A stretch of 64,000 bases of DNA, taken from positions 6,009 through 70,008 of the forward strand of contig JAHDSQ010000031.1 in NCBI GenBank assembly GCA_018432615.1. Direction: 5' to 3'. This DNA is from Clostridia bacterium. Lineage in GTDB: Bacteria > Bacillota > Peptococcia > DRI-13 > SM3-B62. The notes beneath the pieces are model-generated. The model saw nothing but the letters and a program-made list of their open reading frames with translations. It made no database searches and was not told the origin of the DNA. This document shows positions 1-64,000 of the stretch, piece by piece; within the stretch, counting starts at the first letter, position 1, and every line of letters starts with the position of its first letter. The translations under genes and the position numbers were made by a program.

Positions 1-2
1 TG

Positions 3-1706
3 ACACCTTGGTATATAGGTAATACATCCGTCAGAAGCGCATTTCGTCTACGTGACGGTTTAGTTGCACTTTCTACATCGTATCTTCAAGGTAATATGCG
101 CGGACAGGATGGTGATCGCGCCTTCCGTGACTTGTTAGGTCAGCATGGTATCGTTTCGCTGAAAACAGATGAAACATATAGCGTGGGGCGAAAATGGCGA
201 TCGGCTCTTGGCAAGCTGGGATTTTTATACCCGGAGATCCCACATTCTGCTACAATTCGTCAAGAGGATGTTGGCGCAATGGATACAATTACGCCAAATG
301 GATGGCGGCTGATACGTGCAGATACAGTACCTGCAATGCAGGAATGCTTTTTACGTGCTTTAGCAGCTCAATTTATTGAAATTAAAAACGGTGAAGAACA
401 GCCAACTTGGTTTTCGCCACTTCGACACACTTTAGCTGTATTACTTGAATTAGAACGACAAACCGGTGAAGCCTCGGTTAATTTTATAGAAATGGCTCTT
501 CATATTCAGACAACAACCAGCGCTGATAATGTTGTTACAGTAGCTAAACGCATTATTGAACTAAGGAATGAGCGTAATTTTGCCGAATCAAAACGTCGTT
601 TTGATTCGGCAAAATATGAAGAAGCGGGTACTATATTTGGTCTAAGAGCAGCTACCTTTCGTGATTATGCTGATGCAAATATCAGGTATTTGAAGGCTAC
701 CGGTCTTGTCCAAAACAAAGGACGTGGTATCGCCTTAATACCCGAAAAGCGTCTATTTGCGGAGTTAATGGCGAGGGATACTTCCGCACCAACAAGTGAG
801 CTTGAAAGGTATACCACTCTATGTAATGGTGCGCAACTTCCTACTGATACGCAGGACGCAGCCCTGGATGTGCTTCATGATTTAATTGCGCAATTAAATC
901 AAATGGGAATTCCGTTTGTGCTTGGTGATCGGCCTGTAAATACACCAGCCGATATTGCTATTATTAGGCACGAAATAGAAGATATCATTTTTAAGCAAAA
1001 AGAAGAAATATATGCTAGCGAGCAAGCAGGTCGGTGGGAAGAAATATCAACTTATATTGACCTCATCGCATCACGTAGAGATCGCCGCCGCATAGACGAA
1101 GAAACCGAAATAGTTATCCCTCGTAGTGAGACTCCTGCCTATTTAGAGTGGACGTTATGGCGGGCCTTCTTGGCTATCGATAGCTTAGAAAACAAGCCGT
1201 ATGAAGCCAGACGGTTCAAAGTGGATCAAGACTTCTTACCGGTTGGCACTGCTCCGGGAAATGGTCCCGATTTGATTATGGAATTCCGTGATTTTGTTAT
1301 TGTTATTGAAGTTACGTTGACTGAGAGTTCAAGACAAGAGGCTGCTGAGGGTGAACCTGTCCGTCGGCATGTAGCTGATTTAATGAACCAATATGCTGAG
1401 GCAAATGGGAAACCGGTATATGGCTTGTTTATAGCTAATAATATAGACTCAAACACTGCAGAAACATTTAGAATCGGCGTTTGGTATACACGAAATGATG
1501 AGAGGATGTACTTACATATTGTTCCCTTAACTATTTCTCAATTTAATTCATTTTTTAGGGCTTTGTTTACCACAAACAATGTCACACCAGAAGCAGTGAT
1601 AAATCTAATGAACGATTGTGAGCAATACCGAGCAGACTGTGAGGCTCCTGAATGGAAAGACATGATCAGTCAGGCTGTTGAAAGAACAGTTAATGAATTG
1701 TATTAG
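3..1706 (+). CDS. AlwI-family-like type II restriction endonuclease (5' end probably beyond the window edge)
   Basis: The ORF track gives 96..1706 (536 aa), but the same frame is stop-free from nt 3 (TPWYIGNTSVRSAFRLRDGLVAL...), so the ATG at 96 may be internal. Blocks I associate from memory with Pfam RE_AlwI: GRKWRSALGKLGF near the N-terminus and APGNGPDLIMEF..VIEVTLTESSRQEAAEGEPVRRH near the C-terminus. No search was run. Confidence 0.5.
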   Translation, partial: TPWYIGNTSVRSAFRLRDGLVALSTSYLQGNMRGQDGDRAFRDLLGQHGIVSLKTDETYSVGRKWRSALGKLGFLYPEIPHSATIRQEDVGAMDTITPNGWRLIRADTVPAMQECFLRALAAQFIEIKNGEEQPTWFSPLRHTLAVLLELERQTGEASVNFIEMALHIQTTTSADNVVTVAKRIIELRNERNFAESKRRFDSAKYEEAGTIFGLRAATFRDYADANIRYLKATGLVQNKGRGIALIPEKRLFAELMARDTSAPTSELERYTTLCNGAQLPTDTQDAALDVLHDLIAQLNQMGIPFVLGDRPVNTPADIAIIRHEIEDIIFKQKEEIYASEQAGRWEEISTYIDLIASRRDRRRIDEETEIVIPRSETPAYLEWTLWRAFLAIDSLENKPYEARRFKVDQDFLPVGTAPGNGPDLIMEFRDFVIVIEVTLTESSRQEAAEGEPVRRHVADLMNQYAEANGKPVYGLFIANNIDSNTAETFRIGVWYTRNDERMYLHIVPLTISQFNSFFRALFTTNNVTPEAVINLMNDCEQYRADCEAPEWKDMISQAVERTVNELY

Positions 1707-1845
1707 GAGATATTATGTATATTGCAAATATCACAATGCGAATTTTAAAGAGGATGTTCCCCTGCGTATTGAGGTTGTAGTCAATATGATGATGTATAGT
1801 GAGGAAAACCGATGGTAAAACAACTAAACAGGGGTAGGTGCAATT

Positions 1846-4752
1846 GTGGATTATGAAGAGTTGTTTCTAAAATATCAAGCAGTATTGAAGGAAAATGAAA
1901 AATTAAAAGATGAGATAGGAAAACTGAAGTCCCAATTGCAGTTCCCAAAACCACTAAGCGGAACGGAGAATATGAGCTTTGAGATAACTAAGCCTGAAAT
2001 AAAAAGGGCAGAAGAAAATATTTTAAACTTAGACAATATGGCAGCTCCTGAAGAAAAAATCAAACTGTTCATGTCACTCTTTAGGGGACGGGAAGATGTT
2101 TATGCAAAAAGATGGGAAAACCGTAAAAAAGGGACTGCAGGGTATTCCCCGGTTTGTTTGAATGAATGGAAACCAGGGTTATGCAATAAACCAAAGGCAA
2201 ATTGCTATGGATGCAAAAACAAGGATTATGCAGCCTTGGATGAAAATGTTGTGGCTGATCATTTAAGGGGACACAATAGCTTTGTTGTGGGAATATATCC
2301 TTTGTGTCTTGATGAAACCTGTTATTTTCTCGCCATAGATTTTGACGGAGAAAATTGGCAAAAGGATATATCTGTGCTCCGTGTTATATGCTCGGAATTC
2401 TCTGTTCCATTAGCTGTTGAACGCTCTCGTTCCGGCCAAGGTGCACACGCTTGGTTTTTCTTTATTGAGCCGATACCGGCAGTACTAGCAAGAAAATTTG
2501 GCAGTGCTTTGCTTACTAATGCTATGACAAAAAGACACGAGATTAAGTTTAAGTCATATGACAGGCTCTTTCCCAATCAGGACACCATGCCTAAGGGTGG
2601 ATTGGGCAACCTTATTGCCCTACCCTTACAAAAAGCTGCCAGAAATAATGGGAATAGTGAGTTTATTGATGAAAACGGCAGATCATATGATGACCAATGG
2701 GCATATTTATCAAGTGTACAAAGAATCTCCAAAAACGAGATTGAGCAGTTTATAACGGTATTATGTCAAGGCAGTGAACTTGGAGATTTAAGAATGAACG
2801 AAGAAGAGGAAAAACCATGGGATACAAAAAAACGTGAATTGAAAAGGAATGATTTCCCGGCAAGTATTGAAATTATCAAGGCTGATATGTTGTATGTTTC
2901 AAAAACCGATATAACACAACAGGCATTAAACTATCTAAAACGATTAGCTGCTTTTAAAAACCCTGAATTCTATCGGGCACAGGCTATGCGCCTTCCTGTT
3001 AGAAAAATACCAAGAATTATTTCTTGTTCTGATGAAACTGATGAGTATTTATGCCTGCCAAGGAGCTGTGAGGCTGATATAATTGAAATATCCAGCGAAA
3101 TAGGAGTTGATGTTAGCTTTACAGATAAAACAAATCATGGCAAAAGAATTAATGTGGAGTTTAACGGAAAACTTAGGGATGATCAGCCTTTGGCAGTTAA
3201 CAGGCTGCTGCAGCATAATAATGGCATATTGTGTGGGACAACAGCGTTTGGGAAAACAGTAGCAGCAATAAAATTGATTGCCGAAAGAAAAGTTAATACG
3301 CTTGTTATTGTTGATAAGGTTAATCTGGTATCACAATGGAAAAAGAGAATCGGTGAATTTCTGACAATAAATGAGAAGCTACCTGATATGGAGACAGTGA
3401 AAAGAAGAGGACGGAAAAAATCAAGAAGTATTATTGGTCAATTAGGAGGAGGAAAGAATGAGTTAAGCGGTATCATTGATATTGCTGTTATGCAATCGCT
3501 AAACAGGATGGGTGAAATAAAGGATTGTGTAAAGGATTACGGATTAGTTATTGTTGATGAATGCCATCATGTTTCTGCTTTTAGTTTCGAAGAAATACTA
3601 AAAAAGGTTAATGCCAGATATGTTTATGGTTTAACAGCAACTCCGACAAGAAAAGACGGGCATCATCCGATTATATATATGCAGTGCGGTCCTATCCGTT
3701 TTAGGGATGATGCAAAAAAACAGGCAGAGAAAAGGCCGTTTGAACATTATATTATACCCAGATTTACATCTTTGAGGATTCCCGTAAATAAAGACGAAAA
3801 AGATGTGATGATTCAAGACTGCTATTCGGAAATCATAGTTAACGAAATGCGAAATCAGCAAATAATTGAAGATGTAATCAAGTGCTATAAAAATGGCAGG
3901 AACTGTCTTGTTTTAACGCAAAGAACTGCGCATGTAAAATTATTGACAAAAGAACTATCCAAGACGATTCCTGATGTTATAACTCTTGTGGGAGGCATGG
4001 GCGTAAAAACAACTAGAGAAACATTGCAGAGAATTTCAGATACCCCCAGTGATAAGCAACTTACATTGGTAGCCACAGGAAAGTATATAGGCGAAGGTTT
4101 TGATGAGCCGAGACTGGATACTTTGTTTCTGGCGATGCCGATTTCCTGGAAAGGTACCTTGCAGCAATATGCCGGCAGACTGCACAGGCTGTTTGAAAAC
4201 AAGGATGAGGTACAGATTTATGATTATGTTGATATAAACGTCAGAATGCTGGAGAGGATGTACCATAAGCGGCTTTCCGGCTATGCGGCTATCGGTTATA
4301 AGGCAAAAGGGGAAAGCATTGCAGCAGAATCAATTGATATTATCTTTAATAAAACCACCTTTTCTCCCGTATACGCTAATGATATATTAAATGCAACAAG
4401 GGAGATTCTGATTGTCAGCCCGTTTGTAACCAGAAAACGCAGTATGCAGTGTTTGCAAAATCTTAAAACTGCTATGCAAAATGGTGTTAATATCATTGTT
4501 GTTACCAGGCCTGCAGCTGATTTCAAAAACAAAGACTTACAAACAGTGCAAAACATCTTGGATTTATTAATTGACTCCGGCGTTAGTGTTGTATTCAAGT
4601 CAAATATACACCAGAAATTCGCTGTTATTGATCAAAAGGTTGTCTGGTACGGGAGTATAAACTTGTTAAGTTACGGAAGTGCGGAGGAAAGTATCATGCG
4701 GCTTGAAAGCGCAAACATTGCAAATGAGCTAATAAAAACCATTAATGATTGA
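1846..4752 (+). CDS. Fusion protein: archaeo-eukaryotic primase (prim-pol, of the type NCBI labels TOTE conflict system) + SF2 DEAD/DEAH helicase + C-terminal PLD/HKD nuclease-like domain
   Basis: AEP part: FRGREDVYAKRW, a Cys cluster (CLNEW..C..C..C), the DxD motif LAIDFDG, SRSGQGAHAWFFF and GNLIALPL. Helicase part: Walker A GTTAFGKTV, DECH box VIVDECHH, motif III GLTATPTR and motif VI QQYAGRLHR. C-terminus: a single HKD motif, HQKFAVIDQKVVWYGSINLL. Confidence 0.8.
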   Translation: MDYEELFLKYQAVLKENEKLKDEIGKLKSQLQFPKPLSGTENMSFEITKPEIKRAEENILNLDNMAAPEEKIKLFMSLFRGREDVYAKRWENRKKGTAGYSPVCLNEWKPGLCNKPKANCYGCKNKDYAALDENVVADHLRGHNSFVVGIYPLCLDETCYFLAIDFDGENWQKDISVLRVICSEFSVPLAVERSRSGQGAHAWFFFIEPIPAVLARKFGSALLTNAMTKRHEIKFKSYDRLFPNQDTMPKGGLGNLIALPLQKAARNNGNSEFIDENGRSYDDQWAYLSSVQRISKNEIEQFITVLCQGSELGDLRMNEEEEKPWDTKKRELKRNDFPASIEIIKADMLYVSKTDITQQALNYLKRLAAFKNPEFYRAQAMRLPVRKIPRIISCSDETDEYLCLPRSCEADIIEISSEIGVDVSFTDKTNHGKRINVEFNGKLRDDQPLAVNRLLQHNNGILCGTTAFGKTVAAIKLIAERKVNTLVIVDKVNLVSQWKKRIGEFLTINEKLPDMETVKRRGRKKSRSIIGQLGGGKNELSGIIDIAVMQSLNRMGEIKDCVKDYGLVIVDECHHVSAFSFEEILKKVNARYVYGLTATPTRKDGHHPIIYMQCGPIRFRDDAKKQAEKRPFEHYIIPRFTSLRIPVNKDEKDVMIQDCYSEIIVNEMRNQQIIEDVIKCYKNGRNCLVLTQRTAHVKLLTKELSKTIPDVITLVGGMGVKTTRETLQRISDTPSDKQLTLVATGKYIGEGFDEPRLDTLFLAMPISWKGTLQQYAGRLHRLFENKDEVQIYDYVDINVRMLERMYHKRLSGYAAIGYKAKGESIAAESIDIIFNKTTFSPVYANDILNATREILIVSPFVTRKRSMQCLQNLKTAMQNGVNIIVVTRPAADFKNKDLQTVQNILDLLIDSGVSVVFKSNIHQKFAVIDQKVVWYGSINLLSYGSAEESIMRLESANIANELIKTIND

Positions 4753-4772
4753 AAGAAGGGGTCGGCAAAGCA

Positions 4773-5534
4773 ATGAATTATAAGGAATTTATGAAAGCAG
4801 TTGATGAAATACTATCTAATATGACTGAAGTGGAAAAAACGGAATGGATACATAATGTGGCTCGAACTACGAAAGAGCATAAGAGATTTACGTTCTTAAA
4901 TTCTTTAAAAGAAGAACCGGTTTATATGCCGCTTATTGCAAAAAATGAAGTAGAGGAATGGTGTAGGAAAATAGAGAATCAGGAAATATATTTTGAAGCC
5001 AGCAGTTATGAAATTTATGGAGCAAGCTATTGGGACACCGACTATGCATATGAGTACGCCGATAGTTTTGAAATAGGGAAGGAGCTTTCCAGAGCATTTC
5101 AGATAGCAGAGGATTTGCTGTTTCAAAAAGAATATCAGCAAGCATCAGTGTTATATGAGTGGCTTTGCAGTTTATCATTCCCAACATTGGACAGCGATAT
5201 AGAGGAATGGGATGAATTGGATTTGGAGAGTTTGGTAGAAGAAAGACTGGTAAGCTTGAATTTAAAGCAGATTGCCTTGAACTTGATGTATGCAAAATAT
5301 CAGGTTGCTGCGGATGAGGAAAGGGTAGCTGCATTATACCGATATTTATCGTGGAATATGTGTAAGAACATAAAAGTAGAAGAAATGTTTACCGTAGGAC
5401 CGGAAGAACTTAAAGGAATAGGCACATTTATGGAGGAGTGGATTTCTTTTCTAAAAAATACAGCTGGCGATCGGGCAGGGGGGGCTATTGTCAGAAGCAT
5501 GTATTTATCAAGGAGATATCAACTGCTTATCTAA
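4773..5534 (+). CDS. Hypothetical protein, N-terminal part of a gene split by a frameshift at a G7 run
   Basis: The ORF track gives 4749..5534. The ATG at 4773 (MNYKEFMKAVDEIL) follows an AAGGGG Shine-Dalgarno-like site. It sits directly downstream of the primase-helicase gene (their ends overlap). No domain recognised. Confidence 0.5.
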   Translation: MNYKEFMKAVDEILSNMTEVEKTEWIHNVARTTKEHKRFTFLNSLKEEPVYMPLIAKNEVEEWCRKIENQEIYFEASSYEIYGASYWDTDYAYEYADSFEIGKELSRAFQIAEDLLFQKEYQQASVLYEWLCSLSFPTLDSDIEEWDELDLESLVEERLVSLNLKQIALNLMYAKYQVAADEERVAALYRYLSWNMCKNIKVEEMFTVGPEELKGIGTFMEEWISFLKNTAGDRAGGAIVRSMYLSRRYQLLI

Positions 5535-6432
5535 AACAGCAAGGGAAGTATGGAGAAAGCATCCGGCTCTGTATAAAGATGCTTGTGAGTATTTGCTAAA
5601 TAAAAAAAGCGCGCTTGAGTGTGAAAAGCTAGGAGTGGAAGCAATACGCACATTGCCTCGAAAGCTTATTATTCGTGGGATAATTGCAAATTTAACTGCA
5701 AAAGCTGCTGCACAACTAAAACATGCTGATATAATGAATGAATGTTATGAAGCCGCTTTTTTTTCCAAATCCACTCTGGAGCATTATTTGCGGTTATTTG
5801 AACTTCCGGACTATCAGAGCGTAGTAAAACGAGGGGCGCAGTATATTAAATCGCTGCCGGAACGTTCTGCATGGGAAGAATATCATGATAATAGACAACT
5901 GAAAGTGAATGAGCTTTCAAAGTCACATAAAAAAGTTATCCTTTTCTTTAGTGGAGACTTTGATAATATTTATGAAGAATGCATAAAAGATGAGGCTGTA
6001 TTAGGTTGGAGTACCCAGTTTAAAGGAGTTGCTGTTCCGCTTTTTATATTATTACTAAATCAAGATAAGAGGATTACAAAAGCCAAACAAGAGCTAATAG
6101 ACGGAATAAGACAAAGAATAGGATTGGCGGAAGACGATAACAAAAGCTTTGTGGACCTGTTTTTAATCTGGAAAGAAAAAACAGCCTTAAGTAAGGAACA
6201 ATATGAAAAATACATTGCATGGTTAAAAAAAGAAGTAGGGGAAAGGACAGAGGCTATTGTAGGAGAAGGTCACCGGAAAAGCTATTATAAGGCAGCCTTA
6301 TTGGTAACGGCATTAGGTGAAACATTGGAGTCAAATGGGCAGCTCTGTGGAAGAAGAGATATGATAGAGCATTATAAAAAAAAGTATCCCAGAAAAAGGG
6401 CGTTTAAAGGAGAATTTGAGAGGTTAAAATGA
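5488..6432 (+). CDS. Hypothetical protein, C-terminal part of the same split gene
   Basis: This ORF overlaps the previous one by 47 nt in another frame. Its frame is open back through the G7 run at 5478..5484, and removing one G joins the two ORFs. Helix-rich sequence with no recognisable motifs. Confidence 0.5.
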   Translation: MSEACIYQGDINCLSKTAREVWRKHPALYKDACEYLLNKKSALECEKLGVEAIRTLPRKLIIRGIIANLTAKAAAQLKHADIMNECYEAAFFSKSTLEHYLRLFELPDYQSVVKRGAQYIKSLPERSAWEEYHDNRQLKVNELSKSHKKVILFFSGDFDNIYEECIKDEAVLGWSTQFKGVAVPLFILLLNQDKRITKAKQELIDGIRQRIGLAEDDNKSFVDLFLIWKEKTALSKEQYEKYIAWLKKEVGERTEAIVGEGHRKSYYKAALLVTALGETLESNGQLCGRRDMIEHYKKKYPRKRAFKGEFERLK

Positions 6433-6620
6433 GAGACTCGGCCAGTTCTTCTTTCGAATTGATGTTTTTGTACCCTCTTTTGCTAAGCGGATGTAATATT
6501 GTAATATAGTTTCTACCATCAAGAATCGATTATGCTATAATATGCAGAAAGGAAAATATATTAAGGCAATAATCAGAGCAGTATCGACAAAAGGGAAGTT
6601 CCCGAATCTTATGGTGATGT

Positions 6621-7343
6621 ATGATGAATAAGTATAAAATCGCGGTCTGTGATGACCGTCCGGAGGAATTGAATAAGATTTGCGATAAGATCGGGCGTAT
6701 ACTCGAGAACATTAATGGGGGTTACACCATTACCAAGTTTATGTCCGGAGAAGGTGTAGCGGATGCTATTGTCAATCAGAAAAAGAAGTTCGATATTGTG
6801 TTTCTTGATATTATAATGGCTAAAGTAAATGGCCTTGTAGCTGCACGAAAAATAAGGGAACAGGATGAGGATGTGAGTATAGTCTTTATCACCGGTTCCC
6901 CGAATTTTGTCTTTGAAGGATATGATGTTCAGGCATTGCACTATATTCTCAAACCCGTTGATGAGAGTAAACTTGCGAAAATATTGCTATACGACTGGAA
7001 GAAAAGAAATGAGAAACACTATATAGACGTAAAACTGAAAAATTCTGTCTGCCGGATAATACTAGATGACATCTGCTACTTGGAATCTAGTGGCAGAAAA
7101 GTAAGGATTATTACGAAAGACGGACAATACGAGACCTATGGATCATTAAGCCGGTTTACTGATATACTTCCTACAAGCCGGTTTATATCGTGTCACAAGA
7201 GTTTTGTGGTCAACCTAGATTATATCTCGGAAATATCCAGGACATCTTTTACCACAATCTACAATCAGGTTATTCCCATCAGTAAGGCTTGCTATTCCGA
7301 GGCAAAAAAAGCTTTTATAAACTTTATAGGAAGCACTACCTGA
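6621..7343 (+). CDS. LytTR-family response regulator (REC + LytTR DNA-binding domain)
   Basis: N-terminal receiver (KIAVCDD..., FLDIIM, ITGS) and a C-terminal LytTR-like block (ICYLESSGRKVRIITKDGQYETYGSLS...FISCHKSFVVNLDYI). Confidence 0.9.
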   Translation: MMNKYKIAVCDDRPEELNKICDKIGRILENINGGYTITKFMSGEGVADAIVNQKKKFDIVFLDIIMAKVNGLVAARKIREQDEDVSIVFITGSPNFVFEGYDVQALHYILKPVDESKLAKILLYDWKKRNEKHYIDVKLKNSVCRIILDDICYLESSGRKVRIITKDGQYETYGSLSRFTDILPTSRFISCHKSFVVNLDYISEISRTSFTTIYNQVIPISKACYSEAKKAFINFIGSTT

Positions 7344-9168
7344 CCTTAATAACCAGTTTTATGATGAAGCGGTTTCTGTCATACTCAATATCCAGCACAC
7401 CGTGGTATTTTTCCACTATCTCTTCGATTATACCCATACCCAGGCCGCGCCTTGTATCACTTTTCGTAGCAGAAGATTTTGTCGAGATGTACCTGCCATC
7501 CTCCATAATAATGTCATTGTTTTTACTGTTCATGCAAGATACATGCATGAACTCGTTTTTTATATTACAGACCAGCTCTATATCTTTGGGTGAATTATCC
7601 TCTATAGCTGCACAGGCCTCTATGGCATTATCGATAATATTGATAAAGAGGCTATAGAAATCACTGTCATTGATTTTGATATTTTCCGGCAGGTCGATGT
7701 CATGTTTAAAGCTAATATTTTTCTGTTCCGCTTCTTTAATCGCGTACCCCATGATATGGTTAAGAAGCTGGTTTTTGCTGAAGACTATTTGTTTTTTCAA
7801 GGGATAACTTGTGCAAATTTGGGATAGATATTCCCTGGCCCGGGGCAGGTCCCCCTGCTCCAGTAAAAGTTCCAGGGCGTTAAAATGGTGATTGATATCG
7901 TGGTTTAATATGCTAGCCTCTTTTATATATTCTTGGATATCTTCAAAATGCTCAAGGGCCAGCCTGTTCTTGACCTCTGAGGCTTGAAAATCTGCCAGCA
8001 GCCGGGCATTCTCCCGGAAATAATCATTAATTCTGCCTACCACCTCAATGGTGATAAACAAGACGAGCCCGAATTTTGAAAATGTTTCTACATCGCTAAA
8101 GTGCATGGGATTTCCCAACTTACTGTTGGCCTTGTCGGCTAAAACCATGAATATGAGGATAAACCCGGCATATTTTAATCTTTGCAGAGCCGTATCATTT
8201 GCATGTATTTCCCTGATAAAAGCGCCAACACTGAGGGCATAATAGAGCGGAACAAGATAGACGAAGATGGCCAGAAGCCTTGTCGGGGGGGCGGGCATAA
8301 AAACCTGCATAAGTGAAAGGGGTAAATAGCCTACAAGATGCAGGATAAGAGCAATAAGAATAGGGACCCTGAATTTGCTGCACGAGGTATAAGTAAACAA
8401 AAGCACTGAGCATGGCAGCAGATAATTTACCATCATCAAGACCAGAGTTGCTTGCATAGGTTCAAACAGTATCAGAGGCAAAAGGGTTTTCCCCGGAAGA
8501 AAAAGGCCAACCAGAATCACAAACACTCCAAACCAGAAATCCGCTGTAACGGCCTGTTCATTATTCCTACGAATAAAATAGATGCAAAATAGGGTTAGGC
8601 CCAAGAGGCAAAGGAAAATTCCCGCGGCGAACAGGGGAATTGATTTTCCCACAGCAAAGGAGATTAAGGATTCCTCATCTCCCATGTATATACTGTTCAG
8701 GCGAAGATTCATGGTAGGTGTCAGTGTAAGGGTAATTTCCTTACCGACATAATCATTTGGCAGAGGAATCAGGACGAGTTTTTTCCCCGGTGAGGAAAAT
8801 GATGTTTTTTCATAGCCGTAACGGTAGATTTCCTCCCCATCAAGCTGGGCAATGACTTGTAGATAATCTGATCTGAACATCAGAGCAGCGTTATTTCCCC
8901 GGTCGGACAGGCTATGACTAAGATAACAGTTTTCATGGAGATAGATGCCTTCCGTACCACTAGGAAGTTTGATGGGTTTTGGTGTTGGGTCATGTTCCGT
9001 ATAATACTGCCACTGTTCTGATATATCCGTGATGTTTTGGGTCAGATAGGGGGAAGAGCATACCTGAATGAAAGCATATATTAACGTTATAAGGAGAAGA
9101 AGTAATAAAACCGGTAAGAGATAGCTGGACGGTTTTATTTTTTTATTTGCTTTTCCGAACAGGTGCAT
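7336..9168 (-). CDS. Membrane sensor histidine kinase, HPK10/AgrC-like GHKL type, with an extracytoplasmic N-terminal domain and multi-TM region
   Basis: Signal/TM segment, a ~150-aa outside domain and about 7 hydrophobic segments. H-box HDINHHFNAL, N-box NIIDNAIEA and G-box RRGLGMGIIEEIVEKYHG. Confidence 0.85.
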   Translation of the reverse strand: MHLFGKANKKIKPSSYLLPVLLLLLLITLIYAFIQVCSSPYLTQNITDISEQWQYYTEHDPTPKPIKLPSGTEGIYLHENCYLSHSLSDRGNNAALMFRSDYLQVIAQLDGEEIYRYGYEKTSFSSPGKKLVLIPLPNDYVGKEITLTLTPTMNLRLNSIYMGDEESLISFAVGKSIPLFAAGIFLCLLGLTLFCIYFIRRNNEQAVTADFWFGVFVILVGLFLPGKTLLPLILFEPMQATLVLMMVNYLLPCSVLLFTYTSCSKFRVPILIALILHLVGYLPLSLMQVFMPAPPTRLLAIFVYLVPLYYALSVGAFIREIHANDTALQRLKYAGFILIFMVLADKANSKLGNPMHFSDVETFSKFGLVLFITIEVVGRINDYFRENARLLADFQASEVKNRLALEHFEDIQEYIKEASILNHDINHHFNALELLLEQGDLPRAREYLSQICTSYPLKKQIVFSKNQLLNHIMGYAIKEAEQKNISFKHDIDLPENIKINDSDFYSLFINIIDNAIEACAAIEDNSPKDIELVCNIKNEFMHVSCMNSKNNDIIMEDGRYISTKSSATKSDTRRGLGMGIIEEIVEKYHGVLDIEYDRNRFIIKLVIKVR

Positions 9169-9424
9169 ATCTATCCGACACCTTTCCTGTATTTTCTACC
9201 TTGTTCTAATAGTAGCAGTACGAAATCATTTACTCAACAGGGGACTCCCCCAAATATTACAAAAAGTAGCCCAATTTTGACAACCGAGTAGGAATCATTA
9301 AGGCTATTCGGTAACATAGAAACAGAGAATCTTTATGCTATTAAATTTTCATGCTATTAAATAAGGCCTTTATTTGTATTGGACTTTTAGCATATTAATA
9401 AAATCGAAGAGGAGGAGTACTTTA

Positions 9425-12400
9425 GTGAATATCAAGAAGATTTCGAAGCTGCTTATTGCGGCGTTGCTATTCCCAATTTTATCATGTTTTCTCTTTAGCT
9501 TTAACCTAGAGAGAGCGCAGGCGGAACCCTTGTCGTTCAACGGACTATATGAAACCTGGTATAACTCTGTTAGGCTTGATAAAAACGATCGTAGTATACC
9601 GGATGTCGTATTCGGATATAGTCACAACGTAACCGAGGGTAATGCAAAAGATCCTGAGGATAACATAGCCGGCTTTGCAAAAGAAGAGACAAGAAAAGCG
9701 TATGATACTTTTGACAAAAGTGTGGTATTCAAGGAGACGGGCATCTATCAAGGCAAGTACGGGTTCAGGATTAACAGCCTTGACTGGGATGATGAATGGT
9801 ACAGCAAGTACATCTGGGGGGAATTTACCGGATATATTAAATTTCCTGTGGGTGAAACTCTATTCCATGGAACCCTTGACAGCAGATCCAGGTTAATTGT
9901 TGAAATTGACGGAAAGAGAGTTGTTGATAAATGGGATAGTATCCCAAACACAAAAGAAGCATTGGAGGGGAATCCTTATGATAGTTCCATTAGAAACACA
10001 TATTTATCAAAGATAAAGGTGGAAGAAGAGGGAGCTCTTATCAGGATACAGAACGAACCGGGGAATCAATACAAGCAGATTCGTATTCTGATAGGGAGGA
10101 CCGGCGAGAGAATACCTGAGGATTATTATTATTGTAAGGAGGCAGTTTCAATTGGTTATTATGGACTAGCTGAATTGTGGGCTTACAAACCTTTTCCCAT
10201 ATCCTCGTTCTATACCACAATTCCGGCCAAAGACCTGGGACCATATCTTAAACTTGATGATGAAAAGGATGACGTGCGATTCACCGGTGTTGCCAGAACT
10301 CTGGATTTATCACGGTATCAGTACGGTTTTGGGCAATTGACCCCTTCGGGTCAATTGCAAATGCCGCAAGAATTTTACGATTTCGATTTTTATAACCAGT
10401 ATGTGGGTGATGTGGCCGGAATATTGATGATTAAAGACAAGGGCTCAAATTCCCAAGCGGAAATGCTGCAAGCCGGGGAGTTCACCAAAGGCCTGACCGC
10501 GCCGAAAGATCTTGCCATAACCTGTCGGGGCATTGCTGAAAACACCCTGGAATGGACAGCCGCCAAAACTAGCAGCGCCATCAAAGAATACCAAATATAC
10601 AGGCGGACTATTAGGGATACGGAAGGATTTATTCAGATTAATCCTGCCTCGGAGAAGATTGGGGTAACAACAGCAACAAGGTACACTGATGAGGCGTTGG
10701 AGGTCAATTATATTCAGGAAGGAATTTATGAATACACGGTCAAGGCGGTAGACAAGAAGGGCAATATCTCGGAGGAAAGCAACCCGGTCAGAACCGACAA
10801 AGTGCCGATTACGGATCCTCCCACAACTCCCGCCGGTTTGGAGCTGGTGTCCAAGGGACCCGACGAGGTTAATCTGAAGTGGAAGGCATCTTCCGACAGT
10901 AGCGGTATAGAAAAATATGTAGTTTTGCGGCAAATGACCTGGCAGGAAAACGGCACCGGAAGATTAGAGTTGTTGCCTAAACTTATCGGGTCCTCCACAA
11001 GAACGGAATATAAAGATACTTCATATGAGGATGGTCCATACAAAGACCACTCCTTGGAAATGGGTCAGGCCTACAAATACTGGGTAATGGCCGTAGATTC
11101 CGACAAAAACCCCTCCGCAAGAAGCAATGCAGTGACTGTCAGGGTTCCTACGGCACCCTTGGCACCCACAGAGCTGAAAGCCGGTTCAATCTATCAGCCT
11201 GAAGGGAAGGTGGAATTCTTCATCCCGCCCAGCAAAAGGGAAGGGGTAGTAAATGCGGCCTATTCCGTTTTCTTAGGTCCGCAAAAAGAAGCCTACCTGG
11301 AGTGGAAACCCTCAGAGGGTGAGTATAAAGTTGTTGGCTATGATATCTATCGTGAAGGTCGTGGGTTGAACTATTCTGAAAGGGCCGAGTCGCTAGCCTG
11401 GCTGGAAGATAAGCATAAAGTGGCTACTACAAGGGATACATTCTTTACCGACAGCGGTCTTAATCCCGGTGGCAGCTATACTTATACGGTTGTAGCCCGG
11501 GGTGAGGAAGATTGCGGATTTCCCGGAGAGCAGGTTCGTGTGCATACCATATGTCCCTATTTGCATGATTTGACCTTAAGCAGCGGCACGTTGGAACCCT
11601 CTTTCAGCTACCATCATCAGGAGTATACCGCCCAGGTGGAATATGCGGTGGAAACTATCACATTAAAGCCTACGCATCTTGATGACTGTTCCACGGTCAT
11701 GGTGAACGGAAAAGAAGTGCTTCCGGGCAGAGTATCGGAGAAGGTGCGGTTGGATCTCGGGCCCAATACTATAAATGTTGATGTCCTTTCGAGAAAAACT
11801 GATAATCCCTACATGGAAAAGCAGGTGCGCTATACAATTACGGTCAACCGGGAAAATATGAAAAACCCTCCTAAGCTGACTCTGCCTCAAGAGGTAACGG
11901 TTTTAGATGAGGGTGACACATACCGGGCGGAAGGACTTCTTGCTGTTACAGAGGAAACTCAGGCAATTTCAAAGGGCAAGTGGCAGGGTCTGGTTGATTA
12001 CGGTGACGGCACCAAGCCGCAGAAGCTTTCTCTTAATTCCGACGGCACTTTCCAACTGCAGCATCAATATAAGGACGACGGGGATTATGACGTCGCTGTT
12101 ACCTTTATTTATCAAGGTGTGGGTGAAGTTACCGAACACACATCTGTAAAAGTTCATAACGTGGCGCCTGAATTTAAAGGGCCGGGTATGGTTGACGAGG
12201 TCGAGGCCATGGAGGGAGAGACCGTCAGTTTGGATGGAATGGTTGTTGACCCCGGGGATGACACTTGGGAATTGGCTGTGGATTATGATAATGCCCTGGG
12301 GCCTCTAACGGTTTCTTTAAATCCTGATAAGACTTTTACCCTTAAACACAAGTTTTATGATTCTCGCCCCCTTTATGATATCTCCATAAAGGTAGCAGAC

Positions 12401-13702
12401 GATGAAGGCGCTTTTGCGAAAAGGGATATCAAGGTGAACGTAAATAATGTAATTCCTGCTGTGGAAATCGGTTCGGATGCGGTTGTTCAGAAGGGAGTCA
12501 CTTTTACCAGGGCAGGACAGTTTAGCGATCCCGGTCTTGACACTTGGAAGGCGTATGTTAATTACGGTGACGGCAGGGGTGAACAGGAACTGAGTTTAAG
12601 TGAGGGCAAAACCTTTAATCTAAGGCATGTTTACCCGACTAAAGGCAGTTATACGGTTACCGTAAGAGTTGAGGATAATGACGGAGGCGAAGGCCGGGCC
12701 TCTTTTGCGGTAAAGGTAAAGGACTATGTAATATCACCTCAGGCCGGGGATGATGCTTCCCTTGATGAAGGGCAGAATTTGCAGCGGACTGTTCAAATAA
12801 ATGGTCCGGGGGACAAAATTGACAGTGTCACAGTCGATTATGGGGATGATTCCGGTGAGAAAACTCTTCCATTGTTAGAGAGGAACATCAGCGTGGGGAT
12901 GACGGATGCTGTTGACAGGAGAGACGCAGGCGGTGCGTCTGGTATCGGTGGTAATCAGACGGATGCCATAACAATGAAAACAGGGGCGGTTCAGTTGGGA
13001 CATGTTTATAGCGATGACGGAAGTTATACCGTGTCGGTGAAAGTAACGGATGAGGACGGGGACTGCTATGAAGATTCCTTCCATGTAGATGTTGCTAACG
13101 TGGCACCAGAGGTTAAGATTAACAGTTCCGGGAACATACGAGAGGGGGAAACATTCATCTGTTCAGGTTCTTTCAGCGACCCGGGAGCTGATGAATGGAT
13201 GGCCACTATTGATTTTGGAGACGGCAGAGGAGAGCTTCCGCTTGATCTCAGCGGCGATAAAACATTCAGCGCAAGTCACTGTTATAATTCATTCGGGAAC
13301 TATACAGTATCGGTCAAAGTACGCGACAAGGACGGCGGCGAAGGTGAGGATACAGTCTTACTATGGGTTCAGTCAAGAGGAGGCGGAGCTTCCGGCAATG
13401 CCGATTTGAGCAACCTTGTCTTGAATGGCTGTGTCCTTAGCCCTGAGTTTAGTGCGGATTGTCTGGATTACACCGTAGTCTACGGAGATGATTCAACAAG
13501 TGTTACGGCTACGGCGTCCGATTCGGAAGCTAGCATAGCTGCCTATAATTGGGGAACTGACACTTGGGTTAGTATGACAAGCGGAGAGTCGCAGAGTGTG
13601 TCCTTCGGAGGGGGGGCTACGCCTGAGGACTCGGCGAGGATGTTAATAAGAGTAACTGCAGCCAATGGTGCGACCAAAACATATACGGTTACAAAATCAT
13701 GA
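9425..13702 (+). CDS. Very large secreted multidomain protein (Fn3-like, repeated PKD-like DYGDG modules, cadherin-like beta-sandwich domains)
   Basis: The ORF track gives 9374..13702. A GTG at 9425 follows GGAGGAGGA and gives the signal-like N-terminus VNIKKISKLLIAALLFPILS. The sequence has repeated (V/N)(D/N)YGDG...V(T/K)D(E/N)DG units and two (L/V)SPEF/LEPSF..Y cadherin-like segments. Confidence 0.8.
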   Translation: MNIKKISKLLIAALLFPILSCFLFSFNLERAQAEPLSFNGLYETWYNSVRLDKNDRSIPDVVFGYSHNVTEGNAKDPEDNIAGFAKEETRKAYDTFDKSVVFKETGIYQGKYGFRINSLDWDDEWYSKYIWGEFTGYIKFPVGETLFHGTLDSRSRLIVEIDGKRVVDKWDSIPNTKEALEGNPYDSSIRNTYLSKIKVEEEGALIRIQNEPGNQYKQIRILIGRTGERIPEDYYYCKEAVSIGYYGLAELWAYKPFPISSFYTTIPAKDLGPYLKLDDEKDDVRFTGVARTLDLSRYQYGFGQLTPSGQLQMPQEFYDFDFYNQYVGDVAGILMIKDKGSNSQAEMLQAGEFTKGLTAPKDLAITCRGIAENTLEWTAAKTSSAIKEYQIYRRTIRDTEGFIQINPASEKIGVTTATRYTDEALEVNYIQEGIYEYTVKAVDKKGNISEESNPVRTDKVPITDPPTTPAGLELVSKGPDEVNLKWKASSDSSGIEKYVVLRQMTWQENGTGRLELLPKLIGSSTRTEYKDTSYEDGPYKDHSLEMGQAYKYWVMAVDSDKNPSARSNAVTVRVPTAPLAPTELKAGSIYQPEGKVEFFIPPSKREGVVNAAYSVFLGPQKEAYLEWKPSEGEYKVVGYDIYREGRGLNYSERAESLAWLEDKHKVATTRDTFFTDSGLNPGGSYTYTVVARGEEDCGFPGEQVRVHTICPYLHDLTLSSGTLEPSFSYHHQEYTAQVEYAVETITLKPTHLDDCSTVMVNGKEVLPGRVSEKVRLDLGPNTINVDVLSRKTDNPYMEKQVRYTITVNRENMKNPPKLTLPQEVTVLDEGDTYRAEGLLAVTEETQAISKGKWQGLVDYGDGTKPQKLSLNSDGTFQLQHQYKDDGDYDVAVTFIYQGVGEVTEHTSVKVHNVAPEFKGPGMVDEVEAMEGETVSLDGMVVDPGDDTWELAVDYDNALGPLTVSLNPDKTFTLKHKFYDSRPLYDISIKVADDEGAFAKRDIKVNVNNVIPAVEIGSDAVVQKGVTFTRAGQFSDPGLDTWKAYVNYGDGRGEQELSLSEGKTFNLRHVYPTKGSYTVTVRVEDNDGGEGRASFAVKVKDYVISPQAGDDASLDEGQNLQRTVQINGPGDKIDSVTVDYGDDSGEKTLPLLERNISVGMTDAVDRRDAGGASGIGGNQTDAITMKTGAVQLGHVYSDDGSYTVSVKVTDEDGDCYEDSFHVDVANVAPEVKINSSGNIREGETFICSGSFSDPGADEWMATIDFGDGRGELPLDLSGDKTFSASHCYNSFGNYTVSVKVRDKDGGEGEDTVLLWVQSRGGGASGNADLSNLVLNGCVLSPEFSADCLDYTVVYGDDSTSVTATASDSEASIAAYNWGTDTWVSMTSGESQSVSFGGGATPEDSARMLIRVTAANGATKTYTVTKS

Positions 13703-13733
13703 TTTTTTCGTAATCGCTTGTATGTTCCCCCTG

Positions 13734-13781
13734 ACAAATAGAGTAGGGAAACCATATAAATGGTTTCCCTACTCTATTTGT
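13734..13781. terminator. Bidirectional rho-independent terminator between convergent genes
   Basis: Perfect 22-bp stem ACAAATAGAGTAGGGAAACCAT / ATGGTTTCCCTACTCTATTTGT with a 4-nt loop, between the stops at 13702 (+) and 13801 (-). Confidence 0.7.
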
Positions 13782-13800
13782 ACAGGCAGCCTACAGTATT

Positions 13801-16671
13801 CTACAGAAAATACCCGGCGGCTTCTTCATAAATCTCTCGGTATCTAATTCTTTTTTCAACTGCCCAATGTGCTTCGAAATCTGATAAATACTCCCCTTTA
13901 TACAAGGATAGCAGCTTTCGGGCTTGTTCCTTGGTATTTTGCAGCTTGAATGCTTGATATGAACTTTCATAGAGGTCACAGTCCCACGCAATTTCGTCCC
14001 GACAGATAAAATAGCGGTTTTCCCGGCAGATAACCGCTTCCGCTATGCCGGCGTGTTTAAGGTCATTTCTGAGGTGCGTCAGATTGACTGCAATCAAATT
14101 CTTGATGTTATTGGCCTCCGAATCTTGCCAAATAGCGTTATATATCTGTTCTTTTGTAGCTCCCCGTTCACCGGCATCAAGCAAAAAGGCCAGAAGCTCA
14201 CGTTCCTTTTTCGACCTGAATTTCAGGTGCTTTTGCCTGTTTTTGCCTTCATAAGCGGCAAAGCCGCCCAAAGTTTCAATATACACTATCTTTGGCTTGT
14301 ATCCGGCAAAATCCATCATCTGCCTTGTGAATTCCGGTTCAATCCCATTGTCATACGCAAACTCAAGAACCTGGTCGTAAGCTTTACGCATCCTGAAATA
14401 TTCATAGAGCCCATTGTCGGAGCAGAGCTTAAGATAACGCTGCGTGAGAACGGTCGCCTTTTCATAATCCTTTGTCTCTATGGCTGCTTTTACGAGTATT
14501 CCGTAGGCTAGGGAGGGATGAAGCATCATATTGGCTTTCTCTCCGACTTCTACACACAGGCTGGCACACTTTACCGCATTCGGGTAATCGGATATAGCGG
14601 AAAAATACCCCATCAGTCTTGCCAGGACAAGGTTCTTCAAATAAGCACCTGCCTTGTCGAGGTTTTCAAAGATTTCCCCCACACTGTCTTCCTGTGGGAT
14701 GTCGGAGAAAATGAGACTATAGGTAAGCCGCTGCATTTTTGCCCAATGCATCTGGAAATCGGTTTTACGATAGAGAGGCGCGTACTCGTCCGCCAAGGTA
14801 AAATACTTAATCGCAGCCTCAAAGGAAGCATTTTCACCGTTCATTTTATCTATAAAGGCGTTCTGGTAATGGATTTCAGCCGCAAGCAGGTAGCCTGCCC
14901 ACATTTCTTCATAGTTGCCTGTGTTGATGAGTTGTTGAAGCTCCTCCGACAATATTGACAGGGAACGGTTTCTGTCTCCCAACATCTGATAAGCCTTGGC
15001 AGCATAGATGTCGGTGCTGTGCATCCCGAGGTATTTCAGTTCCTCCACGGGTATCGCGAGGGATTTTTCATAATAGTAAACAGATTCTTTCATTCTTCCT
15101 GCAAAAAAATGTATAGTGCTCAAATACCTCTCAAACCAAAGCATGACCTTCAGATTACCGCCATTGGCACAGGCTTCTATCATTTGCCGGGACAGAGAAT
15201 ATGCTTCGTTGATCCGGGAATCCCAGCATAGGTTGTATAACTTTTCAATGACTACAGAATAAGCTAATTCGTCGGCTTGACTGTCAAGCTTTGCAATCAG
15301 TTCGTCCAGCAGTCTGTTGGATTCCTCAAAGGAGATAAAATTACGGAGAACCCTTGCTTTATGCAGCATGGCTTCAAAGTACAGGCTCTTTTCGTCAGTA
15401 TTTAATGAAGGTAACGCCGCTTCAAGGCAGGCCTTGGCCCGGACAAAATTGCCCATAACGGAAAGCAAGGCACCCTTTGCTACAAGGAGCTCCGGGCTCC
15501 ATTCATAAGTAGCATTATCCAGTGCCTTAAACCATATTCGGAGCTCATGGAAATTACCTGTCTTGATAAAATCCCTGTAACAGGTCAGGATGATTGTTCC
15601 CAGCAGTTCGTAGTCTTGTGAATCCATAGCGTAACGGGCTGCCCTTGAGTATTGCTTCTTTTTAAAATAATATCGGGCTGCTTTCTGTAGCAGTACAGGT
15701 TTTTGGGATTTATCCCCCGCTTCCAGCAGGCTGTTCCTAAAAAGCGAGTGGTAACGGTAGAATCCTTCGCTCGTCTTAATAATGAAAATATTACGGGATA
15801 CAAGGCTTTCCAAGATAAGCCTTGTATTTTTTATATTCAGGACAACATCCAGCATCTCTGCGTCCAGTTCGTCAAAGAAGGCGGATTTTTTTACGAAATC
15901 TACCATGCCGGAGCTCAGATTAGCGATGCATTCATAGAAAAGGTAAGAGTACAGGGCTTCGTTTCCATAAGCAGGAATGTCATCAATGGATATACCGTTC
16001 TCCAGTAAGACCTTGAAAGAACCGATGGCAAGGGGCCACCCCTCTGTTGTACTGTAAAGGGAGAAATCGTCAAAGCCCAGGATACAGGCGGTCTCCTCCC
16101 TCGTAAAAGCAAGTTCCTTTTGAGTTACCTCCAGGAGATCACCTCTTATTCTGAGGGGTAGAAGATCACTCCAAGGAGCCTCCCTGCTGCCGAAACAGAT
16201 TCTGGCGTTTTTGGGAGGATAATTGGTCAGGTAAGTTAAAAGCTTTTTAACTCCGGCTTCCTCAATTGTATGTACATCATCCAGGATCAAAACAAAATCT
16301 TGGGGGATATTTTCAATACCGCATATCAGCGAGCCTGCAAGCATAGAGACGAAATTATCTCTTTCGAAAAAGGGCAGGTATTCCGACACGGTGAAGTTAA
16401 AATCCGGGAAAGTCTGCTTTATGGCTTCGCAGAATGTATTTACCCAGATAAAAATATCATCCTCTCCATCCAGTGAAAGCCAGACGGCGTATTCCGCCGT
16501 ATTGGCAATCTGTGAAAGGAGGGTTGTCTTGCCGTAGCCCGCACCCCCGTGGATGTATGCCAGTTTTTTTGAACCGGTAAGGACTTTATCCATTAAACTT
16601 TTTCGCTCGATTTGCCCCAGGGCGGGTTTCGGAACCGTCAGTCTTGCACTTGGTATCTTGAGCATATTCAA
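13801..16671 (-). CDS. STAND-type ATPase transcriptional regulator with a C-terminal SARP-like winged helix + BTAD segment
   Basis: N-terminal P-loop GGAGYGKTTLLSQ, Walker B-like LILDDVH and a long helical/TPR-like middle. The C-terminus ETLGGFAAYEGK...KERELLAFLL...IYNAIW...LRNDL followed by LYKGEYLSDF..W is typical of SARP/BTAD DNA-binding regions. Confidence 0.7.
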   Translation of the reverse strand: MNMLKIPSARLTVPKPALGQIERKSLMDKVLTGSKKLAYIHGGAGYGKTTLLSQIANTAEYAVWLSLDGEDDIFIWVNTFCEAIKQTFPDFNFTVSEYLPFFERDNFVSMLAGSLICGIENIPQDFVLILDDVHTIEEAGVKKLLTYLTNYPPKNARICFGSREAPWSDLLPLRIRGDLLEVTQKELAFTREETACILGFDDFSLYSTTEGWPLAIGSFKVLLENGISIDDIPAYGNEALYSYLFYECIANLSSGMVDFVKKSAFFDELDAEMLDVVLNIKNTRLILESLVSRNIFIIKTSEGFYRYHSLFRNSLLEAGDKSQKPVLLQKAARYYFKKKQYSRAARYAMDSQDYELLGTIILTCYRDFIKTGNFHELRIWFKALDNATYEWSPELLVAKGALLSVMGNFVRAKACLEAALPSLNTDEKSLYFEAMLHKARVLRNFISFEESNRLLDELIAKLDSQADELAYSVVIEKLYNLCWDSRINEAYSLSRQMIEACANGGNLKVMLWFERYLSTIHFFAGRMKESVYYYEKSLAIPVEELKYLGMHSTDIYAAKAYQMLGDRNRSLSILSEELQQLINTGNYEEMWAGYLLAAEIHYQNAFIDKMNGENASFEAAIKYFTLADEYAPLYRKTDFQMHWAKMQRLTYSLIFSDIPQEDSVGEIFENLDKAGAYLKNLVLARLMGYFSAISDYPNAVKCASLCVEVGEKANMMLHPSLAYGILVKAAIETKDYEKATVLTQRYLKLCSDNGLYEYFRMRKAYDQVLEFAYDNGIEPEFTRQMMDFAGYKPKIVYIETLGGFAAYEGKNRQKHLKFRSKKERELLAFLLDAGERGATKEQIYNAIWQDSEANNIKNLIAVNLTHLRNDLKHAGIAEAVICRENRYFICRDEIAWDCDLYESSYQAFKLQNTKEQARKLLSLYKGEYLSDFEAHWAVEKRIRYREIYEEAAGYFL

Positions 16672-17137
16672 TTACCTCGTATTCAATTTGGGTGATTAAA
16701 TTATATCAGATATCGGAAAATTTGCGAAAAAGTTGTTATAAAAAGTCATAAATTGCAGTTTTGTTAACGGTTTTGTTAATTACCGCAGGTTTACAATGAT
16801 ATGGAATATGATATCGAAAATAATGTGCTTGAATGTCATAGGGATCGAAGCAAAAGCGAGGTGTATCCGGATGCGGGATGACGATACGAAAAAATTTCCC
16901 GGGGAAGATTGCGATGTAAGTGAAAAAGACTTTCCCTGCAAGGGGAAATGCTGTCATCAAAGCGTCGCGCCGTTTATGGCAAGCTATGTAAGTGATTGTC
17001 CCCACTGTCGTATATCTACATCTCTTCCGTATGGTACAGGCATGAAGACGGTGACGATTTTCGAATGCGAAAAACTCGGGTATGGCAGAAGAATAACGGA
17101 ATAGGTAAAGGGTTAAATAGAATGGTTAGATGGAGGA

Positions 17138-20100
17138 GTGGAGATTGTGAAAAAAGATTTAGGTAAGGTATATTTTAGGCTGATTTTAATATTTCTATTG
17201 CTTATTTCTCTTTGGACCGGGGCGAGCACGGATATTGTCAATGCTATCTCCTTACCTGTAGCCGGATTTAGCAAGGCACTTGACTTTTCGACAGATAGGA
17301 GGATCGATATCCCCAATAATGCTTCAACCAGACTGGCCGGAAATTCCGATTTCACTGTTTCCATGTGGATTTATCCTGAAGCGGAAACCGGTTGCAGAAC
17401 CTTGTACCGTCAGTCCGGAGCTAGCGGAGCATTGGGGGTATGGCTCAGATATGATTATGACGACGCTTCAGGTAAAGGATATTTATATTATGGATTTGAC
17501 AAGCTAGGTACCGGCTGGCAATGGTCATGGCCTTGGGGAACTTTGCCTGAGGAGGTCACGAAGTTCCCTCTGAACCAATGGACTCACGTTGCCCTTACAA
17601 AGTCCGGCAACAGTGTAAAAACTTACGTTAATGGGGTAGTTGATTATGAAATGACTTTAGATGCCATACACTCTGGGGCACCTGCTCCTTTAACCGGTGG
17701 GATCAGTGTTGGCGGTGATAGTGGGAACTATTTTGATGGATGTATTGATGAGATTCGATTCTGGAATACCGGGTTGGACCAGAATAAAATAAGCAGTTGG
17801 ATGTACAGGGAGATTGACGACACACACCCCAATTATGAAAATTTAGTCGTAAACTATAGACTAAATCAAAGCAGCGGAGCTGTAGTGGAAGATACTAGAA
17901 TAACAGACAACAATGGAACTGCAATTAATATAACTGACGGCAACTGGATTCCTTCAGATATCCGCGGGTGGACTGTCAATGCGGGTACTACTTTAAGTGG
18001 GAAGCTGGTTGGCTCCCATGATATGGGGACAAGTACAAACGGATACGACTGGAATCTAACCTTCGAAATCGTAGATCAAGGTAGCAAGGGAACGGCTGCT
18101 GTTACCGGGGATAATCAGTTTACATATACTGTCGATACCGATCAGGAAGGCAGCGATTCTTTCACATATAGGGTTAGAAATGCAGATTCAAATTATTCTA
18201 ATACTCAAACCGTGGACATTAACATCATCCCGGTCAAGGTCATCTCCGGTAATGCAGGGGTTGCGGAGGCAATCTTAAGCTATAACGATGGGAGTGATAA
18301 GACTGTCACTGCTGATGGAACCGGGGTTTACAGCTTCTTAGTACCATCTAACTGGTCGGGCACAGTGACACCCAGCAAGGCGGGTTATACATTTACACCG
18401 GCTAACATGGCATATACAAATGTGTTGGCCGACCAGGCGTCCCAGGACTATACGGCTACCGCTATAACCTACAGCGTAGACTCGATTTCCAACCAGACCA
18501 TGGCACCCCTGACAGCAGGCTATGGCGCCGGGACCCAGGAAACCAAAACTATAACAATAACCAGGACAGGCGCAGGAGATTTGGTGAATCTCGCGGCGGC
18601 CTTAAGCGGAGCTAATGCCGGGGATTTTGAAATAACGCAGCCATTAGTGACCACATTAAATGACGGGGTACCAAACACCACCTTTACAGTGAAAGCAAGG
18701 GACGGGTTAGCGGCCGGAACTTATACCGCAACGGTAACGGTATCTGCAGACAACATGGCCCATGAGACCTTTGCGGTAACCCAGGTGGTAAATCCGCTTT
18801 CGTCACCGGTGCTCCAGTCGGCGAATGCAGGAGACTCCCAGGTTAGTATCATCTGGAATTCGGTTGACGGAGCTACCGAATATAGAATATTTCAAAGCAC
18901 CACTTCCGGTTCCTACGGGGCGGCAATTGCAACTGTTGATAATACCGTCAGCAGCTATGATGCTACGGGTCTAACCAATGGGACAACCTATTACTTTGTT
19001 GTCAAAACTATTGTCGGGGCTAGCGAAAGCGTTAACTCCAATGAAATGAATGCAACACCTCAAGTGCCTGCGCCGGGAGCGCCGGTGCTGCTGTCGGCAG
19101 TCGCGGGAGACGGGTATGTTAATATAACCTGGAATACGGTCCCCGGTTCAACAGGCTATAAAATATATGCAAGCACTACTTCAGGCAGCTATACATTACC
19201 TGCCGATACAGTTGCCGGTGGGGTAAGCAGCACTGATGTAGAAGGACTTGTCAATGGGACAACCTATTGCTTTGTTGTCAAAGCAACCAATCCGGGTGGT
19301 GACAGTGCAGCTTCAAATGAAATCAGCGCTGTGCCACAAAGCGTACCGGGTGCGCCGACAAATGTAACAGCAGTAGCCGGCAACGGTGAAGCTACGGTAA
19401 GCTTCACTGCGCCGGCAGATAACGGTGGGAGCCCAATCACCGGGTACGTTGTTACCTCCGATCCCGATAATATTACGGCAACAGGGATAGCTACAACCAT
19501 TACGGTTACCGGTTTGACTAACGGTACTGCTTATACCTTTTCTGTGCAAGCCTCCAACGGGGTAGGCTATGGTATGGCTTCGGCAGCATCAAATGCGGTA
19601 ACACCTTATAGCCCTTCAAGCGGAGGAGATTCGGACAGCGGTTCGTCATCGCAAGCGGGAGGAGTAGGTACGGAAATACTCATTAACGGGAAAAGGGAGA
19701 TAGCAGCTACAGCACAAACAACAACGATTGAAAACAGAACCGTTATGACTGTTACCGTTAACAATGCAATAGTAGAAGAAAAATTACAACAAGAAGGCGA
19801 TTACACTGTGGTCACCATACCTGTGAAAGATGAAGCTGATGATATTGTTAGTCAATTGAACGGACTGACGGTCAAGAATATGGAAAATAAAGAGGCTGTC
19901 CTGGAGATCAAAACCGAAGGTGTGACTTATACACTTCCTGCATCGCAAATCAATATAGATAGTGTTTCACAGCAGATTGGAGAAGAAACGGAATTACAGG
20001 ATATTGCCGTTAATATCCGTGTGTCTTCGCCTCCGCAGGATGTGGTAGAGGTTGTGGAAGATGTGGCGAAGGAGAATAATTATCAAATTATAGTGGAGCC

Positions 20101-20917
20101 TGTTACCTTTGAAATTAACTGCACTAATGGTGATAAGACAATTGATGTATCGAGATTTAATGCGTACGTGGAGAGGATAGTTGCCATACCGGATGGAATA
20201 GATCCCCACAAAATCACAACAGGCATTGTAGTGAATACTGATGGGACTTTTTCCCATGTGCCTACTGTGATTACTGTAATTGATGGTAAATACTACGCGA
20301 AAATTAGTAGTCTTACTAACAGTACCTATTCCGTTATTTATCATCCACTGGAATTCAAAGATGTCTTCAAACATTGGGCGAGGGTTGCGGTAGACGACAT
20401 GGGAGCAAGGCTTGTTATCGACGCTCTTGGGAACGGTTATTTTGAACCGGACGGAGATATAACGAAAGCGGAATTTACTGCAGTAGTGGTGAGGGCACTT
20501 GGACTCATGCAGCCCGGAACCGGAAAGGATATATTTAATGATGTAACAAAAGATGCCTGGTATTACGATGGGGTATCTATTGCCTATGAATATGGCATTA
20601 TATCCGGCAACGACAACGGTGAATTTGAACCTTTGGACAAAATCACACGTGGGCAGGCCATGGCTATGATAGCAAGTGCCATGAGAATCACAGGACTGGA
20701 AGCTAAATTGAGCGAAGATGAAGCTGATAAGCTACTGGCAGGGTTTTATGATGCAAAAGAGACGGCGGATGATGCGAAAAACAGTACTGCGGAATGCATA
20801 AAAACCGGAATTGTTATCGGTAGAAATGGAAAACTGTTGGCACCAAAAGATAACTTAACCAGAGCGGAGGCTGCGGTGGTTGTAAGGAGATTGCTGCAAG
20901 TATCTAAGTTGATTTGA
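17138..20917 (+). CDS. Secreted cell-surface protein: LamG/concanavalin-like lectin domain, Fn3 repeats, C-terminal SLH domains
   Basis: Signal peptide, then a LamG-like block (FTVSMWIYPE...WTHVALTKSGNSVKTYVNG...DEIRFWN). Three Fn3-like repeats (GDSQVSIIWNSV.., GDGYVNITWNTV.., GNGEATVSFTAP..). C-terminal SLH-like repeats (FKDVFKHWA..., FNDVTKDAWYY..., FEPLDKITRGQA). Confidence 0.8.
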   Translation: MEIVKKDLGKVYFRLILIFLLLISLWTGASTDIVNAISLPVAGFSKALDFSTDRRIDIPNNASTRLAGNSDFTVSMWIYPEAETGCRTLYRQSGASGALGVWLRYDYDDASGKGYLYYGFDKLGTGWQWSWPWGTLPEEVTKFPLNQWTHVALTKSGNSVKTYVNGVVDYEMTLDAIHSGAPAPLTGGISVGGDSGNYFDGCIDEIRFWNTGLDQNKISSWMYREIDDTHPNYENLVVNYRLNQSSGAVVEDTRITDNNGTAINITDGNWIPSDIRGWTVNAGTTLSGKLVGSHDMGTSTNGYDWNLTFEIVDQGSKGTAAVTGDNQFTYTVDTDQEGSDSFTYRVRNADSNYSNTQTVDINIIPVKVISGNAGVAEAILSYNDGSDKTVTADGTGVYSFLVPSNWSGTVTPSKAGYTFTPANMAYTNVLADQASQDYTATAITYSVDSISNQTMAPLTAGYGAGTQETKTITITRTGAGDLVNLAAALSGANAGDFEITQPLVTTLNDGVPNTTFTVKARDGLAAGTYTATVTVSADNMAHETFAVTQVVNPLSSPVLQSANAGDSQVSIIWNSVDGATEYRIFQSTTSGSYGAAIATVDNTVSSYDATGLTNGTTYYFVVKTIVGASESVNSNEMNATPQVPAPGAPVLLSAVAGDGYVNITWNTVPGSTGYKIYASTTSGSYTLPADTVAGGVSSTDVEGLVNGTTYCFVVKATNPGGDSAASNEISAVPQSVPGAPTNVTAVAGNGEATVSFTAPADNGGSPITGYVVTSDPDNITATGIATTITVTGLTNGTAYTFSVQASNGVGYGMASAASNAVTPYSPSSGGDSDSGSSSQAGGVGTEILINGKREIAATAQTTTIENRTVMTVTVNNAIVEEKLQQEGDYTVVTIPVKDEADDIVSQLNGLTVKNMENKEAVLEIKTEGVTYTLPASQINIDSVSQQIGEETELQDIAVNIRVSSPPQDVVEVVEDVAKENNYQIIVEPVTFEINCTNGDKTIDVSRFNAYVERIVAIPDGIDPHKITTGIVVNTDGTFSHVPTVITVIDGKYYAKISSLTNSTYSVIYHPLEFKDVFKHWARVAVDDMGARLVIDALGNGYFEPDGDITKAEFTAVVVRALGLMQPGTGKDIFNDVTKDAWYYDGVSIAYEYGIISGNDNGEFEPLDKITRGQAMAMIASAMRITGLEAKLSEDEADKLLAGFYDAKETADDAKNSTAECIKTGIVIGRNGKLLAPKDNLTRAEAAVVVRRLLQVSKLI

Positions 20918-20952
20918 TCCATACTTCTAAATAATGTTGATGTCTATGAGAT

Positions 20953-20982
20953 AAAGCGGTTTGCACGCAAACCGCTTTATCC
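20953..20982 (+). terminator. Probable rho-independent terminator
   Basis: AAAGCGGTTTGCACGCAAACCGCTTT hairpin 36 nt after the stop at 20917. The T tract is weak. Confidence 0.5.
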
Positions 20983-21217
20983 CGTTCCCTATTTTGGCAG
21001 AAGCATGCATGCCTATGACAATAGGCGACACTTCTTAATAACCCTATCTTAGAATGTTAATATGCGACTACGACTTGACTATCCGAATAATCAAGAATAA
21101 TATAAAATAAAATAGAAGTATCATGAAAACAAGAGAGCAGAATCTATTTGTTTTTATAACAGTAAACAGTGAGCAGATGGAAATAGCACATCGGAATTAT
21201 TTCAAGGGTGGAAGGGC

Positions 21218-22006
21218 ATGATGACAAAAAAAACAAGCCATGAGCCTGATATAAATAGGCTGCGGGCATCTTTTAAGGACATTTGGAAAGAGGAGGAACT
21301 TTCATCAAAGATTATTGAATTTTTTCCCTACCCGATACAAGTATATGGACCTGATGGGACATCGGTAATGGTAAATAAAGCAATGATGGATGAATTTGAA
21401 ATTGCTGACAGAGAATTCATCATTGGCAGGTATAATATTTTTAAAGACCCCGATATAGCTGTTTCCGGACTTGTAAAACAAGTAAAGCGTGCTTTTAAAG
21501 GTGAAACAGTATATTTAAGCGATTTACATGTCCCTCTTAAAACAATTAAGAAATGCTATGCAACCGACAGCCATGATGTTAACGTAATGTATCAGGATGC
21601 AACTTTGTTCCCTATATACAACGGTGCCGGAAAAACGGTGTATGTGGTGGTAATACTCATCACCAGAAGAATATATAAGGGAAAGGAGAGTATTATAAAA
21701 GCGAAGGAGTATTTGAAAAACAACTGGGGAAAGGAGTTTAACATTGATGAAGTTTCAAAAGCAGCAAACCTTAGTCCTTATCATTTTTCCCGTGTTTTTA
21801 AACATGAAGAGGGTATAACCCCCTATAACTATTACTTGAATATGAAGATTGAAAAGATAAAAGAAAAGCTGTTTGACACCAATCTTTCCATCTCCGAGGT
21901 GTTTGCGGCTTGCGGTGTTGACTATCATGGACATTTTGCCGGTTATTTCAAAAAGATTGTTGGTGTTACCCCCTCGGAATACCGTAGGAAAATCAGAAAT
22001 AAATAG
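21218..22006 (+). CDS. AraC-family transcriptional regulator with an N-terminal PAS-like sensor region
   Basis: C-terminal double HTH (LSPYHFSRVFKHEEGITPYNY...GHFAGYFKKIVGVTPSEYRR). Confidence 0.85.
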   Translation: MMTKKTSHEPDINRLRASFKDIWKEEELSSKIIEFFPYPIQVYGPDGTSVMVNKAMMDEFEIADREFIIGRYNIFKDPDIAVSGLVKQVKRAFKGETVYLSDLHVPLKTIKKCYATDSHDVNVMYQDATLFPIYNGAGKTVYVVVILITRRIYKGKESIIKAKEYLKNNWGKEFNIDEVSKAANLSPYHFSRVFKHEEGITPYNYYLNMKIEKIKEKLFDTNLSISEVFAACGVDYHGHFAGYFKKIVGVTPSEYRRKIRNK

Positions 22007-22266
22007 GATTGAAAAATAAATAGGATTGGGTTGCAATTCGGGCTTTCAGGGTTTAAACTCTGAAGGCTTTTTTATGCAAAAATATAGCAATATTATGACT
22101 AACTTGAGCATTCAGTATAATATCTGCCGGAAGCAATTCAAGATATAATCAATTTTTGAAAGAAAGCATCAAGATAAAGAAGAACAGTTGTCCCCTATGG
22201 TACGTGTACCAATTGATTGGAAGGTATAAACCAATATTAAAGCAAGGATTATAAGGAGGGAGAACG

Positions 22267-22851
22267 GTGAATAAAAAATTTTTAATGGTATTAATGCTAC
22301 TGATAATAGTAGTTGCAGGTTGCGGGGGAGAAGACTCTATTTCCGGTGCGGAGCCATCTGAAATTACAAATAAAGAAGGAAATGAAGCTATACAGGAGAA
22401 AGGAAATTCGGGTGGTACTACCCCGGAGGATAAAAACTCCTCAGCCAAAGATGTAAGTGTGGTTATTTCTCCTCCCGATGGGTGGGAGCGCGTTGATTCG
22501 TTAGGTTTTCTCGTACATTATAAGAAAAGCGGTGCCACTTTTATTGTAAAGGAGGAGCCGTACAGCGGCAAAACCTTAGACGATGTGGTGCAACAGGCCA
22601 AAGAGATTTTTGAAAAATCTTTTGATAAAGTTCAATTTCTGGATGAAGTAGAAGACATTATAGTGGATAACAAAAACGCAAAAAAGCTTGTCTTTTCCTG
22701 CGAGGTATTTGATATCCAAATGAAGTATCAATATATTTTCCTGTTTATTGATAAAGATGTTTATGTAATTACCATTGGAAGTGCAACTGAAAATTATGAG
22801 ACACTTGCCCCTGACTTTAAAAAGCTACTTGATGAAATAAGGTTCGAGTAA
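22267..22851 (+). CDS. Putative lipoprotein
   Basis: Lipobox LIIVVAGCGG after a hydrophobic N-terminus. No other motif. Confidence 0.55.
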   Translation: MNKKFLMVLMLLIIVVAGCGGEDSISGAEPSEITNKEGNEAIQEKGNSGGTTPEDKNSSAKDVSVVISPPDGWERVDSLGFLVHYKKSGATFIVKEEPYSGKTLDDVVQQAKEIFEKSFDKVQFLDEVEDIIVDNKNAKKLVFSCEVFDIQMKYQYIFLFIDKDVYVITIGSATENYETLAPDFKKLLDEIRFE

Positions 22852-22879
22852 AGAGAGAGGAAGAAGGAGGAAGAATCAG

Positions 22880-23374
22880 ATGAAAAAAAAGCTTCTATGG
22901 GGACTTTTAATACTGTCGCTTATATTATCCTCGGTTTCATGCAACAGTACACAGGACGAAACGGAAAAAACGGTTCGGGAGGAAGTTGCTGAAGACTTGC
23001 AAGATGTTAAGGTTGATAATGACAGCGGTGAAGTTACTTTTACGGATAAGGACGGAGAAAAGGTCGTTTACGGAAGTACCGAATGGCCCAAGACAGATAT
23101 CGCTAAAACCATTCCGGAATTCACCAAGGGTACTATTATGTCGGTAATTTCAAATAAAGAAGGTGCATTGATTGATATAGATCAAGTTGAGGAGAAAGAC
23201 TTTCAAGAGTATTTAGAGGAAGTAAAAAAGAATTATTCCGAAGATGCCGTCGAAGGTAATTCGGACGGAATCTTTACATACAGTGCCGGAAATGGCAGCG
23301 GGATATTGGTGTTAGTTAATTATGACTCCGAGATGGGGGTAATGGATATCAGTTTATCAAAAATGATGGATTAA
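22880..23374 (+). CDS. Putative lipoprotein
   Basis: Signal sequence ending in a lipobox-like LSSVSCNS. Strong RBS GGAGGAAG upstream. Confidence 0.55.
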   Translation: MKKKLLWGLLILSLILSSVSCNSTQDETEKTVREEVAEDLQDVKVDNDSGEVTFTDKDGEKVVYGSTEWPKTDIAKTIPEFTKGTIMSVISNKEGALIDIDQVEEKDFQEYLEEVKKNYSEDAVEGNSDGIFTYSAGNGSGILVLVNYDSEMGVMDISLSKMMD

Positions 23375-23391
23375 AGAGGAGGTTTTCAATT

Positions 23392-24888
23392 ATGAAAAGA
23401 AAAGCTTTGGTCTGCGTTTTTCTGTTTATTATGATATCAACAGTGCTGTCTTTTACAACACTTGCGTCCGGCTATATTCCGTCTTCGAATTATGGATCCC
23501 CGCAAAATATAGGGGTTTCGTTTGATTTCAGTGATGATGATAATTGGGATTTTGTTCTGGGGTACGGAGCATCCGAAGAAATCCGCAGTGTTTTGGCAGC
23601 AGAAGCTGATGGTCGGTTTGGGGACGCCGGATTCATGAATCTGGGTATCTCCGTTGAAGTGGATTATAAATTGGAAAATGGACAGTGGAAGTCTGATATG
23701 GTAGGAGCGGAAGGGCTTATTAGTAATAGTGCCTGGTTCAATGTAGAGGAAGGTAAATATACTGATCAAATATATATCTACTGCTACGATCTTGATGACT
23801 GCTTTACGGACGGTGTACTGTCCGGAGGTAAGTCCTATTTTGACAGCCACACAATGTATTTTCGTCTGCGCTTCTGCATAGACTATAACGATGAAAATGA
23901 CGACTATACATATTATTCATCCTGGTCTGATGAGGTTTCGTATAATAACGGGGAAACAGAGAATCCCGCGGTATTGATTAATCATACCCCTGTTCTCAAG
24001 TCTGCGGAGTTAAAGAAATATGACAATGGTGAACCTTACTTGTTCCTCACAATAGAAAAACCCCATGATGATATCATGAAACTCAACAGTATATCCAACC
24101 AAGAAGTGCATACCAATGTCTGGCTGAAAGTGGGCTCGGGCGAATGGAAGGATAACGATACATACGGAGTAGGACTGGAAGGATTTGAAGTGGAAATAGA
24201 TGACTACTTTAATGATGGGGGTACTTCTTTTGACTCTTTCGTTTATGATGTAAAATTCCGCTATGAATTTGATTATGAGAATTATCCTACGGCAGGTAAA
24301 ACAGGCAAAATCTACAGCCCGTTCTCCAATGTGATATCCCATGGAATGCCTGCATATTCCAATGCATCCTCCTGGGCGCAAGCAGATCTTGACAAGGCAC
24401 AAGAGTATGGCTTGATTACTGACAGAATGAAGAATAACATGAGTGGGCCGATTACTCGGGAAGAGTTTGCGGAACTGGCCACAAGACTTTATGAGGTGTA
24501 TACAGGGCAAAAGGCCGAGCCTGCCCCTGCCTCGACATTTACCGATACTACTAATCCGGAAATACTCAAAGCCTTTAAATTGGGTATCGTTGCCGGTGTG
24601 GGCAATAACAAGTTTGCACCTCAGGTTCTCATTAACCGTGAACAGATGGCCGCCATGTTGAACCGGGCTGTAAAGGTGATTGCTCCGACTGTAGATTTGT
24701 CTATTGCGGGGGCTCCAACCTTTGCTGATGAAAAGGAAATTGAATCATACTTCGTGGAGAATGTGAAGTTTATGGCTAAAAACGGCTTTATCGGCGGTGT
24801 GGGCAACAATAAATTTGCGCCTAAAAACACCAGCACCCGTGAACAGGCGGTATTAATAGCTTTAAGGGTGTACGAAACATATAAATAA
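23392..24888 (+). CDS. Secreted SLH-domain protein
   Basis: Signal peptide, then C-terminal SLH repeats (SSWAQADLDKAQEYGLI.., FTDTTNPEILKAFKLGIVAGVGNNKFAP.., FADEKEIESYF...GVGNNKFAPKNTSTREQA). Confidence 0.8.
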   Translation: MKRKALVCVFLFIMISTVLSFTTLASGYIPSSNYGSPQNIGVSFDFSDDDNWDFVLGYGASEEIRSVLAAEADGRFGDAGFMNLGISVEVDYKLENGQWKSDMVGAEGLISNSAWFNVEEGKYTDQIYIYCYDLDDCFTDGVLSGGKSYFDSHTMYFRLRFCIDYNDENDDYTYYSSWSDEVSYNNGETENPAVLINHTPVLKSAELKKYDNGEPYLFLTIEKPHDDIMKLNSISNQEVHTNVWLKVGSGEWKDNDTYGVGLEGFEVEIDDYFNDGGTSFDSFVYDVKFRYEFDYENYPTAGKTGKIYSPFSNVISHGMPAYSNASSWAQADLDKAQEYGLITDRMKNNMSGPITREEFAELATRLYEVYTGQKAEPAPASTFTDTTNPEILKAFKLGIVAGVGNNKFAPQVLINREQMAAMLNRAVKVIAPTVDLSIAGAPTFADEKEIESYFVENVKFMAKNGFIGGVGNNKFAPKNTSTREQAVLIALRVYETYK

Positions 24889-24937
24889 GCGACAGTATGT
24901 TATGAAGCGGAGATAATTATAAAGAGAAGGAGGTAGT

Positions 24938-25750
24938 GTGTTGATGCGCAGGGCACATGAGATCGATTATCAGATATATGGAGATGACATGCAATTCGTG
25001 AAAATAGGTCTTGATCCCGGGGAAACTGTAGTTGCCGAAGCGGGGGCCATGATGTACATGGACGGCGGCATTGAATCTGATACGGTATTTGGTGACGGCT
25101 CTGATAGGGATAAGGGCAAAGGGTTGATGGATAAGGTTATAGGAGCCGGGAAACGGGCCTTGACAGGGGAAAGCGTCTTTATGACTACCTTCACTAATCA
25201 TGGTTCCGCTAAAAAAGAGGTTGCATTTTCCGCTCCTTATCCGGGCAAAGTTATTCCCTTGGATTTGGGTGACTGTCAGGGTCAGTTGATTTGCCAGCGT
25301 GATGCCTTCTTATGCGCAGCCAAAGGTATTGCTATTGAAATAGCCTTTCAAAAAAAGATCGGAGCAGGCTTCTTCGGGGGAGAGGGCTTCATTATGCAGC
25401 GGTTGGTTGGAGACGGCTTGGCCTTTCTTCATGCCGGTGGCACTATTATAAAAAAAGAATTACAGGCCGGTGAAATGCTCAAACTGGATACAGGCTGTCT
25501 TGTGGCTATGTCAACGACCGTTAATTACGATGTGCAATTTGCCGGTAATGTGAAAAGTGCGATTTTTGGCGGGGAAGGTCTCTTTTTAGCTACACTTAAA
25601 GGTCCGGGTCTTGTGTGGCTACAGTCACTTCCCTTTAGCCGTTTGGCAAACCGCATGCATGCCGCCAGCAGCAAGGGAGGCGGTGAAAACAAGGGCGAAG
25701 GAGGACTGCTGGGCGGTATCGGTGTAAAAAATCTGTTGGGCATGGATTGA
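24938..25750 (+). CDS. AIM24/TIGR00266 (DUF124) family protein
   Basis: The N-terminal signature [33 protein letters not shown] and the overall ~270-aa Gly-rich beta pattern match my memory of this family. Confidence 0.7.
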
Positions 25751-25890
25751 GCGTAAAAAAATTAGAATGTAAGTAAAAAAAGCCCTATGTCACTTGGCGG
25801 CATTCTTCATTATAAGGGATCCCGCAAACCACAGTCGATCTGGGTTAGTCAAAAACGATGAGCTCTTAATGGGGAATTGTATACAAAAAT

Positions 25891-25931
25891 AGCCGGGACA
25901 GCCTGCATTGGAGGCTGTCCCGGCTATTTTT
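25891..25931 (+). terminator. Rho-independent terminator
   Basis: 14-bp perfect stem AGCCGGGACAGCCT / AGGCTGTCCCGGCT with a 7-nt loop, followed by ATTTTTG. Confidence 0.7.
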
Positions 25932-26067
25932 GATGGTACGCTTATCACTTTATATAAAAATTTATAAAATCATGGAGGGAAATGACTTTCATTGCTGAAT
26001 ATTCTAATACGATATCATTTTATACATTTAATACGTTAATACAATAAATAGGGGCGGGTGAATTAGT

Positions 26068-27648
26068 ATGGAGAGAAGAATAGCACTTGTTGGTTCCAGT
26101 GGAGGGAACTTATACGAGTCAGGGGGAAAGGATCCAAACAAATTGATTGGAGAGGTTATTCGACAATCCCAAGCGGCAGGAATTATAGTATCAAAAGTTC
26201 TCTTTATTGCAGCAAAAGCATCTATGGATCAGGTGAAACCGGATACTCTGGCATCTATCTATGTTCTTGAGGATAATGAGCCAAAAAGCATATTCACAGG
26301 AACCTTATCAGAAGTAAATGAGAAAGCGGCAGAATTAGATAAAGAAATTGCGGCCATGATTCAAGGTGGTAGTATTGACGGACTTTTCCTTGCAAGCGCA
26401 GATCCTGATGGTGTCAATAATTACAGCATCAGTGCCGCGGCAGAAAAGAAACTGGCTGTGGTAGGCACCGGAGGCACATCAATGGGGAAAGTACAGTCTA
26501 AGGGGTTAAACGTGATTGCTGTCTCCGGGACTACCGGGACAACTAACAGAACCCGGGCTATTGCCGGTGTTTCTGCTCTAGCTAAGCATTGGAATCTGAA
26601 GTACAAGCCTGTTATAGGAACGTCAAATGCTAAGGAGGAATTAAGTGGTTCTGTGTGGCAGCGTATTAATGTTAGGGGAATTATGATGTCGTCACTGCCG
26701 GGATTTATTGCCATGGCCCTGGTATTAGCTATCGGGAAAATTCCGGGACTTGGTGTTTTTAGTAGTATATTTGACGTCATGATTGCCGCCCTTCCCGTAA
26801 TTGTTGCAGTGGTTGCAGCAAAACAAGTTTCGGGGTTAGACGAAGTAGGTATAATTGCAGGTGTGATTGCCGGTGTTCTTTCTGTAGATGGCGGTATTAT
26901 CGGAGGTATTTTGGGCGGTATAATTGCCGGTGTTCTGGTTCAATATATTCTTACACTTTGTTTTAAGTGGAAATTCCCGGCAACCACAGCAAATATAATA
27001 GCGGGGAGTTTCGCAGGGCTTATATCCGGCTTGCTTATTTATTTTGTTTTAGCACCGGTTGCATTGTTAGCCGGAAATGGGATTAGGGCTACAATAGATA
27101 CCCTGATTGCTATCAACCCTGCTCTGACAGGACTTATAGCCGGAATCTTAATATGGCCTGCTATTATGGGCGGGGTATATCATGCAGCAATACTACCTAT
27201 TGTTTTATTGGAAATGGAGAAAACGGGAAATAGTTTTTTAGGCGCTGTTGATATGACGGGTTTGGTTATGGTCTCTGCAGGTATAACACTTGCTAATATA
27301 CTGTTCCCCAGAGTAAAAGAGGAAGCCACACTGGCAGCCCCCGGCTTTTTGGTTAATGTAGGGTTTGGAACCTTTGTAGAGGCCGCATATCCCTTTATGT
27401 TTTCAGACAAATTAGTTTTTGCAGGGGCACTTGTTTCAGCAGGTGTTTCCGGTGGTTTAGTAGGCTTGATGAATGTTAGGGGAACTGCATATGTGCCCTC
27501 AATTGTTGCTCCGACCATGTCCAATAACCCCTTAGGTTTCTTACTGGCAATGCTGGCGGCTTTGGTTTGTGCCTTTACATTTACGGTTGTTGCGAATAAG
27601 AGGGCGAAAAAAAGACAAGTACAGGATGCAAAACAAATAGCGGGCTGA
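26068..27648 (+). CDS. Integral membrane protein with a ~190-aa cytoplasmic N-terminal domain (uncharacterised permease-like)
   Basis: After residue ~200 there are about 10 Gly/Ala-rich hydrophobic segments (GGIIGGILGGIIAGVL etc.). Family not recognised. Confidence 0.45.
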   Translation: MERRIALVGSSGGNLYESGGKDPNKLIGEVIRQSQAAGIIVSKVLFIAAKASMDQVKPDTLASIYVLEDNEPKSIFTGTLSEVNEKAAELDKEIAAMIQGGSIDGLFLASADPDGVNNYSISAAAEKKLAVVGTGGTSMGKVQSKGLNVIAVSGTTGTTNRTRAIAGVSALAKHWNLKYKPVIGTSNAKEELSGSVWQRINVRGIMMSSLPGFIAMALVLAIGKIPGLGVFSSIFDVMIAALPVIVAVVAAKQVSGLDEVGIIAGVIAGVLSVDGGIIGGILGGIIAGVLVQYILTLCFKWKFPATTANIIAGSFAGLISGLLIYFVLAPVALLAGNGIRATIDTLIAINPALTGLIAGILIWPAIMGGVYHAAILPIVLLEMEKTGNSFLGAVDMTGLVMVSAGITLANILFPRVKEEATLAAPGFLVNVGFGTFVEAAYPFMFSDKLVFAGALVSAGVSGGLVGLMNVRGTAYVPSIVAPTMSNNPLGFLLAMLAALVCAFTFTVVANKRAKKRQVQDAKQIAG

Positions 27649-27822
27649 TGATAAGCTGCAAATTAAACGCCCACCAGCCATATTCTATTGGGAACCCATT
27701 CGGTTGTCAAAATGATGGAAGAGTTGCGTATGTAGGATGTGAACCAACGGTTTTGGGCGACGGAACCGTTGGTTCATTAAAAAACATTGGGTGGCAAGAG
27801 AAAATACAAGGGGAGGGAAAAA

Positions 27823-29169
27823 ATGAACGGTAAATTGTTCAAACCCAAATTATTATACCGAAAGCGTATTAGTAAAATGCTTGAGGGGATATTTGAAGCA
27901 CCTCTTTTTTTCTTGCTTTCCTCTATTGGCTATGGTAAGACAACAGCAGTAAAGACTTTTCTTAGCTCCAAGAAAAATCTTCGATATGTATGGTTTTCAT
28001 TGAGTACCGGAGAAAGCGATGAGCTGTGGATGTGGCAGAAATTCTGTCATAGCCTTGAAGACATAAGCCTGGAGCTCTCAAACCGATTTGCCGAATATGG
28101 ACTTCCGAAAAATGCAGTGGATTTGGACCGTATAATCAGTATTTTAAAGAAAAATGTGACAGAGCGCACGGTTATTGTTATAGATGATTATCATGAAAAC
28201 AAAAGCGAGTATATGAACCGTTTAATTACATGTATTGCAGGGGAGAGGGTTTCCAATCTGCATATAGTGTTAATCAGTCGCAGTATTCCGGAAATCCCAA
28301 TTGAAGAGTTAATTTTAAAAGGTTTGTGCATAGAACTCTCCCAGGACAAATTTGAATTTAATAAGGAAGAAACAATAGAGTTGTTTGTGCAGAACGGATT
28401 TTTACTTTCACCGAAGGAACAGGAACTATTGGTAAAAAATACAGATGGTTGGGCAGCGGCCATCTATCTTGCCCTCCTTAAGTACGCTGAGGACAAAACT
28501 GTTGAAGACATTAGCAATGTCACAAGGCTGGTTAAAACAGCCATATATGATAAATTTGACAGAGAAACACAGCAAATCCTGTTAAAACTTTCCCATCTTG
28601 ATAGCTTCACCCTTGACGGGGCCGTGTTTGTGACCGGAGAAAAGAAGGCAGGTAGACTGGTAAGTAAAATTAAAGGAAACAACTGCTTCATACGGTATGA
28701 TAATAAAAGCGGAACCTATTTTCTTCATGCCATATTTAAAACAGTGCTGCTGGAGCTTTTTAATACTGCGGATATGGACAAAGCCGCTCTGTTTTCCCGA
28801 TGCGGTGATTGGTGTGCAAAGTGTGGAAGGCACATTGAAGCGGTGGATTTCTATCACCGGGCGGGATGCTATGAAAGAATCCTTGACATATTTGAACTGC
28901 CGGGCGCGGCAGAGCTTATAGACAAGGCGCCTAATATCATTATCAGCGCTTTTAACAGTATTGATAAAGAAACTAAACTTTCACGCCCTATGGCTTATAT
29001 CACATACATATACTCTTACCAGGTGGCAATAGACGCTGAGGAAGGAGCCAAGCTGCTTTATGAGGCGAAAGCGATTTATGAAGCAGATGATAAGCTGGTG
29101 GACAAGGAGCAGATTTTAGGTGGATCGCCCTTGCGGAAAGTGTTCTTCAATTTAATAGTGTATCTATAA
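27823..29169 (+). CDS. LuxR/MalT-like STAND regulator, N-terminal part (gene interrupted by a frameshift)
   Basis: Paralogue of the intact 823-aa gene at 41085..43556. P-loop SSIGYGKTTAVK and Walker B VIVIDDYH. The ATG at 27823 follows GGGGAGGG; the track start at 27787 is less likely. Confidence 0.7.
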   Translation: MNGKLFKPKLLYRKRISKMLEGIFEAPLFFLLSSIGYGKTTAVKTFLSSKKNLRYVWFSLSTGESDELWMWQKFCHSLEDISLELSNRFAEYGLPKNAVDLDRIISILKKNVTERTVIVIDDYHENKSEYMNRLITCIAGERVSNLHIVLISRSIPEIPIEELILKGLCIELSQDKFEFNKEETIELFVQNGFLLSPKEQELLVKNTDGWAAAIYLALLKYAEDKTVEDISNVTRLVKTAIYDKFDRETQQILLKLSHLDSFTLDGAVFVTGEKKAGRLVSKIKGNNCFIRYDNKSGTYFLHAIFKTVLLELFNTADMDKAALFSRCGDWCAKCGRHIEAVDFYHRAGCYERILDIFELPGAAELIDKAPNIIISAFNSIDKETKLSRPMAYITYIYSYQVAIDAEEGAKLLYEAKAIYEADDKLVDKEQILGGSPLRKVFFNLIVYL

Positions 29170-30299
29170 TGAGTGAATACCATAAAAAGGCCTACAATCT
29201 GTTCGGTGGTACGAGTTCCCGCATAGCAAACCCCGATGCGGTATTTACATTTGGTTCACCCCATACGCTTTATCTCTATCATAAGGAAGAGGGAACACTG
29301 CTTTCTCTGGTAGAGCTAATCGAAAATGACAACTGGTATTATACTAAAGCATCTAACGGTTGCGGGGCAGGCTTTGAACATACAACAAGGGCGGAATACT
29401 GCCTTGAAACGGGTAGTTTAACTGATGCAGAGCATTTTGCCTACAAGGCTGTCTTTAAAGCAAAAACCCAGAATCAGTTGAGCCTTGTTATCTGTGGAAA
29501 TCTTTGTCTTGCCCGTCTTGCTGTCTTAAACGGCAGACCAAACGAAGCCTTTAATTTAATGGATAAACTCCGGTTGGAAGTAGAGGCTTTAGGAAATCCT
29601 ATACTGCTCAACAGTATTGATATTGCGGAAGGCTTTATATACGGCAGTTTGGGCAAATTAGAGCGAATACAAAAGTGGCTGCAGGATGGAGACATATCTC
29701 AATGTAATCTCTTTCATCAAGGAATGGGAATAAACTATATTATCATAGGCAGAGCAGCAATTTTACGGAAGAGCTATCCGGAACTTGAAGTAATCGTGGA
29801 AACCATGAGAGAAATCTATAAACCCACTAATCATATATTCGGTTTCATTTATGCCGGTATTTATGAGGCAATAGCGAAAAAACATTTATATGGTATGGAA
29901 AAAGCAAAGAAAGTCTTGCTTCCTATCATACAGCTTGCACAGGCCGACAGTATCATCACACCTTTTGCGGAAAGCATGCCGGAGCTTGAGCCTGTTTTGC
30001 AGGAAATAAAAAGAACCCATGACAGTGAATGGCTTAGTAGAGTTATCAGCCTAGGTGAACGGTTCAAAAAAGGATTCCAGAAGGTCAATAGCCTGGAAGA
30101 AATTGAACCATTGACCGAGAGAGAAATCGATGTACTAACCCTCCTAAATGAGGGACTCAAGCAGACGGAAATTGCTGAAAAACTATGCCTGTCTAAGAAT
30201 ACAGTCAACAGGCATTTACAGAACACCTATGAAAAGCTTGGTGTAAACAACAAAACCCTGGCAATTAACAAAGCGAAAGAACTGCGCATCATCCTCTAG
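29169..30299 (+). CDS. LuxR/MalT-like STAND regulator, C-terminal part with the LuxR HTH
   Basis: FGSPHTLYLYH and the following TPR-like region align with residues ~480-823 of the 41085 paralogue. The C-terminus is LTEREIDVLTLLNEGLKQTEIAEKLCLSKNTVNRHLQNTYEKLGV. Confidence 0.7.
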   Translation: MSEYHKKAYNLFGGTSSRIANPDAVFTFGSPHTLYLYHKEEGTLLSLVELIENDNWYYTKASNGCGAGFEHTTRAEYCLETGSLTDAEHFAYKAVFKAKTQNQLSLVICGNLCLARLAVLNGRPNEAFNLMDKLRLEVEALGNPILLNSIDIAEGFIYGSLGKLERIQKWLQDGDISQCNLFHQGMGINYIIIGRAAILRKSYPELEVIVETMREIYKPTNHIFGFIYAGIYEAIAKKHLYGMEKAKKVLLPIIQLAQADSIITPFAESMPELEPVLQEIKRTHDSEWLSRVISLGERFKKGFQKVNSLEEIEPLTEREIDVLTLLNEGLKQTEIAEKLCLSKNTVNRHLQNTYEKLGVNNKTLAINKAKELRIIL

Positions 30300-30374
30300 A
30301 GAGATGGTTTCACTGGGGAGTGTACCTGAGAGTTTAGAATAAAAAATGGTACTTTTACGTGATGCACAAAGGCA

Positions 30375-30415
30375 AAAAACCCCACTATACTTTTAGTATA
30401 GTGGGGTTTTTGCAC
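30375..30415 (+). terminator. Rho-independent terminator
   Basis: AAAAACCCCACTATAC / GTATAGTGGGGTTTTT hairpin followed by a T run. It is homologous to the hairpin at 43598. Confidence 0.75.
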
Positions 30416-30465
30416 CGAAAGCAACTATGATTCCCTATTGATCGCTTATCGAAAAGGAGAAAAAC

Positions 30466-30699
30466 ATGAATAAAATTCTTTCAGTACTGCTTATGGATGA
30501 TCATAGAATTGCGGTAGAACTTGAAAACGGTTCAAGCTTTGTGTACAACCTCAAACCCAAGCTGCGAACGGCACGGTTTGCAGCCCTAGAAGATATTGAA
30601 TTCTTTAAAAGCGGCAGGCTGGTGAATAATGACTATGTACGGTGGAGCGATAGCCTGATGCTGTACGCTTATGAAATGTTGGATGGGATGAAAAGATAG
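30466..30699 (+). CDS. DUF2442-family small protein
   Basis: 77 aa with the pattern I..V....D..I.VE...G....Y.L.......RF..L.D...F......V.W, typical of DUF2442. Paralogue of 43674..43907. Confidence 0.65.
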   Translation: MNKILSVLLMDDHRIAVELENGSSFVYNLKPKLRTARFAALEDIEFFKSGRLVNNDYVRWSDSLMLYAYEMLDGMKR

Positions 30700-30843
30700 A
30701 ATCTGTTGGCTGACAAGGGTCAACAATAAACTGCAAAGGGGTGTTTTTTAATGAAGGGAAAAGGCGGAGTTTTTGCCTGCTCAAGCAGGCGGCGTATGGG
30801 AACGAATGGGCGGGAACTTTTAATAACCGGTGGCAGGAAGTTA

Positions 30844-32754
30844 ATGATGTGGGTATTTATTGTCGGCCTGCTTGGGAGTATTGTCTTACCGGGAGTAGTC
30901 TTTGGGGCGGATGTAATTGCCGCCCGAGAGGCGGGCAAGAGAATATCGGGGGGATATAATCACACTCTGGCCCTGAAGTCAGATGGCACAGTGGAGGCTT
31001 GGGGGGATAATAGTTATGATCAGTGTAACGTGCCGGTGGGGCTGTCCGATGTAGTGGGAGTATCGGCAGGATACCGTCATTCTCTGGCGTTGAAGTCGGA
31101 CGGTACGGTGAAAGCGTGGGGAAATAATGATAACGGTCAGTGTAACGTACCGGCAGGATTGTCTGATGTAGTGGCGGTGTCGGCAGGATACAATTATTCT
31201 TTGGCGTTGAAGTCGGATGGCACAGTGGAGGCCTGGGGTGTTAATAGTTATGATCAGTGTAACGTGCCGGTGGGGTTGTCTGATGTAGTGGGAGTATCGG
31301 CAGGATACCGCCACTCTTTGGTCTTGAAGGCGGACGGTACGGTAGCAGCGTGGGGAAATAATGATAGCGGTCAATGTGATGTGCCGGTAGGGTTGTCTGA
31401 TGTAGTGGCAGCGTCGGCGGGAGCCAATCATTGTTTGGCGTTGAAGTCGGATGGTACGGTGGTAGCCTGGGGAAATGATGGACAAGGGCAGAGTACTGTA
31501 CCGACAGGGTTATCTGATGTAGTGGCGGTATCGGGAGGTCATGCCCACTCCTTGGTGCTGAAGTCGGATGGCACAGTGGAGGCCTGGGGAGGAAATGCTC
31601 AAGGTCAGAGCAATGTACCGACGGGGCTCAATCTGGCCGGGCAATTGAGCAATCTCACTATCAGCAATGGCACACTAACCCCGGTTTTTGATGCAGATAC
31701 TTTTAACTATAGCGTAGAAGTAGATAACTCAACTACTTCTGTTGATTTAACTGCAACTCTGGCCGATAGCTCCGACCAGCTTTCCGTGCAGGGACAGATG
31801 CAGGCCAGTGGGGTGGCGAAAACAATCTCTTCGCTGGCTGTGGGGGCGAATACCATCATAATAGATGTGGTTACACCGTCCTGTGGCCTTACCCACACTT
31901 ATACGGTGATGGTAAACCGGGCAATTACACCAGGCGCGGATATAATCACCGCCCGAGAGGCGGGCAAGAAAATTTCTGCGGGAGCCAATCACTGTCTGGT
32001 TTTAAAGCCGGATGGCAGTGTGGAGTCCTGGGGTAATAATGATAATAATCAGTGTGAGATACCTGCGGGTCTGTCCGATGCAGTGGCAGTATCGGCTGGA
32101 CAGCTTTATTCTTTAGCATGTAAGTCGAATGGTACAGTAGAGGCTTGGGGAGATAATGCCCAAGGTCAATGTGACGTACCGGCAGGGTTAGCCGATGCAG
32201 TGGCAGTATCGGCAGGAAATTTTCACTGTCTGGCACTGAAATCAGACGGTTCGGTTGTAGTTTGGGGGTATGGGAGTAACAGGCGGAATGCAGTTCCCGA
32301 AGGACTTTTTGGAGTGGTGGAAGTGTCCGGGGGATATAACCACTCTTTGGCACTAAAATCGAATGGAACAGTAGTGGCTTGGGGTGGGAACGGTAAAGGA
32401 CAGTGTGATGTACCGGCAGTGTTGTCCGATGCAGTGGCGGTGTCGGCCGGAGGGTTCCATTCCCTCGCGCTGAAATCAGATGGGACAGTGGTAGTTTGGG
32501 GAGATAATACTGAAGGACAGTGTGACGTACCGGCAGGGCTGTCTGATGCAGTGGCGGTGTCGGCAGGATACTATTATTCTCTAGCCTTGAAGTCGGATGG
32601 TACCGTAGTGGCCTGGGGCAGTAACAGTAATGGTCAATGTGACGTACCGGCGGGGCTGTCTAATGTAGTGGCAGTGTCGGCGGGAACCTATCACTGTCTG
32701 GCCTTGAAGTCAGACGGCACCGTGGTGGCTTGGGGGCCAATGCAAGTGGGATGA
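30844..32754 (+). CDS. Secreted RCC1-repeat (beta-propeller) protein with cadherin-like domains, upstream part of a frameshifted gene
   Basis: The ATG at 30844 gives the signal peptide MMWVFIVGLLGSIVLPGVVFGA. About 14 RCC1-like blades follow (G..HSLALKSDGTV.AWG.N..GQC(D/N)VP.GLSDVVAVSAG). Confidence 0.8.
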   Translation: MMWVFIVGLLGSIVLPGVVFGADVIAAREAGKRISGGYNHTLALKSDGTVEAWGDNSYDQCNVPVGLSDVVGVSAGYRHSLALKSDGTVKAWGNNDNGQCNVPAGLSDVVAVSAGYNYSLALKSDGTVEAWGVNSYDQCNVPVGLSDVVGVSAGYRHSLVLKADGTVAAWGNNDSGQCDVPVGLSDVVAASAGANHCLALKSDGTVVAWGNDGQGQSTVPTGLSDVVAVSGGHAHSLVLKSDGTVEAWGGNAQGQSNVPTGLNLAGQLSNLTISNGTLTPVFDADTFNYSVEVDNSTTSVDLTATLADSSDQLSVQGQMQASGVAKTISSLAVGANTIIIDVVTPSCGLTHTYTVMVNRAITPGADIITAREAGKKISAGANHCLVLKPDGSVESWGNNDNNQCEIPAGLSDAVAVSAGQLYSLACKSNGTVEAWGDNAQGQCDVPAGLADAVAVSAGNFHCLALKSDGSVVVWGYGSNRRNAVPEGLFGVVEVSGGYNHSLALKSNGTVVAWGGNGKGQCDVPAVLSDAVAVSAGGFHSLALKSDGTVVVWGDNTEGQCDVPAGLSDAVAVSAGYYYSLALKSDGTVVAWGSNSNGQCDVPAGLSNVVAVSAGTYHCLALKSDGTVVAWGPMQVG

Positions 32755-33070
32755 GTAATGTGTCGGCGGGGCTCAATCTAGCCGGGCAATTGAGCAGTCT
32801 TACTATCAGCAATGGAACACTAACCCCGGTTTTTGATACAGATACCTCTAACTACGACGCAAATGTAGATAATTCAACCACCACTGTTGATTTAACTGCA
32901 ATTCTGGCCGACAATTCCGATGAGCTTTTCATTCAAGGACAGATGCAGGCCAGTGGGGTGGCGAAAACAATCTCTTCACTGGCTGTGGGGGTCAACACCA
33001 TCATAGTGGATGTGGCTACTCCGTCTAGTGGCCTTACCCGCACTTATACGGTGACGGTAAACCGCGCGCC
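30907..33070 (+). repeat. Intragenic tandem duplication of an RCC1-propeller + cadherin-like module (offset about 1029 nt)
   Basis: GCGGATGTAATTGCCGCCCGAGAGGCGGGCAAGAGAATATCGGG at 30907 recurs as GCGGATATAATCACCGCCCGAGAGGCGGGCAAGAAAATTTCTGCGGG at 31936. The junction AGCAATGG(C/A)ACACTAACCCCGGTTTTTGAT also recurs. Confidence 0.8.
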
Positions 33071-34520
33071 GGGGATAAGCATGACAGCAAGTCCGGGGCA
33101 GGTAAGAATCAGTTCCGGCTTTGACCAAGTGTTCACCTTAGTCATTGATAATGACACATTGACAGGGTCAGTATCTGCAGCAGATATTATACTTGGAGCG
33201 TTGTTCGATAGTTTGAGCGTAGGAGAAGTCACAAGAACCAGTGATGACACGATAACAGTACAGGTATATGGTAACCTGTCAGATACAGGCACAGGGACCA
33301 TAATAATAAATGAAAATGCCCTGACTTACAGTAACAGCCCCCTGCAGGCTGAAGTAACAGTAATTACCGACAGAGCAAGCGATAGCTCATCATCGTCACC
33401 GGAAATCACAACAACCATCTTGGAAGATGGAACGACAGTTGTATTATCGACAATAGCAACCTCAACAAAAGACGATGAAACCGAGAAAAAAACTGCAAAA
33501 ATAGTAGCGGGAATCATAAAGGAAATGGCTCTAAAGGCTAAGGATAATGAAACAAAAGGGCGAAATGTTGTTGTGGAGATAAAGGTTAAGACAGAATCAG
33601 ACACAGAAGCGGTAGAAGTGGAAATTTCCGCTGAGGCCTTCAGACAGCTTGCAGAAACAAGCAGCGCTCTTTTAAGCGTAAATACCGGAATAGCAGTAAT
33701 CAGCTTCGATGAAAAAGCGGTTGAAACCATAAGCAGTGCAGAAGCGGAAGGGGATGTTAACATTAGCGTCACCAAAGTCGATCTTAACTCACTAACAGAA
33801 GAAGCACGGGCTATAGTTGGCGACAAGCCGGTATATGATTTTAGTGTAAAAGTGGGAGAAACCACAGTATCAGATTTTGGCGGTGGATATGCACAGATCA
33901 GCGTTCCCTATACCCCAGAACCCGGTGAAAATAAAGACTGCATAGTAGTGTACTACCTAGACAACGAGGGAAACTTGAAGTCGGTAAGAGGAAAGTATGA
34001 TGAAACAACGGGAACAGTGAACTTCAAGACAGCCCACTTTTCACATTTCATGATAGGTTACAAAGAAGTCAGTTTCAATGATGTACCGGAGGATGCATGG
34101 TATAGCAAAGCAGTAAGCTTCATGGCTGCAAGAAGTGTTGTCAACGGAGTAGGTGATGCTAGCTTTGCACCCCAAGGCATCGTAACCAGGGCCGATTTTC
34201 TCGTCATGGTCATGAACGCATACATCATAGAACCTGACCAAGATACCGTAGAGAACTTCGCTGATGCAGGAAATACGTATTATACTCCCTATCTGGCAGC
34301 AGCCAAAAAGTTGGGACTGGTAGCGGGAGTGGGTGATAATCGCTACTTGCCTCAAGAAAGCATCAGCCGCCAGGATATGTTTGTAATCCTCCACCGCATA
34401 CTGGATAAATTGGGGGAACTCCCCGAGGGTAGTGCTATTGAAGACGACGTTAAGCTTCTACCTAAAACCGCTTCCACAAGGGCTGAGGCAGTATACGTTT
34501 TGTACAACCTCCTAAAATAA
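32730..34520 (+). CDS. Downstream part of the same gene: cadherin-like domain, linker region, C-terminal SLH domains
   Basis: The N-terminus NASGMSNVSAGLNLAGQLSSLTISNGTLTPVFDTD repeats the blade-to-cadherin junction seen at ~31600. The C-terminal SLH motifs are FNDVPEDAWYSKAVSF, FAPQGIVTRADF and YLPQESISRQDM. Confidence 0.8.
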   Translation: MGANASGMSNVSAGLNLAGQLSSLTISNGTLTPVFDTDTSNYDANVDNSTTTVDLTAILADNSDELFIQGQMQASGVAKTISSLAVGVNTIIVDVATPSSGLTRTYTVTVNRAPGISMTASPGQVRISSGFDQVFTLVIDNDTLTGSVSAADIILGALFDSLSVGEVTRTSDDTITVQVYGNLSDTGTGTIIINENALTYSNSPLQAEVTVITDRASDSSSSSPEITTTILEDGTTVVLSTIATSTKDDETEKKTAKIVAGIIKEMALKAKDNETKGRNVVVEIKVKTESDTEAVEVEISAEAFRQLAETSSALLSVNTGIAVISFDEKAVETISSAEAEGDVNISVTKVDLNSLTEEARAIVGDKPVYDFSVKVGETTVSDFGGGYAQISVPYTPEPGENKDCIVVYYLDNEGNLKSVRGKYDETTGTVNFKTAHFSHFMIGYKEVSFNDVPEDAWYSKAVSFMAARSVVNGVGDASFAPQGIVTRADFLVMVMNAYIIEPDQDTVENFADAGNTYYTPYLAAAKKLGLVAGVGDNRYLPQESISRQDMFVILHRILDKLGELPEGSAIEDDVKLLPKTASTRAEAVYVLYNLLK

Positions 34521-34604
34521 TACGCTCATTATATTCATCCGAATCTATTACAATATAAAGTGTTAAGTATAAATACCGACAGCCATGATATTGAAAAATA
34601 GAAT

Positions 34605-34647
34605 GCAAGAAAAAAGCACCTTCAATGCGGGTGCTTTTTTCTTGCAT
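34605..34647 (+). terminator. Rho-independent terminator
   Basis: Perfect 16-bp stem GCAAGAAAAAAGCACC / GGTGCTTTTTTCTTGC with a 9-nt loop. The inner GC stem is followed by T6. Confidence 0.75.
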
Positions 34648-34786
34648 CTGCATAAGGCTTCAGAAGCGAGCCGCGCAAAGAACTTTGCTTGAAGAAAAAT
34701 CATTAAACCGATATATTGAAGAGGAAATAGAACAATATGCGGTTAAAGATAAGGATAAAAGTTTCCGATATATTTACAGGAGATGA
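34625..34786 (+). pseudogene. hicB-derived ribbon-helix-helix tail fragment (53-codon ORF, probable remnant)
   Basis: Nt 34664..34742 align without gaps to 36990..37068 (the 3' end of hicB), identical at 68 of 79 positions by hand alignment and in the same reading frame (KRAAQRTLLEEKSLNRYIEEEIEQY versus KRAAQRALLEGKSLNQYVEEAIEQY). Its stop TGA overlaps the sigI ATG (ATGA). Confidence 0.5.
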
Positions 34787-35451
34787 TTATGCTGAGAGAA
34801 ATTGATCAAATGGCAGTCCAAGCAGCGAATGATGATGAGATCTTATCTGCATTTATTGAGCAACATGAATTTTTTATATTAAAAATTGCCTCACAAACAG
34901 CCAAGCGTTATGTATCAAAAAACGACGATGAATGGTCAATTGCCTTGGTTGCTTTTTCTGATGCCGTAAAAAAGTATGATTATGAGCGAGGCAGCTTTAT
35001 TTCGTTTGCGGAACTCATAATCCATCGAAATCTTGTCGATTACTACAGGGTACAGGGCAGACATAGTGTGGAAATTCAGGTTGACCGAATCGAAGAGGAG
35101 GCCATTGTTGAATACAATGATAATAATCTAAAATTGGAAATTGAAGCTATAACGCCGATTCTTAAAAGCTATGAGTTTACCTTTATGGATTTGGCTGATT
35201 GTTCACCAAAGGCAAAAAAAACGAAGAAGGCCTGTGCCAAAGCTGTTTCTTATATCTTAAACAATCCCATATTAGTGGAGGAGATGCAGGCCTCAAAACA
35301 ATTGCCGGCTAAAATAATAGAAAAAAACACAAGTATACCCCGAAAAATTCTGGAACGTCATCGTAAATATATAATAGCAGCAATCGAAATACTCCACGGA
35401 GATTATCCGTATCTTTCGGAATACTTAAGCTATATCAGAGGGAGGGTATGA
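34783..35451 (+). CDS. sigI: RNA polymerase sigma factor SigI
   Basis: DDEWSIALVAFSDAVKKYDYERGSFISFAELIIHRNLVDYYR closely resembles the SigI region-2 signature (DDEFSIGLIAFNEAI.KY....FAELII.R...DY.R). It is followed by an RsgI-type gene. Confidence 0.85.
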   Translation: MIMLREIDQMAVQAANDDEILSAFIEQHEFFILKIASQTAKRYVSKNDDEWSIALVAFSDAVKKYDYERGSFISFAELIIHRNLVDYYRVQGRHSVEIQVDRIEEEAIVEYNDNNLKLEIEAITPILKSYEFTFMDLADCSPKAKKTKKACAKAVSYILNNPILVEEMQASKQLPAKIIEKNTSIPRKILERHRKYIIAAIEILHGDYPYLSEYLSYIRGRV

Positions 35452-35452
35452 A

Positions 35453-36493
35453 ATGAAAGCAACGGTATTGGAGATTAAAGACGGATTTGCTGCCTTGCTA
35501 CAGGAAGATGGAACTGTCGTAAAAATAAAGAGCAGAAATTTAAGGATTGGGGATGTGGTGAACATGAAAGATACGACAATACTGAAAAAAGGGAAGCTAG
35601 GTGCTATGGCAGCGGTAGCAGCAATGTTTGTCATGCTGATGGGAGGCGGAATCTATACATATGCAACTCCTTCTTACTATGTGAGTCTTGATGTCAATCC
35701 CGGGATATTGATGGAAGTCAATATGTTTGAGCGTGTCGTTGGGATACAAGCGGCCAATGAAGATGCAAAAGAAGTGCTTTGGGAATTGGATTTAAAAAAT
35801 AAAGACATTGAGGATGCTATATCCTTAGCTGTTGAACGTGTCAAGGAATTGGGCTATTTTGATGGAGAGGACGGTAATATTTTGATTGCAGCTACCGGGA
35901 AAAATGAAGAAAAGGCTGAACGGTTGGCCGGAAAACTGCAAAACGCAGCAGAAGAGGAAATTACGGAAAATGGTGTCAAGGCTGAAGTAACGGCCGGAGC
36001 TATCGGCTATGAAATGGTACAGGCAGCGAAGGCTATTGAGGGAATGACACCCGGTAAATACAATATCATTGTTAACTTGCTGGGAAAAGATGCAAAAGAC
36101 TACGCTGATACCTCTATCAAAGATATCATGAAAGAATACACAGCATCAAAGGGAGCAAAAGGCAAGGCGAGAGCCGAAAAAGCTACTGAGAATGAACAAA
36201 ATAGAGAAAAAAATGGCGAAGAAGATGAAAAGGCCAGGTTAAAGGAACAAAATGCCGCAGGTAAAGCAGAACAAGCCGGAAATCAAGAAAGAAACGCAGA
36301 TGTTGAAATTCCTGCTTCGGATCAGGAAACGGCCAATGCTAATACAATGCAAAACGATGCAGCAGAAGAAAAATCAGAGATGCCGGGAAATACTAATATG
36401 CAAGAACACCTTGAAAAACCGGGAAATCCGGGGAAACCCGAAAAACCTGGAAAACCCGAAAAACCAGAAGTCCCGGAAGATAAAAAAATATAA
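35453..36493 (+). CDS. rsgI: Anti-sigma-I factor RsgI-like (RsgI_N domain, one TM segment, acidic/Pro-Lys low-complexity tail)
   Basis: The N-terminus MKATVLEIKDGFAALLQEDGTVVKIK matches the RsgI N-terminal pattern. TM segment LGAMAAVAAMFVMLMGGGIY and a juxtamembrane YYVSLDVNPGILMEVN block. The start lies 1 nt after the sigI stop. Confidence 0.8.
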   Translation: MKATVLEIKDGFAALLQEDGTVVKIKSRNLRIGDVVNMKDTTILKKGKLGAMAAVAAMFVMLMGGGIYTYATPSYYVSLDVNPGILMEVNMFERVVGIQAANEDAKEVLWELDLKNKDIEDAISLAVERVKELGYFDGEDGNILIAATGKNEEKAERLAGKLQNAAEEEITENGVKAEVTAGAIGYEMVQAAKAIEGMTPGKYNIIVNLLGKDAKDYADTSIKDIMKEYTASKGAKGKARAEKATENEQNREKNGEEDEKARLKEQNAAGKAEQAGNQERNADVEIPASDQETANANTMQNDAAEEKSEMPGNTNMQEHLEKPGNPGKPEKPGKPEKPEVPEDKKI

Positions 36494-36530
36494 TAATATG
36501 GCTGAATTCAGAAGCAATTTTAGCCAGGAT

Positions 36531-36569
36531 ATCCTGCAACTTAAGGTTAGTTGCAGGATTTGGTTTTTG
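36531..36569 (+). terminator. Rho-independent terminator
   Basis: ATCCTGCAAC / GTTGCAGGAT stem with a 9-nt loop, followed by TTGGTTTTT. Confidence 0.7.
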
Positions 36570-36598
36570 CCGGTATATTACACATATACGTGAGGTGT

Positions 36599-36706
36599 AT
36601 GATGAGCAAAAAAGATAAACTGGTAGAAAGACTGCTTAATAGACCTGCTGATATTGAATATGATGAGGCGAAAAGTTTATTAGAAAAGTTCAGATTGAGC
36701 AGCTGA
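36599..36706 (+). pseudogene. hicA: Truncated hicA-like toxin gene (35 codons)
   Basis: MMSKKDKLVERLLNRPADIEYDEAKSLLEKFRLSS* matches only the N-terminal third of HicA-family toxins (..K..L...L..P....F.E...LL...GF) and stops before the catalytic GSHH region. It lies 34 nt upstream of hicB. Confidence 0.55.
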
Positions 36707-36740
36707 TTGAAGACTTGAGAAATCGAGGAGTGATTAAATA

Positions 36741-37085
36741 ATGAAAGACGTAATGATATACAAAGATTATATTGGTTCAGTGCATTACAGTACAGAGGAC
36801 GAAGTGTTCTGCGGTAAGATTGAAGGTATAAACGATCTTATCAGTTTTGAGGGCAATAGCGTAGCGGAACTTAAGTCCGCATTTGAAGAGGCAGTTGAAG
36901 ATTATCTTGAGTTATGTAATATAAATGATAAAGAACCGGAAAAAATGTATAAAGGTAGTTTTAACGTAAGGATAAGACCTGAGCTTCATAAGCGAGCCGC
37001 ACAAAGAGCTTTGCTTGAAGGGAAATCATTAAACCAGTATGTTGAAGAGGCAATAGAACAGTACTCGGAAAAAGGTCGAGGATGA
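36741..37085 (+). CDS. hicB: HicB-family antitoxin (N-terminal HicB fold + C-terminal ribbon-helix-helix)
   Basis: YKDYIGSVHYSTEDEVFCGKIEGINDLISFEGNSVAELKSAFEEAVEDYLE is the classical HicB N-terminal pattern. The C-terminal part, SFNVRIRPELHKRAAQRALLEGKSLNQYVEEAI, is RHH-like. Confidence 0.85.
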   Translation: MKDVMIYKDYIGSVHYSTEDEVFCGKIEGINDLISFEGNSVAELKSAFEEAVEDYLELCNINDKEPEKMYKGSFNVRIRPELHKRAAQRALLEGKSLNQYVEEAIEQYSEKGRG

Positions 37086-37158
37086 AAAAACTTTTAGGAA
37101 CCGCCACTTGTTTTATTTTACCGGCCTCATTAGAGGAGATTTATTTTAGGGGGAAGTA

Positions 37159-37512
37159 ATGGAAGAATACAGCATTGGCGAAATAGCAAAGCACTTCAAT
37201 GTCTCAACGGATACCCTGCGTTTGTACGATAAAAAGGGCATCGTATGCCCGGAAAGAAAGAAAAACGGCTACAGGTATTATTCCAGAAATAAGATGATAG
37301 CTCTTGCCTATGTTATGTTTTTGCGAAAAGCGGAACTCTCTTTAGAACAAATTCGCATAATACTGAATGCGAACTTAGAGCTTATTCTTGATCAGAATGA
37401 AGGCGGAATGTATTTCCATAGTGTAAGTGAAGAGCTCACGCCTTTGGCCTTGACGATACATAATGAGAAGTCCTTCGTCGATACAAAAGACAAATGGTAT
37501 TGGCAACAATAA
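37159..37512 (+). CDS. MerR-family transcriptional regulator (C-terminal half looks degenerate)
   Basis: N-terminal HTH YSIGEIAKHFNVSTDTLRLYDKKGIVCPERKKNGYRYYS. The 3' end runs into an SLH-domain gene fragment in another frame. Confidence 0.6.
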   Translation: MEEYSIGEIAKHFNVSTDTLRLYDKKGIVCPERKKNGYRYYSRNKMIALAYVMFLRKAELSLEQIRIILNANLELILDQNEGGMYFHSVSEELTPLALTIHNEKSFVDTKDKWYWQQ

Positions 37513-37612
37513 ATTTGCTCCTGAAAAGCTCATAACACGAGAGGAGGCAGTCACGGTGATATGGAGGCTGCTGCAAAAAGCCGGTCTCGTGGATATAGGG
37601 GTAACTGCCTGA
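37463..37612 (+). pseudogene. SLH-domain gene fragment
   Basis: The frame encodes ..GIGNNKFAPEKLITREEAVTVIWRLLQKAGLVDIGVTA*. This matches the GVGNNKFAP..(T/N)REQA SLH repeats of the gene at 23392..24888, with no signal peptide or upstream domains. Confidence 0.6.
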
Positions 37613-37636
37613 TATAAAGAGAGTGGGGAAGAACCT

Positions 37637-38410
37637 ATGATTAAGCAATTAAAGATGGAAATTATGGCTGAGGATTCAGGCCTATTCTTTATCAAAGCAG
37701 GAGACGGCTCAGAAGATGTTTTTTTCCGTTTTAATCCTGACACAAAGGAATTGTCATTTGAGAGCAAGAATCAACTGACCTCTTTTCTAAAAGCTAATGA
37801 ATATCAATTTAGAAAACTATTGCATAACAAGAGGAAAGAAACATTTCATGCTGGGTTCAAATTGGCGTTTTCTATTATTGACGGCAAAGACATTGCTGCT
37901 TTTAACGATAAACAAAATATATTGGTAGCGGAGCAGGGAAAGGTGTATGCCCTGAATGAAGCTAAGAAAAGACAGCTGGTGGAAATCTTTACCGACGGCA
38001 GTTATAGTGAAAAGCATGCCGTGGGAGCGTATAGCTTTCTGGTTAAGGGTCTTGATGGTTCCTATACGGAAAGGAGCTTTACATCGGAAAGCAAGAATTC
38101 GTCATTGCTGGAATTAGAGGCGGTAATTGCTGCTTTAACCTGGTATCCGGGGGACGTGCGAATCGTAACTGATTCACAATATGTGAGAAAGGGCATTACA
38201 GAATGGATTATTCACTGGAAATTGAATAATTGGACAACGGCAAACGGCACAAAGGCTAAACACATCGGCAAATGGAAGCGCCTAGACGAGCTTTGTTGTC
38301 AACGGTATGTAGAGTTTCAGTGGGTTAAGGCCCACAATAATCATTTTGAAAATGAATACTGCGACCTTCAGGCGAAGCAATTAGCTTCCGGGCATTACCG
38401 GGGTAATTGA
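37637..38410 (+). CDS. RNase HI domain protein with a ~110-aa unknown N-terminal extension
   Basis: The C-terminal 145 aa carry the RNase H pattern: FTDGS (Asp), LELEAV (Glu), IVTDSQYV (Asp), WVKAHNNH..NEYCDLQAK (Asp). Confidence 0.8.
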   Translation: MIKQLKMEIMAEDSGLFFIKAGDGSEDVFFRFNPDTKELSFESKNQLTSFLKANEYQFRKLLHNKRKETFHAGFKLAFSIIDGKDIAAFNDKQNILVAEQGKVYALNEAKKRQLVEIFTDGSYSEKHAVGAYSFLVKGLDGSYTERSFTSESKNSSLLELEAVIAALTWYPGDVRIVTDSQYVRKGITEWIIHWKLNNWTTANGTKAKHIGKWKRLDELCCQRYVEFQWVKAHNNHFENEYCDLQAKQLASGHYRGN

Positions 38411-38470
38411 CTCAAAAATACCAGAAAAGATACTGAGGTTTTGAAGAAGATGACAGAAGAGGCGAATAAA

Positions 38471-40315
38471 TTAGCGGTCTATTTTTACCCGATATTCCTC
38501 CATCCAGGTATTTATCTGGATAAAGTAAGCAATCAACTGGGGACCGGTCATTAATTGTCCATACCATGGTTTGTGCATAGACTTTCCACCCGTCTCAACA
38601 ATTTCAGCGACCTTTTGACGGTCCAGCAACTCAAATATTGGGGCTTTTTTATCAGAGATAATTCTTTTCATCCGATCTTGAACAGCTATTGTATAAGCTA
38701 CATGGTGTGTTTTAGGATACGGGCTTTTTTTCCTATCAATAATCTCTTTCGGCAGGATTCCTCTTAGAGCTTCTCTCAACAAGCCCTTCTCTCTGCCTCG
38801 GTAAAACTTCATGTTATTAGGGATATTAAAGGCGTATTCTACAAGCCTGTAATCGGCAAAGGGCACTCTTACCTCCAGGCTATGTGCCATGCTCATGCGG
38901 TCCTTTCTATTCAGCAAAGTAATCATAAACCACTTAATATTGAGAAAGAATAGCTCTCTCATTCTTGCTTCTTTTTTGGATTCACCCTTAAGCTTTGGAA
39001 CCTGTCTGATTGTATCCAGATACTTTTGGGCCACATATTCTTCGAGAGGATAGTTTTGCAAGCATTTATTGATTATCTCTTTTCTTTCTTTTGTCGGATT
39101 TGCCCAGGGAAAGGTAGTGGCATTAGTAACGCCGGGCTTGGTAAACCAGGGATATCCCCCGAAAATCTCATCGGCACATTCTCCTGAAAGAGCTACGGTC
39201 GCCTTTTTTTTGACTTCTTTACAGAACAAATATAAGGAAGAATCAATATCCGCCATGCCTGGTAGGCAATTGGCCTTGACGGCATCCTTTAAGGCATCTA
39301 CCAGTTGGATGTTATCGATAATTACAGTATTATGATTGCTTCCGATGAACCTTGCCATCTTTTCCGCCCATACTTGATCGGAGTCCGGTTGAAACTCATT
39401 TGCTTGAAAATATTTATCATTATCTTCGTATTCTATGGAGAAGGTTTCAAGCCGATTTTCCCCCTCTCTTTTAAAGAAGTTCGATGTAATAGCAGAAATA
39501 GCGCTTGAATCTAATCCGCCTGACAAGAATGTACATACCGGCACATCTGAGACCAGCTGTCTTTCAATCGTATCCACCAGAAGGTGCCTTGTATGATCAA
39601 TCGTTGTGGTTAGATTTTCTTCGTGGGGTTTTGCCTCCAGTTTCCAATACTCGGTCAGTTTAGGTACACCATTCTTATATAATAAATAATGGGCCGGAGG
39701 TATTTCGTGTATATCCTTAAAAACTCCGTGTCCCAATGATCTGGCCGGTCCCAAACCGAGTATCTCCATAACCCCTTCCTGGCTTATAATTGGTTCTATC
39801 AGGGGATGGGTTAAGATGGCTTTGATTTGGGAGGCGAAGATAAGATGATTCTTTTTAAGGCTATAAAATAAAGGTTTGACTCCCAAATGATCTCTGGCCA
39901 AAAACATTGTCTTTTCTTTTTCGTTCCACACACCAAAAGCAAAAATGCCGTTAAGATAACTTAAACAGTCGATACCCCACTCAATATATGAAACCAGTAA
40001 TACTTCTGTATCCGAGTAGGATTTAAAAACATGTCCTTTTTTCTGAAGTTTTTCTCGTATCTCATCCGTGTTATAAAGCTCACCGTTATAGACGATTACA
40101 TATTCATGTCCGCCCATCTTTCTTATCATAGGCTGAGCCCCACCCTCGGGGTCTATAATAATCAATCTTCTGTGTCCTAGCTGTACATTTTCCGAACTGT
40201 AATAACCAAAGTCATCGGGCCCTCTGGCAGCAAGTATTGTAGTCATATTTTCAATAATCTTTGTCTTGTCTTTAAGACCCATTTCTTTACTTACCCATCC
40301 CGCAATTCCGCACAT
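38471..40315 (-). CDS. asnB: Asparagine synthase (glutamine-hydrolysing)
   Basis: N-terminal nucleophile MCGIAG, PP-loop FLSGGLDSS, 614 aa. Confidence 0.9.
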   Translation of the reverse strand: MCGIAGWVSKEMGLKDKTKIIENMTTILAARGPDDFGYYSSENVQLGHRRLIIIDPEGGAQPMIRKMGGHEYVIVYNGELYNTDEIREKLQKKGHVFKSYSDTEVLLVSYIEWGIDCLSYLNGIFAFGVWNEKEKTMFLARDHLGVKPLFYSLKKNHLIFASQIKAILTHPLIEPIISQEGVMEILGLGPARSLGHGVFKDIHEIPPAHYLLYKNGVPKLTEYWKLEAKPHEENLTTTIDHTRHLLVDTIERQLVSDVPVCTFLSGGLDSSAISAITSNFFKREGENRLETFSIEYEDNDKYFQANEFQPDSDQVWAEKMARFIGSNHNTVIIDNIQLVDALKDAVKANCLPGMADIDSSLYLFCKEVKKKATVALSGECADEIFGGYPWFTKPGVTNATTFPWANPTKERKEIINKCLQNYPLEEYVAQKYLDTIRQVPKLKGESKKEARMRELFFLNIKWFMITLLNRKDRMSMAHSLEVRVPFADYRLVEYAFNIPNNMKFYRGREKGLLREALRGILPKEIIDRKKSPYPKTHHVAYTIAVQDRMKRIISDKKAPIFELLDRQKVAEIVETGGKSMHKPWYGQLMTGPQLIAYFIQINTWMEEYRVKIDR

Positions 40316-41084
40316 GTTTCGTCCCCCTTACTTAAAACCAAGTCTGTGATTTGATAAATCTCCACTATTTTTTCAGTATATGTAGCAAATAATTGTAAGG
40401 GAACAGAAGCGAAAAAGGGCATTTTTATAAGAAACAGTACTGGGGCTGTAAAGCAAGGAGGATGGAATAAAGGTCCGTTGCTTTTGGTTGGTAACGGAGA
40501 AGCTCAACGAACTTGTCAAGGACGGGGACTGGAAAGAGATATTTACTGATTACAGCGAATTTCAGAAGCAGTTAAAAAAAATGTACTTCTTTGGGTTGCT
40601 AGAAGATACTCAGTAGTATTTAGGACCTATGGAACAACTAGAAATGCATGATGCGTAATGATAAAAGGTGGGTGTTGGTTATTTCCTGAAGCTTTTCATG
40701 CACGCACAGAGGGATAAAGTACGTTCTGGGTTTGGGTTAGCTGCTCACTTTATTCCTGCAGTCGGCAAGCCCGGATCCTTTGCACTGCTTAACGCTCCCG
40801 TAGCATTTGAAGGATATCAAAGCTTGATGTCTGAGTCAGAGCATTTTGTGAATAAAGTCTGTGGCAGTAGTATACTTGTCGTGTAACGAGTGGTTCTGTT
40901 ATAAGGGCTGCCGTAATGGCAGCATATTGAGCAGGATTATGGGGATTAATGTTATCGCCGGTTGAGCCTGGTTTACGATAGATAATTGCCGCAGATTATT
41001 ATAGCAGAGAATTACGACAATAGTTATATGATATAATAAACCGTAAACTAGGTAGTCAGATTCGGCAAAGGTGGTATCTCTTTA

Positions 41085-43556
41085 ATGCGGCAACAAATTT
41101 TGCATCGCAGGCATATCAGCGCAGAGCTTGATAATCTGTTCAGTCATCCGCTGACATTGGCAGTAGCGGCTATGGGATATGGCAAAACCACATCGGCTAA
41201 GGACTATCTGAATGAAAAGGCCGTAAGGTATACATGGTTATCAATCGAAAGCGATGAATCATCCCCGCAGTACATCTGGGACTCTCTGACGAGCCAGCTG
41301 GTCAAAGACAAGCCGGAGCCGGGTAAACAGTTACGCGCGTTAGGGTTTCCGGTTGATGCTCCCCAAAGAGAACGGGTTTTAAAGATGATTGAAGACTTAG
41401 TTTATATGACTAATACCGTATTAGTCATTGATGATTACCATCATGTCCATTCCCCGGAACTTGACAAACTGGTGGAACGATTGGTGCGGATGAAGATTGA
41501 GGGATTTCATATCCTGATTCTCTCCCGGACAGTTCCTGAGATAAATATTTATGAATTAACGCTCAAAGGATATTGTTATCAGGTAAAAAGCCGCGTATTT
41601 GAAGTTGGTGCGGCGGAAATAAAGAGCTATTTCGAAATGTACTCCCATAGAATATCCGATGATACGGCAAAACAGGTTCAGGAGATTTCGGAAGGCTGGG
41701 TGTCCGCTGTGTACCTGATTATGCAGAGATATGCCGAAACAGGCAGAGTGGAACCCGGCGAGAGTATTGAAAAGCTGATTGAAACAGCAGTTATGTCTAG
41801 GTATACGGGCAGGGAAGTATTGATATTAAAATCACTTTCCCTCCTTGAAAACTTTACACCGGCACAAGCAGGCTATGTGACCGGGGAGCGGGAAGCCGGA
41901 AAAATCATTCGCAGATTAAGCGAAGAAAATTCCTTTATTCGGTATGATGAAATAAACGGCGTATATCGGATTCATAATATATTAAATAACTACCTGCGAA
42001 AAATCCTTGCGGAGCAACCGGAGAATATTGAGATAGCAGATTTATATAAGCGTTCCGGTCAGTGGTACATTCAAAACGGTGATACTATTTCCGGTCTGAA
42101 ATATCTCTTAAAGGCAAAGGAATATGACCTAATTTTGGCGGAATTCGAAAAAAGTGCTATCAATATCGTGATAGACAGCAATCCCCAATATATCTTGGAA
42201 ATATTTCAGCAGATACCCATGGAAGTAAAATACCGTCATCCCATCGGTTTGCTTGCCTATATCGGCTTTTATGTGACAAATGTTGATCGAAACAAAGGTG
42301 CCTGCCTTCTTGGGGAAATCGAAAAGCATTATCAAAACGATAATATTTCCGCTGTAGTGAAAAAACGCATTGCGGGAGAGATAGAGCTAATCAGAGCCTA
42401 TATCGCCTTTAATGATGCTGCCTTAATGCGGGAAAGGATGATCAGGGCACATGAGATGTTGGAGGGGCATTCGCTGATTGCCAATAAAGATAAGATTATC
42501 ACCTTCGGCTCGCCCCACTCGGCCTACCTATATTATCGTGAAAAAGGGAGATTCTCGTGGAGTGTGCGGTGCGTGCAAGAGATGTTCCCCTATTATTCGG
42601 AAATGGCCGGGGGTTGTGGTAAAGGATTCGACGATTTGCTGCAGGCGGAATACTATCTGGAGACCGGAGAACTGAAGCAGGCTGGGATTTATGCCCGGAA
42701 AGCCATATACAAGGCTCAAGTTTTGGAACAGGTTGATGTGATTTTATGCGGGCGGTTTGTGCTGGCTAGAATTTCTTTGGCTCGGGGCCAAATGAACGAA
42801 GCCTTAGAGGTTATGGACGATTTGAGCGTGGAAGTTGAGGCTTGCAGTATACCTATACTTAGCAGTGCTTTTGATTTGTGTTCCGGTTATATAGGGGCTG
42901 TAAGCGGAACAGACAACCGGATAGCCAACTGGCTGAAGCTGGGGGATATTGAGCAGAGCGAGGTTTTATACCAGGGGATGGGGTTCAATTATATTGTCTA
43001 CGGAAAATACCTTTTGGTTCAGAAGCAATATATCAAACTTGAGGTACTGTGCGAGGAGATGCGGCAGGTATTTTCCTATTTTAATAACCTGCTGGGCTAT
43101 CTTCATGCCTATATATTAGAGGCTGCCGCCAAATACAACCTTTACGGTCTGAAAGAAGCAAAGCCCGCAATTGCGGAGGCTTTGGATATCGGAAGGGCGG
43201 ACGGGATTATATTCCCTATTGCAGAATACGGCCTTCATATTCTCGAACTCCTGCAAGACCTGCAAACAGATTATGAGGGGGATGAGTATTTAGCCGAGCT
43301 TGTAGCCCAAACGACCCAATATTCCGTTAATCAGAAGCGATTTAAGTTCAGGGGGACAAAAAAGCTTGAACTGACAAAGCGTGAGAAGGAGATACTTATG
43401 CTTGTTACAGATGGTAAAACCAACGGGGAGATTGCTGCAGAGCTTTTTCTGGCGGAGGTTACCGTCAGAAAAAACATCACGGCCATCTACCGGAAATTGG
43501 ATGTCGCCGGCAGGGCAGCGGCGGTTAAAAAGGCCCTTATGCTGAAAATAGTATAA
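41085..43556 (+). CDS. LuxR/MalT-like STAND ATPase transcriptional regulator (intact)
   Basis: P-loop AAMGYGKTTSAK, Walker B VLVIDDYHH, long TPR-like middle, and C-terminal LuxR HTH LTKREKEILMLVTDGKTNGEIAAELFLAEVTVRKNITAIYRKLDV. Confidence 0.85.
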   Translation: MRQQILHRRHISAELDNLFSHPLTLAVAAMGYGKTTSAKDYLNEKAVRYTWLSIESDESSPQYIWDSLTSQLVKDKPEPGKQLRALGFPVDAPQRERVLKMIEDLVYMTNTVLVIDDYHHVHSPELDKLVERLVRMKIEGFHILILSRTVPEINIYELTLKGYCYQVKSRVFEVGAAEIKSYFEMYSHRISDDTAKQVQEISEGWVSAVYLIMQRYAETGRVEPGESIEKLIETAVMSRYTGREVLILKSLSLLENFTPAQAGYVTGEREAGKIIRRLSEENSFIRYDEINGVYRIHNILNNYLRKILAEQPENIEIADLYKRSGQWYIQNGDTISGLKYLLKAKEYDLILAEFEKSAINIVIDSNPQYILEIFQQIPMEVKYRHPIGLLAYIGFYVTNVDRNKGACLLGEIEKHYQNDNISAVVKKRIAGEIELIRAYIAFNDAALMRERMIRAHEMLEGHSLIANKDKIITFGSPHSAYLYYREKGRFSWSVRCVQEMFPYYSEMAGGCGKGFDDLLQAEYYLETGELKQAGIYARKAIYKAQVLEQVDVILCGRFVLARISLARGQMNEALEVMDDLSVEVEACSIPILSSAFDLCSGYIGAVSGTDNRIANWLKLGDIEQSEVLYQGMGFNYIVYGKYLLVQKQYIKLEVLCEEMRQVFSYFNNLLGYLHAYILEAAAKYNLYGLKEAKPAIAEALDIGRADGIIFPIAEYGLHILELLQDLQTDYEGDEYLAELVAQTTQYSVNQKRFKFRGTKKLELTKREKEILMLVTDGKTNGEIAAELFLAEVTVRKNITAIYRKLDVAGRAAAVKKALMLKIV

Positions 43557-43597
43557 ATTCATAGGAAATATATCGCATGCGATAATATATTTATTTT

Positions 43598-43632
43598 AAA
43601 AACCCTACTATGATGATAGTAGGGTTTTAATC
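43598..43632 (+). terminator. Rho-independent terminator
   Basis: AAAACCCTACTAT..ATAGTAGGGTTTT hairpin after the LuxR stop. It resembles the hairpin at 30375. Confidence 0.7.
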
Positions 43633-43673
43633 TGCTTTGCTATCCTATTCTATTGTGAGGGGGAAGTTCTATA

Positions 43674-43907
43674 GTGCCTCGGATTATTGATGTTATACCC
43701 CACGATGATTATACACTGACCATTGAACTCAACAACCATCATAAAGTCGTTTACGATATGAAGACCAGAATCCAATCATCCCGTTTTTGTGAGCTTGCCG
43801 ATATCAATAAATTCAAAGCTCTGCGGGTCGAATACGGGAAGACACTGGTATGGGACGGCTTATGCCAGATTACCATTGATGAGATTTTAAGCAACCTTGA
43901 ACGTTAA
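43674..43907 (+). CDS. DUF2442-family small protein
   Basis: MPRIIDVIPHDDYTLTIELNNHHKVVYDM...RFCELADINKFKALRVEYGKTLVWDG fits the DUF2442 pattern. 77 aa, like its paralogue at 30466. Confidence 0.7.
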   Translation: MPRIIDVIPHDDYTLTIELNNHHKVVYDMKTRIQSSRFCELADINKFKALRVEYGKTLVWDGLCQITIDEILSNLER

Positions 43908-44046
43908 GAAAAAGGCGCAAGAGAGGGATAAAGGGAGACTGCGAATTATGAAGGGGGATGGTTGAAAGCATGTAATTGATAGTCAGGGTAAGACTTGGGC
44001 ATGACCTGTCATAAAAAGAAATAAATCATAAAAAGGAGAGAAAACG

Positions 44047-44304
44047 ATGAGTGAGATTAGCAGATTCAATAATGATGTCAGAGAAAACAAGGAAATGTTG
44101 GATGCGGTAAAAGAAATAGGCAACGACCTGGGAAAAGTGGTCGCCTATGCAAATTCCAAGGGGTACGCGATTAGTATTGAAGAGCTGGAGGCGCAAATCA
44201 AAGAGGAAGGGGAACTCTCCGAAGAGAATCTCGATAAAGTGGCGGGAGGACTATCTGCCGTTATAACCGGAGTAGCCGACATCACTATGGTATTAGTCCT
44301 CTAA
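44047..44304 (+). CDS. Nif11-like leader RiPP precursor 1 (68-aa leader ending VAGG, 17-aa core LSAVITGVADITMVLVL)
   Basis: The leader pattern MSEISRF..........L...KEIGNDL..VVAYANSKGY.ISIEEL......ELSEENLDKVAGG fits the Nif11-type leader (TIGR03798 as I recall). RBS AAGGAGAG 6 nt upstream. Confidence 0.85.
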   Translation: MSEISRFNNDVRENKEMLDAVKEIGNDLGKVVAYANSKGYAISIEELEAQIKEEGELSEENLDKVAGGLSAVITGVADITMVLVL

Positions 44305-44341
44305 TCACGGTGAGACGGTATCGTACAATCGAGAAAGGAGG

Positions 44342-44647
44342 ATGATGATGATGTCCGAGCTTGAAAGGTTCACTCAAGCACTTCAAGGTGATAAGGAGCT
44401 GGTGGAAGAACTGAAGTCTAGAGGAAACGATCTGGAAGAGATTGTCCGTTTCGCTAATTCCAAAGGATATAATTTTTCACTGCAGGAGTTGGTTACTGCA
44501 GCGGAAGAAAACGAAACCCTGTCCGAGGAGGAACTGGAGAGTGTAGCGGGTGGGTTTTTGACTTGCCTGGCCGGTGTTTCTTTTCAGATAGGAGATGGGA
44601 CCGGTCTTACGATTGCGGCCAAGGCCAAGGCTTTGGCGGTACTGTAA
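44342..44647 (+). CDS. Nif11-like leader RiPP precursor 2 (core FLTCLAGVSFQIGDGTGLTIAAKAKALAVL, 30 aa)
   Basis: The leader ...GNDLEEIVRFANSKGYNFSLQEL...LSEEELESVAGG is paralogous to precursor 1. There are four consecutive ATGs after GGAGG, and the true start is probably 44348 or 44351. Confidence 0.85.
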   Translation: MMMMSELERFTQALQGDKELVEELKSRGNDLEEIVRFANSKGYNFSLQELVTAAEENETLSEEELESVAGGFLTCLAGVSFQIGDGTGLTIAAKAKALAVL

Positions 44648-44679
44648 AAACTATAAAAGCGGGGAAAGGACAGCGAAAT

Positions 44680-44952
44680 ATGGTTATAAAAGAAATTAAG
44701 CGCTTTAATGAAGCTATACGTCACGACGAAGAACTTCAAAACCGGATCAAGGTCATTGGAGCGAATTTGGAAGAGATTGTCCGTTTCGCCAACCAAAAGG
44801 GATTCGATTTCACGGTAGATGATCTTAAAAAAGCACAAGACGGGGATATTGAGTTGTGCGATGAAGAATTAGAGTCTGTAGCGGGCGGAATCGTTGGTGC
44901 AATTGTGGCGCAGACGATAACAGTTGTCGGACTTGCTATAGTTTGCAATTAA
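44680..44952 (+). CDS. Nif11-like leader RiPP precursor 3 (core IVGAIVAQTITVVGLAIVCN, 20 aa)
   Basis: The ORF track starts at 44563 and overlaps precursor 2. The in-frame ATG at 44680 (MVIKEIKRFNEAI...) follows GGAAAGGA and aligns with the other two leaders. The leader ends CDEELESVAGG. Confidence 0.8.
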   Translation: MVIKEIKRFNEAIRHDEELQNRIKVIGANLEEIVRFANQKGFDFTVDDLKKAQDGDIELCDEELESVAGGIVGAIVAQTITVVGLAIVCN

Positions 44953-44973
44953 CAGGGTTACCGGGGGAGGTTA

Positions 44974-46407
44974 ATGGCGTTGAGCAGCTCACTGCTTTAT
45001 CAGGATTATATAAAAGGTACGAGCCCCGACGAATTAAAAATCATTGCCAATATCAAACGCTTTTTTGAGTGTATGACCGGTGATCCGGAGTTTCGTGCCG
45101 AGGTGGAAAGTAATATGTCCGGATGCGGACCGCTCTTGGAGTCAAGGGGCGTTTTTGGTGTAGACCCTACCCAGTTAATGGCGTTGTTTTCCAGGGGATC
45201 ATCGGAAGCCGAGCCTTCGGAGTCTGATTTGCAGGACAAGCCCCAGGGGCTGCTGTGGTACCGCTGGTGCAAGACGCATGAAGAATTGCGCCGGGCATGG
45301 AGAAAGCGCAGTGACGGTACACCCAATAAACGCTTTAATCAGTGGCACCGTCGCCAGGTGAACCGCTGCGGCAGTCAGCTGGGTAATTTAACAAACGAGC
45401 AATTAATCCATGCTACCGTTGTTTTTGAATTAACCCAGGGGTGTTCTCTCCAGTGCCCATTTTGCGGCCTGGCAGCCGAACCGCTAAAAAAGGTGTTTCC
45501 ATATACGAAGGAGAACGCCAGGCTGTGGCGGGAGGTGCTGGATGTGTCCGTTAAGCACCTGGGAGATACGGTAGGTACCGGAGTTTGCTACTGGGCGACT
45601 GATCCGACGGATAATCCGGATTATTTGAAGTTTGTGGCCGATTATGGTCAAAAGACGGGTTTTTACCCCCAGACCACAACCTCCGCACCCCTAAGAAAGC
45701 TTCAATGGACCCAGGACTTACTGGGATTCCGACGGCAACATAATACCTCTGTGGATCGCTTTTCAGTGCTTTCCCTTGATGGTCTGCGCCGTATTCATAA
45801 GACGTTTAGCGCGGAAGAGCTGTTATTTACCCAATTGGTTCTGCAGTATATTGATGTCATGAAAAAGGCCATGGCTCGTTCCGGGCGTAATCGACATAGT
45901 GAGGTTGAGCAAGAAGGGCTTGAGACTTTCAAGGATCATACTATCGCCTGTGTAACCGGTTACCTGATAAATATGGCCAAAGGCACGGTACGGCTAATCA
46001 GTCCGTGTCCTCCTTCGGAGATTGCGCCCCTAGGGTATCTCGTCCATACGGAAGGAAGATTCTCTAATGCCGGGGAGCTGGATGAGTTTATCGCCGAAAC
46101 CATGGAAAATTGTATGCCCGAGCATTGCGGGTCTGAAGATATCTTGTCCTTCCGTTGTGACTTGCAGTACGGGGTGTTGGCTAACGGCTTTCAGCTATCC
46201 AATGAATACAAGTCCCACAAGGTAGAGGGTAAACCCTATCTGATTAAGCTGGGAGGACTTATTTCAGGAGGGGATTTGACGTTTTCGCAAGTACTGGAGG
46301 AGATGTCAAAAGAGAGTGCCGATATCTTAGCGGTGATTACCACCATTCAGAAACTGTTTTCCCAAGGATTATTGGCTGACAAGACGGCTTGCGGCGGGAG
46401 GGTTTAG
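44974..46407 (+). CDS. Radical SAM RiPP maturase (Nif11-class; candidate PoyD-like epimerase)
   Basis: A single CxxxCxxC motif (GCSLQCPFCG; Cys codons at 45442, 45454 and 45463) follows a ~150-aa N-terminal extension. It starts 22 nt after precursor 3. The epimerase assignment is inference. Confidence 0.6.
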   Translation: MALSSSLLYQDYIKGTSPDELKIIANIKRFFECMTGDPEFRAEVESNMSGCGPLLESRGVFGVDPTQLMALFSRGSSEAEPSESDLQDKPQGLLWYRWCKTHEELRRAWRKRSDGTPNKRFNQWHRRQVNRCGSQLGNLTNEQLIHATVVFELTQGCSLQCPFCGLAAEPLKKVFPYTKENARLWREVLDVSVKHLGDTVGTGVCYWATDPTDNPDYLKFVADYGQKTGFYPQTTTSAPLRKLQWTQDLLGFRRQHNTSVDRFSVLSLDGLRRIHKTFSAEELLFTQLVLQYIDVMKKAMARSGRNRHSEVEQEGLETFKDHTIACVTGYLINMAKGTVRLISPCPPSEIAPLGYLVHTEGRFSNAGELDEFIAETMENCMPEHCGSEDILSFRCDLQYGVLANGFQLSNEYKSHKVEGKPYLIKLGGLISGGDLTFSQVLEEMSKESADILAVITTIQKLFSQGLLADKTACGGRV

Positions 46408-46410
46408 GTT

Positions 46411-48387
46411 ATGAGTTTAAATAACAAAACCGTTGCCCTGCCCTTTACGTCTGCGGAGGTGTGCCTGGTAAGTATGCCTTACCATAACCCGCATTTGCCG
46501 TCATTAGCCTTGGGCTTGCTACAGGCGGCCTTAATGGCAGAAGGAATCGAAACGAGAAGCGTTTACGCCAACCTCTTGTTTAACGAGCAGTTAGGACATC
46601 CTCTCTATAACCGGCATCACGTTCCTGATCCCAGGTTGCCTTTGGCAGAGTGGTCTTTTTCACCCCTTGCTTTTCCGGGGTTTGACGCCGATGAGGGAAG
46701 GTTTATCAAAGCGACTTATCCCTTGTTAGGCAGAATAAGACGGCAGACTATAGAAGCCTACCGTGAAGAACTTCGCTTTGTACGCCGCCAAGCGGAAGTA
46801 TTTATTAGTGATCTGGCGGAGAAAATCCTCAGTCTGTCGCCACGCATCGTGGGCTGTACATCAAGTCTGGCCCAGAAAGTGCCTTCCTTGGCCTTGTTGC
46901 GGAAAATCCGTGAGCTTGACCCAAAAGTAGTTACTTTAATGGGAGGTGCGGATTGTGAGACAGTGATGGGTCTTGCGGCTCATCAGCATTTCACCTGGCT
47001 TGACTATATCGTGTCAGGGGAAGGGGAAGATTTAATCGTTCCTTTGGTAAACAGTATCTTCGAGTTCAACCGAGAGGTTCCGCCTGACAGGCTGTCCAAA
47101 GGGGTATTTGCTCCTTGTCACAGGGATAGCGGATACCTTGAGATAAAAGAACAGGGAGAGGACAGCTATCGAGCGGTGGCGGAGTCCTTTGGGAGGCAAC
47201 GTCTCCCGCTCTATCAGGACTATTTTGACACATTGGCGCTACTGCCTACCCTGAGCGGTTTAATCCGGCCAAGCCTGCCTATCCAGGCCTCAAGAGGGTG
47301 CTGGTATGGAAAGTGCAAATTTTGCGGTTTGAATGCCCCGGAAATTCCCTACCGCTCACGCCCGTCTGAAGACGTACTTTCTGAAATGGATGAGCTTAAC
47401 GACCGACACGGTGTGACACATTTTGAGTTTCTGGATAACGTCCTTGCTAAGGGGCATATTGATGATTTATTGCCTAAACTTGCGGATAGGGGAGCCCCTT
47501 ATAAGTTGTTTTATGAAATCCGTTCGGATTTGTCGAAAAAGCAAATTGCATCCCTGCGGGCGGCGGGGGTCGTCATTTGCCAACCCGGGATAGAAAGCCT
47601 GCATAGCGAGGCTTTAAGAGCGATGAAAAAAGGGGTTACAAGCTGGCAGAATATCCAGACGTTGAAATGGTGCCGCCAGTATGGCATCAAGGCTAAATGG
47701 TCTATCATACACGATCTTCCGGGGGATCAGGACCACTGGTACCGGGAGATGGCGGAACTTGTTCCCCTGCTGGCTCATTTAAGCGAGCCCATGGGAATGC
47801 TGGAGGTTCAGTATCAACGCTACAGCCATTATTTTGACCACGCTGATGAGTATGGTCTAAAACTGGAACCCCTGTCATTGGACTCGCTGATTTATCCACT
47901 ATCTGAGGAAGTTATCAAGAATCTTTCCTATACACTGGACGACCGGTTCAGTGCCGGGGTTAGAGATAATCCCGGATTAGCTATATTATTTGCTCGTCCG
48001 GGACTGCGGAATTTGAAGAAGGCTGTTATCCGGTGGATGATGGGGGCTGATAATCGGAACGGGCCCATGTTGAGCATGAAAGTGGCTGACGACAAAATAG
48101 TCATCAGTGATTCCCGTTCTGTGGCTACAGCCTCTTCATTTCAGCTTGACGGAGCCGAAAGGGAGATATATCTTCTGTGTGATGAGGCCAGACCGGAGGA
48201 GCAGGTGAGACGGCTCCTGTTGGATAAGGGATATAACGAGCAGACTGTGGATACAGGTATCCACAGTCTGCTGGAAAAGAAAGTGATGCTTCGGGTTGAC
48301 CGACGCTTACTGGCCTTAGCCTTAGAGGAGCCTGTTTTGGAATATATCTCCCCGGATCAGAACCCTATGGGATGGGTGAGTATCTAG
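46411..48387 (+). CDS. B12-binding-domain radical SAM enzyme (RiPP maturation rSAM, TIGR03975-like; candidate C-methyltransferase)
   Basis: The N-terminus VCLVSMPYHNPHLPSLALGLLQAAL is typical of the cobalamin-binding-domain rSAM group found next to Nif11/NHLP precursors. The cluster motif is RGCWYGKCKFCG (Cx4Cx2C as read; Cys codons at 47299, 47314 and 47323). Confidence 0.7.
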   Translation: MSLNNKTVALPFTSAEVCLVSMPYHNPHLPSLALGLLQAALMAEGIETRSVYANLLFNEQLGHPLYNRHHVPDPRLPLAEWSFSPLAFPGFDADEGRFIKATYPLLGRIRRQTIEAYREELRFVRRQAEVFISDLAEKILSLSPRIVGCTSSLAQKVPSLALLRKIRELDPKVVTLMGGADCETVMGLAAHQHFTWLDYIVSGEGEDLIVPLVNSIFEFNREVPPDRLSKGVFAPCHRDSGYLEIKEQGEDSYRAVAESFGRQRLPLYQDYFDTLALLPTLSGLIRPSLPIQASRGCWYGKCKFCGLNAPEIPYRSRPSEDVLSEMDELNDRHGVTHFEFLDNVLAKGHIDDLLPKLADRGAPYKLFYEIRSDLSKKQIASLRAAGVVICQPGIESLHSEALRAMKKGVTSWQNIQTLKWCRQYGIKAKWSIIHDLPGDQDHWYREMAELVPLLAHLSEPMGMLEVQYQRYSHYFDHADEYGLKLEPLSLDSLIYPLSEEVIKNLSYTLDDRFSAGVRDNPGLAILFARPGLRNLKKAVIRWMMGADNRNGPMLSMKVADDKIVISDSRSVATASSFQLDGAEREIYLLCDEARPEEQVRRLLLDKGYNEQTVDTGIHSLLEKKVMLRVDRRLLALALEEPVLEYISPDQNPMGWVSI

Positions 48388-48407
48388 CCCGGGGCTAAAG
48401 ATAGACA

Positions 48408-49037
48408 TTAACTGTGCTCATGGATTATTATGCCTTTTAAGAGCATCTGAAAATGGTCCAGGCATTGTTCCTTTAAATCCAAGTCCGGGTAGCGAATGCA
48501 CCATTCGTAAGTAATACCCCTGATGGCCAGAATACAGTGTTTGGCCAGAGTATCAACAGGCAGGTCCTTTTTGAAATCACCTTTTCTAACACCATCCTCC
48601 AGTATCGCGGCAAAGGCTTTGTAGAGTGCCCTGTCATAGCTTAAAGCCGCATCTGTATCTATGGTTTTGGTCAAGTGAGACTTATAGAGCATTTTAATAT
48701 TTTCATAACCGATTGTGTTAACAATGACATCGGCAATTTTCCCTGTCAGGGCCAGGAGAGTATCGGATATTGAAAGGGCAGGATCAAGGGCATCCAGAAA
48801 TGATTGATAATCCATATCCATTTCATTGACATAATCGACCATTAAAAGAGCCGCCAAGGAGTCCTTGGATTTAAAATGCACGTAGAAAGCGCCTTTGGAG
48901 ACACCTGCCGCTTCTACGATGGAGTCAACAGTAACGTTTTCATAGCCGTATTTCAGAAAGAGCGTCCTGGCGGCCGCGAAAATATTCTTTTTTGTTTGTT
49001 CGGCTTGGATTTTTCGCTTATTTATCCCTTTTTTCAT
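48408..49037 (-). CDS. TetR/AcrR-family transcriptional regulator
   Basis: N-terminal HTH IFAAARTLFLKYGYENVTVDSIVEAAGVSKGAFYVHFKSKDSL. Confidence 0.9.
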   Translation of the reverse strand: MKKGINKRKIQAEQTKKNIFAAARTLFLKYGYENVTVDSIVEAAGVSKGAFYVHFKSKDSLAALLMVDYVNEMDMDYQSFLDALDPALSISDTLLALTGKIADVIVNTIGYENIKMLYKSHLTKTIDTDAALSYDRALYKAFAAILEDGVRKGDFKKDLPVDTLAKHCILAIRGITYEWCIRYPDLDLKEQCLDHFQMLLKGIIIHEHS

Positions 49038-49068
49038 GGTGTTATTCCTTTACTCGACAAAGGATTTA

Positions 49069-49109
49069 TTATATAATGACTACAGTATGTGACTGCGGTC
49101 ATTATATAA
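49069..49109. promoter_or_regulatory. Perfect 12-bp inverted repeat in the tetR-MFS divergent intergenic region (candidate operator / paired -10 elements)
   Basis: TTATATAATGAC (49069..49080) and GTCATTATATAA (49098..49109) are separated by 17 nt. Each arm contains TATAAT on its own strand. Confidence 0.35.
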
Positions 49110-49208
49110 GATATTCATGATTATAGCAAGCCCTTATACATATTCTAAGGCTGCAAAGACGTGGGTGAAAGCGTCGGGTATGCGAGCCCTTGAGGATGAA
49201 AGGAATTT

Positions 49209-51473
49209 ATGGGAAACGAGGAAAGAGGTATACGGCGCAAGGTACTGATGATAGCTTTTGGCCTGCTGATTGCGATCATGTCTTTCACGGGTTTTGTCAA
49301 TTATATGACTTTTTCCTCCAGTTATAATCACGCTCTGGTTAATACCTATTCAGTGGCAGGTAATGAGTTTGTCCGGAGTATTGAATATGCGCTGGGTTAC
49401 GGTAAGCCGATTGACAATTACTATGGGATGCAGGACACCCTTAATGAATTACATAGTCTTGTTCCCGAGCTTGAAGATGTTTTTATTGTCTCCCCTCAGG
49501 GTGAGGTTTTGTACGATTTAGACGGTTTTGTCGAAGATAGTCGCTTGCCTGATGAACTCTTGGAGGCGGCGGTTTTCCGGCAAGGATTGATCAAAGAAAA
49601 ACTGAGTTGGCGATTCTTTAAAGAAAAGGCTTATGTCTTCATCGGCATCAGCCATCATTCCTCAGAGCAAAGCACAGCCAATCATGTTGCCAGTCTGATG
49701 TTGGTTTTCCCCAAGAGTACTTTTTTACAAGCCAACAGCCCCTTTGCCAGGAACTTGGGGGCCTGGCTGGCGGGAATTGCGCTAATTGCCCTGGCTTTAT
49801 TGTCCTTCATTTTTTTCAAGACCAAACTGTTTAATAAGGGGACCTTTAGCAAGAAAAGGCTCTTTCTTACTTTAATTATGACTATTGGCTTAGCACAGCT
49901 TTGTTACACCGGCGTAAATTACTCCCTTTTCAAAAACTCCTACACGGATATGGCCTATAAAAGCAGGGATTTTATCCATACCATCGTGACAAGGAATATG
50001 GAAGACGTATACGATAAAGGGCTTAGCCCGGAGAATATTACGGGGCTTGACGAATACCTGGCTTCAATCAAAGAAAGTTTGCCTCAGATTTCCGAAATCG
50101 GTATTGAGCCGGTTCGAGTTACTGTTTCCGGTGATTATGTACACCAGCAGATTTTCAAGGTTCTGTTGGATATGTTGACGGTGCTGGTTATCTCAGTATT
50201 TTTTATGACCGAGCTCGCCTTATTGGCGGTATTAGTTATCATGGCCAGAGGCCCTACCCAGGCCGCCTATCAAAGTATTGGTGCTAATGCCGGACATGGC
50301 TTGGCAAGATCGTTGATTTTTTTCGTTAACCTATGTGCCTGCATGTCCCTGACCTTTGTTCCGATCGTTATGAAAACTCTTTATCAGCCGATTCCGGGAG
50401 TGGCTAAGGATGTGGTTTTAGGTCTGCCGCTTTCGGCGGAAATGCTGGGAGGGATCCTTGCTATTATCCTGGCGGGGTGGGCAATCAATAAACGGGGATG
50501 GCGCTCAATCTTCTATGTTGGGGTTTTGCTCTTAGCGGCAGGGAATATACTGGCAGCGCTCAGTGCGAACGGAATGTTGTTCGTTGTTTCCCGAGGGATA
50601 GCCGGCTTGGGATTAGGACATATTCTGATGGCTATTCGCAGCTTAGTAGTATCACTGCCAGAGCCTAATGCCGCCATTGCGGAATTCAGTGCGGGATCGA
50701 TAGCGGGTTTAAACTGCGGTCTGGTAGTCGGCGGTTTGCTGGCTGACCGAATCGGTTACGCTGCGGTATTTTACATAGCAGCTGCTTTGGCTATAGTCCC
50801 GGTTATTCTTGTCCGACGGTTCATGACTGAACTTGAAATCCGCGAAAGAGAAGGGGAGCACGCCCCCATCCGGGAAAAAGTCAGGGAGTTTATCATAAAC
50901 AAGAAGACACTCTTGTTTCTGGCCTGTATATTTATTCCTTACTTTATCAGTGGAGCATTTCTGGATTACTACTTTCCTTTGTTTGCGTCTGCTCACGGTC
51001 TTTCCCAAAGTGATATCAGTAGGGGCTTTTTACTGAACGGCCTGTTCATTATCTATTTAGGGCCGATTTTGACCAGGTATGTTACCGGGAAACTGGGCAG
51101 TGTCAGGGGGATTATGGCCTCGATGACGATTGTGATAGGCGCCTTGACAACCTTCTTTGTTTGCGGCACTGTGCCCGCCGCCTTGGTGACAATTGCTTTA
51201 TTGGGCATTGCCGAGGGTTTCGGAGTTTCGCTGAAAACCACCTATTTTCTTAATTTGCAGGGAATCAGGGATTTGGAGATTAATCAAGGGATCGCTTATT
51301 TTAGTGGGATGGTTAACTTAAGCAGAATGACAGGGCCGATAATCTATGGGTTAGCTTTATCGTTAGGTGCGAAAACGGGGATAGGTCTTATTTCGCTAAG
51401 TATGTTTGTATTATTACTGGTGTTTATCTTTTCCGTGGGATTGAAGCCAACATACGGAAAAAGTGGGAATTGA
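49209..51473 (+). CDS. MFS transporter with a ~340-aa N-terminal extension (TM, extracytoplasmic domain, TMs)
   Basis: The C-terminal ~400 aa have about 12 hydrophobic segments and MFS-like loops (NKRGWRS, SRGIAGLGLG). The N-terminal part is not recognised. Confidence 0.65.
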   Translation: MGNEERGIRRKVLMIAFGLLIAIMSFTGFVNYMTFSSSYNHALVNTYSVAGNEFVRSIEYALGYGKPIDNYYGMQDTLNELHSLVPELEDVFIVSPQGEVLYDLDGFVEDSRLPDELLEAAVFRQGLIKEKLSWRFFKEKAYVFIGISHHSSEQSTANHVASLMLVFPKSTFLQANSPFARNLGAWLAGIALIALALLSFIFFKTKLFNKGTFSKKRLFLTLIMTIGLAQLCYTGVNYSLFKNSYTDMAYKSRDFIHTIVTRNMEDVYDKGLSPENITGLDEYLASIKESLPQISEIGIEPVRVTVSGDYVHQQIFKVLLDMLTVLVISVFFMTELALLAVLVIMARGPTQAAYQSIGANAGHGLARSLIFFVNLCACMSLTFVPIVMKTLYQPIPGVAKDVVLGLPLSAEMLGGILAIILAGWAINKRGWRSIFYVGVLLLAAGNILAALSANGMLFVVSRGIAGLGLGHILMAIRSLVVSLPEPNAAIAEFSAGSIAGLNCGLVVGGLLADRIGYAAVFYIAAALAIVPVILVRRFMTELEIREREGEHAPIREKVREFIINKKTLLFLACIFIPYFISGAFLDYYFPLFASAHGLSQSDISRGFLLNGLFIIYLGPILTRYVTGKLGSVRGIMASMTIVIGALTTFFVCGTVPAALVTIALLGIAEGFGVSLKTTYFLNLQGIRDLEINQGIAYFSGMVNLSRMTGPIIYGLALSLGAKTGIGLISLSMFVLLLVFIFSVGLKPTYGKSGN

Positions 51474-51483
51474 GGTCGTTGAT

Positions 51484-52629
51484 ATGATGAAAACGAAAAA
51501 AGTCATAATTTTATACCTGCTTTTGTTTATCGGACTGGTAGGGTGTTCTGCCGGGGATTTAGCCACACAAAGGGAAAGGCAGGTGCAGCAAGGTCGCGAT
51601 ATCCTTATCGCAGTTCCTGTTCCGCTGGAGTTTGCTGAGAAAAACACAAAATTTTTACAAGGGGTTGAACTTGCCCTGGAAGACATCAATAGGGAGGGTA
51701 TCAAGGGTAAGAAATTCAAGCTGGAAATCGTGGATGATCAGGCCAATTTTAAGACAGCTGTTGATCTGGCTCAGCGGTTCAGCAAAGAAACCGGCACTCT
51801 CGCAGTCATCGGACATTGGTATTCCGACATTTGCCTGCCCATATCCCAAATATATGAAGAAGCGGAGCTTTTGACTATAGTGCCTACCGTTTCCAATCCG
51901 GAGTTAACGGAAAAAGGGTATGAATACATTTTTCAGAGTATTACCAGTGACAAGAGGATTGCTGAAAAAATGTGCGCCTATGCTAAGAGTAAAGGGTATA
52001 CACGGGTAGTAGTCTACTATGAAGATAGCTCCTACGGAGAGAATCTGGCCAAAGCCCTGGAGGAAGAAGCAAGCCGCAGCGGCCTTGTCGTTGTTGACAG
52101 AAGGTCGGGAGTGGTAACCGGGGAACAGTTCAGAAATGCCTATGACAAATGGACGGCTTTGGAATTCGACTCGGTTATGCTGGCGGTGAACATGCCTGAA
52201 GGGGCAGATTTCATCAGGAACTTGAGACAGATCGATCAGGAGGCCGCCGTTATAGCTGCCGATGGCTTGGATGTGGCCGATTTCATAACTGAGATTGGGG
52301 AGGATGCCGAAGGTGCGGTTATTATGACCACCTATAACCCCAACGATAGCAGGACTAAACTGGAGGGCTTTACCGGAAGATACCGGGCGAAATATCAGGA
52401 AGAGCCGGATATCTGGGCCATTCAGGGATACGAATCATTACAGCTTATCGCCCACGCCCTGGAGGAAACCGATAGTTATTCACCGGCTGTGTTGGCTGAA
52501 TACTTGCGGCAAATGGAGCCGTGGCCGAGTGTTTCCGGAACGATTAATTTTAATCAAAACGGAGAGATTGAAGGACGCAGGATTTACGCTAAAGAAGTAG
52601 TGAACGGTCAATTCCGATATGCCGACTGA
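51484..52629 (+). CDS. Lipoprotein, LivJ/Peripla_BP_6-type ABC substrate-binding protein (no cognate permease in the window)
   Basis: Lipobox LVGCSAG. Blocks ILIAVPVPL, VDDQAN...A, AVIGHWYS and YYEDSSYG are typical of branched-chain amino-acid-type SBPs. The ATG at 51484 is 7 nt after GAGGT; the track start at 51463 overlaps the MFS gene. Confidence 0.7.
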   Translation: MMKTKKVIILYLLLFIGLVGCSAGDLATQRERQVQQGRDILIAVPVPLEFAEKNTKFLQGVELALEDINREGIKGKKFKLEIVDDQANFKTAVDLAQRFSKETGTLAVIGHWYSDICLPISQIYEEAELLTIVPTVSNPELTEKGYEYIFQSITSDKRIAEKMCAYAKSKGYTRVVVYYEDSSYGENLAKALEEEASRSGLVVVDRRSGVVTGEQFRNAYDKWTALEFDSVMLAVNMPEGADFIRNLRQIDQEAAVIAADGLDVADFITEIGEDAEGAVIMTTYNPNDSRTKLEGFTGRYRAKYQEEPDIWAIQGYESLQLIAHALEETDSYSPAVLAEYLRQMEPWPSVSGTINFNQNGEIEGRRIYAKEVVNGQFRYAD

Positions 52630-52656
52630 CTCCACGAAGTAAGGAAGGATTAAGCT

Positions 52657-54000
52657 ATGACGGAAAACAAGATTTTCAGAAAAATATCCCTGGATCGGTT
52701 ATCTTCCCCCGAAGAATTGGACCAGCGCCTAACTGTCATTTCACCCACAGGCTGGGTAGCGTTGTTTGCGGTGGGTATCTTAATTTTTGCCACCTTGGTG
52801 TGGGGTGTTTTCGGGAGGATTTCCGATAAGGCAATGGGTAGCGGAATTATTATCTCCGGCGGGGGTATTACCGGTTTGGTTCACCATGCCACCGGTCAGA
52901 TTAGCGATGTCAGCGTCCGTGACGGCGATTATGTCGGCAAGGGTCAGGTGATGGCACGTCTGGAGCAGACCCAGCTTATCGCGGATATTAATAAAAACAG
53001 AGAAGACCTGGCTGCGGTAAAAGCCATTGATTTGGATAGTCTGGAATTGAATGACAGCACGCGCAATTTTAATGTGTATAGCAGGTTTGGGGAGATTTAC
53101 AAGGGTTATCTGACGGCCCAGGCCAATTTGAATACCCAGACAAAGTATTACGAGGCGGAAAAAGCCAAAGCCGAGAACGAACTGGAAAAGGCCGGAATGC
53201 AATACGAGGCTGCTTTGGATAAATACAACAATTATAAAATTTTGTATGAACATGGTGCTGTTTCCAAAGACGAACTGGATGAGGCAGAGCGGGAAATGCT
53301 TAACTCCGAATCTTCCTACAATACCGTGAAGTACCATTTGAATGAACTGCCGCTGGCCCAGCTTAAGGAGGCGGAAACAGCCTTTGAAGCTCAGCGACAG
53401 TTGCTGAAGGACAATATCATCGCTTCTGTGATAGATTTGGAAAACACCATTCAAAAACAGCAAAATGAACTCCTAAGTAATAATGAGATAATAGCCGAGG
53501 TTTCCGGACGGGTCTTGGAAATGCAGGTGCAAAAAGGTGATATTTATCAAGCAGGAGAGGTCGTTTGCACGATAGCGGAAGAAGGTGAGCAAATCGATAC
53601 CCTGGAGGCTGTTATTTATGTACCGGCGGAGAAGGGCAAAAGAATTAGGCCCGGGATGGAAGTAAATATATCCCCGACTACGGTGCAGAAGGAAGAAAGC
53701 GGCTTTATGCTGGGCAACGTGGTAGAGGTTTCCGAGTACCCGGCCAGTGTCCAGGGAATGATGCTGACACTGGGCAATGCGGACTTGGCCAGACAGTTGT
53801 CGGGGAACAGTTCTCCCATCGAGGTCAGGGTAAAATTGATCAGGGACAGCAATACAGTCAGCGGATATAAGTGGTCGACGCCTAAGGGGCCGTCGATTGT
53901 CATAGACGGCGGGACGTTCTGCGCCGGGGAAGTAAAGATTGAGAAAAAACGACCGATCAGTATGGTCATACCTTTTATCAAGAAGCTTTTGCCTATCTGA
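52657..54000 (+). CDS. HlyD-family NHLP/Nif11 bacteriocin-system secretion protein (TIGR03794-like)
   Basis: The N-terminus IFRKISLDRLSSPEELDQRLTVISPTGWVALFAV is the signature of this subfamily as I recall it. It also has a coiled-coil middle and a beta-barrel C-terminus. Confidence 0.8.
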   Translation: MTENKIFRKISLDRLSSPEELDQRLTVISPTGWVALFAVGILIFATLVWGVFGRISDKAMGSGIIISGGGITGLVHHATGQISDVSVRDGDYVGKGQVMARLEQTQLIADINKNREDLAAVKAIDLDSLELNDSTRNFNVYSRFGEIYKGYLTAQANLNTQTKYYEAEKAKAENELEKAGMQYEAALDKYNNYKILYEHGAVSKDELDEAEREMLNSESSYNTVKYHLNELPLAQLKEAETAFEAQRQLLKDNIIASVIDLENTIQKQQNELLSNNEIIAEVSGRVLEMQVQKGDIYQAGEVVCTIAEEGEQIDTLEAVIYVPAEKGKRIRPGMEVNISPTTVQKEESGFMLGNVVEVSEYPASVQGMMLTLGNADLARQLSGNSSPIEVRVKLIRDSNTVSGYKWSTPKGPSIVIDGGTFCAGEVKIEKKRPISMVIPFIKKLLPI

Positions 54001-54052
54001 TAGATGCTAAAAAACCCGAACCAATGTATTGTGCTTTCAAGATTCTGAGGTG

Positions 54053-56218
54053 ATGAGCTTGCAAAGAAAAGGAAAAATGAAAAGGGTTCCCTCCATTTTG
54101 CAGATGGAAGCTGTGGAATGCGGCGCGGCTTCACTGGCAATGATTTTTGCTTATTATAAAAAATATCTGCCTTTAGAGCAGTTGCGTGTGGACTGTGGGG
54201 TCACTCGCGATGGGGTTAAGGCCAACAGTATCTTAAAAGCTGCCCGGAGGTATGGGTTTGTTGCCAAGGGTTTCCGGAAGGAGCCCGAAGGTTTGAGAGA
54301 GATGCCTTTACCGGCTATCATCCATTGGAATTTTAATCACTTCGTGGTCTTGGAAGGATTCGGGAAAGACGGGGTTTACATTAATGATCCGGGCTCCGGA
54401 CCCAGGACTATTGATTACGAAGAGTTTGACATGGCCTTTACCGGCGTGATTCTGACCTTTGAACCGGGGGAAGAATTTCAGCCCAGCGGGACAAAGAATA
54501 GTTTTATCGTTTCCTTGCGGCAGTGGTTGTCCGGTTCCCATACCGCAGTTATTTATCTGGTTCTGATTGGTCTCATTATGGTTATTCCGGGCTTGCTGGT
54601 ACCGGCTTTCAGTAAAATTTTTATCGATGACATCCTACTCGGGGGCAAAGGTGATTGGTTGAAACCTCTGCTGTGGGCCATGGGAGCGGCGGCCATTTTA
54701 CAGGGGGTATTGGTTGCCCTTCAGCAGTATTACCTGCTGAAAATGGAGACCAAAACCGCCATCAGTAATGCCGGGAAATTCTTTTGGCACATCTTCCGTT
54801 TGCCGGTGGAATTTTTTCAGCAGCGTTCAGCCGGAGATGTTTCCAACCGCCTGCAGAGCAACGACCAGGTAGCCGCGTTTTTATCCCGGGAGTTAGCCGA
54901 AACGGCGATAGGTTTTTTGACCATAATATTCTACTTTGTAGTCATGTTGCAGTTCAGCGTTATTTTGGCCTTGATTGCCCTGCTGATTGCCGCTTTGAAT
55001 ATCTGCTACCTCTTTTATTCTTCCAGTAAAATAGAGACCTTAAATGCCAAGCTTTTGCAGGATCAGGGCAAGGTAATGGGTTTTTCCATGTCCGGCTTAT
55101 TTATAATGGAAACTTTGAAAGCTTCCGCCTCAGAGTCGGACTTTTTTGCCAAATGGTCGGGATACCACGCCAAAGAAATCAATTCTCAACAAAAATTGGG
55201 CAAAACAGCGCAGGTGTTGTTACAATTGCCTGATTTTCTGTCGGAGTTTGCTAATGTTATTGTCTTGTTTGTGGGAGGGTTGACGATTATCAGCGGGAAT
55301 CTGACCATCGGCTCCCTGATTGCTTTCCAGGGACTGTTGGGTAGCTTTATGCAGCCGGTTAACGACTTGACACAGATGGGTATGAGGGTGAAAGAAGTCC
55401 AGGGTGATATTAACCGTTTGGAAGACGTTTTCAAGTACAAGTTGGATGAAAATGTTATTCGAGAAACAGAGACTGAGCATGAAGAGGATACTTGTCGGAA
55501 ACTGGAAGGCGACATAGAAATAAAGGATTTGTCTTTTGGCTATAGTCCATGGGATCCGCCCCTGATTGAGAACTTTAGCCTGAGACTCAAATCAGGTTCC
55601 CGGGTGGCCCTGGTGGGCGGATCCGGCAGTGGCAAGAGCACCGTTGCCAAACTAATCAGTGGAATTTATCTTCCCTGGTCGGGGGAAATACTTTTTGATG
55701 GCAAACGCCGGGAGGATTTACCTCGCGAGGTGATAGTCAACTCGATGGCCGTTGTGGATCAGGATATCACCATGTTTGACGGAACCATCAGGGAAAACCT
55801 TACCATGTGGGATGCCACCATCTCGGAATTAGATTTGATCCGGGCAGCCAAAGACGCCTGTATTCATGATGACATTACCTTACGGGACAAGGGGTATGAC
55901 CATAAGGTCAGTGAGGGTGGCAGTAACTTCAGCGGCGGCCAGAGGCAAAGACTGGAGATTGCCCGGGCCCTAACCGGTAATCCCTCCGTTTTGATTCTGG
56001 ATGAAGCAACCAGCGCCCTTGATGTCCATACGGAGAAACTGGTTGATGAGAACATCCGCCGTCGGGGCTGTACCTGTATAATTGTGGCCCATCGCCTGAG
56101 CACTATCCGGGATTGTGATGAAATCATTGTTCTGGAAAAGGGTAAGATTGTGGAACGCGGCACCCATGATCAGTTGAAAAATACCGGGGGGCTATATGCC
56201 CAGCTAATCAGCGCTTAA
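54053..56218 (+). CDS. Bacteriocin export ABC transporter with an N-terminal C39 double-glycine peptidase domain (TIGR03796-like)
   Basis: C39 motifs QMEAVECGAASLAMI (Cys), HWNFNHFVVL (His) and YINDPGSG (Asp). Six TM segments, Walker A GGSGSGKST, signature FSGGQRQR and Walker B LILDEATS. The start is ambiguous (TTG 54029, ATG 54053, ATG 54077). Confidence 0.9.
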   Translation: MSLQRKGKMKRVPSILQMEAVECGAASLAMIFAYYKKYLPLEQLRVDCGVTRDGVKANSILKAARRYGFVAKGFRKEPEGLREMPLPAIIHWNFNHFVVLEGFGKDGVYINDPGSGPRTIDYEEFDMAFTGVILTFEPGEEFQPSGTKNSFIVSLRQWLSGSHTAVIYLVLIGLIMVIPGLLVPAFSKIFIDDILLGGKGDWLKPLLWAMGAAAILQGVLVALQQYYLLKMETKTAISNAGKFFWHIFRLPVEFFQQRSAGDVSNRLQSNDQVAAFLSRELAETAIGFLTIIFYFVVMLQFSVILALIALLIAALNICYLFYSSSKIETLNAKLLQDQGKVMGFSMSGLFIMETLKASASESDFFAKWSGYHAKEINSQQKLGKTAQVLLQLPDFLSEFANVIVLFVGGLTIISGNLTIGSLIAFQGLLGSFMQPVNDLTQMGMRVKEVQGDINRLEDVFKYKLDENVIRETETEHEEDTCRKLEGDIEIKDLSFGYSPWDPPLIENFSLRLKSGSRVALVGGSGSGKSTVAKLISGIYLPWSGEILFDGKRREDLPREVIVNSMAVVDQDITMFDGTIRENLTMWDATISELDLIRAAKDACIHDDITLRDKGYDHKVSEGGSNFSGGQRQRLEIARALTGNPSVLILDEATSALDVHTEKLVDENIRRRGCTCIIVAHRLSTIRDCDEIIVLEKGKIVERGTHDQLKNTGGLYAQLISA

Positions 56219-56251
56219 TTAATCTTAGCAATCGGAAATGAGGTATTTGTT

Positions 56252-58933
56252 TTGGGTTTCATTGACCGTTTAGCATCTGTCACAATCAAAACAGAAGGAA
56301 ACAAACCATTGCTTTTAACCGACTCTAAAGTCTGGCTGGTTAAAGAAGGCAAGGTCGATTTGTTTATCACCCGGACAGTCAACGAGGAAAGCGTAGGCAG
56401 CAGAAACTATCTGCTCACAGTTGACAAGGGGGAGATTTTCTGCGGACTAAAACCCATAAAAGCAGAAGATGAAGATTACGCCCTTCTGGCCGTGGGTCGT
56501 ACCGATACCTCGCTTTTGGAATTTAACCGTCATGAATTCACCCGGACAAAAACAAAGCCGGAACGTGATGAGATGGTCGGCTTCTTCAAGGAATGGATTA
56601 AAAAGTGGCAGGACTTGGGGCTTAAGGAAAACGGGGAATTTGATTGGGACAAAGATTTCGAGCCGGAAAAGCTGATGGAATACAATAGCCTTCTTTTTGC
56701 CGAGGGGCTCACAAGAATGCTTGAGGCCAGAAAAGAAGAGGTTTTGAGGATAAAAGCAAAACGTGCCCAGGATGAAGCCCGCATGAGTAGCGGATTGAAA
56801 AGACTGGCCGATACCTTAAACATTGGGGTACAAGTAAGTCAGGAAGCAGAAGAATACCACAGCGATAATCTGCTCTTTAAGGCTTGTGTGGCTGTGGGAA
56901 AGGCCAAGAAAATAACTATTCTTCCTTCCCATGGTCTGCGAAAAAACAAGCCTGATTCAAAAGACCTCTTGGGGGATATAGCCAGGGCCTCCCAAATTCG
57001 AATCAGAAAGATCATTTTAAAGGAAAACTGGTGGAAAGAAGATAACGGAGCCCTCCTTGTTTACAGGGAGGCCGACAAGCAGCCTTTGGCCCTTTTACCC
57101 GTATCTCCTTCCAAATATAAATTATATGACCCGGCTGAAGGCAGCCAGGTTATGGTGGATCAGGCGGTGGCGGATACGATAGATGCCCAAGCCTATACCT
57201 TCTATCGCCCGTTGCCGGCTAAGGCCATTGGGTATAAGGACCTTCTCAAGTATTTGGCGGATGGGATTTGGAAGTCGGACGTGATTACCGTATTGGTGAT
57301 GGGCTCACTGGGGGGGTTGTTGGGAGCTTTGACACCGGTAGTAACAGGAATTATTTTCGACAGCGTAATTCCTGACGGGGAAAGACTGCTATTAAGTCAA
57401 ATCGGCTTTTTACTCATTGCTATCGCTATTTCCTCCTTTGCCTTTGATTTAACCAGGTCATTCGCCTTGCACAGGATAGAAGGACGAACGGAAAGCGACT
57501 TGCAAGCTGCGGTTTGGGATCGTCTCTTGAGCCTGCCGGTACCTTTTTTTAAAGACTACACAGCAGGGGAGTTGGCCGGTCGTGCTATGGGTATCAGTCA
57601 AATCCGAAGTATCCTGTCGGGTGCGGCAGTAAATTCCATTATCTCGGGAATCTTCGCGATATTTTATTTTATCCTCTTGTTTTATTATAGCTGGATATTG
57701 GCCTTGATTGCTACGGCTATCGTAGCCGTCAATATGGGGGTATCCCTCTTATTCGGCTATCTGCAAATACGCTATGAACGTCAGCTGATCGATCTGAATA
57801 ACAGCCTGGCAGGAAAGATATTCGGCCTCTTAACCGGTATCAATAAAATCAAAACATCCGGATCGGAAAAGCGGGCTTTTCATAACTGGGCCACGGACTT
57901 CGGTCAGGTTAGGGACGTTACATACCGTAAAGAGACCCTGGGCAACAGAATGGCCGTTTTTAATTCTACGATAAATATCATTGCTACCGGGATTATCTTT
58001 TTCGCCTTAATAAGGGTCAGCGGAATCAACTTAGGCGCCGGTAAGTTTATTGCCTTTAACGCGGCCTTTTCAAGCTATTTGGGTGCCGTACTGCAAATAT
58101 CAGGCGTGGTTCTCCAACTCAATATCGTTAAACCCTTATATGAAAGGGTCAAACCGATTTTGGTGACCTTGCCCGAATTTGACGTTGATAAGGCCGATCC
58201 CGGGGAACTCGAAGGTAGTATTGAAGTGAAGCATGTGAACTTCCGCTACTATCCGGAGGGGCCTTTGGTTCTGAATGATATTGTTTTGGAAATCAAAAAG
58301 GGAGATTATGTGGGCATCGTCGGGACTTCCGGCAGTGGGAAGTCTACTCTGTTCAGATTGTTGCTCGGCTTTGAAAAAGCGGAGTCAGGTCAGATTTTTT
58401 ATGACCAGCATGACTTGGAGAAAGTGGATATCCGTTCTATTCGTCGTCAGTTAGGGGTTGTGTTACAAAGCGGTCAGTTGATGCATGGCAGTATTTTCGA
58501 CAATATTGTTGCTGCAGGTATCGGTTTGACCATGGATGATGCCTGGGAAGCGGCACGGATGGCTGGGATGGAAGAAGATATCAAGGGTATGCCTATGGGC
58601 ATGCATACCATGGTCAGCACAGACGGAGGCACACTTTCCGGCGGACAGCGGCAACGGCTGCTTATTGCCCGGGCTATTATCTCCAAGCCGAAAATCATTT
58701 ATTTCGACGAGGCTACCAGTGCTTTGGACAACAGAACCCAAAAAATTGTCAGTGAAAGCCTGGGCGGTTTAGGTGCTACCAGAGTCGTTATTGCCCATCG
58801 TCTGAGCACGATTGCTAACTGCAATAGGATTATCGTTATGGATAAAGGGCGGATTGTAGAGCAAGGCAATTATCAGGAACTGCTTGAGCAAGGCGGCCTC
58901 TTTACCCAACTGGTGAAGAGACAGCTAGCCTAA
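56252..58933 (+). CDS. Second bacteriocin export ABC permease/ATPase with an N-terminal cyclic-nucleotide-binding-like domain (TIGR03797-like)
   Basis: The N-terminal beta-barrel-like region (VWLVKEGKVDLFITR...GEIFCGL) is followed by a ~200-aa linker and a 6-TM domain. Walker A GTSGSGKST, signature LSGGQRQR and Walker B IYFDEATS. Confidence 0.85.
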   Translation: MGFIDRLASVTIKTEGNKPLLLTDSKVWLVKEGKVDLFITRTVNEESVGSRNYLLTVDKGEIFCGLKPIKAEDEDYALLAVGRTDTSLLEFNRHEFTRTKTKPERDEMVGFFKEWIKKWQDLGLKENGEFDWDKDFEPEKLMEYNSLLFAEGLTRMLEARKEEVLRIKAKRAQDEARMSSGLKRLADTLNIGVQVSQEAEEYHSDNLLFKACVAVGKAKKITILPSHGLRKNKPDSKDLLGDIARASQIRIRKIILKENWWKEDNGALLVYREADKQPLALLPVSPSKYKLYDPAEGSQVMVDQAVADTIDAQAYTFYRPLPAKAIGYKDLLKYLADGIWKSDVITVLVMGSLGGLLGALTPVVTGIIFDSVIPDGERLLLSQIGFLLIAIAISSFAFDLTRSFALHRIEGRTESDLQAAVWDRLLSLPVPFFKDYTAGELAGRAMGISQIRSILSGAAVNSIISGIFAIFYFILLFYYSWILALIATAIVAVNMGVSLLFGYLQIRYERQLIDLNNSLAGKIFGLLTGINKIKTSGSEKRAFHNWATDFGQVRDVTYRKETLGNRMAVFNSTINIIATGIIFFALIRVSGINLGAGKFIAFNAAFSSYLGAVLQISGVVLQLNIVKPLYERVKPILVTLPEFDVDKADPGELEGSIEVKHVNFRYYPEGPLVLNDIVLEIKKGDYVGIVGTSGSGKSTLFRLLLGFEKAESGQIFYDQHDLEKVDIRSIRRQLGVVLQSGQLMHGSIFDNIVAAGIGLTMDDAWEAARMAGMEEDIKGMPMGMHTMVSTDGGTLSGGQRQRLLIARAIISKPKIIYFDEATSALDNRTQKIVSESLGGLGATRVVIAHRLSTIANCNRIIVMDKGRIVEQGNYQELLEQGGLFTQLVKRQLA

Positions 58934-58969
58934 GAGAACTTTGTTACCGGGAGAAGAGGTGAGCGGAAC

Positions 58970-59515
58970 TTGAATAAAATCGGCAGTCCTTTGGTTGTGG
59001 CGGAAGAATCCGACAGTATTTCCAAGCTGTATCGTGACTACTATCCAAAGCTGTATAAATATACCCTTTACCGGGTAGGCGATTCAGCCACGGCAGAAGA
59101 CTTGGTCAGTGAGGTGTTTACCAAAATGCTGGCCAAATATCACACATATAACCCGGAGCGGGGTAAGTTCAGCACATGGCTTTTTACCATAGCGAATAAT
59201 ACAATTATTAATTACCATAATAAAAATCGCCATTATACTTCCATTGAGCCAAAACAGGCAGATCATAGGAATCCGCCGGAGGATGCGGTTATGAAGAAAG
59301 AATTAAAACATATGCTGGTTCAGGCAGTCATGAAGCTGGATGGGCGCCAGCGAAGCATAATTGCCCTTAAATTCGGTGCTTGTGAGACCAACCGGGAGAT
59401 TGCCCGGATGCTGAATCTGACGGAAAGCAATGTGGGAACGATCCTCTATCGAGCATTACAGCAATTACGGGATATTTTAAAGGAACAAGGCGTAGTGTAT
59501 GATTCGGAAATATAA
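58970..59515 (+). CDS. ECF-type sigma-70 family sigma factor
   Basis: Region 2 (YRDYYPKLYKYTLYRVGDSATAEDLVSEVF...FSTWLFTIANNTIINYH) and region 4 (RQRSIIALKF..ETNREIARMLNLTESNVGTILYRALQQLR). TTG start 6 nt after GAGGTGAG, 36 nt after the ABC gene. Confidence 0.85.
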   Translation: MNKIGSPLVVAEESDSISKLYRDYYPKLYKYTLYRVGDSATAEDLVSEVFTKMLAKYHTYNPERGKFSTWLFTIANNTIINYHNKNRHYTSIEPKQADHRNPPEDAVMKKELKHMLVQAVMKLDGRQRSIIALKFGACETNREIARMLNLTESNVGTILYRALQQLRDILKEQGVVYDSEI

Positions 59516-59530
59516 GCTGAGGTGAGGCCA

Positions 59531-59773
59531 ATGAAGGAAAAACCATCAAAACCGTTTCTGACGGCTGTGGATAAGATTGTATCCGGCAGGCGGCTGAAAC
59601 CGTCAGAATATGAGCAACACGACAAAGAAGATCAAGAACTGCTTTCTCTTGCGCAGGTGCTGGCGGAGGGGGTTTCAGCTGTGCAAAACGATGAATTGGC
59701 AGACGATGAGCTGGATATGGTGGCGGGGGGCGTAAACCCCAACGCATTACCCAACAAAAAAGATAAGCCTTAA
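59531..59773 (+). CDS. Small soluble protein in the anti-sigma position, carrying a double-glycine leader-type motif (..DDELDMVAGG / VNPNALPNKKDKP)
   Basis: It starts 6-15 nt after the sigma stop (GTG 59522 or ATG 59531 after GAGGTGAGG). There is no TM segment and no zinc-finger Cys/His. Residues just before GG match the (D/E)(D/E)xL(D/E)xVAGG ends of the six precursors in this locus. Confidence 0.55.
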   Translation: MKEKPSKPFLTAVDKIVSGRRLKPSEYEQHDKEDQELLSLAQVLAEGVSAVQNDELADDELDMVAGGVNPNALPNKKDKP

Positions 59774-59788
59774 TTGATATTAGAAAAA

Positions 59789-59820
59789 TATGTGGAAAAA
59801 TGTGTGGAAAATCTGTGATA
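59789..59820 (+). promoter_or_regulatory. TGTG(A/G) direct-repeat motif upstream of the HExxH gene
   Basis: ATATGTGGAAAAATGTGTGGAAAATCTGTGATA. Confidence 0.3.
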
Positions 59821-59893
59821 CTTTTGCCGCTGGCTTGTATAAGTAAACAGGAAAGGTAAAAACGAGACCGGAAGCGACGATGGGAAGAAAGGG

Positions 59894-60928
59894 GTGTCTG
59901 CTATTATGCCCGGATTAAAGTTATTAAAGGAAAATCATTTTACGCATACCGAGTCCTTATCCCGGGAGCAGATGCCTCTTGCGGACGAGCTTTTTGTGCA
60001 AGCCTGGGAAGATTATATCCGAAACATACCCGGTTTGGGCGTCTTGGGAGCCTTGCAGCAAGGACTGGTCCAGCTTTGTTTCCCAATCCGGGAGGGAATG
60101 AGTACCAATCAAGATTACCTGCAGGCAACCCGCCGGGGGGCCAATCCGACAGAATTTGAAAGTGCTGAGGGTATCAGACTTGAGAATTCGGAGGGGCTGA
60201 AGGTTTATTTATATCAGACTCCGGCAGGCCGAATTCCTGTCTTGGAAACTAAAAGCCGCCGGGATTTTGAATCCCTAATCCGGGCTATATGTTACAAAAA
60301 TGAACCGATTGCTATCCCCGCGTCCCTGGGAGCCTTTATGATCAAAGGATACAACAATTGGGACAGGGTAGCCCGGTATAAGCGAAAGTGCGGACAGTCC
60401 TTTGACTTTAATTATATGAAAGCCAACCGGGAGCTATATCAAGACACCTTCCTCATTTTGACCGATGCCGAATACAGCGGTGTAGCGGCAGAGATGTTGG
60501 GGATGGCGAAAGAGGAATGGCGCAGGCTGTCCTTAATAATCCGCAGGGAGCATGAAGCCACCCATTATTTTACCCAGCGCTTTCTTGGCTCCGCCAAGAA
60601 TCATCCTCTTGATGAGTTTATCGCTGATTATATGGGTATAGTAGCCGCCCTCGGCTACTATCGAGCAGACTGGTTTCTTTGTTTTATGGGACTGGAGGAA
60701 TACCCCGCTTTCCGAGCGGGAGGTCGGTTGACCAATTACCTGGAAAACAAAGAATTATCTCAGAGGGAATTTGACGAATTAAAGAGTTGTCTCAAAAGAG
60801 CGGCTGAAAACGTCGAAAGGCTTGGCACAGAGAACCCCGATATTTATTCTCCCCAAGGCAGGTATGAAATGCTGCTGCGTTTGTCCCAAAGTAATTTGTT
60901 AGCTTTGGCTGAAAACCTTTTTACATAA
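59894..60928 (+). CDS. Hypothetical protein with an HExxH motif (possible metallopeptidase)
   Basis: 344 aa, with REHEATHYF (HEATH) about 110 aa from the C-terminus and an acidic residue downstream (HPLDEFIADY). No signal peptide or TM segment. Family not recognised. Confidence 0.4.
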   Translation: MSAIMPGLKLLKENHFTHTESLSREQMPLADELFVQAWEDYIRNIPGLGVLGALQQGLVQLCFPIREGMSTNQDYLQATRRGANPTEFESAEGIRLENSEGLKVYLYQTPAGRIPVLETKSRRDFESLIRAICYKNEPIAIPASLGAFMIKGYNNWDRVARYKRKCGQSFDFNYMKANRELYQDTFLILTDAEYSGVAAEMLGMAKEEWRRLSLIIRREHEATHYFTQRFLGSAKNHPLDEFIADYMGIVAALGYYRADWFLCFMGLEEYPAFRAGGRLTNYLENKELSQREFDELKSCLKRAAENVERLGTENPDIYSPQGRYEMLLRLSQSNLLALAENLFT

Positions 60929-60984
60929 ATGATTACGTGAAGGGAGGGTTGAAAAGAAGCGTATTACGGAAAGATTGAATAATT

Positions 60985-61020
60985 CGTGTGAAGTTTGAAA
61001 AGCATGTGAACCTATGAAAA
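60985..61020 (+). promoter_or_regulatory. TGTGA direct-repeat motif upstream of precursor 4
   Basis: CGTGTGAAGTTTGAAAAGCATGTGAACCTATGAAAA. The TTGAAA(A)GCATGT part also occurs at 43962..43975, upstream of precursor 1. Confidence 0.3.
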
Positions 61021-61037
61021 AGAAAGGATGGATCGAA

Positions 61038-61394
61038 GTGGCAACAAATTTTGAATTATTGCAGGCAAAACTGGAGGCAGACCCGGCTTTTGGGAAAAAA
61101 CTGATTGAACTGGAAACGGCAGAGGAAGCCCAAAGAATCTTAAAAGCAGAAGGAATGGAATTTACAGTGGAAGAGCTCAACTCTTTTGCTGAGGCGGTAA
61201 ACAAATACGGGGACAGCGAGGGCGAGCTTTCCGACGAAGCCCTGGAGGGCGTAGCCGGCGGTGTTGCTCTGGCCACCGTTGCGGCAGCGGCGACACTTTT
61301 CTCAATTGGCGATAGTATGACCGGCGGCCATGTCAGGAGAGCAGTTTCCAGCGGGGTCAGACGGGCGGCCAGGCGTATTTTCAGAGGTTGGTAA
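61038..61394 (+). CDS. Long Nif11-like leader RiPP precursor 4 (43-aa core VALATVAAAATLFSIGDSMTGGHVRRAVSSGVRRAARRIFRGW)
   Basis: Leader ATNFELLQAKLEADPAFGKKLIELETAEEAQRILKAEGMEFTVEEL...ELSDEALEGVAGG. The GTG at 61038 sits 6-8 nt after AAAGGATGG. The track start ATG 61014 lies inside a conserved upstream motif that reads GTG in the sister copy. Confidence 0.8.
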   Translation: MATNFELLQAKLEADPAFGKKLIELETAEEAQRILKAEGMEFTVEELNSFAEAVNKYGDSEGELSDEALEGVAGGVALATVAAAATLFSIGDSMTGGHVRRAVSSGVRRAARRIFRGW

Positions 61395-61413
61395 GCAGAG
61401 TAAAGTAAAAAAA

Positions 61414-61431
61414 CATGTGAATCTGTGAAAA
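61414..61431 (+). promoter_or_regulatory. TGTGA direct-repeat motif upstream of precursor 5
   Basis: CATGTGAATCTGTGAAAA. Confidence 0.3.
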
Positions 61432-61448
61432 AGAAAGGATGGATTGAA

Positions 61449-61805
61449 ATGGCGACAAGTTTTGAATTATTACAGGCGAAACTGGAGGCAGACCCGGCTT
61501 TTGGGAAAAAACTCGTTGAACTGGAAACGGCAGAGGAAGCCCAAAGCTTCTTAAAAGCAGAAGGCTTGGAATTCACGGTGGAAGAGCTTAAGTCTTTTGC
61601 TGAGGCGGTAAACAAATACGGGGACAGCGATGGCGAGCTTTCCGAAGAAGCCTTAGAAGGCGTAGCCGGCGGTGTTGCCCTTGCCACCGTTGCAGCGACG
61701 GCGACGATAGTGTCGGTTACTGATGATATGACCGGCGGTCATGTCAGAAGAACTGTTTCCAGTGGTGTCAGGCGGGCGGCCAGGCGCGTTTTCAGAGGGT
61801 GGTAA
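61449..61805 (+). CDS. Long Nif11-like leader RiPP precursor 5 (core VALATVAATATIVSVTDDMTGGHVRRTVSSGVRRAARRVFRGW)
   Basis: Tandem paralogue of precursor 4. The ATG at 61449 follows the same RBS; the track start is GTG 61425. Confidence 0.8.
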   Translation: MATSFELLQAKLEADPAFGKKLVELETAEEAQSFLKAEGLEFTVEELKSFAEAVNKYGDSDGELSEEALEGVAGGVALATVAATATIVSVTDDMTGGHVRRTVSSGVRRAARRVFRGW

Positions 61806-61823
61806 GGACTGGACAAGCGATAG

Positions 61824-61841
61824 ATGTGTGAAACTGTGAAT
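61824..61841 (+). promoter_or_regulatory. TGTGA direct-repeat motif upstream of precursor 6
   Basis: ATGTGTGAAACTGTGAAT. Confidence 0.3.
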
Positions 61842-61904
61842 ATTTGAATTTTCGCGGATTCAGTATGATTCGAATAGTGAAAAATGAGGGTTGGAGGGGA
61901 AAAT

Positions 61905-62279
61905 ATGGAAAACCAAATTTTATCGACCTTAGAGTTGAATGAATTAATCGGCAAGAAAGCGGCTGAAGACGAAGCATTTCGACTTGCTTTGTTAAGCGAT
62001 CCCAAAGCGGCTTTGGAAAAGGAATTGGGAGTGGTGATTCCGGAAGATATTAAAATAGAGGTGCATGTGGAAAGCATGAAGTCCCTGCATCTGATTATAC
62101 CGCCTGCCAATACCGACGAACTGACGGATGATGATCTGGAATCGGTCGCCGGCGGTGCCGCCTCTTTTAGGCCGGATGTAATAATGATGTATGCCGTGCG
62201 TCCGCCTTCTGATTTCAAAAAAGGTGGCGGAACCGGGAGTCCGGCCTGGCGAGTAGCATTAGAAAAATTCAGAAAATGA
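61905..62279 (+). CDS. NHLP (nitrile-hydratase-like) leader RiPP precursor 6 (40-aa Cys-free core AASFRPDVIMMYAVRPPSDFKKGGGTGSPAWRVALEKFRK)
   Basis: The leader LIGKKAAEDEAFRLALLSDPKAALEKELGVVIPEDIKIEVHVESMKSLHLIIPP....LTDDDLESVAGG fits the NHLP pattern (TIGR03793 as I recall). The ATG at 61905 follows GGAGGGG; the track start at 61884 is less likely. Confidence 0.85.
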   Translation: MENQILSTLELNELIGKKAAEDEAFRLALLSDPKAALEKELGVVIPEDIKIEVHVESMKSLHLIIPPANTDELTDDDLESVAGGAASFRPDVIMMYAVRPPSDFKKGGGTGSPAWRVALEKFRK

Positions 62280-63823
62280 TAATCCAACGACCGATAACAG
62301 CAGTTTGGGAGATTACCATGGGTTGCAACATGCGCTGCAAACACTGCGGCTCTGCCTGCCATGACGTTCTCCCGGGAGAGTTGACGACAACAGAAGCCCT
62401 GCGGTTATGCGATGATATTGGCAAGCTTGGGATGAAGTGGATTACTTTATCCGGCGGTGAGCCGACCACCCGGAAAGACTGGCCGGACATTGCCGGAAGG
62501 TTGAAGGAGCGGGGTGTGGCTACCACTATAATTACCAATGGATGGCTCTTTGACGAGGTAATTCTGGAACAGGCAATTCAGGCCGGAGTCGCTACCATAG
62601 GCTTCAGCCTGGACGGCCTTCAGGAAACACACGATTTCATGCGCCGGGAGGGTTCTTACCAAAAGATTATGAAGGCTATTGAACTGTGCCTTAGCAGAAA
62701 CATGCACGCTACCGCCATTACCACGGTCAATAAAAAGAACCTGGGCGAGCTGGACAGGATAAAACAAGAATTGGCGGACAGAGGGGTCAAGGAATGGCAG
62801 GTTCAGATGGGTTGTCCCATGGGCAATATGGCTGAACACGACGATTTAGTCTTAGAGCCTACTGATATGGATACGATTATTGATTTGGCTTATCGGTGTA
62901 TGCAGGAGTCTTCGCTTAAAATCAACCTGGGTGACTGTGTCGGCTACTATAGTCTGCAAGAAATACAGATGGCCAAATACAGCCGGGAAAGCATCTATTG
63001 CCCTCAGTGTACTGCCGGAAAATATACCTTCGGTATCCTGCATAACGGGGATATTGTGGGATGTACTTCCATCAGGGATCCTGAGTTTACGGAAGGTAAT
63101 ATCAGGAAAACTCCCCTGAAAGAGATCTGGGAGAATCCGGACAGTTTCAGATGGAGCCGCACCATGAAAAAAGAAGACCTGCAGGGTTTTTGCGGAGTAT
63201 GTCGTTTTGCCGATGATTGCCTGGGCGGGTGTCCGAATTCCAGGTTAACCATGGGAGGCAGCATTTACGCAGAAAATCGTTACTGTTCTTATTTTCAGGC
63301 CGTTCAGAAAAGAATTCGCATCTTTGAAGAAATACAGGATTTCGACGAACTGGCGGCAATGGGCCGAAGCTTTACGGAAAAAGGATACTGGCAGTTGGCT
63401 GAAACCGCATTAAGCGTGGCCCTGGGCAGGCAAGGTGCGGATAGCGATTCTGGGCTTTTGAGCCATTATGGGTATGTGAATTTCAGGCTAGGTAATTATC
63501 ATGTTGCCCTGGAAGCAAACGAGAAGCTGTTGCAAAGAAGCCCTACTGATGTATACGGACTTAAAGGAAAAGGATTGTGCTTACTACGTATGGGTAAGAC
63601 GGAAGAGGGAATCGAACTGCTGAAAAGGGCTATGGCTTTGACGGATGAAAGCTTTATGGATCCCTATTATGATTTGGCTATTGCCTTGTCGGAAATAGGT
63701 CGTGAGAAGGAAGCAATGGCAGTTCTTGAAGAAGGCCGTAAGAAGTCGGAGGGCTTTGTGGACCAAAGCGAGGATTTGTATCAGAAGTTGGCGGATAGTG
63801 CTAAAAAAGCTGTGGGGGTTTAG
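62276..63823 (+). CDS. Radical SAM / SPASM-domain peptide maturase with a C-terminal TPR domain
   Basis: GCNMRCKHCG (CxxxCxxC) at the N-terminus. SPASM-type Cys set CPQC...GCTS...GFCGVCRFADDCLGGCPNS. The last ~170 aa are TPR-like (YWQLAETALSVAL..., NYHVALEANEKLLQ..., GKTEEGIELLKRAMAL...). Its start ATG overlaps the precursor stop (ATGA at 62276..62279). Confidence 0.85.
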   Translation: MIIQRPITAVWEITMGCNMRCKHCGSACHDVLPGELTTTEALRLCDDIGKLGMKWITLSGGEPTTRKDWPDIAGRLKERGVATTIITNGWLFDEVILEQAIQAGVATIGFSLDGLQETHDFMRREGSYQKIMKAIELCLSRNMHATAITTVNKKNLGELDRIKQELADRGVKEWQVQMGCPMGNMAEHDDLVLEPTDMDTIIDLAYRCMQESSLKINLGDCVGYYSLQEIQMAKYSRESIYCPQCTAGKYTFGILHNGDIVGCTSIRDPEFTEGNIRKTPLKEIWENPDSFRWSRTMKKEDLQGFCGVCRFADDCLGGCPNSRLTMGGSIYAENRYCSYFQAVQKRIRIFEEIQDFDELAAMGRSFTEKGYWQLAETALSVALGRQGADSDSGLLSHYGYVNFRLGNYHVALEANEKLLQRSPTDVYGLKGKGLCLLRMGKTEEGIELLKRAMALTDESFMDPYYDLAIALSEIGREKEAMAVLEEGRKKSEGFVDQSEDLYQKLADSAKKAVGV

Positions 63824-63824
63824 C

Positions 63825-64000
63825 ATGAGCAAGGCAAAGGAAAGACAGCCGGGGTTTAAAGACCTGCAGGATATTTTTAAGGAAATATCCCAAAAGGCGG
63901 CGGTGGACGGAGCATATCGGGAATTATGCCTGAAAGACGCTCAGGCCGCTATCCGGGAAGTAGCGGGGCAGGAGATAGAAATTCTTGAAGGGATTGTTTT
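63825..64000 (+). CDS. Further small ORF, possibly another NHLP-like leader peptide (3' end cut by the window)
   Basis: The ATG is 1 nt after the rSAM stop. MSKAKERQPGFKDLQDIFKEISQKAAVDGAYRELCLKDAQAAIREVAGQEIEILEGIV resembles the ..A..D..FR..LL.DP.AAI.E..G.EIPEG.. part of NHLP leaders. Confidence 0.45.
   Translation, partial: MSKAKERQPGFKDLQDIFKEISQKAAVDGAYRELCLKDAQAAIREVAGQEIEILEGIV

Follow-up and report, generated by a model that had tools for sequence, protein, structure and literature searches.

TOTE conflict systems are named for their TPR, OB, TBP and Effector components (Aravind, Iyer & Burroughs 2022, cited in PMC12458937), and their TPR component is described as a TPR-cold-shock-domain fusion. 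We analyzed a 64,000-nucleotide stretch of Clostridia bacterium DNA (GCA_018432615.1 JAHDSQ010000031.1:6009-70008), referred to here as the window, together with contig L083 of a sister strain. The block at 3..6432 encodes a large protein (the megaprotein) that joins an AEP (prim-pol) domain, an SF2 helicase and a phospholipase-D (PLD) type nuclease. It resembles TOTE in that the AEP domain matched the AEP-TOTE model PF22548 end to end, the Effector would consist of AEP-TOTE plus helicase plus PLD, and a putatively TPR-like solenoid gene (ORF3) adjoins. On the other hand, neither an OB/cold-shock protein gene nor a TATA-binding-protein homologue was present in the window block or in L083, and OB and TBP components were likewise missing among the neighbors of 80 related loci (best 25 of 160 families).

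The closest solved structure to the AEP domain in a PDB search was CAPP (7NQD/7NQF, E 4e-8), and the PADLOC profile for CRISPR-associated PrimPol (PDLC01465) matched the domain with an E-value of 6e-91. In the megaprotein, however, the AEP domain shares its polypeptide with an SF2 helicase and a PLD nuclease, and the NCBIfam model NF040561 for CAPP reached 104 bits, short of its cut-off of 200. We detected neither cas genes in the block and its L083 flanks nor a CRISPR-like array in the window.

Mokosh type II (MkoC), DISARM (DrmC) and Dpd (DpdK) also place a helicase and a C-terminal PLD domain in one polypeptide or operon, and the PADLOC matches of our PLD domain were to the MkoC C-terminus (5e-14), DrmC (3e-7) and DpdK (1e-4). 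This likeness was confined to the PLD domain, plus weak generic helicase stretches, and none of the three systems is known to carry an AEP domain. The Mokosh helicase is of a different type, an SF1 RNA-helicase. MkoA/B, DrmA/DrmB (DUF1998) and the Dpd genes were absent from the window and from L083. The helicase core was nearest to XPBII/Rad25 (XPBII 6p4f, E 5e-22; PDB search). Archaeal XPB pairs with the Bax1 nuclease and, as a functional analogy to the megaprotein, couples a helicase to a nuclease. In that machine, however, the nuclease is encoded separately, has another fold and works in a repair pathway rather than a mobile island, and there is no primase.

Gene content of the block

The three co-oriented genes described in the first-pass annotation were all recovered in their places (Table 1).

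Table 1. Features of the block and its right-hand border (window coordinates; residues are those of the megaprotein).
Feature	Position	Strand	Evidence
AlwI-family type IIS restriction endonuclease gene	3..1706	+	PF09491, PADLOC REase_II, L083 comparison
AEP (prim-pol)/SF2 helicase/PLD nuclease megaprotein, 968 aa, GTG start	1846..4752	+	domain matches, motif conservation
N-terminal heptad (leucine-zipper-like) segment, residues 6-31	1861..1938	+	a/d pattern in sequence; HALZ
AEP primase-polymerase domain, residues 70-302	2053..2751	+	PF22548, PADLOC, PDB
SF2 helicase/translocase core, XPB/Rad25/ResIII type, residues 442-796	3169..4233	+	ResIII, DEAD, Helicase_C, XPBII
Single-HKD phospholipase-D-family nuclease domain, residues 845-966	4378..4743	+	PLDc_2, PADLOC, motif
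All-alpha, putatively TPR-like solenoid gene (ORF3), about 552 aa, frameshifted into two ORFs	4773..6432	+	homologues, L083, AF2
G7 homopolymer with +1 frameshift; G6 restores frame	5478..5484	+	sequence, L083 comparison
Right-hand island border, sharp drop from 99.84% to about 95.8%	6433..6596	.	inter-strain identity

The first gene, annotated earlier as an AlwI-like endonuclease open at the window edge, contained a full-length RE_AlwI domain (PF09491, E 6e-126, 421 bits with the cut-off at 23) and matched the REBASE-derived PADLOC profile REase_II (PDLC03463) with 1053 bits over profile positions 4-566 of 570. Its closest solved relative was N.BspD6I/R.BspD6I (E 3e-22; PDB search). In L083 the gene encodes a 568-aa protein, 100% identical to that of the window, and starts one base to the left of the window; the gene is therefore effectively complete here and lacks only its first codon. 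No methyltransferase was noted in the window earlier and none is visible there, but looking leftward in L083 we found two methyltransferase genes directly upstream, one of the N6_N4_Mtase type (297 aa) and one with a double MethyltransfD12 domain (636 aa). Since these genes adjoin the endonuclease gene, the unit appears to be an ordinary, complete and self-contained type IIS restriction-modification system, of which only the endonuclease gene falls inside the window. It shares the RE_AlwI domain, the nearest structure and the adjacent methyltransferases (in L083) with the AlwI/BspD6I/BstNBI family and differs in having three methyltransferase domains spread over two genes. Site counts over the 64-kb window revealed no specific depletion of GGATC or GAGTC. 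As a restriction system, the unit is routine.

The megaprotein was identical in the window and in L083. PF22548 aligned over model positions 1-230 of 230 (E 9e-102, 340 bits with a gathering threshold of 27), the helicase region matched ResIII (5e-21), DEAD (1e-12) and Helicase_C (8e-5) in Pfam over residues 442-782, in keeping with two RecA-like lobes, and the C-terminus held one PLDc_2 domain (E 4e-13). We then examined the motifs in 78 relatives. The AEP residues D165xD167, S196-G-x-G-x-H201 and D239/D246 were kept in 76-78 of the 78, while helicase motifs I (GKT, 469-471), II (DECH, 571-574), III (TATP, 597-600) and VI (QxxGRxxR, 773-781, including Q773..G777-R..R781) were invariant in 77-78. 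The PLD domain occurred in only 12 relatives, all of which kept both the HKD motif (H922xK924(x)4D929) and G936-S-x-N939. The 968-aa protein and the DxD, SxH, GKT, DECH, QxxGRxxR and HKD motifs read in it at first pass thus stand; the Cys cluster reported alongside them is present in the megaprotein but kept in only 15 of the 78 relatives. With the catalytic motifs of the AEP, helicase and PLD domains all conserved, the protein is predicted to be catalytically competent. At the N-terminus, the heptad a/d positions read from the sequence are L6, Y10, V13, N17, L20, I24, L27 and L31, and HALZ matched with an E-value of 0.0026, below the Pfam cut-off; this segment is a predicted dimerization element. 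PADLOC had no model for the whole megaprotein.

The third gene lies in two ORFs, 4749..5534 and 5488..6432. Its homologues are contiguous across the junction ('...AGGLLSEACIYQG...'), so the two ORFs form one gene, as had been proposed. L083 carries the six-G run and encodes an intact product (P0017, 560 aa), and the additional G in the window is the only indel between the two strains inside the island; the G-run itself is lineage-specific. Homologues of ORF3 begin with MNY(K/N)EF, which corresponds to the ATG at 4773, preceded by aagaagggg at 4754-4762; from this start the product has about 552 aa, as against 560 aa from the TTG at 4749. The overlap of its 5' end with the stop of the megaprotein gene, described at first pass, is therefore an ORF-calling artefact. 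A confident AF2 model (pLDDT 93.7, pTM 0.89) showed a solenoid that is all-alpha, as the first-pass annotation had held, apart from a small four-strand insert. The best solved-structure matches by Foldseek were TPR superhelices, and these were weak (E about 1e-3, TM 0.2); by fold alone ORF3 might tentatively be called TPR-like. No domain had been recognized in it by eye, and we too found no match in Pfam (including the TPR and TOTE models), NCBIfam or PADLOC, and no cold-shock domain.

Island status and independence of the units

The first-pass annotation had judged the block AT-rich by eye. GC content was 0.390 (39.0%) in 3..6432 against 0.448 (44.8%) in the rest of the window, and the block is the lowest-GC 6.4-kb stretch of the window. 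Inside the island, the window and L083 were 99.84% identical, with 10 differences in 1..6432, as compared to about 95.8% identity and about 347 differences in 6596..14746. A LytTR regulator gene begins at 6621, to the right of the island. Flanking replication and structural genes had been named at first pass as the mark of a plasmid or prophage replication module; conjugation, replication and structural genes were absent from the window block and from its surroundings in L083, and a search of 50,697 phage genomes gave no match over the whole AEP-helicase-PLD architecture. These observations support a recently and horizontally acquired island of defense-type genes.

Relatives of the megaprotein were found as 331 matches among 185,579 species genomes, spread patchily over several phyla. 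Those from Desulfovibrionaceae, which belong to another phylum, shared 71-72% identity with the megaprotein and had no ORF3 (L008 and L016). The flanks of the relatives contained AbiEi/AbiEii and HipA toxin-antitoxin genes, DUF4143 ATPases, SNF2-SWIM and Schlafen/AlbA_2 (SLFN_AlbA_2) genes, a serine recombinase and TnsD/TniQ, and integrases, resolvases, TniB and TnsD lay near the chromosomal ones. The one S1 match recorded near megaprotein relatives (3.6e-86) resembled ribosomal protein S1 and is apparently a housekeeping gene. A further set of relatives, sharing 43-46% identity over residues 1-818 and the same AEP and SF2 architecture, was found on conjugative alphaproteobacterial plasmids (33 plasmid records with a query coverage of at least 80%). 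These differ from the megaprotein in lacking the PLD domain and in their leading-region-like context, in which DUF736, ArdC-like zincin, ParB, strawberry-notch and traA/traG genes adjoin.

The first-pass annotation had expected the genes of the block to co-occur in other genomes. In all 80 megaprotein loci examined, an AlwI homologue was absent (tblastn), and so was an ORF3 homologue (tblastn and family HMM). The ORF3 family is large and unannotated (682 cluster representatives) and mostly stands alone; its distant relatives lie beside other genes, and its neighbors include a type II restriction-modification system (L090), Fic/DUF3990, toxin-antitoxin and HEPN genes. ORF3 was found beside the megaprotein in 4 of the 7 closest-clade contexts (window/L083, L082, L084/85 and L088/89), and the megaprotein is intact beside a broken ORF3 both in the window, where ORF3 is frameshifted, and in L084, where it is internally deleted. 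Judged from these genomes, the three units are independent, and ORF3 appears dispensable for keeping the megaprotein.

A three-gene module is not supported, because the AlwI gene has its own methyltransferases in L083, because AlwI and ORF3 homologues are absent from the 80 megaprotein loci, and because the ORF3 family is mostly found alone and ORF3 is broken in the window strain. Of the phage or plasmid defense module proposed at first pass, the acquired defense-type island holds, on the strength of the low GC, the identity step and the neighbors, but the three-gene module does not. A new three-component system is thereby set aside. The 'unknown split protein' turns out to carry a frameshift and to belong to a large, putatively TPR-like family that lacks annotation and occurs near restriction, toxin and defense genes.

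Proposed mechanism and alternative explanations

On balance, we consider the block to be probably part of a defense island of independent units, namely the AlwI system, an autonomous AEP-TOTE megaprotein and an optional TPR-like ORF3; on the same reading, it would form the right-hand two thirds of an island of ~10 kb. The megaprotein is probably a dimer, held by the N-terminal zipper and the PLD domain, since a single-HKD PLD needs two copies for one active site. Driven by ATP, the XPB-like SF2 motor would open foreign DNA or move along it. On the single strand exposed in this way, the prim-pol domain would make a short primer, and cleavage of the invader would fall to the PLD nuclease. In this scheme nucleic-acid synthesis may be coupled to target destruction, as suggested at first pass. 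The ORF3 solenoid is most plausibly an optional sensor or adaptor that accompanies the megaprotein only in a narrow clade. A more specific proposal is priming-coupled restriction, in which primer synthesis on DNA opened by the protein's own XPB-like motor would recognize or license the invader for PLD cleavage, and the ORF3 family would be an optional sensor module plugging into several defense genes. We regard this as speculative and rather doubtful. If true, it would be a mechanistic class without earlier demonstration, housed in a self-contained immune enzyme.

The closeness of ORF3 led us to consider whether it forms an obligatory two-gene defense system with the megaprotein, or a three-gene one with AlwI, in which ORF3 senses the invader or regulates the enzyme. 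The two genes are on the same strand with a gap of 20 nt, they have diverged to a similar extent (megaprotein 68-71%, ORF3 67-71%) and they keep their adjacency in the 4 of 7 contexts noted above; since TOTE names a TPR component, a TPR partner would also be in character. However, the family HMM found no ORF3 member in the 80 megaprotein loci, in L084 the two genes lie in the opposite order, the megaprotein is undamaged where ORF3 is frameshifted or internally deleted, and the more distant members of the ORF3 family occur singly next to other genes. The missing AlwI homologues and the separate methyltransferases speak further against the three-gene version. An obligatory system of either kind is, in our estimation, unlikely.

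The AEP-helicase could also serve a mobile element in priming of complementary-strand synthesis, establishment of incoming DNA or counter-defense, with the block as the remnant of an integrated element. This would agree with the 33 PLD-less plasmid records and their tra and ParB neighborhood, and with the integrases, resolvases, TniB and TnsD near chromosomal relatives. Since defense cargo, too, travels on plasmids, this context is ambiguous and fits an establishment role as well as a defense role. The helicase is of the XPB/ResIII type and not SF3/DnaB, and XPBII/Rad25 as its nearest solved structures argue against a replicative helicase. Moreover, the window megaprotein has a nuclease domain whose active-site motif is intact, and neither the missing conjugation, replication and structural genes nor the phage genome search favored this explanation, which we consider distinctly improbable. 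Even less can be said for a DNA damage-tolerance or repair enzyme (PrimPol repriming, XPB-like helicase and nuclease) that happens to lie beside a restriction system. Among helicases, the XPB/Rad25 repair enzymes are the nearest to that of the megaprotein, and a bacterial PrimPol-RT defense protein was reported to have a part in an oxidative-damage response as well (PMC12439943). Against this stand the patchy spread, the close relatives across phyla, the low GC and recent transfer, and the toxin-antitoxin and mobile-element neighbors; a repair role therefore seems very improbable.

Under the favored explanation of independent units, the megaprotein would be an as yet unvalidated member of a family predicted by comparative genomics to act as a conflict-system effector; our literature search found no experiment tying the family to phage or plasmid resistance. 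The protein is compact (one gene), easy to mutate and widespread, its family reaching hundreds of species in several phyla and many plasmids, and is thus a practical choice for studying the part that a primase plays in immunity. The PLD-less plasmid relatives, such as that on Dinoroseobacter shibae pDSHI01, are annotated as 'DEAD/DEAH box helicase'.

The restriction system and its association with the megaprotein and ORF3

The ORF listing placed three co-oriented genes at 3..6432. The first encodes an AlwI-family endonuclease according to Pfam (PF09491, E 6e-126) and matched the REBASE-derived PADLOC model with 1053 bits over profile positions 4-566 of 570; N.BspD6I is the nearest solved structure. 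The first-pass annotation had proposed extending the sequence leftwards to look for a methyltransferase, and this was borne out by L083, a Logan assembly contig of a sister strain that aligns to window 1..14746. The 568-aa AlwI gene of L083 is immediately preceded by genes for an N6_N4 methyltransferase of 297 aa and, at 636 aa, a double Dam-type (D12) methyltransferase. The methyltransferase sits just past the window edge, and the restriction system is complete by itself. In window 1-64000, GATC was two-fold under-represented under a maximal-order Markov model (121 observed versus 241 expected), with GGATC, GATCC, GAGTC and GACTC near their expected counts. This scarcity suggests long-term pressure of a GATC-specific system and not of the AlwI-type enzyme.

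The three genes had been read as one module expected to co-occur in other genomes. Scanning a single genome for each species, we obtained 331 relatives of the 968-aa megaprotein (1846..4752), and 80 of these loci were examined with flanks of up to 10 kb. None of the 80 contained an AlwI homologue by tblastn, and none an ORF3 homologue by tblastn or with an HMM from 73 ORF3-family members. A one-operon, three-gene module was rejected on the basis of these 80 loci. Among the loci lacking both genes are those of PLD-bearing relatives with 63-72% identity; two come from Desulfovibrionaceae genomes, which demonstrates cross-phylum transfer. Recurrent neighbours of the megaprotein relatives were AbiEi/AbiEii, HipA, DUF4143 ATPases, a SWIM-SNF2 helicase and a GHKL ATPase; those of the PLD-bearing relatives include Schlafen/AlbA_2 proteins, a serine recombinase and TnsD/TniQ. 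When 148 distinct clusters of neighbours were counted, toxin-antitoxin, integrase, resolvase and TniB families came up again, and no partner recurred among the families listed.

ORF3-family members that stand alone lie beside a type II RM pair (L090), Fic with DUF3990/DUF3791, or unrelated genes. The megaprotein adjoins ORF3 only in ORF3's closest clade (60-73% identity), in 4/7 contexts, and the two proteins are similarly diverged there. Judged from these contexts, the linkage inside the closest lineage is not random. ORF3 was repeatedly decayed by frameshifts or internal deletion with the megaprotein intact, and it is at most an optional partner.

Features by position or context
Feature	Location	Evidence or remark
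AEP-TOTE primase-polymerase domain, full length	megaprotein residues 70-302	PF22548, E 9e-102
SF2 helicase core	megaprotein residues 442-782	ResIII/DEAD/Helicase_C
PLD nuclease domain, one copy	megaprotein residues 845-966	PLDc_2
Heptad zipper with core Asn	megaprotein residues 6-31	sequence pattern; HALZ match weak
ORF3-megaprotein adjacency	window/L083	
ORF3-megaprotein adjacency	L082	
ORF3-megaprotein adjacency	L084/85	gene order reversed
ORF3-megaprotein adjacency	L088/89	both genes remnants
CxxCxxCC zinc/iron-chelating-domain gene, 170 aa, directly upstream of TPR-like gene	L084 5254-5769; L086 1366-1878; L087 4384-4899	PF03692
Near-perfect palindrome, 21+21 nt	L083 5114-5155	~3 kb left of window start, immediately 5' of the RM system's first methyltransferase gene; could be an operator or terminator
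LytTR response-regulator gene and convergent, overlapping histidine-kinase gene	window 6621-9168	immediately right of the island; kinase HATPase_c_5
Coding repeats of 117 bp	window 30944-32735	in two adjacent large genes
Tandem duplication of 411 bp, 2 copies	window 60998-61806	87% matches; across short ORF starts

Domains, relatives and proposed action of the megaprotein

NCBIfam and PADLOC matched the megaprotein only in part and at domain level, no model spanning its full length. By sequence, the nearest solved proteins are XPBII/Rad25 for its helicase (E 5e-22) and, for its AEP domain, the CRISPR-associated prim-pol 7NQD/7NQF (E 4e-8). We scored motif conservation on an alignment of 78 family members. 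D165xD167, S196GxGxH201, GKT, DECH, TATP and QxxGRxxR were kept in 76-78 of the 78 sequences; the PLD domain occurred in only 12, with HxK(x)4D and GSxN kept in those. The AEP, helicase and HKD motifs named in the first-pass annotation were thus upheld, the last within the PLD-bearing members, but its Cys cluster was present in only 15/78.

TOTE is described in PMC12458937 as standing for TPR, OB, TBP and Effector; the genes shared by these systems are a TPR-cold-shock fusion and a TATA-binding-protein homologue. An effector and a TPR-like gene are present at our locus. We found neither an OB nor a TBP gene in the window or L083, nor among the neighbour families listed around relatives, and on that ground rejected a full TOTE system. 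The megaprotein belongs to the AEP-TOTE protein family, and the locus is not filed as a TOTE system.

A single-HKD PLD active site requires a dimer, as established for Nuc and BfiI. In the mechanism that we propose, the megaprotein would act as a dimer, its XPB-like motor would open or track foreign DNA, the prim-pol domain would engage and prime the exposed strand, and the PLD domain would cleave. The nearest functional analogy to this action is the XPB-Bax1 helicase-nuclease pair. Our literature search found no experimental work on the AEP-helicase-PLD architecture; the megaprotein is a new member, itself unvalidated, of a computationally predicted family, and lies beside a routine restriction system.

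Conjugative alphaproteobacterial plasmids commonly carry PLD-less relatives that share 43-46% identity and bear no annotation beyond DEAD/DEAH helicase; there, a role in establishing transferred DNA fits as well as carried defence cargo. The AEP-helicase of D. shibae pDSHI01 lies amid DUF736 genes and a strawberry-notch gene, that of Sinorhizobium pSinB amid DUF736, ArdC-like, ParB and traA/traG genes, and both contexts resemble conjugative leading regions. For the window megaprotein a replication or establishment role is less likely: it bears an added nuclease domain, its motor is of the XPB type and non-replicative, no transfer or replication genes lie near it, and its architecture was absent from 50,697 phage genomes. 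The earlier observations were accurate, and the label of a defence-type island was judged right.

In Acidobacteriota, PLD-less AEP-helicases are followed by two conserved genes, of 129 aa (11 loci) and 380-419 aa (17 loci), as at L079 4488-6016 and 16 other loci. Neither protein matched PADLOC, and the sole Pfam match of the two was a marginal, partial one of the 129-aa protein to Calci_bind_CcbP (22.3 bits versus a cut-off of 21.5). We rejected the idea that ORF3 is c3, a conserved gene that follows the acidobacterial relatives: the profile-profile alignment covered 75 C-terminal columns only (E 0.028, probability 1.8%) and was not significant. The likeness between the C-termini of ORF3 and of the larger, 380-419-aa protein is accordingly faint (E 0.028).

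ORF3, a frameshifted TPR-like gene

The third component had been described as a split, all-alpha protein overlapping the megaprotein stop codon. Homologues are contiguous over the junction, which makes the two ORFs one frameshifted gene, and since they start with MNY(K/N)EF, corresponding to ATG 4773 with a purine-rich site ahead of it, the overlap is an ORF-calling artefact. Window 5478..5484 consists of seven Gs; a run of six would give ...AGGLLSEACIYQG..., matching the homologues. L083 has six Gs and an intact 560-aa product (P0017), and the run is the sole indel between the window and L083 within the island. Other homologues do not conserve it. A conserved phase-variable G-tract was rejected, the run being lineage-specific: the extra G is either a slip within this lineage or one error of assembly, and no switch is conserved here.

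Searches of Pfam, NCBIfam and PADLOC gave no family match for ORF3 or 73 relatives, ORF3 had no match in plasmid or phage collections, and looking for an exact match to the 261-aa ORF3a fragment returned nothing. A word-indexed search gave 14 family matches and a full HMM scan then 682 cluster representatives, typically of 535-600 aa; the one fusion among longer members, to Metallophos, was uninformative. A structure model from 9 sequences was poor (pLDDT 60), and the AlphaFold2 model built on 73 sequences reached pLDDT 93.7 and pTM 0.89. The latter agreed with the all-alpha description, showing a paired-helix solenoid plus a small four-strand insert (residues 82-157). Foldseek against the PDB ranked TPR superhelices first (OGT, LGN, SKI3, APC/C subunits, IFIT1), with weak matches (E about 1e-3, TM about 0.2). 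Because of this solenoid and this ranking, ORF3 is predicted to be TPR-like, without a close solved relative. This TPR-like family is large and unannotated, and the window copy is a broken one.

Most close homologues in L084/L085, L086, L087 and L088/L089 had decayed, through frameshifts, through internal loss of residues 275-460, or down to short remnants. Just upstream of the ORF3 homologue in L088/89, the PLD end of the megaprotein persists as a remnant. The PF03692 gene preceding the TPR-like gene occurred on four contigs in three distinct contexts and was absent from the window.

Composition and borders of the island

The AT-richness first judged by eye was confirmed by calculation: GC was 0.390 in 3..6432 versus 0.448 in the rest, and no other 6.4-kb stretch of the window was lower. 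The low-GC tract of L083 starts around 4.2-4.8 kb, just ahead of the methyltransferase genes. Only 10 positions differed between the window and L083 over 1..6432 (99.84% identity), whereas about 347 differed over 6596..14746 (about 95.8%). It follows from this difference that sharing or replacement of the island is far more recent than the divergence of its right flank. The switch falls at window 6433-6596, past the ORF3 stop codon and ahead of the LytTR regulator gene, and marks the island's right-hand border of recombination or insertion. We found no direct repeats flanking the island; L083 had no integrase among its called genes, and the whole window had no tRNA or other Rfam family.

The histidine-kinase gene of the right flank carries a 9-bp indel relative to the sister strain. 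The 411-bp duplication may represent duplicated small-peptide genes in the RiPP block named by the first-pass annotation.

Follow-up and report, generated by a model that had tools for sequence, protein, structure and literature searches.

Gene content of the locus

The window (the whole 64-kb stretch of DNA that was analysed) was found to carry the following genes and features from position 41085 to its end, with family matches and, for precursors, core sequences in brackets:

41085..43556, plus strand, MalT/LuxR-type regulator (Pfam GerE, TPR_MalT, AAA_22)
43674..43907, plus strand, DUF2442 small protein (Pfam PF10387, 26.3 bits, cut-off 23.9)
44047..44304, plus strand, Nif11 precursor 1 (TIGR03798, 44.6 bits, cut-off 32.3)
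44342..44647, plus strand, Nif11 precursor 2 (TIGR03798, 54.8 bits; core FLTCLAGVSFQIGDGTGLTIAAKAKALAVL)
44677..44952, plus strand, Nif11 precursor 3 (TIGR03798, 64.0 bits; core IVGAIVAQTITVVGLAIVCN)
44974..46407, plus strand, PoyD-family radical SAM (rSAM) peptide epimerase, L- to D-residues (TIGR04517, 445 bits, cut-off 325)
46411..48387, plus strand, B12-binding radical SAM RiPP C-methyltransferase, rSAM_ocin_1 (TIGR03975, 562.8 bits, cut-off 281.85)
48408..49037, minus strand, TetR-family repressor, divergent from the exporter operon (NCBIfam TetR-type matches)
49209..51473, plus strand, MFS transporter (Pfam MFS_1, residues 370-677)
51484..52629, plus strand, Peripla_BP_6 substrate-binding lipoprotein (Pfam PF13458, E 4.8e-43)
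52657..54000, plus strand, HlyD-type NHLP bacteriocin secretion protein (TIGR03794, 354 bits, cut-off 156.2)
54059..56218, plus strand, C39 peptidase/permease/ATPase exporter, PCAT (TIGR03796, 1088.9 bits, cut-off 853.3)
56252..58933, plus strand, second ABC permease/ATPase subunit of the NHLP export set (TIGR03797, 921.3 bits, cut-off 709.4)
58970..59515, plus strand, ECF sigma factor with sigma-2 and sigma-4 domains (Pfam Sigma70_r2, r4_2; TIGR02937, 118 bits, cut-off 42.9)
59531..59773, plus strand, small double-glycine (GG) protein of 80 aa (ribosome-binding site GAGGTGAGG, then ATG)
59814..59845, plus strand, bipartite promoter-like motif TGTGATAC-N14-TGTATAAGTA, occurring once in the window
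59894..60928, plus strand, DUF7005 HExxH protein (PF22541, 388 bits)
61014..61394, plus strand, long Nif11 precursor 4 (TIGR03798, 38.6 bits, cut-off 32.3; core VALATVAAAATLFSIGDSMTGGHVRRAVSSGVRRAARRIFRGW)
61425..61805, plus strand, long Nif11 precursor 5, tandem paralogue of precursor 4 (TIGR03798, 37.4 bits)
61884..62279, plus strand, NHLP precursor 6 (TIGR03793, 74.2 bits, cut-off 50.9; core AASFRPDVIMMYAVRPPSDFKKGGGTGSPAWRVALEKFRK)
62276..63823, plus strand, radical SAM/SPASM enzyme (rSAM3) with a C-terminal TPR domain (Pfam Radical_SAM, SPASM, TPR)
63825..64000, plus strand, start of another gene, truncated at position 64000 (translation MSKAKERQPGFKDLQDIFKEISQKAAVDGAYRELCLKD...)

The gene calls of an earlier note on this DNA for the MalT/LuxR regulator, ECF sigma factor, TetR, MFS and HExxH proteins were borne out by family matches, as were its three different rSAM enzymes (PoyD-family, rSAM_ocin_1 and rSAM/SPASM-TPR). 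The locus contains several layers of regulation. The end that the note gave for it, position 64000, is the edge of the window, and a new ORF begins at 63825.

Leader-end motif and precursors

A six-frame scan of the full window for L[DE]x[VI][ASV]GG returned exactly seven matches, compared with a chance expectation of 0.06 (mean of 50 mononucleotide shuffles). All seven ORFs lie on the plus strand between 44.0 and 62.3 kb (44047-44304, 44342-44647, 44677-44952, 59531-59773, 61014-61394, 61425-61805 and 61884-62279). The near-identical leader ends previously quoted for these ORFs were correct, and the common motif reaches further N-terminal (ELx[DE][DE]xL[DE]xVAGG), with ELxxExLExVAGG common to all six precursors. 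The seven had been described as leader-bearing substrates; this holds for the six Nif11/NHLP RiPP precursors, but the seventh, the protein following the sigma gene, is a partner of the ECF sigma factor and not an ordinary RiPP substrate. Similarly, of the three or more unrelated leader architectures that had been proposed, Nif11 and NHLP are both present, but the 'short' and 'long' Nif11 leaders belong to one family, with TIGR03798 covering both and all five proteins scoring above its cut-off.

Upstream module

The first module is a standard set of PoyD-type epimerase and B12 C-methyltransferase. Nif11 precursor 1 possesses a 68-aa leader ending in EENLDKVAGG, followed by the core LSAVITGVADITMVLVL. 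For Nif11 precursor 2, the gene caller places the start at 44351. The MalT/LuxR-type regulator, whose match to NCBIfam MalT (E 5e-50) lies below the family cut-off, is the probable activator of this proteusin-type module. The same gene order (MalT, three Nif11 precursors, PoyD, B12 methyltransferase) was found in locus L087, where the precursor trio again adjoins the exporter. Orthologues of cores 1 and 2 were identified in L087 and L090, and of core 3 in L087, L090 and L088. As the module is present without a nearby exporter in L090 and L088, its link to the export cassette is facultative.

Export cassette

The canonical three-gene NHLP set was found once in the window, in agreement with the single C39-ABC exporter with HlyD and second ABC partner reported before. 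In a Pfam scan of the 1-41 kb region, none of the ten largest ORFs was an exporter; other exporters may lie elsewhere in the genome. The N-terminus of the C39 exporter contains QMEAVECGAASL, HWNFNHFVVL and NDPG, which, read by eye, would supply the catalytic Gln/Cys, His and Asp, respectively.

Divergent sigma-70-like promoter matches were located at 49049-49077 (plus strand) and 49129-49101 (minus strand). The MFS transporter carries an N-terminal extension of approximately 360 aa, and the substrate-binding lipoprotein has the lipobox LVGC (by-eye reading). Homologues of the MFS gene were found 5’ of the SBP-HlyD-ABC-ABC genes in 16 of 80 loci, opening the conserved cassette in relatives, while substrate-binding protein homologues occur in 33/80 DUF7005 loci across phyla. 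The order MFS-SBP-HlyD-ABC-ABC-ECF-smallGG-DUF7005 is found again in Desulfotomaculia-, Peptococcaceae- and Syntrophomonadaceae-like contigs, and the MFS and substrate-binding genes belong to the conserved exporter cassette in relatives. The co-occurrence check proposed earlier showed that the sub-modules recur beside the same cassette in relatives, so that chance does not account for their lying side by side.

ECF sigma factor, small GG protein and promoter-like motif

The small GG protein consists of an N-terminal helical hairpin, the segment ELADDELDMVAGG and a 13-aa tail, VNPNALPNKKDKP. An AF2 model places helices at residues 7-17, 24-27 and 32-49, with low confidence over residues 50-80. 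Members of the family are few, with 23 representatives in a set of 1.84 billion proteins. The gene occurs only directly behind this ECF sigma gene, -22 to +33 nt after the stop codon in 25/25 loci with a strong match. The dN/dS of 0.16-0.44 indicates purifying selection, and because of this the ORF is a real gene. The encoded protein belongs with the ECF sigma factor, as its obligate partner, and not among the precursors.

The family alignment has ten invariant columns, of which seven, along with the near-invariant G66, fall within ELxDDELDMVAGG; we take these columns to be the C39-recognition positions of the double-glycine leader literature. The best reading of the protein is that of an anti-sigma-like regulator that would be recognised by the C39 peptidase of the exporter. 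Against this, cleavage at the GG would take off just the 13-aa tail, with no obvious route to inactivation of the N-terminal part. No sequence or fold similarity to known anti-sigma domains was detected, Pfam gave nothing relevant at E values up to 5, and Foldseek gave no match below E 2, with RslA at rank 17 only. The best PDB profile match was to a Nif11 domain (E 0.11).

The promoter-like motif has the pattern TGTG[AC]TAC-N14-TGTATAA, and its strict form was found directly 3’ of the small GG gene in 21/25 loci. Variants were seen in at least L012 and L021, and in L027 the motif sits 365 nt further downstream. Elsewhere only three matches occurred (1.34 Mb, both strands), with none in loci lacking the small GG gene. 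The motif is kept beside the sigma pair though the next gene varies, being mostly DUF7005, but Nif11 with PoyD and methyltransferase in L023, Nif11 in L024 and NHLP in L027. The motif is a putative promoter for recognition by the ECF sigma factor, although classical ECF promoters have a longer spacing than the N14 seen here.

DUF7005 protein

DUF7005 possesses an invariant H220-E221-x-x-H224 and E241. The exporter was found in the flank of 61/80 DUF7005 loci from many phyla, and in that of 35 of the 39 loci whose flanks extend 8 kb or more each way; ABC2 lies directly 5’ of DUF7005 in 45/80. A role as maturase of the tandem precursor pair was rejected, the linkage across phyla being to the exporter. 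Instead, DUF7005 is an accessory protein conserved alongside the NHLP exporter, with a putative role as a cytoplasmic metallopeptidase. With its AF2 model (pLDDT 87), however, no solved fold was matched, nor was there a significant match to any solved metallopeptidase, and the protein could alternatively be an alpha-ketoglutarate-dependent oxygenase, an activity that some HExxH proteins of RiPP clusters have (PMC12636437).

Downstream precursors and their probable maturases

The true start of NHLP precursor 6 is probably at 61905, and the cores in relatives have AYGVPxPGGxGWKWP in common. rSAM3 scores below the TIGR03913 and TIGR04103 cut-offs. An NHLP gene lies 5’ of its orthologue (-72 to +26 nt) in 10/10 loci, and on this gene order rSAM3 is the predicted dedicated maturase of the NHLP precursor.

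For precursor 4, the cores in relatives end in ...RGRW or RGW. Compared by eye, the translation MSKAKERQPGFKDLQDIFKEISQKAAVDGAYRELCLKD... is similar to L013:13415-13663, and its homologue in relatives is an 82-aa protein opening a conserved block. In L013 this gene is followed by those for a peptide arginase (EEHHEAF, DSHED, LDIDLDYFSC; motifs as given in PMC12703449), a 251-aa protein, a 340-aa rSAM/SPASM enzyme and an ABC_sub_bind protein. Nif11 ...RGRW precursors are accompanied by the arginase/rSAM4 block at about a dozen loci. The tandem Arg-rich precursors are probably matured by the peptide arginase and fourth rSAM/SPASM enzyme, whose genes lie 3’ of the rSAM3 orthologue in relatives. 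At the present locus this position falls beyond 64000.

Proposed organisation and comparison with known systems

On balance, we favour a modular RiPP island composed of one conserved export-and-control cassette and two cargo modules, with export-linked sigma control. The cassette would comprise the divergent TetR gene, MFS, substrate-binding lipoprotein, HlyD, C39-ABC, second ABC, ECF sigma factor, small GG protein, promoter-like motif and DUF7005. The upstream cargo would be the MalT/LuxR-associated proteusin-type module, with its three hydrophobic Nif11 precursors, PoyD-family epimerase and B12 radical SAM C-methyltransferase. The downstream cargo operon, behind the promoter-like motif, would encode the two Arg-rich long Nif11 precursors, then the NHLP precursor, predicted to be translationally coupled to its rSAM/SPASM-TPR enzyme, and would extend beyond position 64000, into a part that in relatives holds the genes for the peptide arginase and fourth rSAM.

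All six precursors are presumably cleaved after the GG and exported via the single C39-ABC exporter. DUF7005 may serve this exporter, for example by clearing long released leaders, rather than act as a core maturase. The N-terminal helical hairpin of the small GG protein would bind the ECF sigma factor and keep it inactive, and its invariant double-glycine motif may allow it either to be processed by the C39 domain or to compete for it. In this way, how active the sigma factor is, and hence how far the downstream cargo operon is transcribed, would depend on exporter presence and load.

The earlier view that this combination is not a described system is weak: exporter sharing is already published, Haft et al. 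(2010) having reported joint clusters of NHLP and Nif11 precursors that use this exporter in common, with maturases mixed and matched (PMC2887384). A mix-and-match RiPP island around one common exporter is thus a known design. The regulatory module of ECF sigma factor and small GG protein appears to be undescribed; what is new is a small, conserved ECF-adjacent protein that bears the cleavage signal of the exporter and may tie gene expression to export. The control proposed here would resemble that by FlgM, an anti-sigma factor that leaves the cell through the flagellar apparatus.

Double-glycine leader ends and precursor peptides

When all six frames of the 64-kb window were searched for the pattern L[DE]x[VI][ASV]GG, exactly seven matches were returned (compared to 0.06 in shuffled sequence), all of them on the plus strand between 44.0 and 62.3 kb and within the ORFs that the earlier note had singled out for their near-identical leader ends. 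That observation was therefore confirmed; the strings quoted for it were correct, and the common motif was found to be longer than quoted (ELx[DE][DE]xL[DE]xVAGG).

Features of the double-glycine locus

44047-44952, plus strand: three short Nif11-leader precursors (precursors 1-3)
58970-59515: ECF sigma factor gene
59531-59773, plus strand: small double-glycine (GG) protein, 80 aa
59814-59845: promoter-like motif, single occurrence in the window
61014-61394 and 61425-61805, plus strand: tandem pair of long Nif11-leader precursors (precursors 4 and 5)
61884-62279, plus strand: NHLP-leader precursor (precursor 6)
62276-63823: third radical SAM enzyme gene (rSAM3)
63825-64000: homologue of an 82-aa gene, 2 nt after the rSAM3 gene and running past the window end

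Five of these ORFs, all GG-ended, matched the Nif11 leader model TIGR03798 (44.6, 54.8, 64.0, 38.6 and 37.4 bits, cut-off 32.3), while ORF 61884-62279, also with a GG end, matched the NHLP leader model TIGR03793 (74.2 bits, cut-off 50.9). As both the short ORFs (44047-44952) and the long ORFs of 126 aa (61014-61805) score above the TIGR03798 cut-off, they belong to one leader family, and the earlier description of short and long Nif11 leaders as unrelated architectures had to be abandoned. The six precursors are presumably cut after the GG and leave the cell through a single exporter.

The exporter and its conserved cassette

All three components of this exporter were identified with curated models, namely the HlyD-type protein (TIGR03794, 354 bits, cut-off 156.2), the C39-peptidase ABC exporter (TIGR03796, 1088.9 bits, cut-off 853.3) and a second ABC subunit that lacks the peptidase (TIGR03797, 921.3 bits, cut-off 709.4). 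The N-terminus of the C39 domain carries QMEAVECGAASL, HWNFNHFVVL and NDPG, which by eye correspond to the catalytic Gln/Cys, His and Asp. No exporter was found among the ten largest ORFs between 1 and 41 kb. They comprise restriction and defence genes and proteins of surface-layer type, besides two of regulatory or signalling type, namely a GHKL ATPase and an AAA/Trans_reg_C protein.

Within this remaining part of the window, positions 96-4752 encode an AlwI-type restriction endonuclease and a large TOTE conflict-system primase/helicase/PLD nuclease protein, a defence island that appears to have no relation to the RiPP locus. Several very large surface proteins with PKD, fibronectin-III, cadherin-like, RCC1-repeat and SLH domains are encoded at 9374-34520. 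These proteins point to an S-layer organism; the nearest relatives found are Peptococcaceae- and Desulfotomaculum-like.

Related loci were gathered around homologues of the small GG protein, around DUF7005, the HExxH protein family of the window (PF22541; one genome per species, 80 loci), and around homologues of the PoyD-family epimerase, and were annotated with the window's own proteins. The best matches among GTDB representatives were a Peptococcaceae MAG (75%) and Desulforamulus aeronauticus (71%). The MFS protein and the binding lipoprotein were found to be conserved parts of the cassette in relatives, the binding protein being kept across phyla; of the 80 loci, 33 have a Peripla_BP_6 binding protein alongside the cassette and 16 the long MFS protein. 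In the window the two genes occupy 49209-52629; the MFS protein possesses an N-terminal extension of approximately 360 aa ahead of its transporter domain, and the gene after it is that of the Peripla_BP_6 lipoprotein.

The exporter operon, reaching from the MFS gene to the small GG gene, is divergent from the TetR gene, and sigma-70-like sites are present in the intergenic region between the two; except for these divergent sites, a scan for sigma-70 promoters and terminators was unremarkable. The gap between the second ABC gene and the ECF sigma gene is 36 nt, and the sigma factor and its partner are thus probably made together with the exporter.

An exporter-linked HExxH protein

DUF7005 was found to follow the exporter. 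A C39-ABC or second ABC gene lies in the flank of 61/80 DUF7005 loci, a share that reaches 35/39 where at least 8 kb is available on both sides, and in 45/80 loci DUF7005 comes straight after the second ABC gene, with both on one strand. The exporter-flanked loci span Bacillota, Cyanobacteria, Bacteroidota, Acidobacteriota, Myxococcota, Actinomycetota and others. The protein had been proposed to be the maturase of the tandem Nif11 pair, a candidate role that was rejected since DUF7005 tracks the exporter in phyla lacking such precursors. From this tracking, whatever the core type, we infer a core-independent role, most plausibly the hydrolysis of the long leaders once they are released.

It is unlikely that DUF7005, instead of being a peptidase, modifies core peptides as an HExxH iron/alpha-ketoglutarate oxygenase or as a tailoring enzyme of another kind. 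In favour of such an enzyme, a confident AF2 model (pLDDT 87) gave no significant fold match to solved structures, metallopeptidases included, and HExxH proteins of RiPP clusters have repeatedly proved to be hydroxylases (PMC12636437). However, H220-E221-x-x-H224 and E241 are invariant in 13 diverse members, and an invariant HExxH followed by a Glu 17 residues later resembles the gluzincin signature. Linkage to the exporter across phyla and very different core types also argues against a tailoring function. Furthermore, no NCBIfam family was matched at E values up to 0.01, and DUF7005 thus does not match TIGR04267, which we take to be the model for the HExxH hydroxylases (alpha-ketoglutarate HExxH beta-hydroxylase, IPR026337). 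No paper on DUF7005 was found in the literature searched.

The ECF sigma factor and the small GG protein

A profile search of 1.84 billion representative proteins returned 23 members of the small GG family, 14 of them at E values below 1e-10. At all 25 loci with strong matches the small GG gene starts between -22 and +33 nt from the stop codon of the ECF sigma gene, and strong matches were confined to loci that also have an ECF sigma match. The small GG gene retains this place behind the sigma gene also where the pair is located after DUF7005, and regardless of the cargo that follows. Comparison of the gene with its orthologues gave dN/dS values of 0.16-0.44, which shows purifying selection. 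Ten columns are invariant when the family is aligned, and seven of them, together with the near-invariant G66, fall within the ELxDDELDMVAGG stretch; conservation extends to the N-terminal part as well as to the GG motif, with the 13-aa tail after the GG being hydrophilic, Lys-rich and poorly conserved. Residues 7-49 were modelled by AF2 as a helical hairpin (block-mean pLDDT 74-89 for residues 1-50), the remainder being of low confidence.

Distant relatives were observed to keep the N-terminal part and the GG, followed by a Cys-rich, zinc-ribbon-like tail of approximately 35 aa (CxxC...CPxCGH). Three of these copies adjoin an ECF sigma gene (L032, L048 and L082) and the fourth lies at a contig edge (L020).

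Cys-tailed relatives of the small GG protein, in related loci

L032:163-525
L048:9244-9678
L082:8058-8495
L020:3-212

Neither TIGR03798 nor the Pfam Nif11 family matched the small GG protein. Alignment to Nif11 leaders with hhalign gave a probability of 90% over its last ~35 residues, which fell to 0.5% once the last 14 residues (the GG end) were removed, and the best match in a profile search of the PDB was a Nif11 domain protein (weak, E 0.11). Descent of the N-terminal part from a divergent Nif11 precursor was rejected, the hhalign similarity being confined to the leader end. Anti-sigma Pfam families were matched by none of the 23 members at E values up to 5, no anti-sigma factor was returned by the PDB profile search, and Foldseek of the model gave no match below E 2, with the anti-sigma factor RslA at rank 17 (E 6.8). 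Nothing joining anti-sigma factors with double-glycine or C39 exporters was found in the literature searched, and the ECF classification paper makes no mention of C39, bacteriocin or HlyD contexts.

A promoter-like motif behind the sigma/GG pair

A bipartite motif with the consensus AAAnnnTGTG[AC]TACTTTT-N9-TTGTATAA[GA]TAAaTAGAA was identified 3' of the small GG gene. It is present by strict pattern in 21/25 small GG loci, with variants in at least L012 and L021, and in L027 it is situated 365 nt further downstream; loci without a small GG gene had none. Elsewhere in 1.34 Mb (both strands) there were three matches, of which two precede precursor genes that belong to the same clusters. The motif stays with the sigma/GG pair though gene order and the next gene vary. 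Most loci have DUF7005 in that place, while L023 has a Nif11 precursor with PoyD and methyltransferase genes, L024 a Nif11 precursor and L027 an NHLP precursor.

ECF-type promoters have two conserved blocks, of the type ...AC and GTATA, separated by a spacer. The motif, with an ...AC block, a GTATA block and a variable spacer, resembles these and is regarded as a putative ECF-type promoter. An extra or displaced copy lies directly upstream of a precursor gene at L021:14281 and at L027:12331, suggesting that duplication of the motif can recruit more cargo genes. Short direct repeats (TGTGGAAAAA, TGTGTGGAAAATC and TGTGATAC, approximately 11-12 nt apart) were also seen at 59790-59821, just upstream of the motif; they are not visible in the intergenic regions of relatives.

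A possible export-gated checkpoint

From its gene context, the small GG protein may act through an anti-sigma mechanism, a tentative assignment that falls somewhat short of being probable. It would keep the ECF sigma factor inactive by means of its N-terminal hairpin, and through the end that resembles a leader it would be bound or cut as a client by the exporter's C39 domain. Removal or titration of the protein by an exporter that is working and unoccupied would release the sigma factor. The latter would then fire the promoter at 59814-59845 and so switch on DUF7005, the Arg-rich Nif11 precursors and the NHLP pair, together with the enzymes further downstream. By competing for the same C39 site, precursors would feed back on the switch, with DUF7005 as a dedicated peptidase clearing released leaders, the cut small GG protein included. 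The complete scheme would be an export-gated checkpoint on transcription for peptide natural products, with a new kind of GG-signalled anti-sigma factor that C39 binds or cuts, the promoter at 59814-59845 as target and DUF7005 as leader-clearing peptidase; it is possible but less likely than not.

A quite unlikely alternative is that the small GG protein is a pheromone precursor of the ComC/BlpC kind, whose exporter-cut tail builds up extracellularly and, on being detected, switches the ECF sigma factor on; the sensor might be the binding lipoprotein or else the MFS protein, which has an additional domain. The small GG family shows the pattern of such precursors, a conserved leader with a variable mature part, and the cassette does encode a binding protein located outside the cell, as well as the MFS protein with its long extra N-terminal part. 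However, the leader would be 67 aa in length, with its first ~50 residues forming the predicted hairpin, the tail is strongly hydrophilic, and distant members (L032, L048, L082) end in the zinc-ribbon-like extension and not in a short peptide. No protein of the locus matched a histidine kinase or a response-regulator receiver domain, the MalT-type regulator matching response-regulator families over its C-terminal DNA-binding domain only. Tight translational coupling to the sigma gene is, moreover, the classical signature of a direct protein partner.

Still less likely is the reading of the earlier note, in which each of the seven GG ORFs is a RiPP or bacteriocin substrate with an exported C-terminal product, and the HExxH protein matures the tandem pair. 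Most gene calls made there were upheld by curated family models, and the interpretation given there found partial support. The perfect double-glycine leader end, the Nif11 similarity over the last ~35 residues in hhalign, the Nif11 domain protein returned from the PDB and the location of DUF7005 directly upstream of the tandem pair are all in keeping with this reading. It would however require the little-conserved, Lys-rich 13-aa tail to be the core, next to a conserved N-terminal part and GG, and the first 50 residues show no Nif11 homology after removal of the GG end. The coupling to the ECF sigma gene in 25/25 loci, which holds after DUF7005 and before any cargo, and the linkage of DUF7005 to exporters in phyla without such precursors also speak against it.

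If the small GG protein is indeed an exporter-gated anti-sigma factor, it would show producers matching the synthesis of potentially toxic precursors to their export capacity. It would also offer a compact, portable switch for silent clusters, by deletion of the small gene or over-expression of the sigma factor.

Cargo modules

The module upstream of the exporter contains a PoyD-family rSAM epimerase (TIGR04517, 445 bits, cut-off 325) and a B12-dependent rSAM RiPP C-methyltransferase (TIGR03975, 562.8 bits, cut-off 281.85), a pair that marks it as a proteusin-type set for which D-residues and C-methyls are predicted. Core by core, its three precursors can be paired with clear orthologues in both L087 and L090. 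In L087 (PoyD at 76% identity) the MalT gene, three Nif11 precursors, PoyD and the methyltransferase again abut the exporter, and in L090, L088 and L089 the module occurs alone, without an exporter within 10 kb. The proteusin module is clearly separable from the cassette. The sigma-linked motif is absent from this module in the window, and the module is probably under the control of the adjacent MalT-type regulator. In L088 and L089, which are JGI metagenome contigs (~9200-13300), PoyD has 81% identity, the closest outside this organism and a near-identical strain. The module there looks decayed, with only a 45-aa remnant of precursor 3 and the methyltransferase split into 439 aa and 182 aa.

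Downstream of the cassette, rSAM3 is an rSAM/SPASM protein with a TPR tail that scored under the cut-offs of its nearest models; no identical protein was on record for it. An NHLP precursor was found -72 to +26 nt upstream of the rSAM3 orthologue in 10/10 loci, with the cores of relatives sharing AYGVPxPGGxGWKWP, and by this gene linkage the two are a predicted dedicated precursor-enzyme pair. No characterised NHLP/SPASM enzyme fitting a GWKWP core was found in the literature searched.

Cores of the long Nif11 family end in ...RGRW or RGW, with a conserved C-terminal Trp. An internal conserved '(D)xMTGGH' was observed ahead of their Arg-rich C-terminal half (61014-61805 in the window; L002:11460-11801 and L013:11104-11457), and is a possible further cleavage site or hinge. 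In about a dozen loci the long Nif11 precursors are accompanied by a conserved block of genes, in some cases without the NHLP pair.

Conserved block in a related locus

L013:13415-17510: in order, an 82-aa protein, a UPF0489 protein, a 251-aa protein, a 340-aa rSAM/SPASM protein and ABC_sub_bind

By eye the N-terminus of the 82-aa protein is NHLP-like, with no GG, and the 251-aa protein has no family match. The UPF0489 protein of L013 matched the peptide arginase model NF052474 with an E value of 1.3e-81, its 274 bits falling short of the cut-off of 350, and contains EEHHEAF, DSHED and LDIDLDYFSC, motifs of the types listed as signatures in PMC12703449. The pairing of long Nif11 precursors with this arginase block makes their Arg-rich cores (HVRRAVSSGVRRAARRIFRGW) probable substrates for Arg-to-ornithine conversion. 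The enzymes for the Arg-rich cores, a likely fourth rSAM enzyme among them, are probably encoded shortly after position 64000.

Unity of the locus

The order of cassette, sigma/GG pair, DUF7005, long Nif11 precursors, NHLP precursor and rSAM gene was kept in L002, L008, L013 and others at substantially different sequence and, with the proteusin module at the exporter in L087, co-occurrence of the sub-modules in relatives was thereby established. The cargo modules are conserved units moving around the cassette, and an architecture of modules arranged around one cassette is very probable for the locus as a whole. Chance juxtaposition of independent clusters, each using any exporter at hand, is highly improbable, for while the proteusin module can occur alone (L090, L088, L089) and many precursors lie far from an exporter according to passages of Haft et al. 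2010 (PMC2887384), the cassette-to-rSAM order is conserved in diverged relatives (L002, L008, L013 and others), L087 likewise has the proteusin module next to the exporter, a PoyD/methyltransferase module lies directly behind the sigma-linked motif in L023, and leader ends are near-identical across modules.

Comparison with known systems

Passages of Haft, Basu and Mitchell 2010 (PMC2887384) describe NHLP and Nif11 precursors that cluster together with a three-gene exporter, leader conservation driven by the transporter and not by the maturases, maturases and exporters that are mixed and matched, and 12 NHLP and seven Nif11 precursors in Pelotomaculum thermopropionicum. On these passages, one exporter for many cores is an established idea, known since 2010, and the locus is not the undescribed kind of system that it had been taken for. 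The window agrees with the NHLP/N11P export cassette of that paper in having all three exporter families and both leader families above curated cut-offs, and with the wider system in its paralogous precursors with divergent cores and a common GG end, its clustering of NHLP with N11P and its mixed maturases. It differs in its ECF sigma/GG pair, the word 'sigma' occurring zero times in the text of the paper, and in that the passages describe a three-gene transport cluster only, to which DUF7005 and the binding lipoprotein (with the MFS protein and the sigma pair in this clade) are added here.

No description of the exporter-embedded sigma/GG/motif set or of exporter-linked DUF7005 was found in the literature searched. 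The 2010 account of the NHLP exporter is extended in three ways: by a fourth conserved partner in DUF7005, by a conserved binding protein (joined by an MFS protein in this clade), and by the embedded ECF sigma/GG/motif set. The RiPP chemistry of the locus widens known families, with epimerase/C-methyltransferase peptides, probable ornithine-containing Nif11 peptides and an NHLP precursor with an rSAM/SPASM enzyme.

The polytheonamide pathway comprises the precursor PoyA, the epimerase PoyD and the C-methyltransferases PoyB/C. Proteusin pathways of this kind share with the window a TIGR04517 epimerase and a TIGR03975 methyltransferase beside hydrophobic, beta-branched cores, whereas the cores here are 17-30 aa in length, the leaders are Nif11 and not NHLP, and the host is, judged by its nearest relatives, an anaerobic Firmicute. 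The landornamide pathway combines the Nif11-type precursor OspA with the epimerase OspD and the peptide arginase OspR. A similar arrangement is found in relatives, where Arg-rich Nif11 precursors co-occur with a three-motif peptide arginase; the arginase gene does not lie inside the window.

In the prochlorosin system, one promiscuous maturation and export system handles many Nif11-leader substrates, the common element being a single lanthionine synthetase. The likeness to prochlorosins, which are mentioned in PMC10783134, is that of one leader-recognising machine serving many divergent cores by way of a conserved Nif11 leader. They differ in that it is the exporter that is shared in the window, with each core family having its own rSAM enzymes.

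In streptococci and lactobacilli, C39-ABC transporters are well known to export double-glycine pheromones, which have conserved leaders and variable mature parts. ComC/ComAB and BlpC/BlpAB resemble the locus in that a C39-ABC exporter reads a GG leader end, and in that the exporter is tied to the bacteriocin genes by regulation. ComC/BlpC-type leaders are far shorter than 67 aa, and signalling proceeds by a two-component system, while the small GG protein has a partly structured 67-aa part before the GG and is paired with an ECF sigma factor, with no histidine kinase or receiver match.

Export-coupled anti-sigma factors are known in FlgM, which acts on sigma-28 and leaves by flagellar export, and in Bordetella BtrA, which acts on BtrS and is linked to type III secretion. 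The small GG protein has no sequence or fold relationship to either, and its export route would be a C39 ABC exporter, with a double-glycine signal. It is like FlgM and BtrA in being a small, soluble protein encoded by a sigma-adjacent gene and apparently bearing the export signal of a dedicated machine. By analogy with them, it would couple the transcription of late or cargo genes to the presence of a working exporter.

Follow-up and report, generated by a model that had tools for sequence, protein, structure and literature searches.

Three Nif11-type precursor genes beside a PoyD-family epimerase gene and a PoyB/C-type methyltransferase gene in an uncultured Bacillota: a probable relative of the polytheonamide pathway

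The DNA analysed (64,000 nucleotides, hereafter the window) derives from an uncultured anaerobic Bacillota (Firmicute). Five plus-strand open reading frames were confirmed between positions 44047 and 48387: three encode small precursor peptides (A1-A3), and these lie directly upstream of genes for radical SAM (rSAM) proteins of 477 and 658 aa. An earlier note, made from the letters alone, had tentatively described this group as a mini-system; it proved to be an operon within a conserved cluster of ∼17 kb (44.0-60.9 kb), which also includes a lipoprotein solute-binding protein (SBP), an NHLP-type HlyD/C39-ABC/ABC exporter, an ECF sigma factor with a GG-tailed partner, and a DUF7005 protein. The features of the region are as follows.

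41085..43556, + strand: MalT/LuxR-type regulator (STAND ATPase, TPR, GerE HTH; Pfam AAA_22, TPR_MalT, GerE; partial NCBIfam MalT)
43571..43628, + strand: 14-bp palindrome TATCGCATGCGATA (43571-43584, exact match), then a hairpin (43599-43628, terminator scan)
44047..44304, + strand: precursor A1 (type 1), 85 aa, 17-aa core LSAVITGVADITMVLVL; leader ending ...LDKVAGG; TIGR03798 44.6 bits
44342..44647, + strand: precursor A2 (type 2), 101 aa, 30-aa core FLTCLAGVSFQIGDGTGLTIAAKAKALAVL; leader ending ...LESVAGG; TIGR03798 54.8 bits
44680..44952, + strand: precursor A3 (type 3), 90 aa, 20-aa core IVGAIVAQTITVVGLAIVCN; leader ending ...LESVAGG; TIGR03798 64 bits
44974..46407, + strand: PoyD-family radical SAM peptide epimerase, 477 aa; TIGR04517 445 bits, full length
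46411..48387, + strand: class B (cobalamin-dependent) rSAM C-methyltransferase, PoyB/PoyC type, 658 aa; TIGR03975 562.8 bits, full length
48408..49037, - strand: TetR-family regulator (Pfam TetR_N)
49209..51473, + strand: MFS transporter (Pfam MFS_1, residues 370-677) with a fused N-terminal membrane-anchored domain of ∼350 aa
51463..52629, + strand: lipoprotein SBP (Peripla_BP_6/LivJ-like), lipobox LVGC; NCBIfam branched-chain amino-acid SBP subfamily, E 2e-34
52657..54000, + strand: HlyD-type secretion adaptor, NHLP bacteriocin system; TIGR03794 354 bits (cutoff 156)
54029..56218, + strand: NHLP-family export ABC transporter, N-terminal C39 peptidase; TIGR03796 1088.9 bits (cutoff 853)
56252..58933, + strand: second NHLP export ABC permease/ATPase, N-terminal extension of ∼200 aa; TIGR03797 921 bits (cutoff 709)
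58970..59515, + strand: ECF-type sigma factor; TIGR02937 118 bits
59531..59773, + strand: ECF sigma partner, 80 aa, ending in DELADDELDMVAGG and the hydrophilic tail VNPNALPNKKDKP; uncharacterised family
59894..60928, + strand: DUF7005 protein, invariant HExxH and DE.IADY; PF22541 388 bits

All three precursors exceeded the cutoff (32.3 bits) of TIGR03798, the model for RiPP precursors with Nif11-like leaders, with E-values of 1e-11 (A1), 8e-15 (A2) and 1e-17 (A3), and their core sequences, lengths and Cys counts (none in A1, one each in A2 and A3) were exactly as first reported. Good Shine-Dalgarno sequences precede A1, A2 and the 477-aa gene, and a weaker one precedes A3. The start of A2 is ambiguous (four consecutive ATGs, 44342 to 44351; 98 aa according to the gene caller on an identical Logan contig), and the ATG of A3 is internal to a 129-aa ORF beginning with TTG. 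The leaders had been called near-identical, but their pairwise identities are only 47%, 37% and 49%. The cores, said to consist almost only of V/I/L/A/T/G, are indeed rich in these residues, with a measured proportion of 79%; in the close leader subfamily, whose 58 unique cores have at most one Cys each, it was 76%, with 39% beta-branched residues.

Each precursor type has orthologues elsewhere. Type 1 cores were found in the related loci L002, L011 and L012 (53-76% identity), identity in L002 and L011 is 80% for the type 2 core (leaders 49-69%), and type 3 belongs with about ten related 20-aa cores that have G3, Q8, T11 and G14 in common. Orthologous cores vary by conservative V/I/L/A swaps, and their conservation equals or exceeds that of the leaders. 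At least three other genomes keep the three types as orthologous sets, which argues that A1-A3 form a fixed three-peptide set rather than the small combinatorial family previously suggested; the bacterium probably makes and uses all three peptides together.

The 477-aa protein matched the PoyD-family RiPP epimerase model TIGR04517 well above its cutoff of 325 bits (E 3e-133), the second-best family being PqqE with only 16 bits, which places it among the epimerases and not in another rSAM family. It consists of an N-terminal helical leader-like domain, an rSAM core and a predicted C-terminal RRE, and has, as the earlier note had described, a single CX3CX2C motif (C157/C161/C164) and a long N-terminal extension (∼145 aa); no SPASM/twitch match was found. 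Together with C205 and C326, the three motif cysteines are invariant in 20 epimerase homologues (33-76% identity). According to published descriptions, members of the PoyD family carry one cluster, a C-terminal RRE and one conserved Cys that serves as H donor (PMC8326336; PMC13012085); the single cluster, conserved extra Cys and predicted C-terminal RRE fold of the 477-aa protein agree with this. In an AF2 model (pLDDT 83.6) the rSAM core is seen, and the C-terminal region is made of three strands and three helices. The matches that Foldseek gave for this model were weak (E 0.01-0.9) and included BtrN and SuiB in their rSAM cores; those to RRE domains (ThcOx, PbtF, TbiB1) had E-values of 0.03-0.9 but a close fit, with an rmsd of 2.7-3.8 over ∼80-90 columns. 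The RRE is placed in the C-terminal region tentatively, from secondary structure.

The 658-aa protein reached twice the cutoff (281.85 bits) of TIGR03975, the RiPP rSAM C-methyltransferase model (E 9e-169). It had been presented as an rSAM enzyme with a cobalamin-type N-terminus: Pfam returned Radical_SAM, while the B12-binding match was weak (21.7 bits against a gathering score of 32.1). Instead of a canonical cluster motif it has Cx4Cx2C (CWYGKCKFC), the form seen in the Bacillota clade; one alphaproteobacterial homologue has Cx7Cx2C, a spacing reported to be unique to PoyC (PMC11285071). The Sporomusa locus L013 has a precursor and an epimerase but no methyltransferase, and methylation is therefore not obligatory in the family.

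The order precursor(s)-epimerase-methyltransferase is shared by at least 11 further loci (the adjacent genes were found in L002-L008, L011, L012, L014 and L016-L019), usually accompanied by an SBP and an NHLP exporter; in L002-L008 the methyltransferase following the epimerase is 58-78% identical to that of the window. With profile E-values from 1e-11 to 9e-169, the leader and enzyme family matches are far above chance, and the proposed pairing of a PoyD-type epimerase with a PoyB/C-type methyltransferase on these precursors is well borne out at the level of gene content, family membership and synteny.

The C39-ABC subunit, for which Peptidase_C39 is also on record in an identical contig, is predicted from its family to cleave after GG and to export the products. 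For the ∼200-aa extension of the second ABC subunit, the one signal was to cNMP_binding and lay below threshold (E 0.09). SBP homologues 35-36% identical lie between the methyltransferase and HlyD genes in L002, L006 and L016-L019, and the SBP is a candidate immunity or sensing component. No homologue of the MFS fusion was found in the related loci, this transporter being seen in the window only; a role in self-protection efflux is possible, if speculative. The DUF7005 protein, a candidate metallopeptidase, is kept in L006-L008 and in L015, a Nostoc NHLP-epimerase-LanM locus. In agreement with the earlier note, a scan of the ORFs from 34.8 to 64 kb detected neither a lanthionine synthetase nor a cyclodehydratase. 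A third rSAM/SPASM enzyme and the DUF7005 protein are located 11-14 kb downstream; further precursors (two Nif11-type and one NHLP-type) lie at 61-62.3 kb, where the rSAM/SPASM gene overlaps the NHLP gene by 4 bp.

Several regulators surround the operon. The MalT/LuxR-type protein is likely the pathway regulator; L002 has an orthologue (78% identical) immediately 5′ of its precursor genes, and L013 has a MalT-like WHD/TPR protein. The TATCGCATGCGATA palindrome occurs again in L002 and L011, with a hairpin of identical loop, ∼100 nt ahead of the first precursor gene; the two elements are candidates for an operator plus a terminator/attenuator. The TetR-family regulator has a homologue in L006 only among the related loci and is not a constant cluster member. 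In L005-L008 the precursor genes are closely preceded by a gene for a 58-62% identical ECF sigma factor. The partner gene is invariably 3′ of the sigma gene, and its GG motif and tail ([VL]N[LP]N..L.[DE]EK.KK) are retained in 84 of 87 homologues; the protein gave no Pfam match and no PDB fold match. L016-L019 carry a 7TM histidine kinase and a LuxR-type response regulator.

The reading we favour, at a probability of about 0.7, is that three hydrophobic peptides acquire D-residues and C-methylation from the two rSAM enzymes and are exported by the NHLP system as likely bacteriocin-like products; the chemistry on the cores, the modification sites and the bioactivity we infer from the families present. 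The helical leaders (∼68 aa) of the three paralogous precursors would deliver the 17-, 30- and 20-residue cores to both enzymes. In the epimerase, a 5′-deoxyadenosyl radical would take the C-alpha hydrogen from selected residues and a conserved Cys would give hydrogen back on the opposite face, converting L- to D-residues; the cobalamin enzyme would put methyl groups on side-chain carbons that are not activated, with C-beta of Val, Ile or Thr as the most plausible sites. Once cleaved behind Gly-Gly and secreted by the exporter (52657-58933), the products would be short, very lipophilic and, with their D-residues and extra methyl groups, protease-resistant. Membrane-directed antagonism is the likeliest activity, with the conserved SBP, plus the MFS pump here, as candidate self-protection. 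Some relatives have cores of 6-12 aa, going down to 6-8 aa in related operons (GGILIAW, for instance), too short to span a membrane; the claim of bioactivity is therefore a weak one, and a general gramicidin-like pore model for the family appears weakened.

The same biosynthesis might instead yield secreted signalling peptides (modified pheromones), sensed by the SBP and/or the adjacent regulators and controlling gene expression. Many related cores are pheromone-sized at 6-10 aa ((N)GGIL[IV]AW, GFLAWW, FVIGAIVA, TNVLQAALVC), one of these is on record in 405 assembly-collection blocks, and a ligand-binding SBP is a constant cluster member. Gram-positive competence and bacteriocin-inducing pheromones, too, are released from GG leaders by C39 ABC exporters. 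Regulators flank all clusters (MalT/LuxR here and in L002, the ECF sigma factor with its GG-tailed partner, the kinase and response regulator in L016-L019), a crowding that suits signalling as well as a toxin role; however, bacteriocin clusters, too, normally hold pathway-specific regulators and immunity lipoproteins, and the conserved set of three cores of 17-30 aa in the window is more typical of multi-peptide bacteriocins. We consider signalling unlikely.

It is much less probable that one or both rSAM enzymes perform other chemistry (another B12-rSAM transformation, a crosslink, or a C-alpha reaction without net epimerisation). B12-rSAM enzymes can catalyse reactions besides methylation, TIGR04517 and TIGR03975 are both models of subfamily rather than equivalog level, and the Bacillota clade is far from characterised members (the epimerase is only ∼33-38% identical to cyanobacterial ones). 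The methyltransferase has the shortened Cx4Cx2C motif, and among solved structures it gave only a weak partial sequence match, 9ccb_A (E 3e-06); none closely related was found for the epimerase. Against this, both enzymes align with their families over the full length at 1.4 to 2 times the cutoffs, the epimerase retains the conserved catalytic-type Cys, and the A1-A3 cores are dominated by Val, Ile, Thr and Ala, the residue types acted on by PoyD/PoyC (PMC11285071; PMC9060474). Least credible of all is a reading of A1-A3 as hydrophobic bacteriocins of class II type that have a GG leader and stay unmodified, the rSAM enzymes having other substrates: A2 and A3 do match models of class IIb bacteriocins and of double-glycine leaders, weakly and below threshold, and other precursors exist at 61-62.3 kb, but those have their own rSAM/SPASM enzyme, only 21 bp separate the last precursor from the epimerase gene, this adjacency is held in more than 10 loci of different families, and L005-L007 contain no other candidate substrate.

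All parts of the cluster already carry automatic NCBI annotation, and no characterised example with the same combination of leader, core and enzymes was found. The favoured pathway of epimerisation, methylation and export is proteusin-like, as originally proposed, in its enzymes, which belong to the PoyD and PoyB/C families, but not in its precursors, which are strictly of the Nif11 type (N11P) and not NHLP proteusins. The locus is most likely a cut-down, uncharacterised relative of the polytheonamide (proteusin) pathway rather than a new type of system.

The segment of the window from 44047 to 48387 carries, on the plus strand, five closely packed ORFs, three of them small (85, 98–101 and 90 aa) and two large (477 and 658 aa). 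The association of three Nif11-leader precursors with two radical SAM (rSAM) genes, which an earlier note had read from the sequence alone, proved to be real and beyond chance: the ORFs are present, and the three small products A1, A2 and A3 matched TIGR03798 (Nif11-like leader RiPP precursor) with 44.6, 54.8 and 64.0 bits, respectively (cutoff 32.3 bits; E values of 1e-11 to 1e-17). Their scores against Pfam Nif11 were 26, 37.6 and 48.9 bits (cutoff 23.8 bits). Good Shine-Dalgarno sequences precede A1, A2 and the gene for the 477-aa protein, that of A3 being weaker; the start of A3 is the ATG at 44680, which lies within a longer ORF beginning with TTG. An identical contig is present in the Logan assembly SRR13787012. 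The operon and the genes around it are as follows.

41085-43556, MalT/LuxR-type regulator, upstream of the precursors
44047-44304, plus strand, precursor A1 (type 1), core of 17 aa
44342-44647, plus strand, precursor A2 (type 2), core of 30 aa
44680-44952, plus strand, precursor A3 (type 3), core of 20 aa
44974-46407, plus strand, 477-aa PoyD-family rSAM epimerase
46411-48387, plus strand, 658-aa B12-rSAM C-methyltransferase
48408-49037, minus strand, TetR-family regulator
49209-51473, MFS fusion protein
51463-52629, lipoprotein solute-binding protein (SBP), LivJ-like (Peripla_BP_6)
52657-58933, NHLP-type export trio of HlyD, C39-peptidase ABC and second ABC subunit (TIGR03794, TIGR03796 and TIGR03797, all above the curated cutoffs)
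58970-59515, ECF sigma factor
59531-59773, 80-aa protein with a double-glycine motif near its end
59894-60928, DUF7005 protein (PF22541, 388 bits)

All three precursors bear at the leader/core junction a double-glycine motif of the form ELSxEELxxVAGG (ELSEENLDKVAGG, LSEEELESVAGG and LCDEELESVAGG in A1, A2 and A3), the cleavage motif that PMC2887384 gives in its Table 3. After the Gly-Gly pair come precisely the cores quoted previously; 79% of their residues are V, I, L, A, T or G, and they contain zero, one and one Cys. The leaders had been described as near-identical, but their pairwise identity is only 37–49%, and the view of the precursors as a small combinatorial family had to be abandoned as well. 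The same three precursor types were found in the same order in four loci, namely the window, the related loci L002 and L011, and L012 of Fusibacter ferrireducens, the epimerases of which are 76%, 66% and 54% identical to that of the window, respectively; the precursor triples of loci L003 and L008 are similar in part. In reciprocal best matches between loci, each type always paired with the same type. Core identity between orthologues equalled or exceeded leader identity (for type 2, 80% in the core versus 49–69% in the leader), and the substitutions in the cores were conservative V/I/L/A swaps; the cores are directly seen to be under purifying selection. This fixed three-peptide set, with type-for-type orthologues, shows the opposite pattern to the prochlorosin-type combinatorial N11P families, in which a hypervariable core follows a constant leader.

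A profile search with the leaders recovered 257 relatives. The 58 unique cores of the close leader subfamily have a median length of 14 aa (range 6–30) and consist of V, I, L, A, G or T at 76% of positions, with 39% beta-branched residues and never more than one Cys. Recurrent core families were (N)GGIL[IV]AW, GFLAWW, FVIGAIVA, TNVLQAALVC, VVLGEAKAVLVG and VS[IL][IV]LGKV[IV]VI. Cores of just 6–8 residues (GGILIAW, NGGILVAW, GFLAWW) occur in the same leader/epimerase/methyltransferase operon, in precursor P0160 and its relatives and in loci L016–L019, where the operon adjoins genes for a 7TM histidine kinase and a LuxR-type response regulator. For the GGILIAW precursor, the assembly collection has 405 blocks on record, and the operon is the same. 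One complete genome (L014, 2865-10896) harbours two pairs of epimerase-like and B12-rSAM genes together with three Nif11 precursors and an adjoining transposase gene; the N-terminal halves of these cores are Asn/Gly-rich and their tails hydrophobic (e.g. ANQNGNRNQDTGRITPVVGGGQGVNAVVSVF).

The 477-aa protein scored 445 bits against TIGR04517 (rSAM_PoyD; curated cutoff 325 bits), its residues 24–467 covering profile positions 1–445 of 446, while the next-best family reached 16 bits; the enzyme does not, therefore, fall into a non-epimerase rSAM family. About 300 homologues were found. The closest named ones belong to Peptostreptococcaceae, Desulfosporosinus, Fusibacter, Sporomusa and Desulfotomaculaceae, and already bear the NCBI name 'radical SAM family RiPP maturation amino acid epimerase'. 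Across 20 aligned homologues (33–76% identity), C157, C161 and C164, which form a single CX3CX2C motif, were invariant, as were the non-cluster cysteines C205 (CYWATDP) and C326 (TIAC[VL]TGYL); C345 was nearly so. In PoyD, the H-atom donor is the strictly conserved non-cluster Cys372. No Pfam match to a SPASM/twitch or Fer4 domain was obtained for the 477-aa protein.

An AlphaFold2 model of the protein (pLDDT 83.6) comprises an N-terminal helical domain, the radical SAM core and a C-terminal region of three strands and three helices (residues 398–463). A sequence search of solved structures returned none for the epimerase, and a Foldseek search with the model matched generic rSAM cores and RRE domains only, none of them over the full length. 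The RRE domains of ThcOx, PbtF, TbiB1 and SuiB were matched closely over ∼80–90 columns (rmsd 2.7–3.8), although with weak E values (0.03–0.9), and stand-alone RRE proteins gave TM scores of 0.57–0.66 on the target. From the secondary structure of the model we infer that residues 398–463 are probably an RRE. Proteusin epimerases have been described as having a single cluster, one conserved H-donor Cys and a C-terminal RRE (PMC8326336; PMC13012085), a description that the predicted features of the 477-aa protein appear to fit. Its N-terminal helical domain (residues ∼22–87; window 44974-45400) resembles the Nif11 leaders that the enzyme's own substrates carry (62 columns aligned by hhalign, P 2e-4; score 24.9, as against 9.8 ± 2.2, at most 16.7, when the columns were shuffled 200 times), and cyanobacterial epimerase homologues show weak matches to the leader-type Pfam families Frankia_peptide and NHase_alpha at the same N-terminal position. 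These similarities suggest that the epimerase may contain a leader-like domain.

The 658-aa protein proved to be a full-length member of the class B C-methyltransferase family, as had been surmised: its score against TIGR03975 (RiPP maturation radical SAM C-methyltransferase) was 562.8 bits, with residues 17–638 spanning profile positions 1–606 of 606 (curated cutoff 281.85 bits), and the next family, BchE, reached 58 bits. The Pfam domains occur in the right order, the B12-binding domain at residues 127–209 with 21.7 bits, which is below the gathering score of 32.1, and Radical_SAM at residues 293–451 with 59.8 bits; the B12-binding match is also weak in the orthologues of L014 and L016. The cluster cysteines C297, C302 and C305 were invariant and spaced Cx4Cx2C in all eight Bacillota sequences compared, a variant of the three-cysteine cluster motif that departs from the canonical CX3CX2C. 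A homologue from Rhodospirillaceae (Alphaproteobacteria) has the spacing Cx7Cx2C, as in PoyC, to which it was reported to be peculiar (PMC11285071). Among solved structures, a sequence search yielded only a weak partial match (9ccb_A, E 3e-06). The 'TVVG' sequence in the type 3 cores could have hinted at a TvgB-like cyclopropylglycine synthase; this idea was rejected because TvgB is an rSAM-SPASM protein and not a B12 enzyme, while the 658-aa protein is a full-length member of TIGR03975.

When related loci from genomes and assemblies were compared with the window by tblastn, the order precursor(s), epimerase, methyltransferase was directly seen to be kept in L002–L008, L011, L012, L014 and L016–L019. 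The SBP, the exporter, the ECF sigma factor with its small partner and the DUF7005 protein recur around the operon; among the related loci compared, the TetR gene was found elsewhere in L006 only and the MFS fusion is specific to the window. A Sporomusa locus (L013) has a precursor and the epimerase without the methyltransferase. The operon had been taken for a 'mini-system', but it is part of a conserved cluster of ∼17 kb that includes the exporter, the SBP, the ECF sigma factor and the DUF7005 protein. Since synteny is conserved across the related loci, the functional unit, as judged from gene content and order, is this cluster, with the epimerase as the constant maturase and the methyltransferase as a frequent partner.

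The SBP gene is constant in these clusters, lying between those for the methyltransferase and HlyD (L002, L006, L016–L019). Such a protein is unusual for NHLP/N11P export systems, and could serve for immunity or to sense the hydrophobic product. In the second ABC subunit, the first ∼200 aa (residues 1–205; window 56252-56860) form an N-terminal extension, in which only a sub-threshold cNMP-binding signal (E 0.09) was found; a separate cNMP-binding protein adjoins the DUF7005 protein in locus L015 of Nostoc. The stretch at 43571-43628, upstream of the precursors, comprises an exact 14-bp palindrome (TATCGCATGCGATA) and, after it, a hairpin whose loop, ATGAT[GT]AT, is conserved. Both elements occur in three genomes sharing the three-precursor set; in L002 and L011 they precede the first precursor by ∼100 nt, and the window has a DUF2442 gene (43674-43907) inserted between them and A1. 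They are a candidate operator plus terminator/attenuator. A comparison of promoter motifs upstream of the first precursor in 13 loci revealed, as recurring elements, only the ribosome-binding site and an inconsistent GAAAGGGGG element, and an Rfam scan of the whole window, which would include cobalamin or SAM riboswitches, found no family at threshold.

The ECF sigma gene is always followed by one for a protein of 80–107 aa (window 58970-59773; L005 445-1275; L006 1238-2095; L007 6490-7310; L008 6117-6945; L013 5544-6475). This partner is helical in its N-terminal part and contains a DEEYKELLxLAQLL motif; towards the C-terminus, a double-glycine motif (DELEDDELDMVAGG) precedes a conserved, hydrophilic, Lys-rich tail, [VL]N[LP]N..L.[DE]EK.KK. 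All 87 homologues of the family are annotated as 'hypothetical', and 84 of them keep the GG motif (...DDELDMVAGG) and the tail. The protein may be an anti-sigma factor or a pro-peptide or pro-pheromone cut by the cluster's own C39 exporter. A fold search for an anti-sigma domain gave nothing meaningful (best E 2.2), with no Pfam or PDB-fold match, and a literature search for anti-sigma factors with double-glycine motifs found nothing specific. The DUF7005 protein, on which no literature was found, has invariant R..HE..HY (HExxH-type) and DE.IADY motifs, which make it a candidate HExxH metallopeptidase. It accompanies PoyD-type epimerase clusters of Bacillota (L006, L007, L008) as well as a landornamide-like NHLP-epimerase-LanM locus of Nostoc (L015 2876-4072).

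A second RiPP module lies at 61014-63823. Two of its precursors are of the Nif11 type, 126 aa long and nearly identical (cores VALATVAAAATLFSIGDSMTGGHVRRAVSSGVRRAARRIFRGW and a variant of it); a third, of the NHLP type, has 131 aa and the core AASFRPDVIMMYAVRPPSDFKKGGGTGSPAWRVALEKFRK. The gene of this third precursor overlaps by 4 bp that of an rSAM/SPASM enzyme of 515 aa with TPR repeats at its C-terminus; the best matches of this enzyme, TIGR03913 and TIGR04103, were both far below the cutoff. This module presumably shares the NHLP exporter. Elsewhere, the window carries at its start (96-4752) a defence island made up of a restriction endonuclease of the AlwI type and a TOTE conflict-system protein of 968 aa with AEP primase, helicase and PLD domains, and, at 9374-34520, genes for several very large surface proteins with SLH, PKD, fibronectin-III, cadherin-like and RCC1-repeat domains, together with SigI-type sigma factor genes. 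The surface proteins and SigI genes fit a Gram-positive host (Bacillota) that has an S-layer.

From what is known of PoyD and OspD, the leaders would hand the cores to the epimerase, which would invert selected C-alpha centres by means of a 5'-deoxyadenosyl radical and a cysteine as hydrogen donor. The B12 enzyme, by analogy with PoyB and PoyC, would methylate unactivated side-chain carbons, most plausibly the C-beta of Val, Ile or Thr, and the C39 ABC subunit would cleave after the Gly-Gly pair and export the product. The activity of that product is a matter of speculation; a membrane-directed, bacteriocin-like role would fit the extreme hydrophobicity, the three-peptide set and the conserved lipoprotein, which possibly serves immunity. 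The main rival explanation is that the secreted peptides act in signalling. In its favour, the cluster has a ligand-binding SBP, the related cores are the size of pheromones, and regulators are dense: the MalT/LuxR protein, the ECF pair and, in L016–L019, the histidine kinase with its LuxR-type response regulator.

The gramicidin-sized pores proposed in the earlier note are conceivable for the cores of 17–20 aa, as dimers or oligomers only; a pore model cannot hold for the relatives with cores of 6–12 aa. Alternation of D- and L-residues was sought from the parity of Gly positions in the cores and no consistent signal emerged: in A2 these are 7, 13, 15 and 17, all odd, while the type 3 cores conserve positions 3 and 14, of opposite parity. 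That the three peptide types are ribosomal counterparts of gramicidin, i.e. short, D/L-patterned, C-beta-methylated beta-helices forming a joint multi-component membrane channel, seems to us improbable. Such a channel might be accompanied by two so far unrecognised mechanisms: leader recognition through an N-terminal epimerase domain that would itself share ancestry with the Nif11 leader, and autoregulation through the GG-motif partner of the ECF sigma factor, perhaps processed by the same C39 exporter.

Should the predicted chemistry prove true, this clade would be the simplest natural platform so far for introducing D-residues and C-methyl groups into gene-encoded peptides. With two enzymes, a 68-aa leader and cores down to 6–20 residues, it would be far easier to engineer than the polytheonamide system, with its seven enzymes and 49 residues, and a widespread family of ultra-hydrophobic modified peptides would be added for anaerobic Firmicutes (Peptococcaceae, Desulfosporosinus, Sporomusa, Fusibacter). 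The conservation of a fixed three-peptide set across genera suggests that the three peptides act cooperatively, which to our knowledge is undescribed for epimerase-type RiPPs. The cluster is an extension of known biology rather than a conceptual surprise, since curated HMMs already recognise every part, and is worth expressing.

The designation 'proteusin-like' holds for the enzymology, which is that of polytheonamide (PoyA/PoyD/PoyB/PoyC) and aeronamide (AerA/AerD/AerC): a PoyD-type epimerase and a B12-rSAM C-methyltransferase, with non-canonical cluster spacing in the latter, acting on a ribosomal precursor with a core rich in Val, Ile, Ala, Thr and Gly. It does not hold for the precursors, which fall outside the strict definition of proteusins by an NHLP leader (PMC8326336) because their leader is of the Nif11 type; no match of A1–A3 to NHLP (TIGR03793) or NHase was found at E ≤ 0.01. 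The leaders of polytheonamide and aeronamide are nitrile-hydratase-like and their cores are ∼48–49 aa long, compared with 17–30 aa in the window (6–30 aa in its relatives). The window system also differs in its host, an anaerobic Bacillota bacterium, in having three conserved precursors instead of one, in being without Asn N-methyltransferase, dehydratase and hydroxylase, and in the predicted removal of the leader by a C39 ABC exporter, where aeronamide has a dedicated serine protease (PMC9060474). In the literature covered, to which subscription journals mostly did not belong, no characterised cluster was found in which a Nif11 leader, cores as short as these, and both a PoyD-type epimerase and a PoyC-type methyltransferase occur together; searches on gramicidin-like RiPPs and on the TIGRFAM accessions found nothing specific.

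As in the window, a PoyD-family epimerase adjoins long-leader precursors in the cyanobacterial OspA/OspD (landornamide), AvpD and PlpD systems, and the window epimerase is ∼34% identical to that of Nostoc. OspA is of the NHLP type (PMC12537861), while the plp cluster has both NHLP- and Nif11-type precursors alongside its epimerase (PMC11002830). The partner enzyme in these cyanobacterial clusters is a LanM, an arginase or a splicease, in contrast to the B12 C-methyltransferase of the window. Epipeptides (YydF/EpeX with YydG/EpeE) are short, hydrophobic Firmicutes peptides in which Val or Ile is epimerised by an rSAM enzyme and which perturb membranes (PMC8326336). EpeE is unrelated in sequence to the proteusin epimerases and has an auxiliary twitch [4Fe-4S] cluster (PMC8326336; PMC13012085), whereas the window epimerase is a member of TIGR04517 with no SPASM/twitch domain detected; the epipeptide system also lacks a methyltransferase and a Nif11 leader. 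The size and composition of the cores of 17–20 aa (Val, Ala, Leu, Ile, Gly) are, by way of analogy, those of gramicidin A and, were epimerisation to alternate, would lend themselves to a D/L peptide folded as a beta-helix, but gramicidin A is an NRPS-made, non-ribosomal D/L-alternating 15-mer with a Trp-rich C-terminus and capped termini. The TIGR03798 leader, the ELSxEELxxVAGG motif and the HlyD/ABC-peptidase/ABC trio are those of the N11P and NHLP-type export system, the leader family and exporter of which were defined in 2010 by Haft, Basu and Mitchell (PMC2887384). The characterised N11Ps, lanthipeptides (prochlorosins) or azole peptides, have hypervariable cores rich in Cys, Ser and Thr; those of the window, in contrast, have Cys-poor, hydrophobic cores conserved between genomes, and their maturases are rSAM enzymes.
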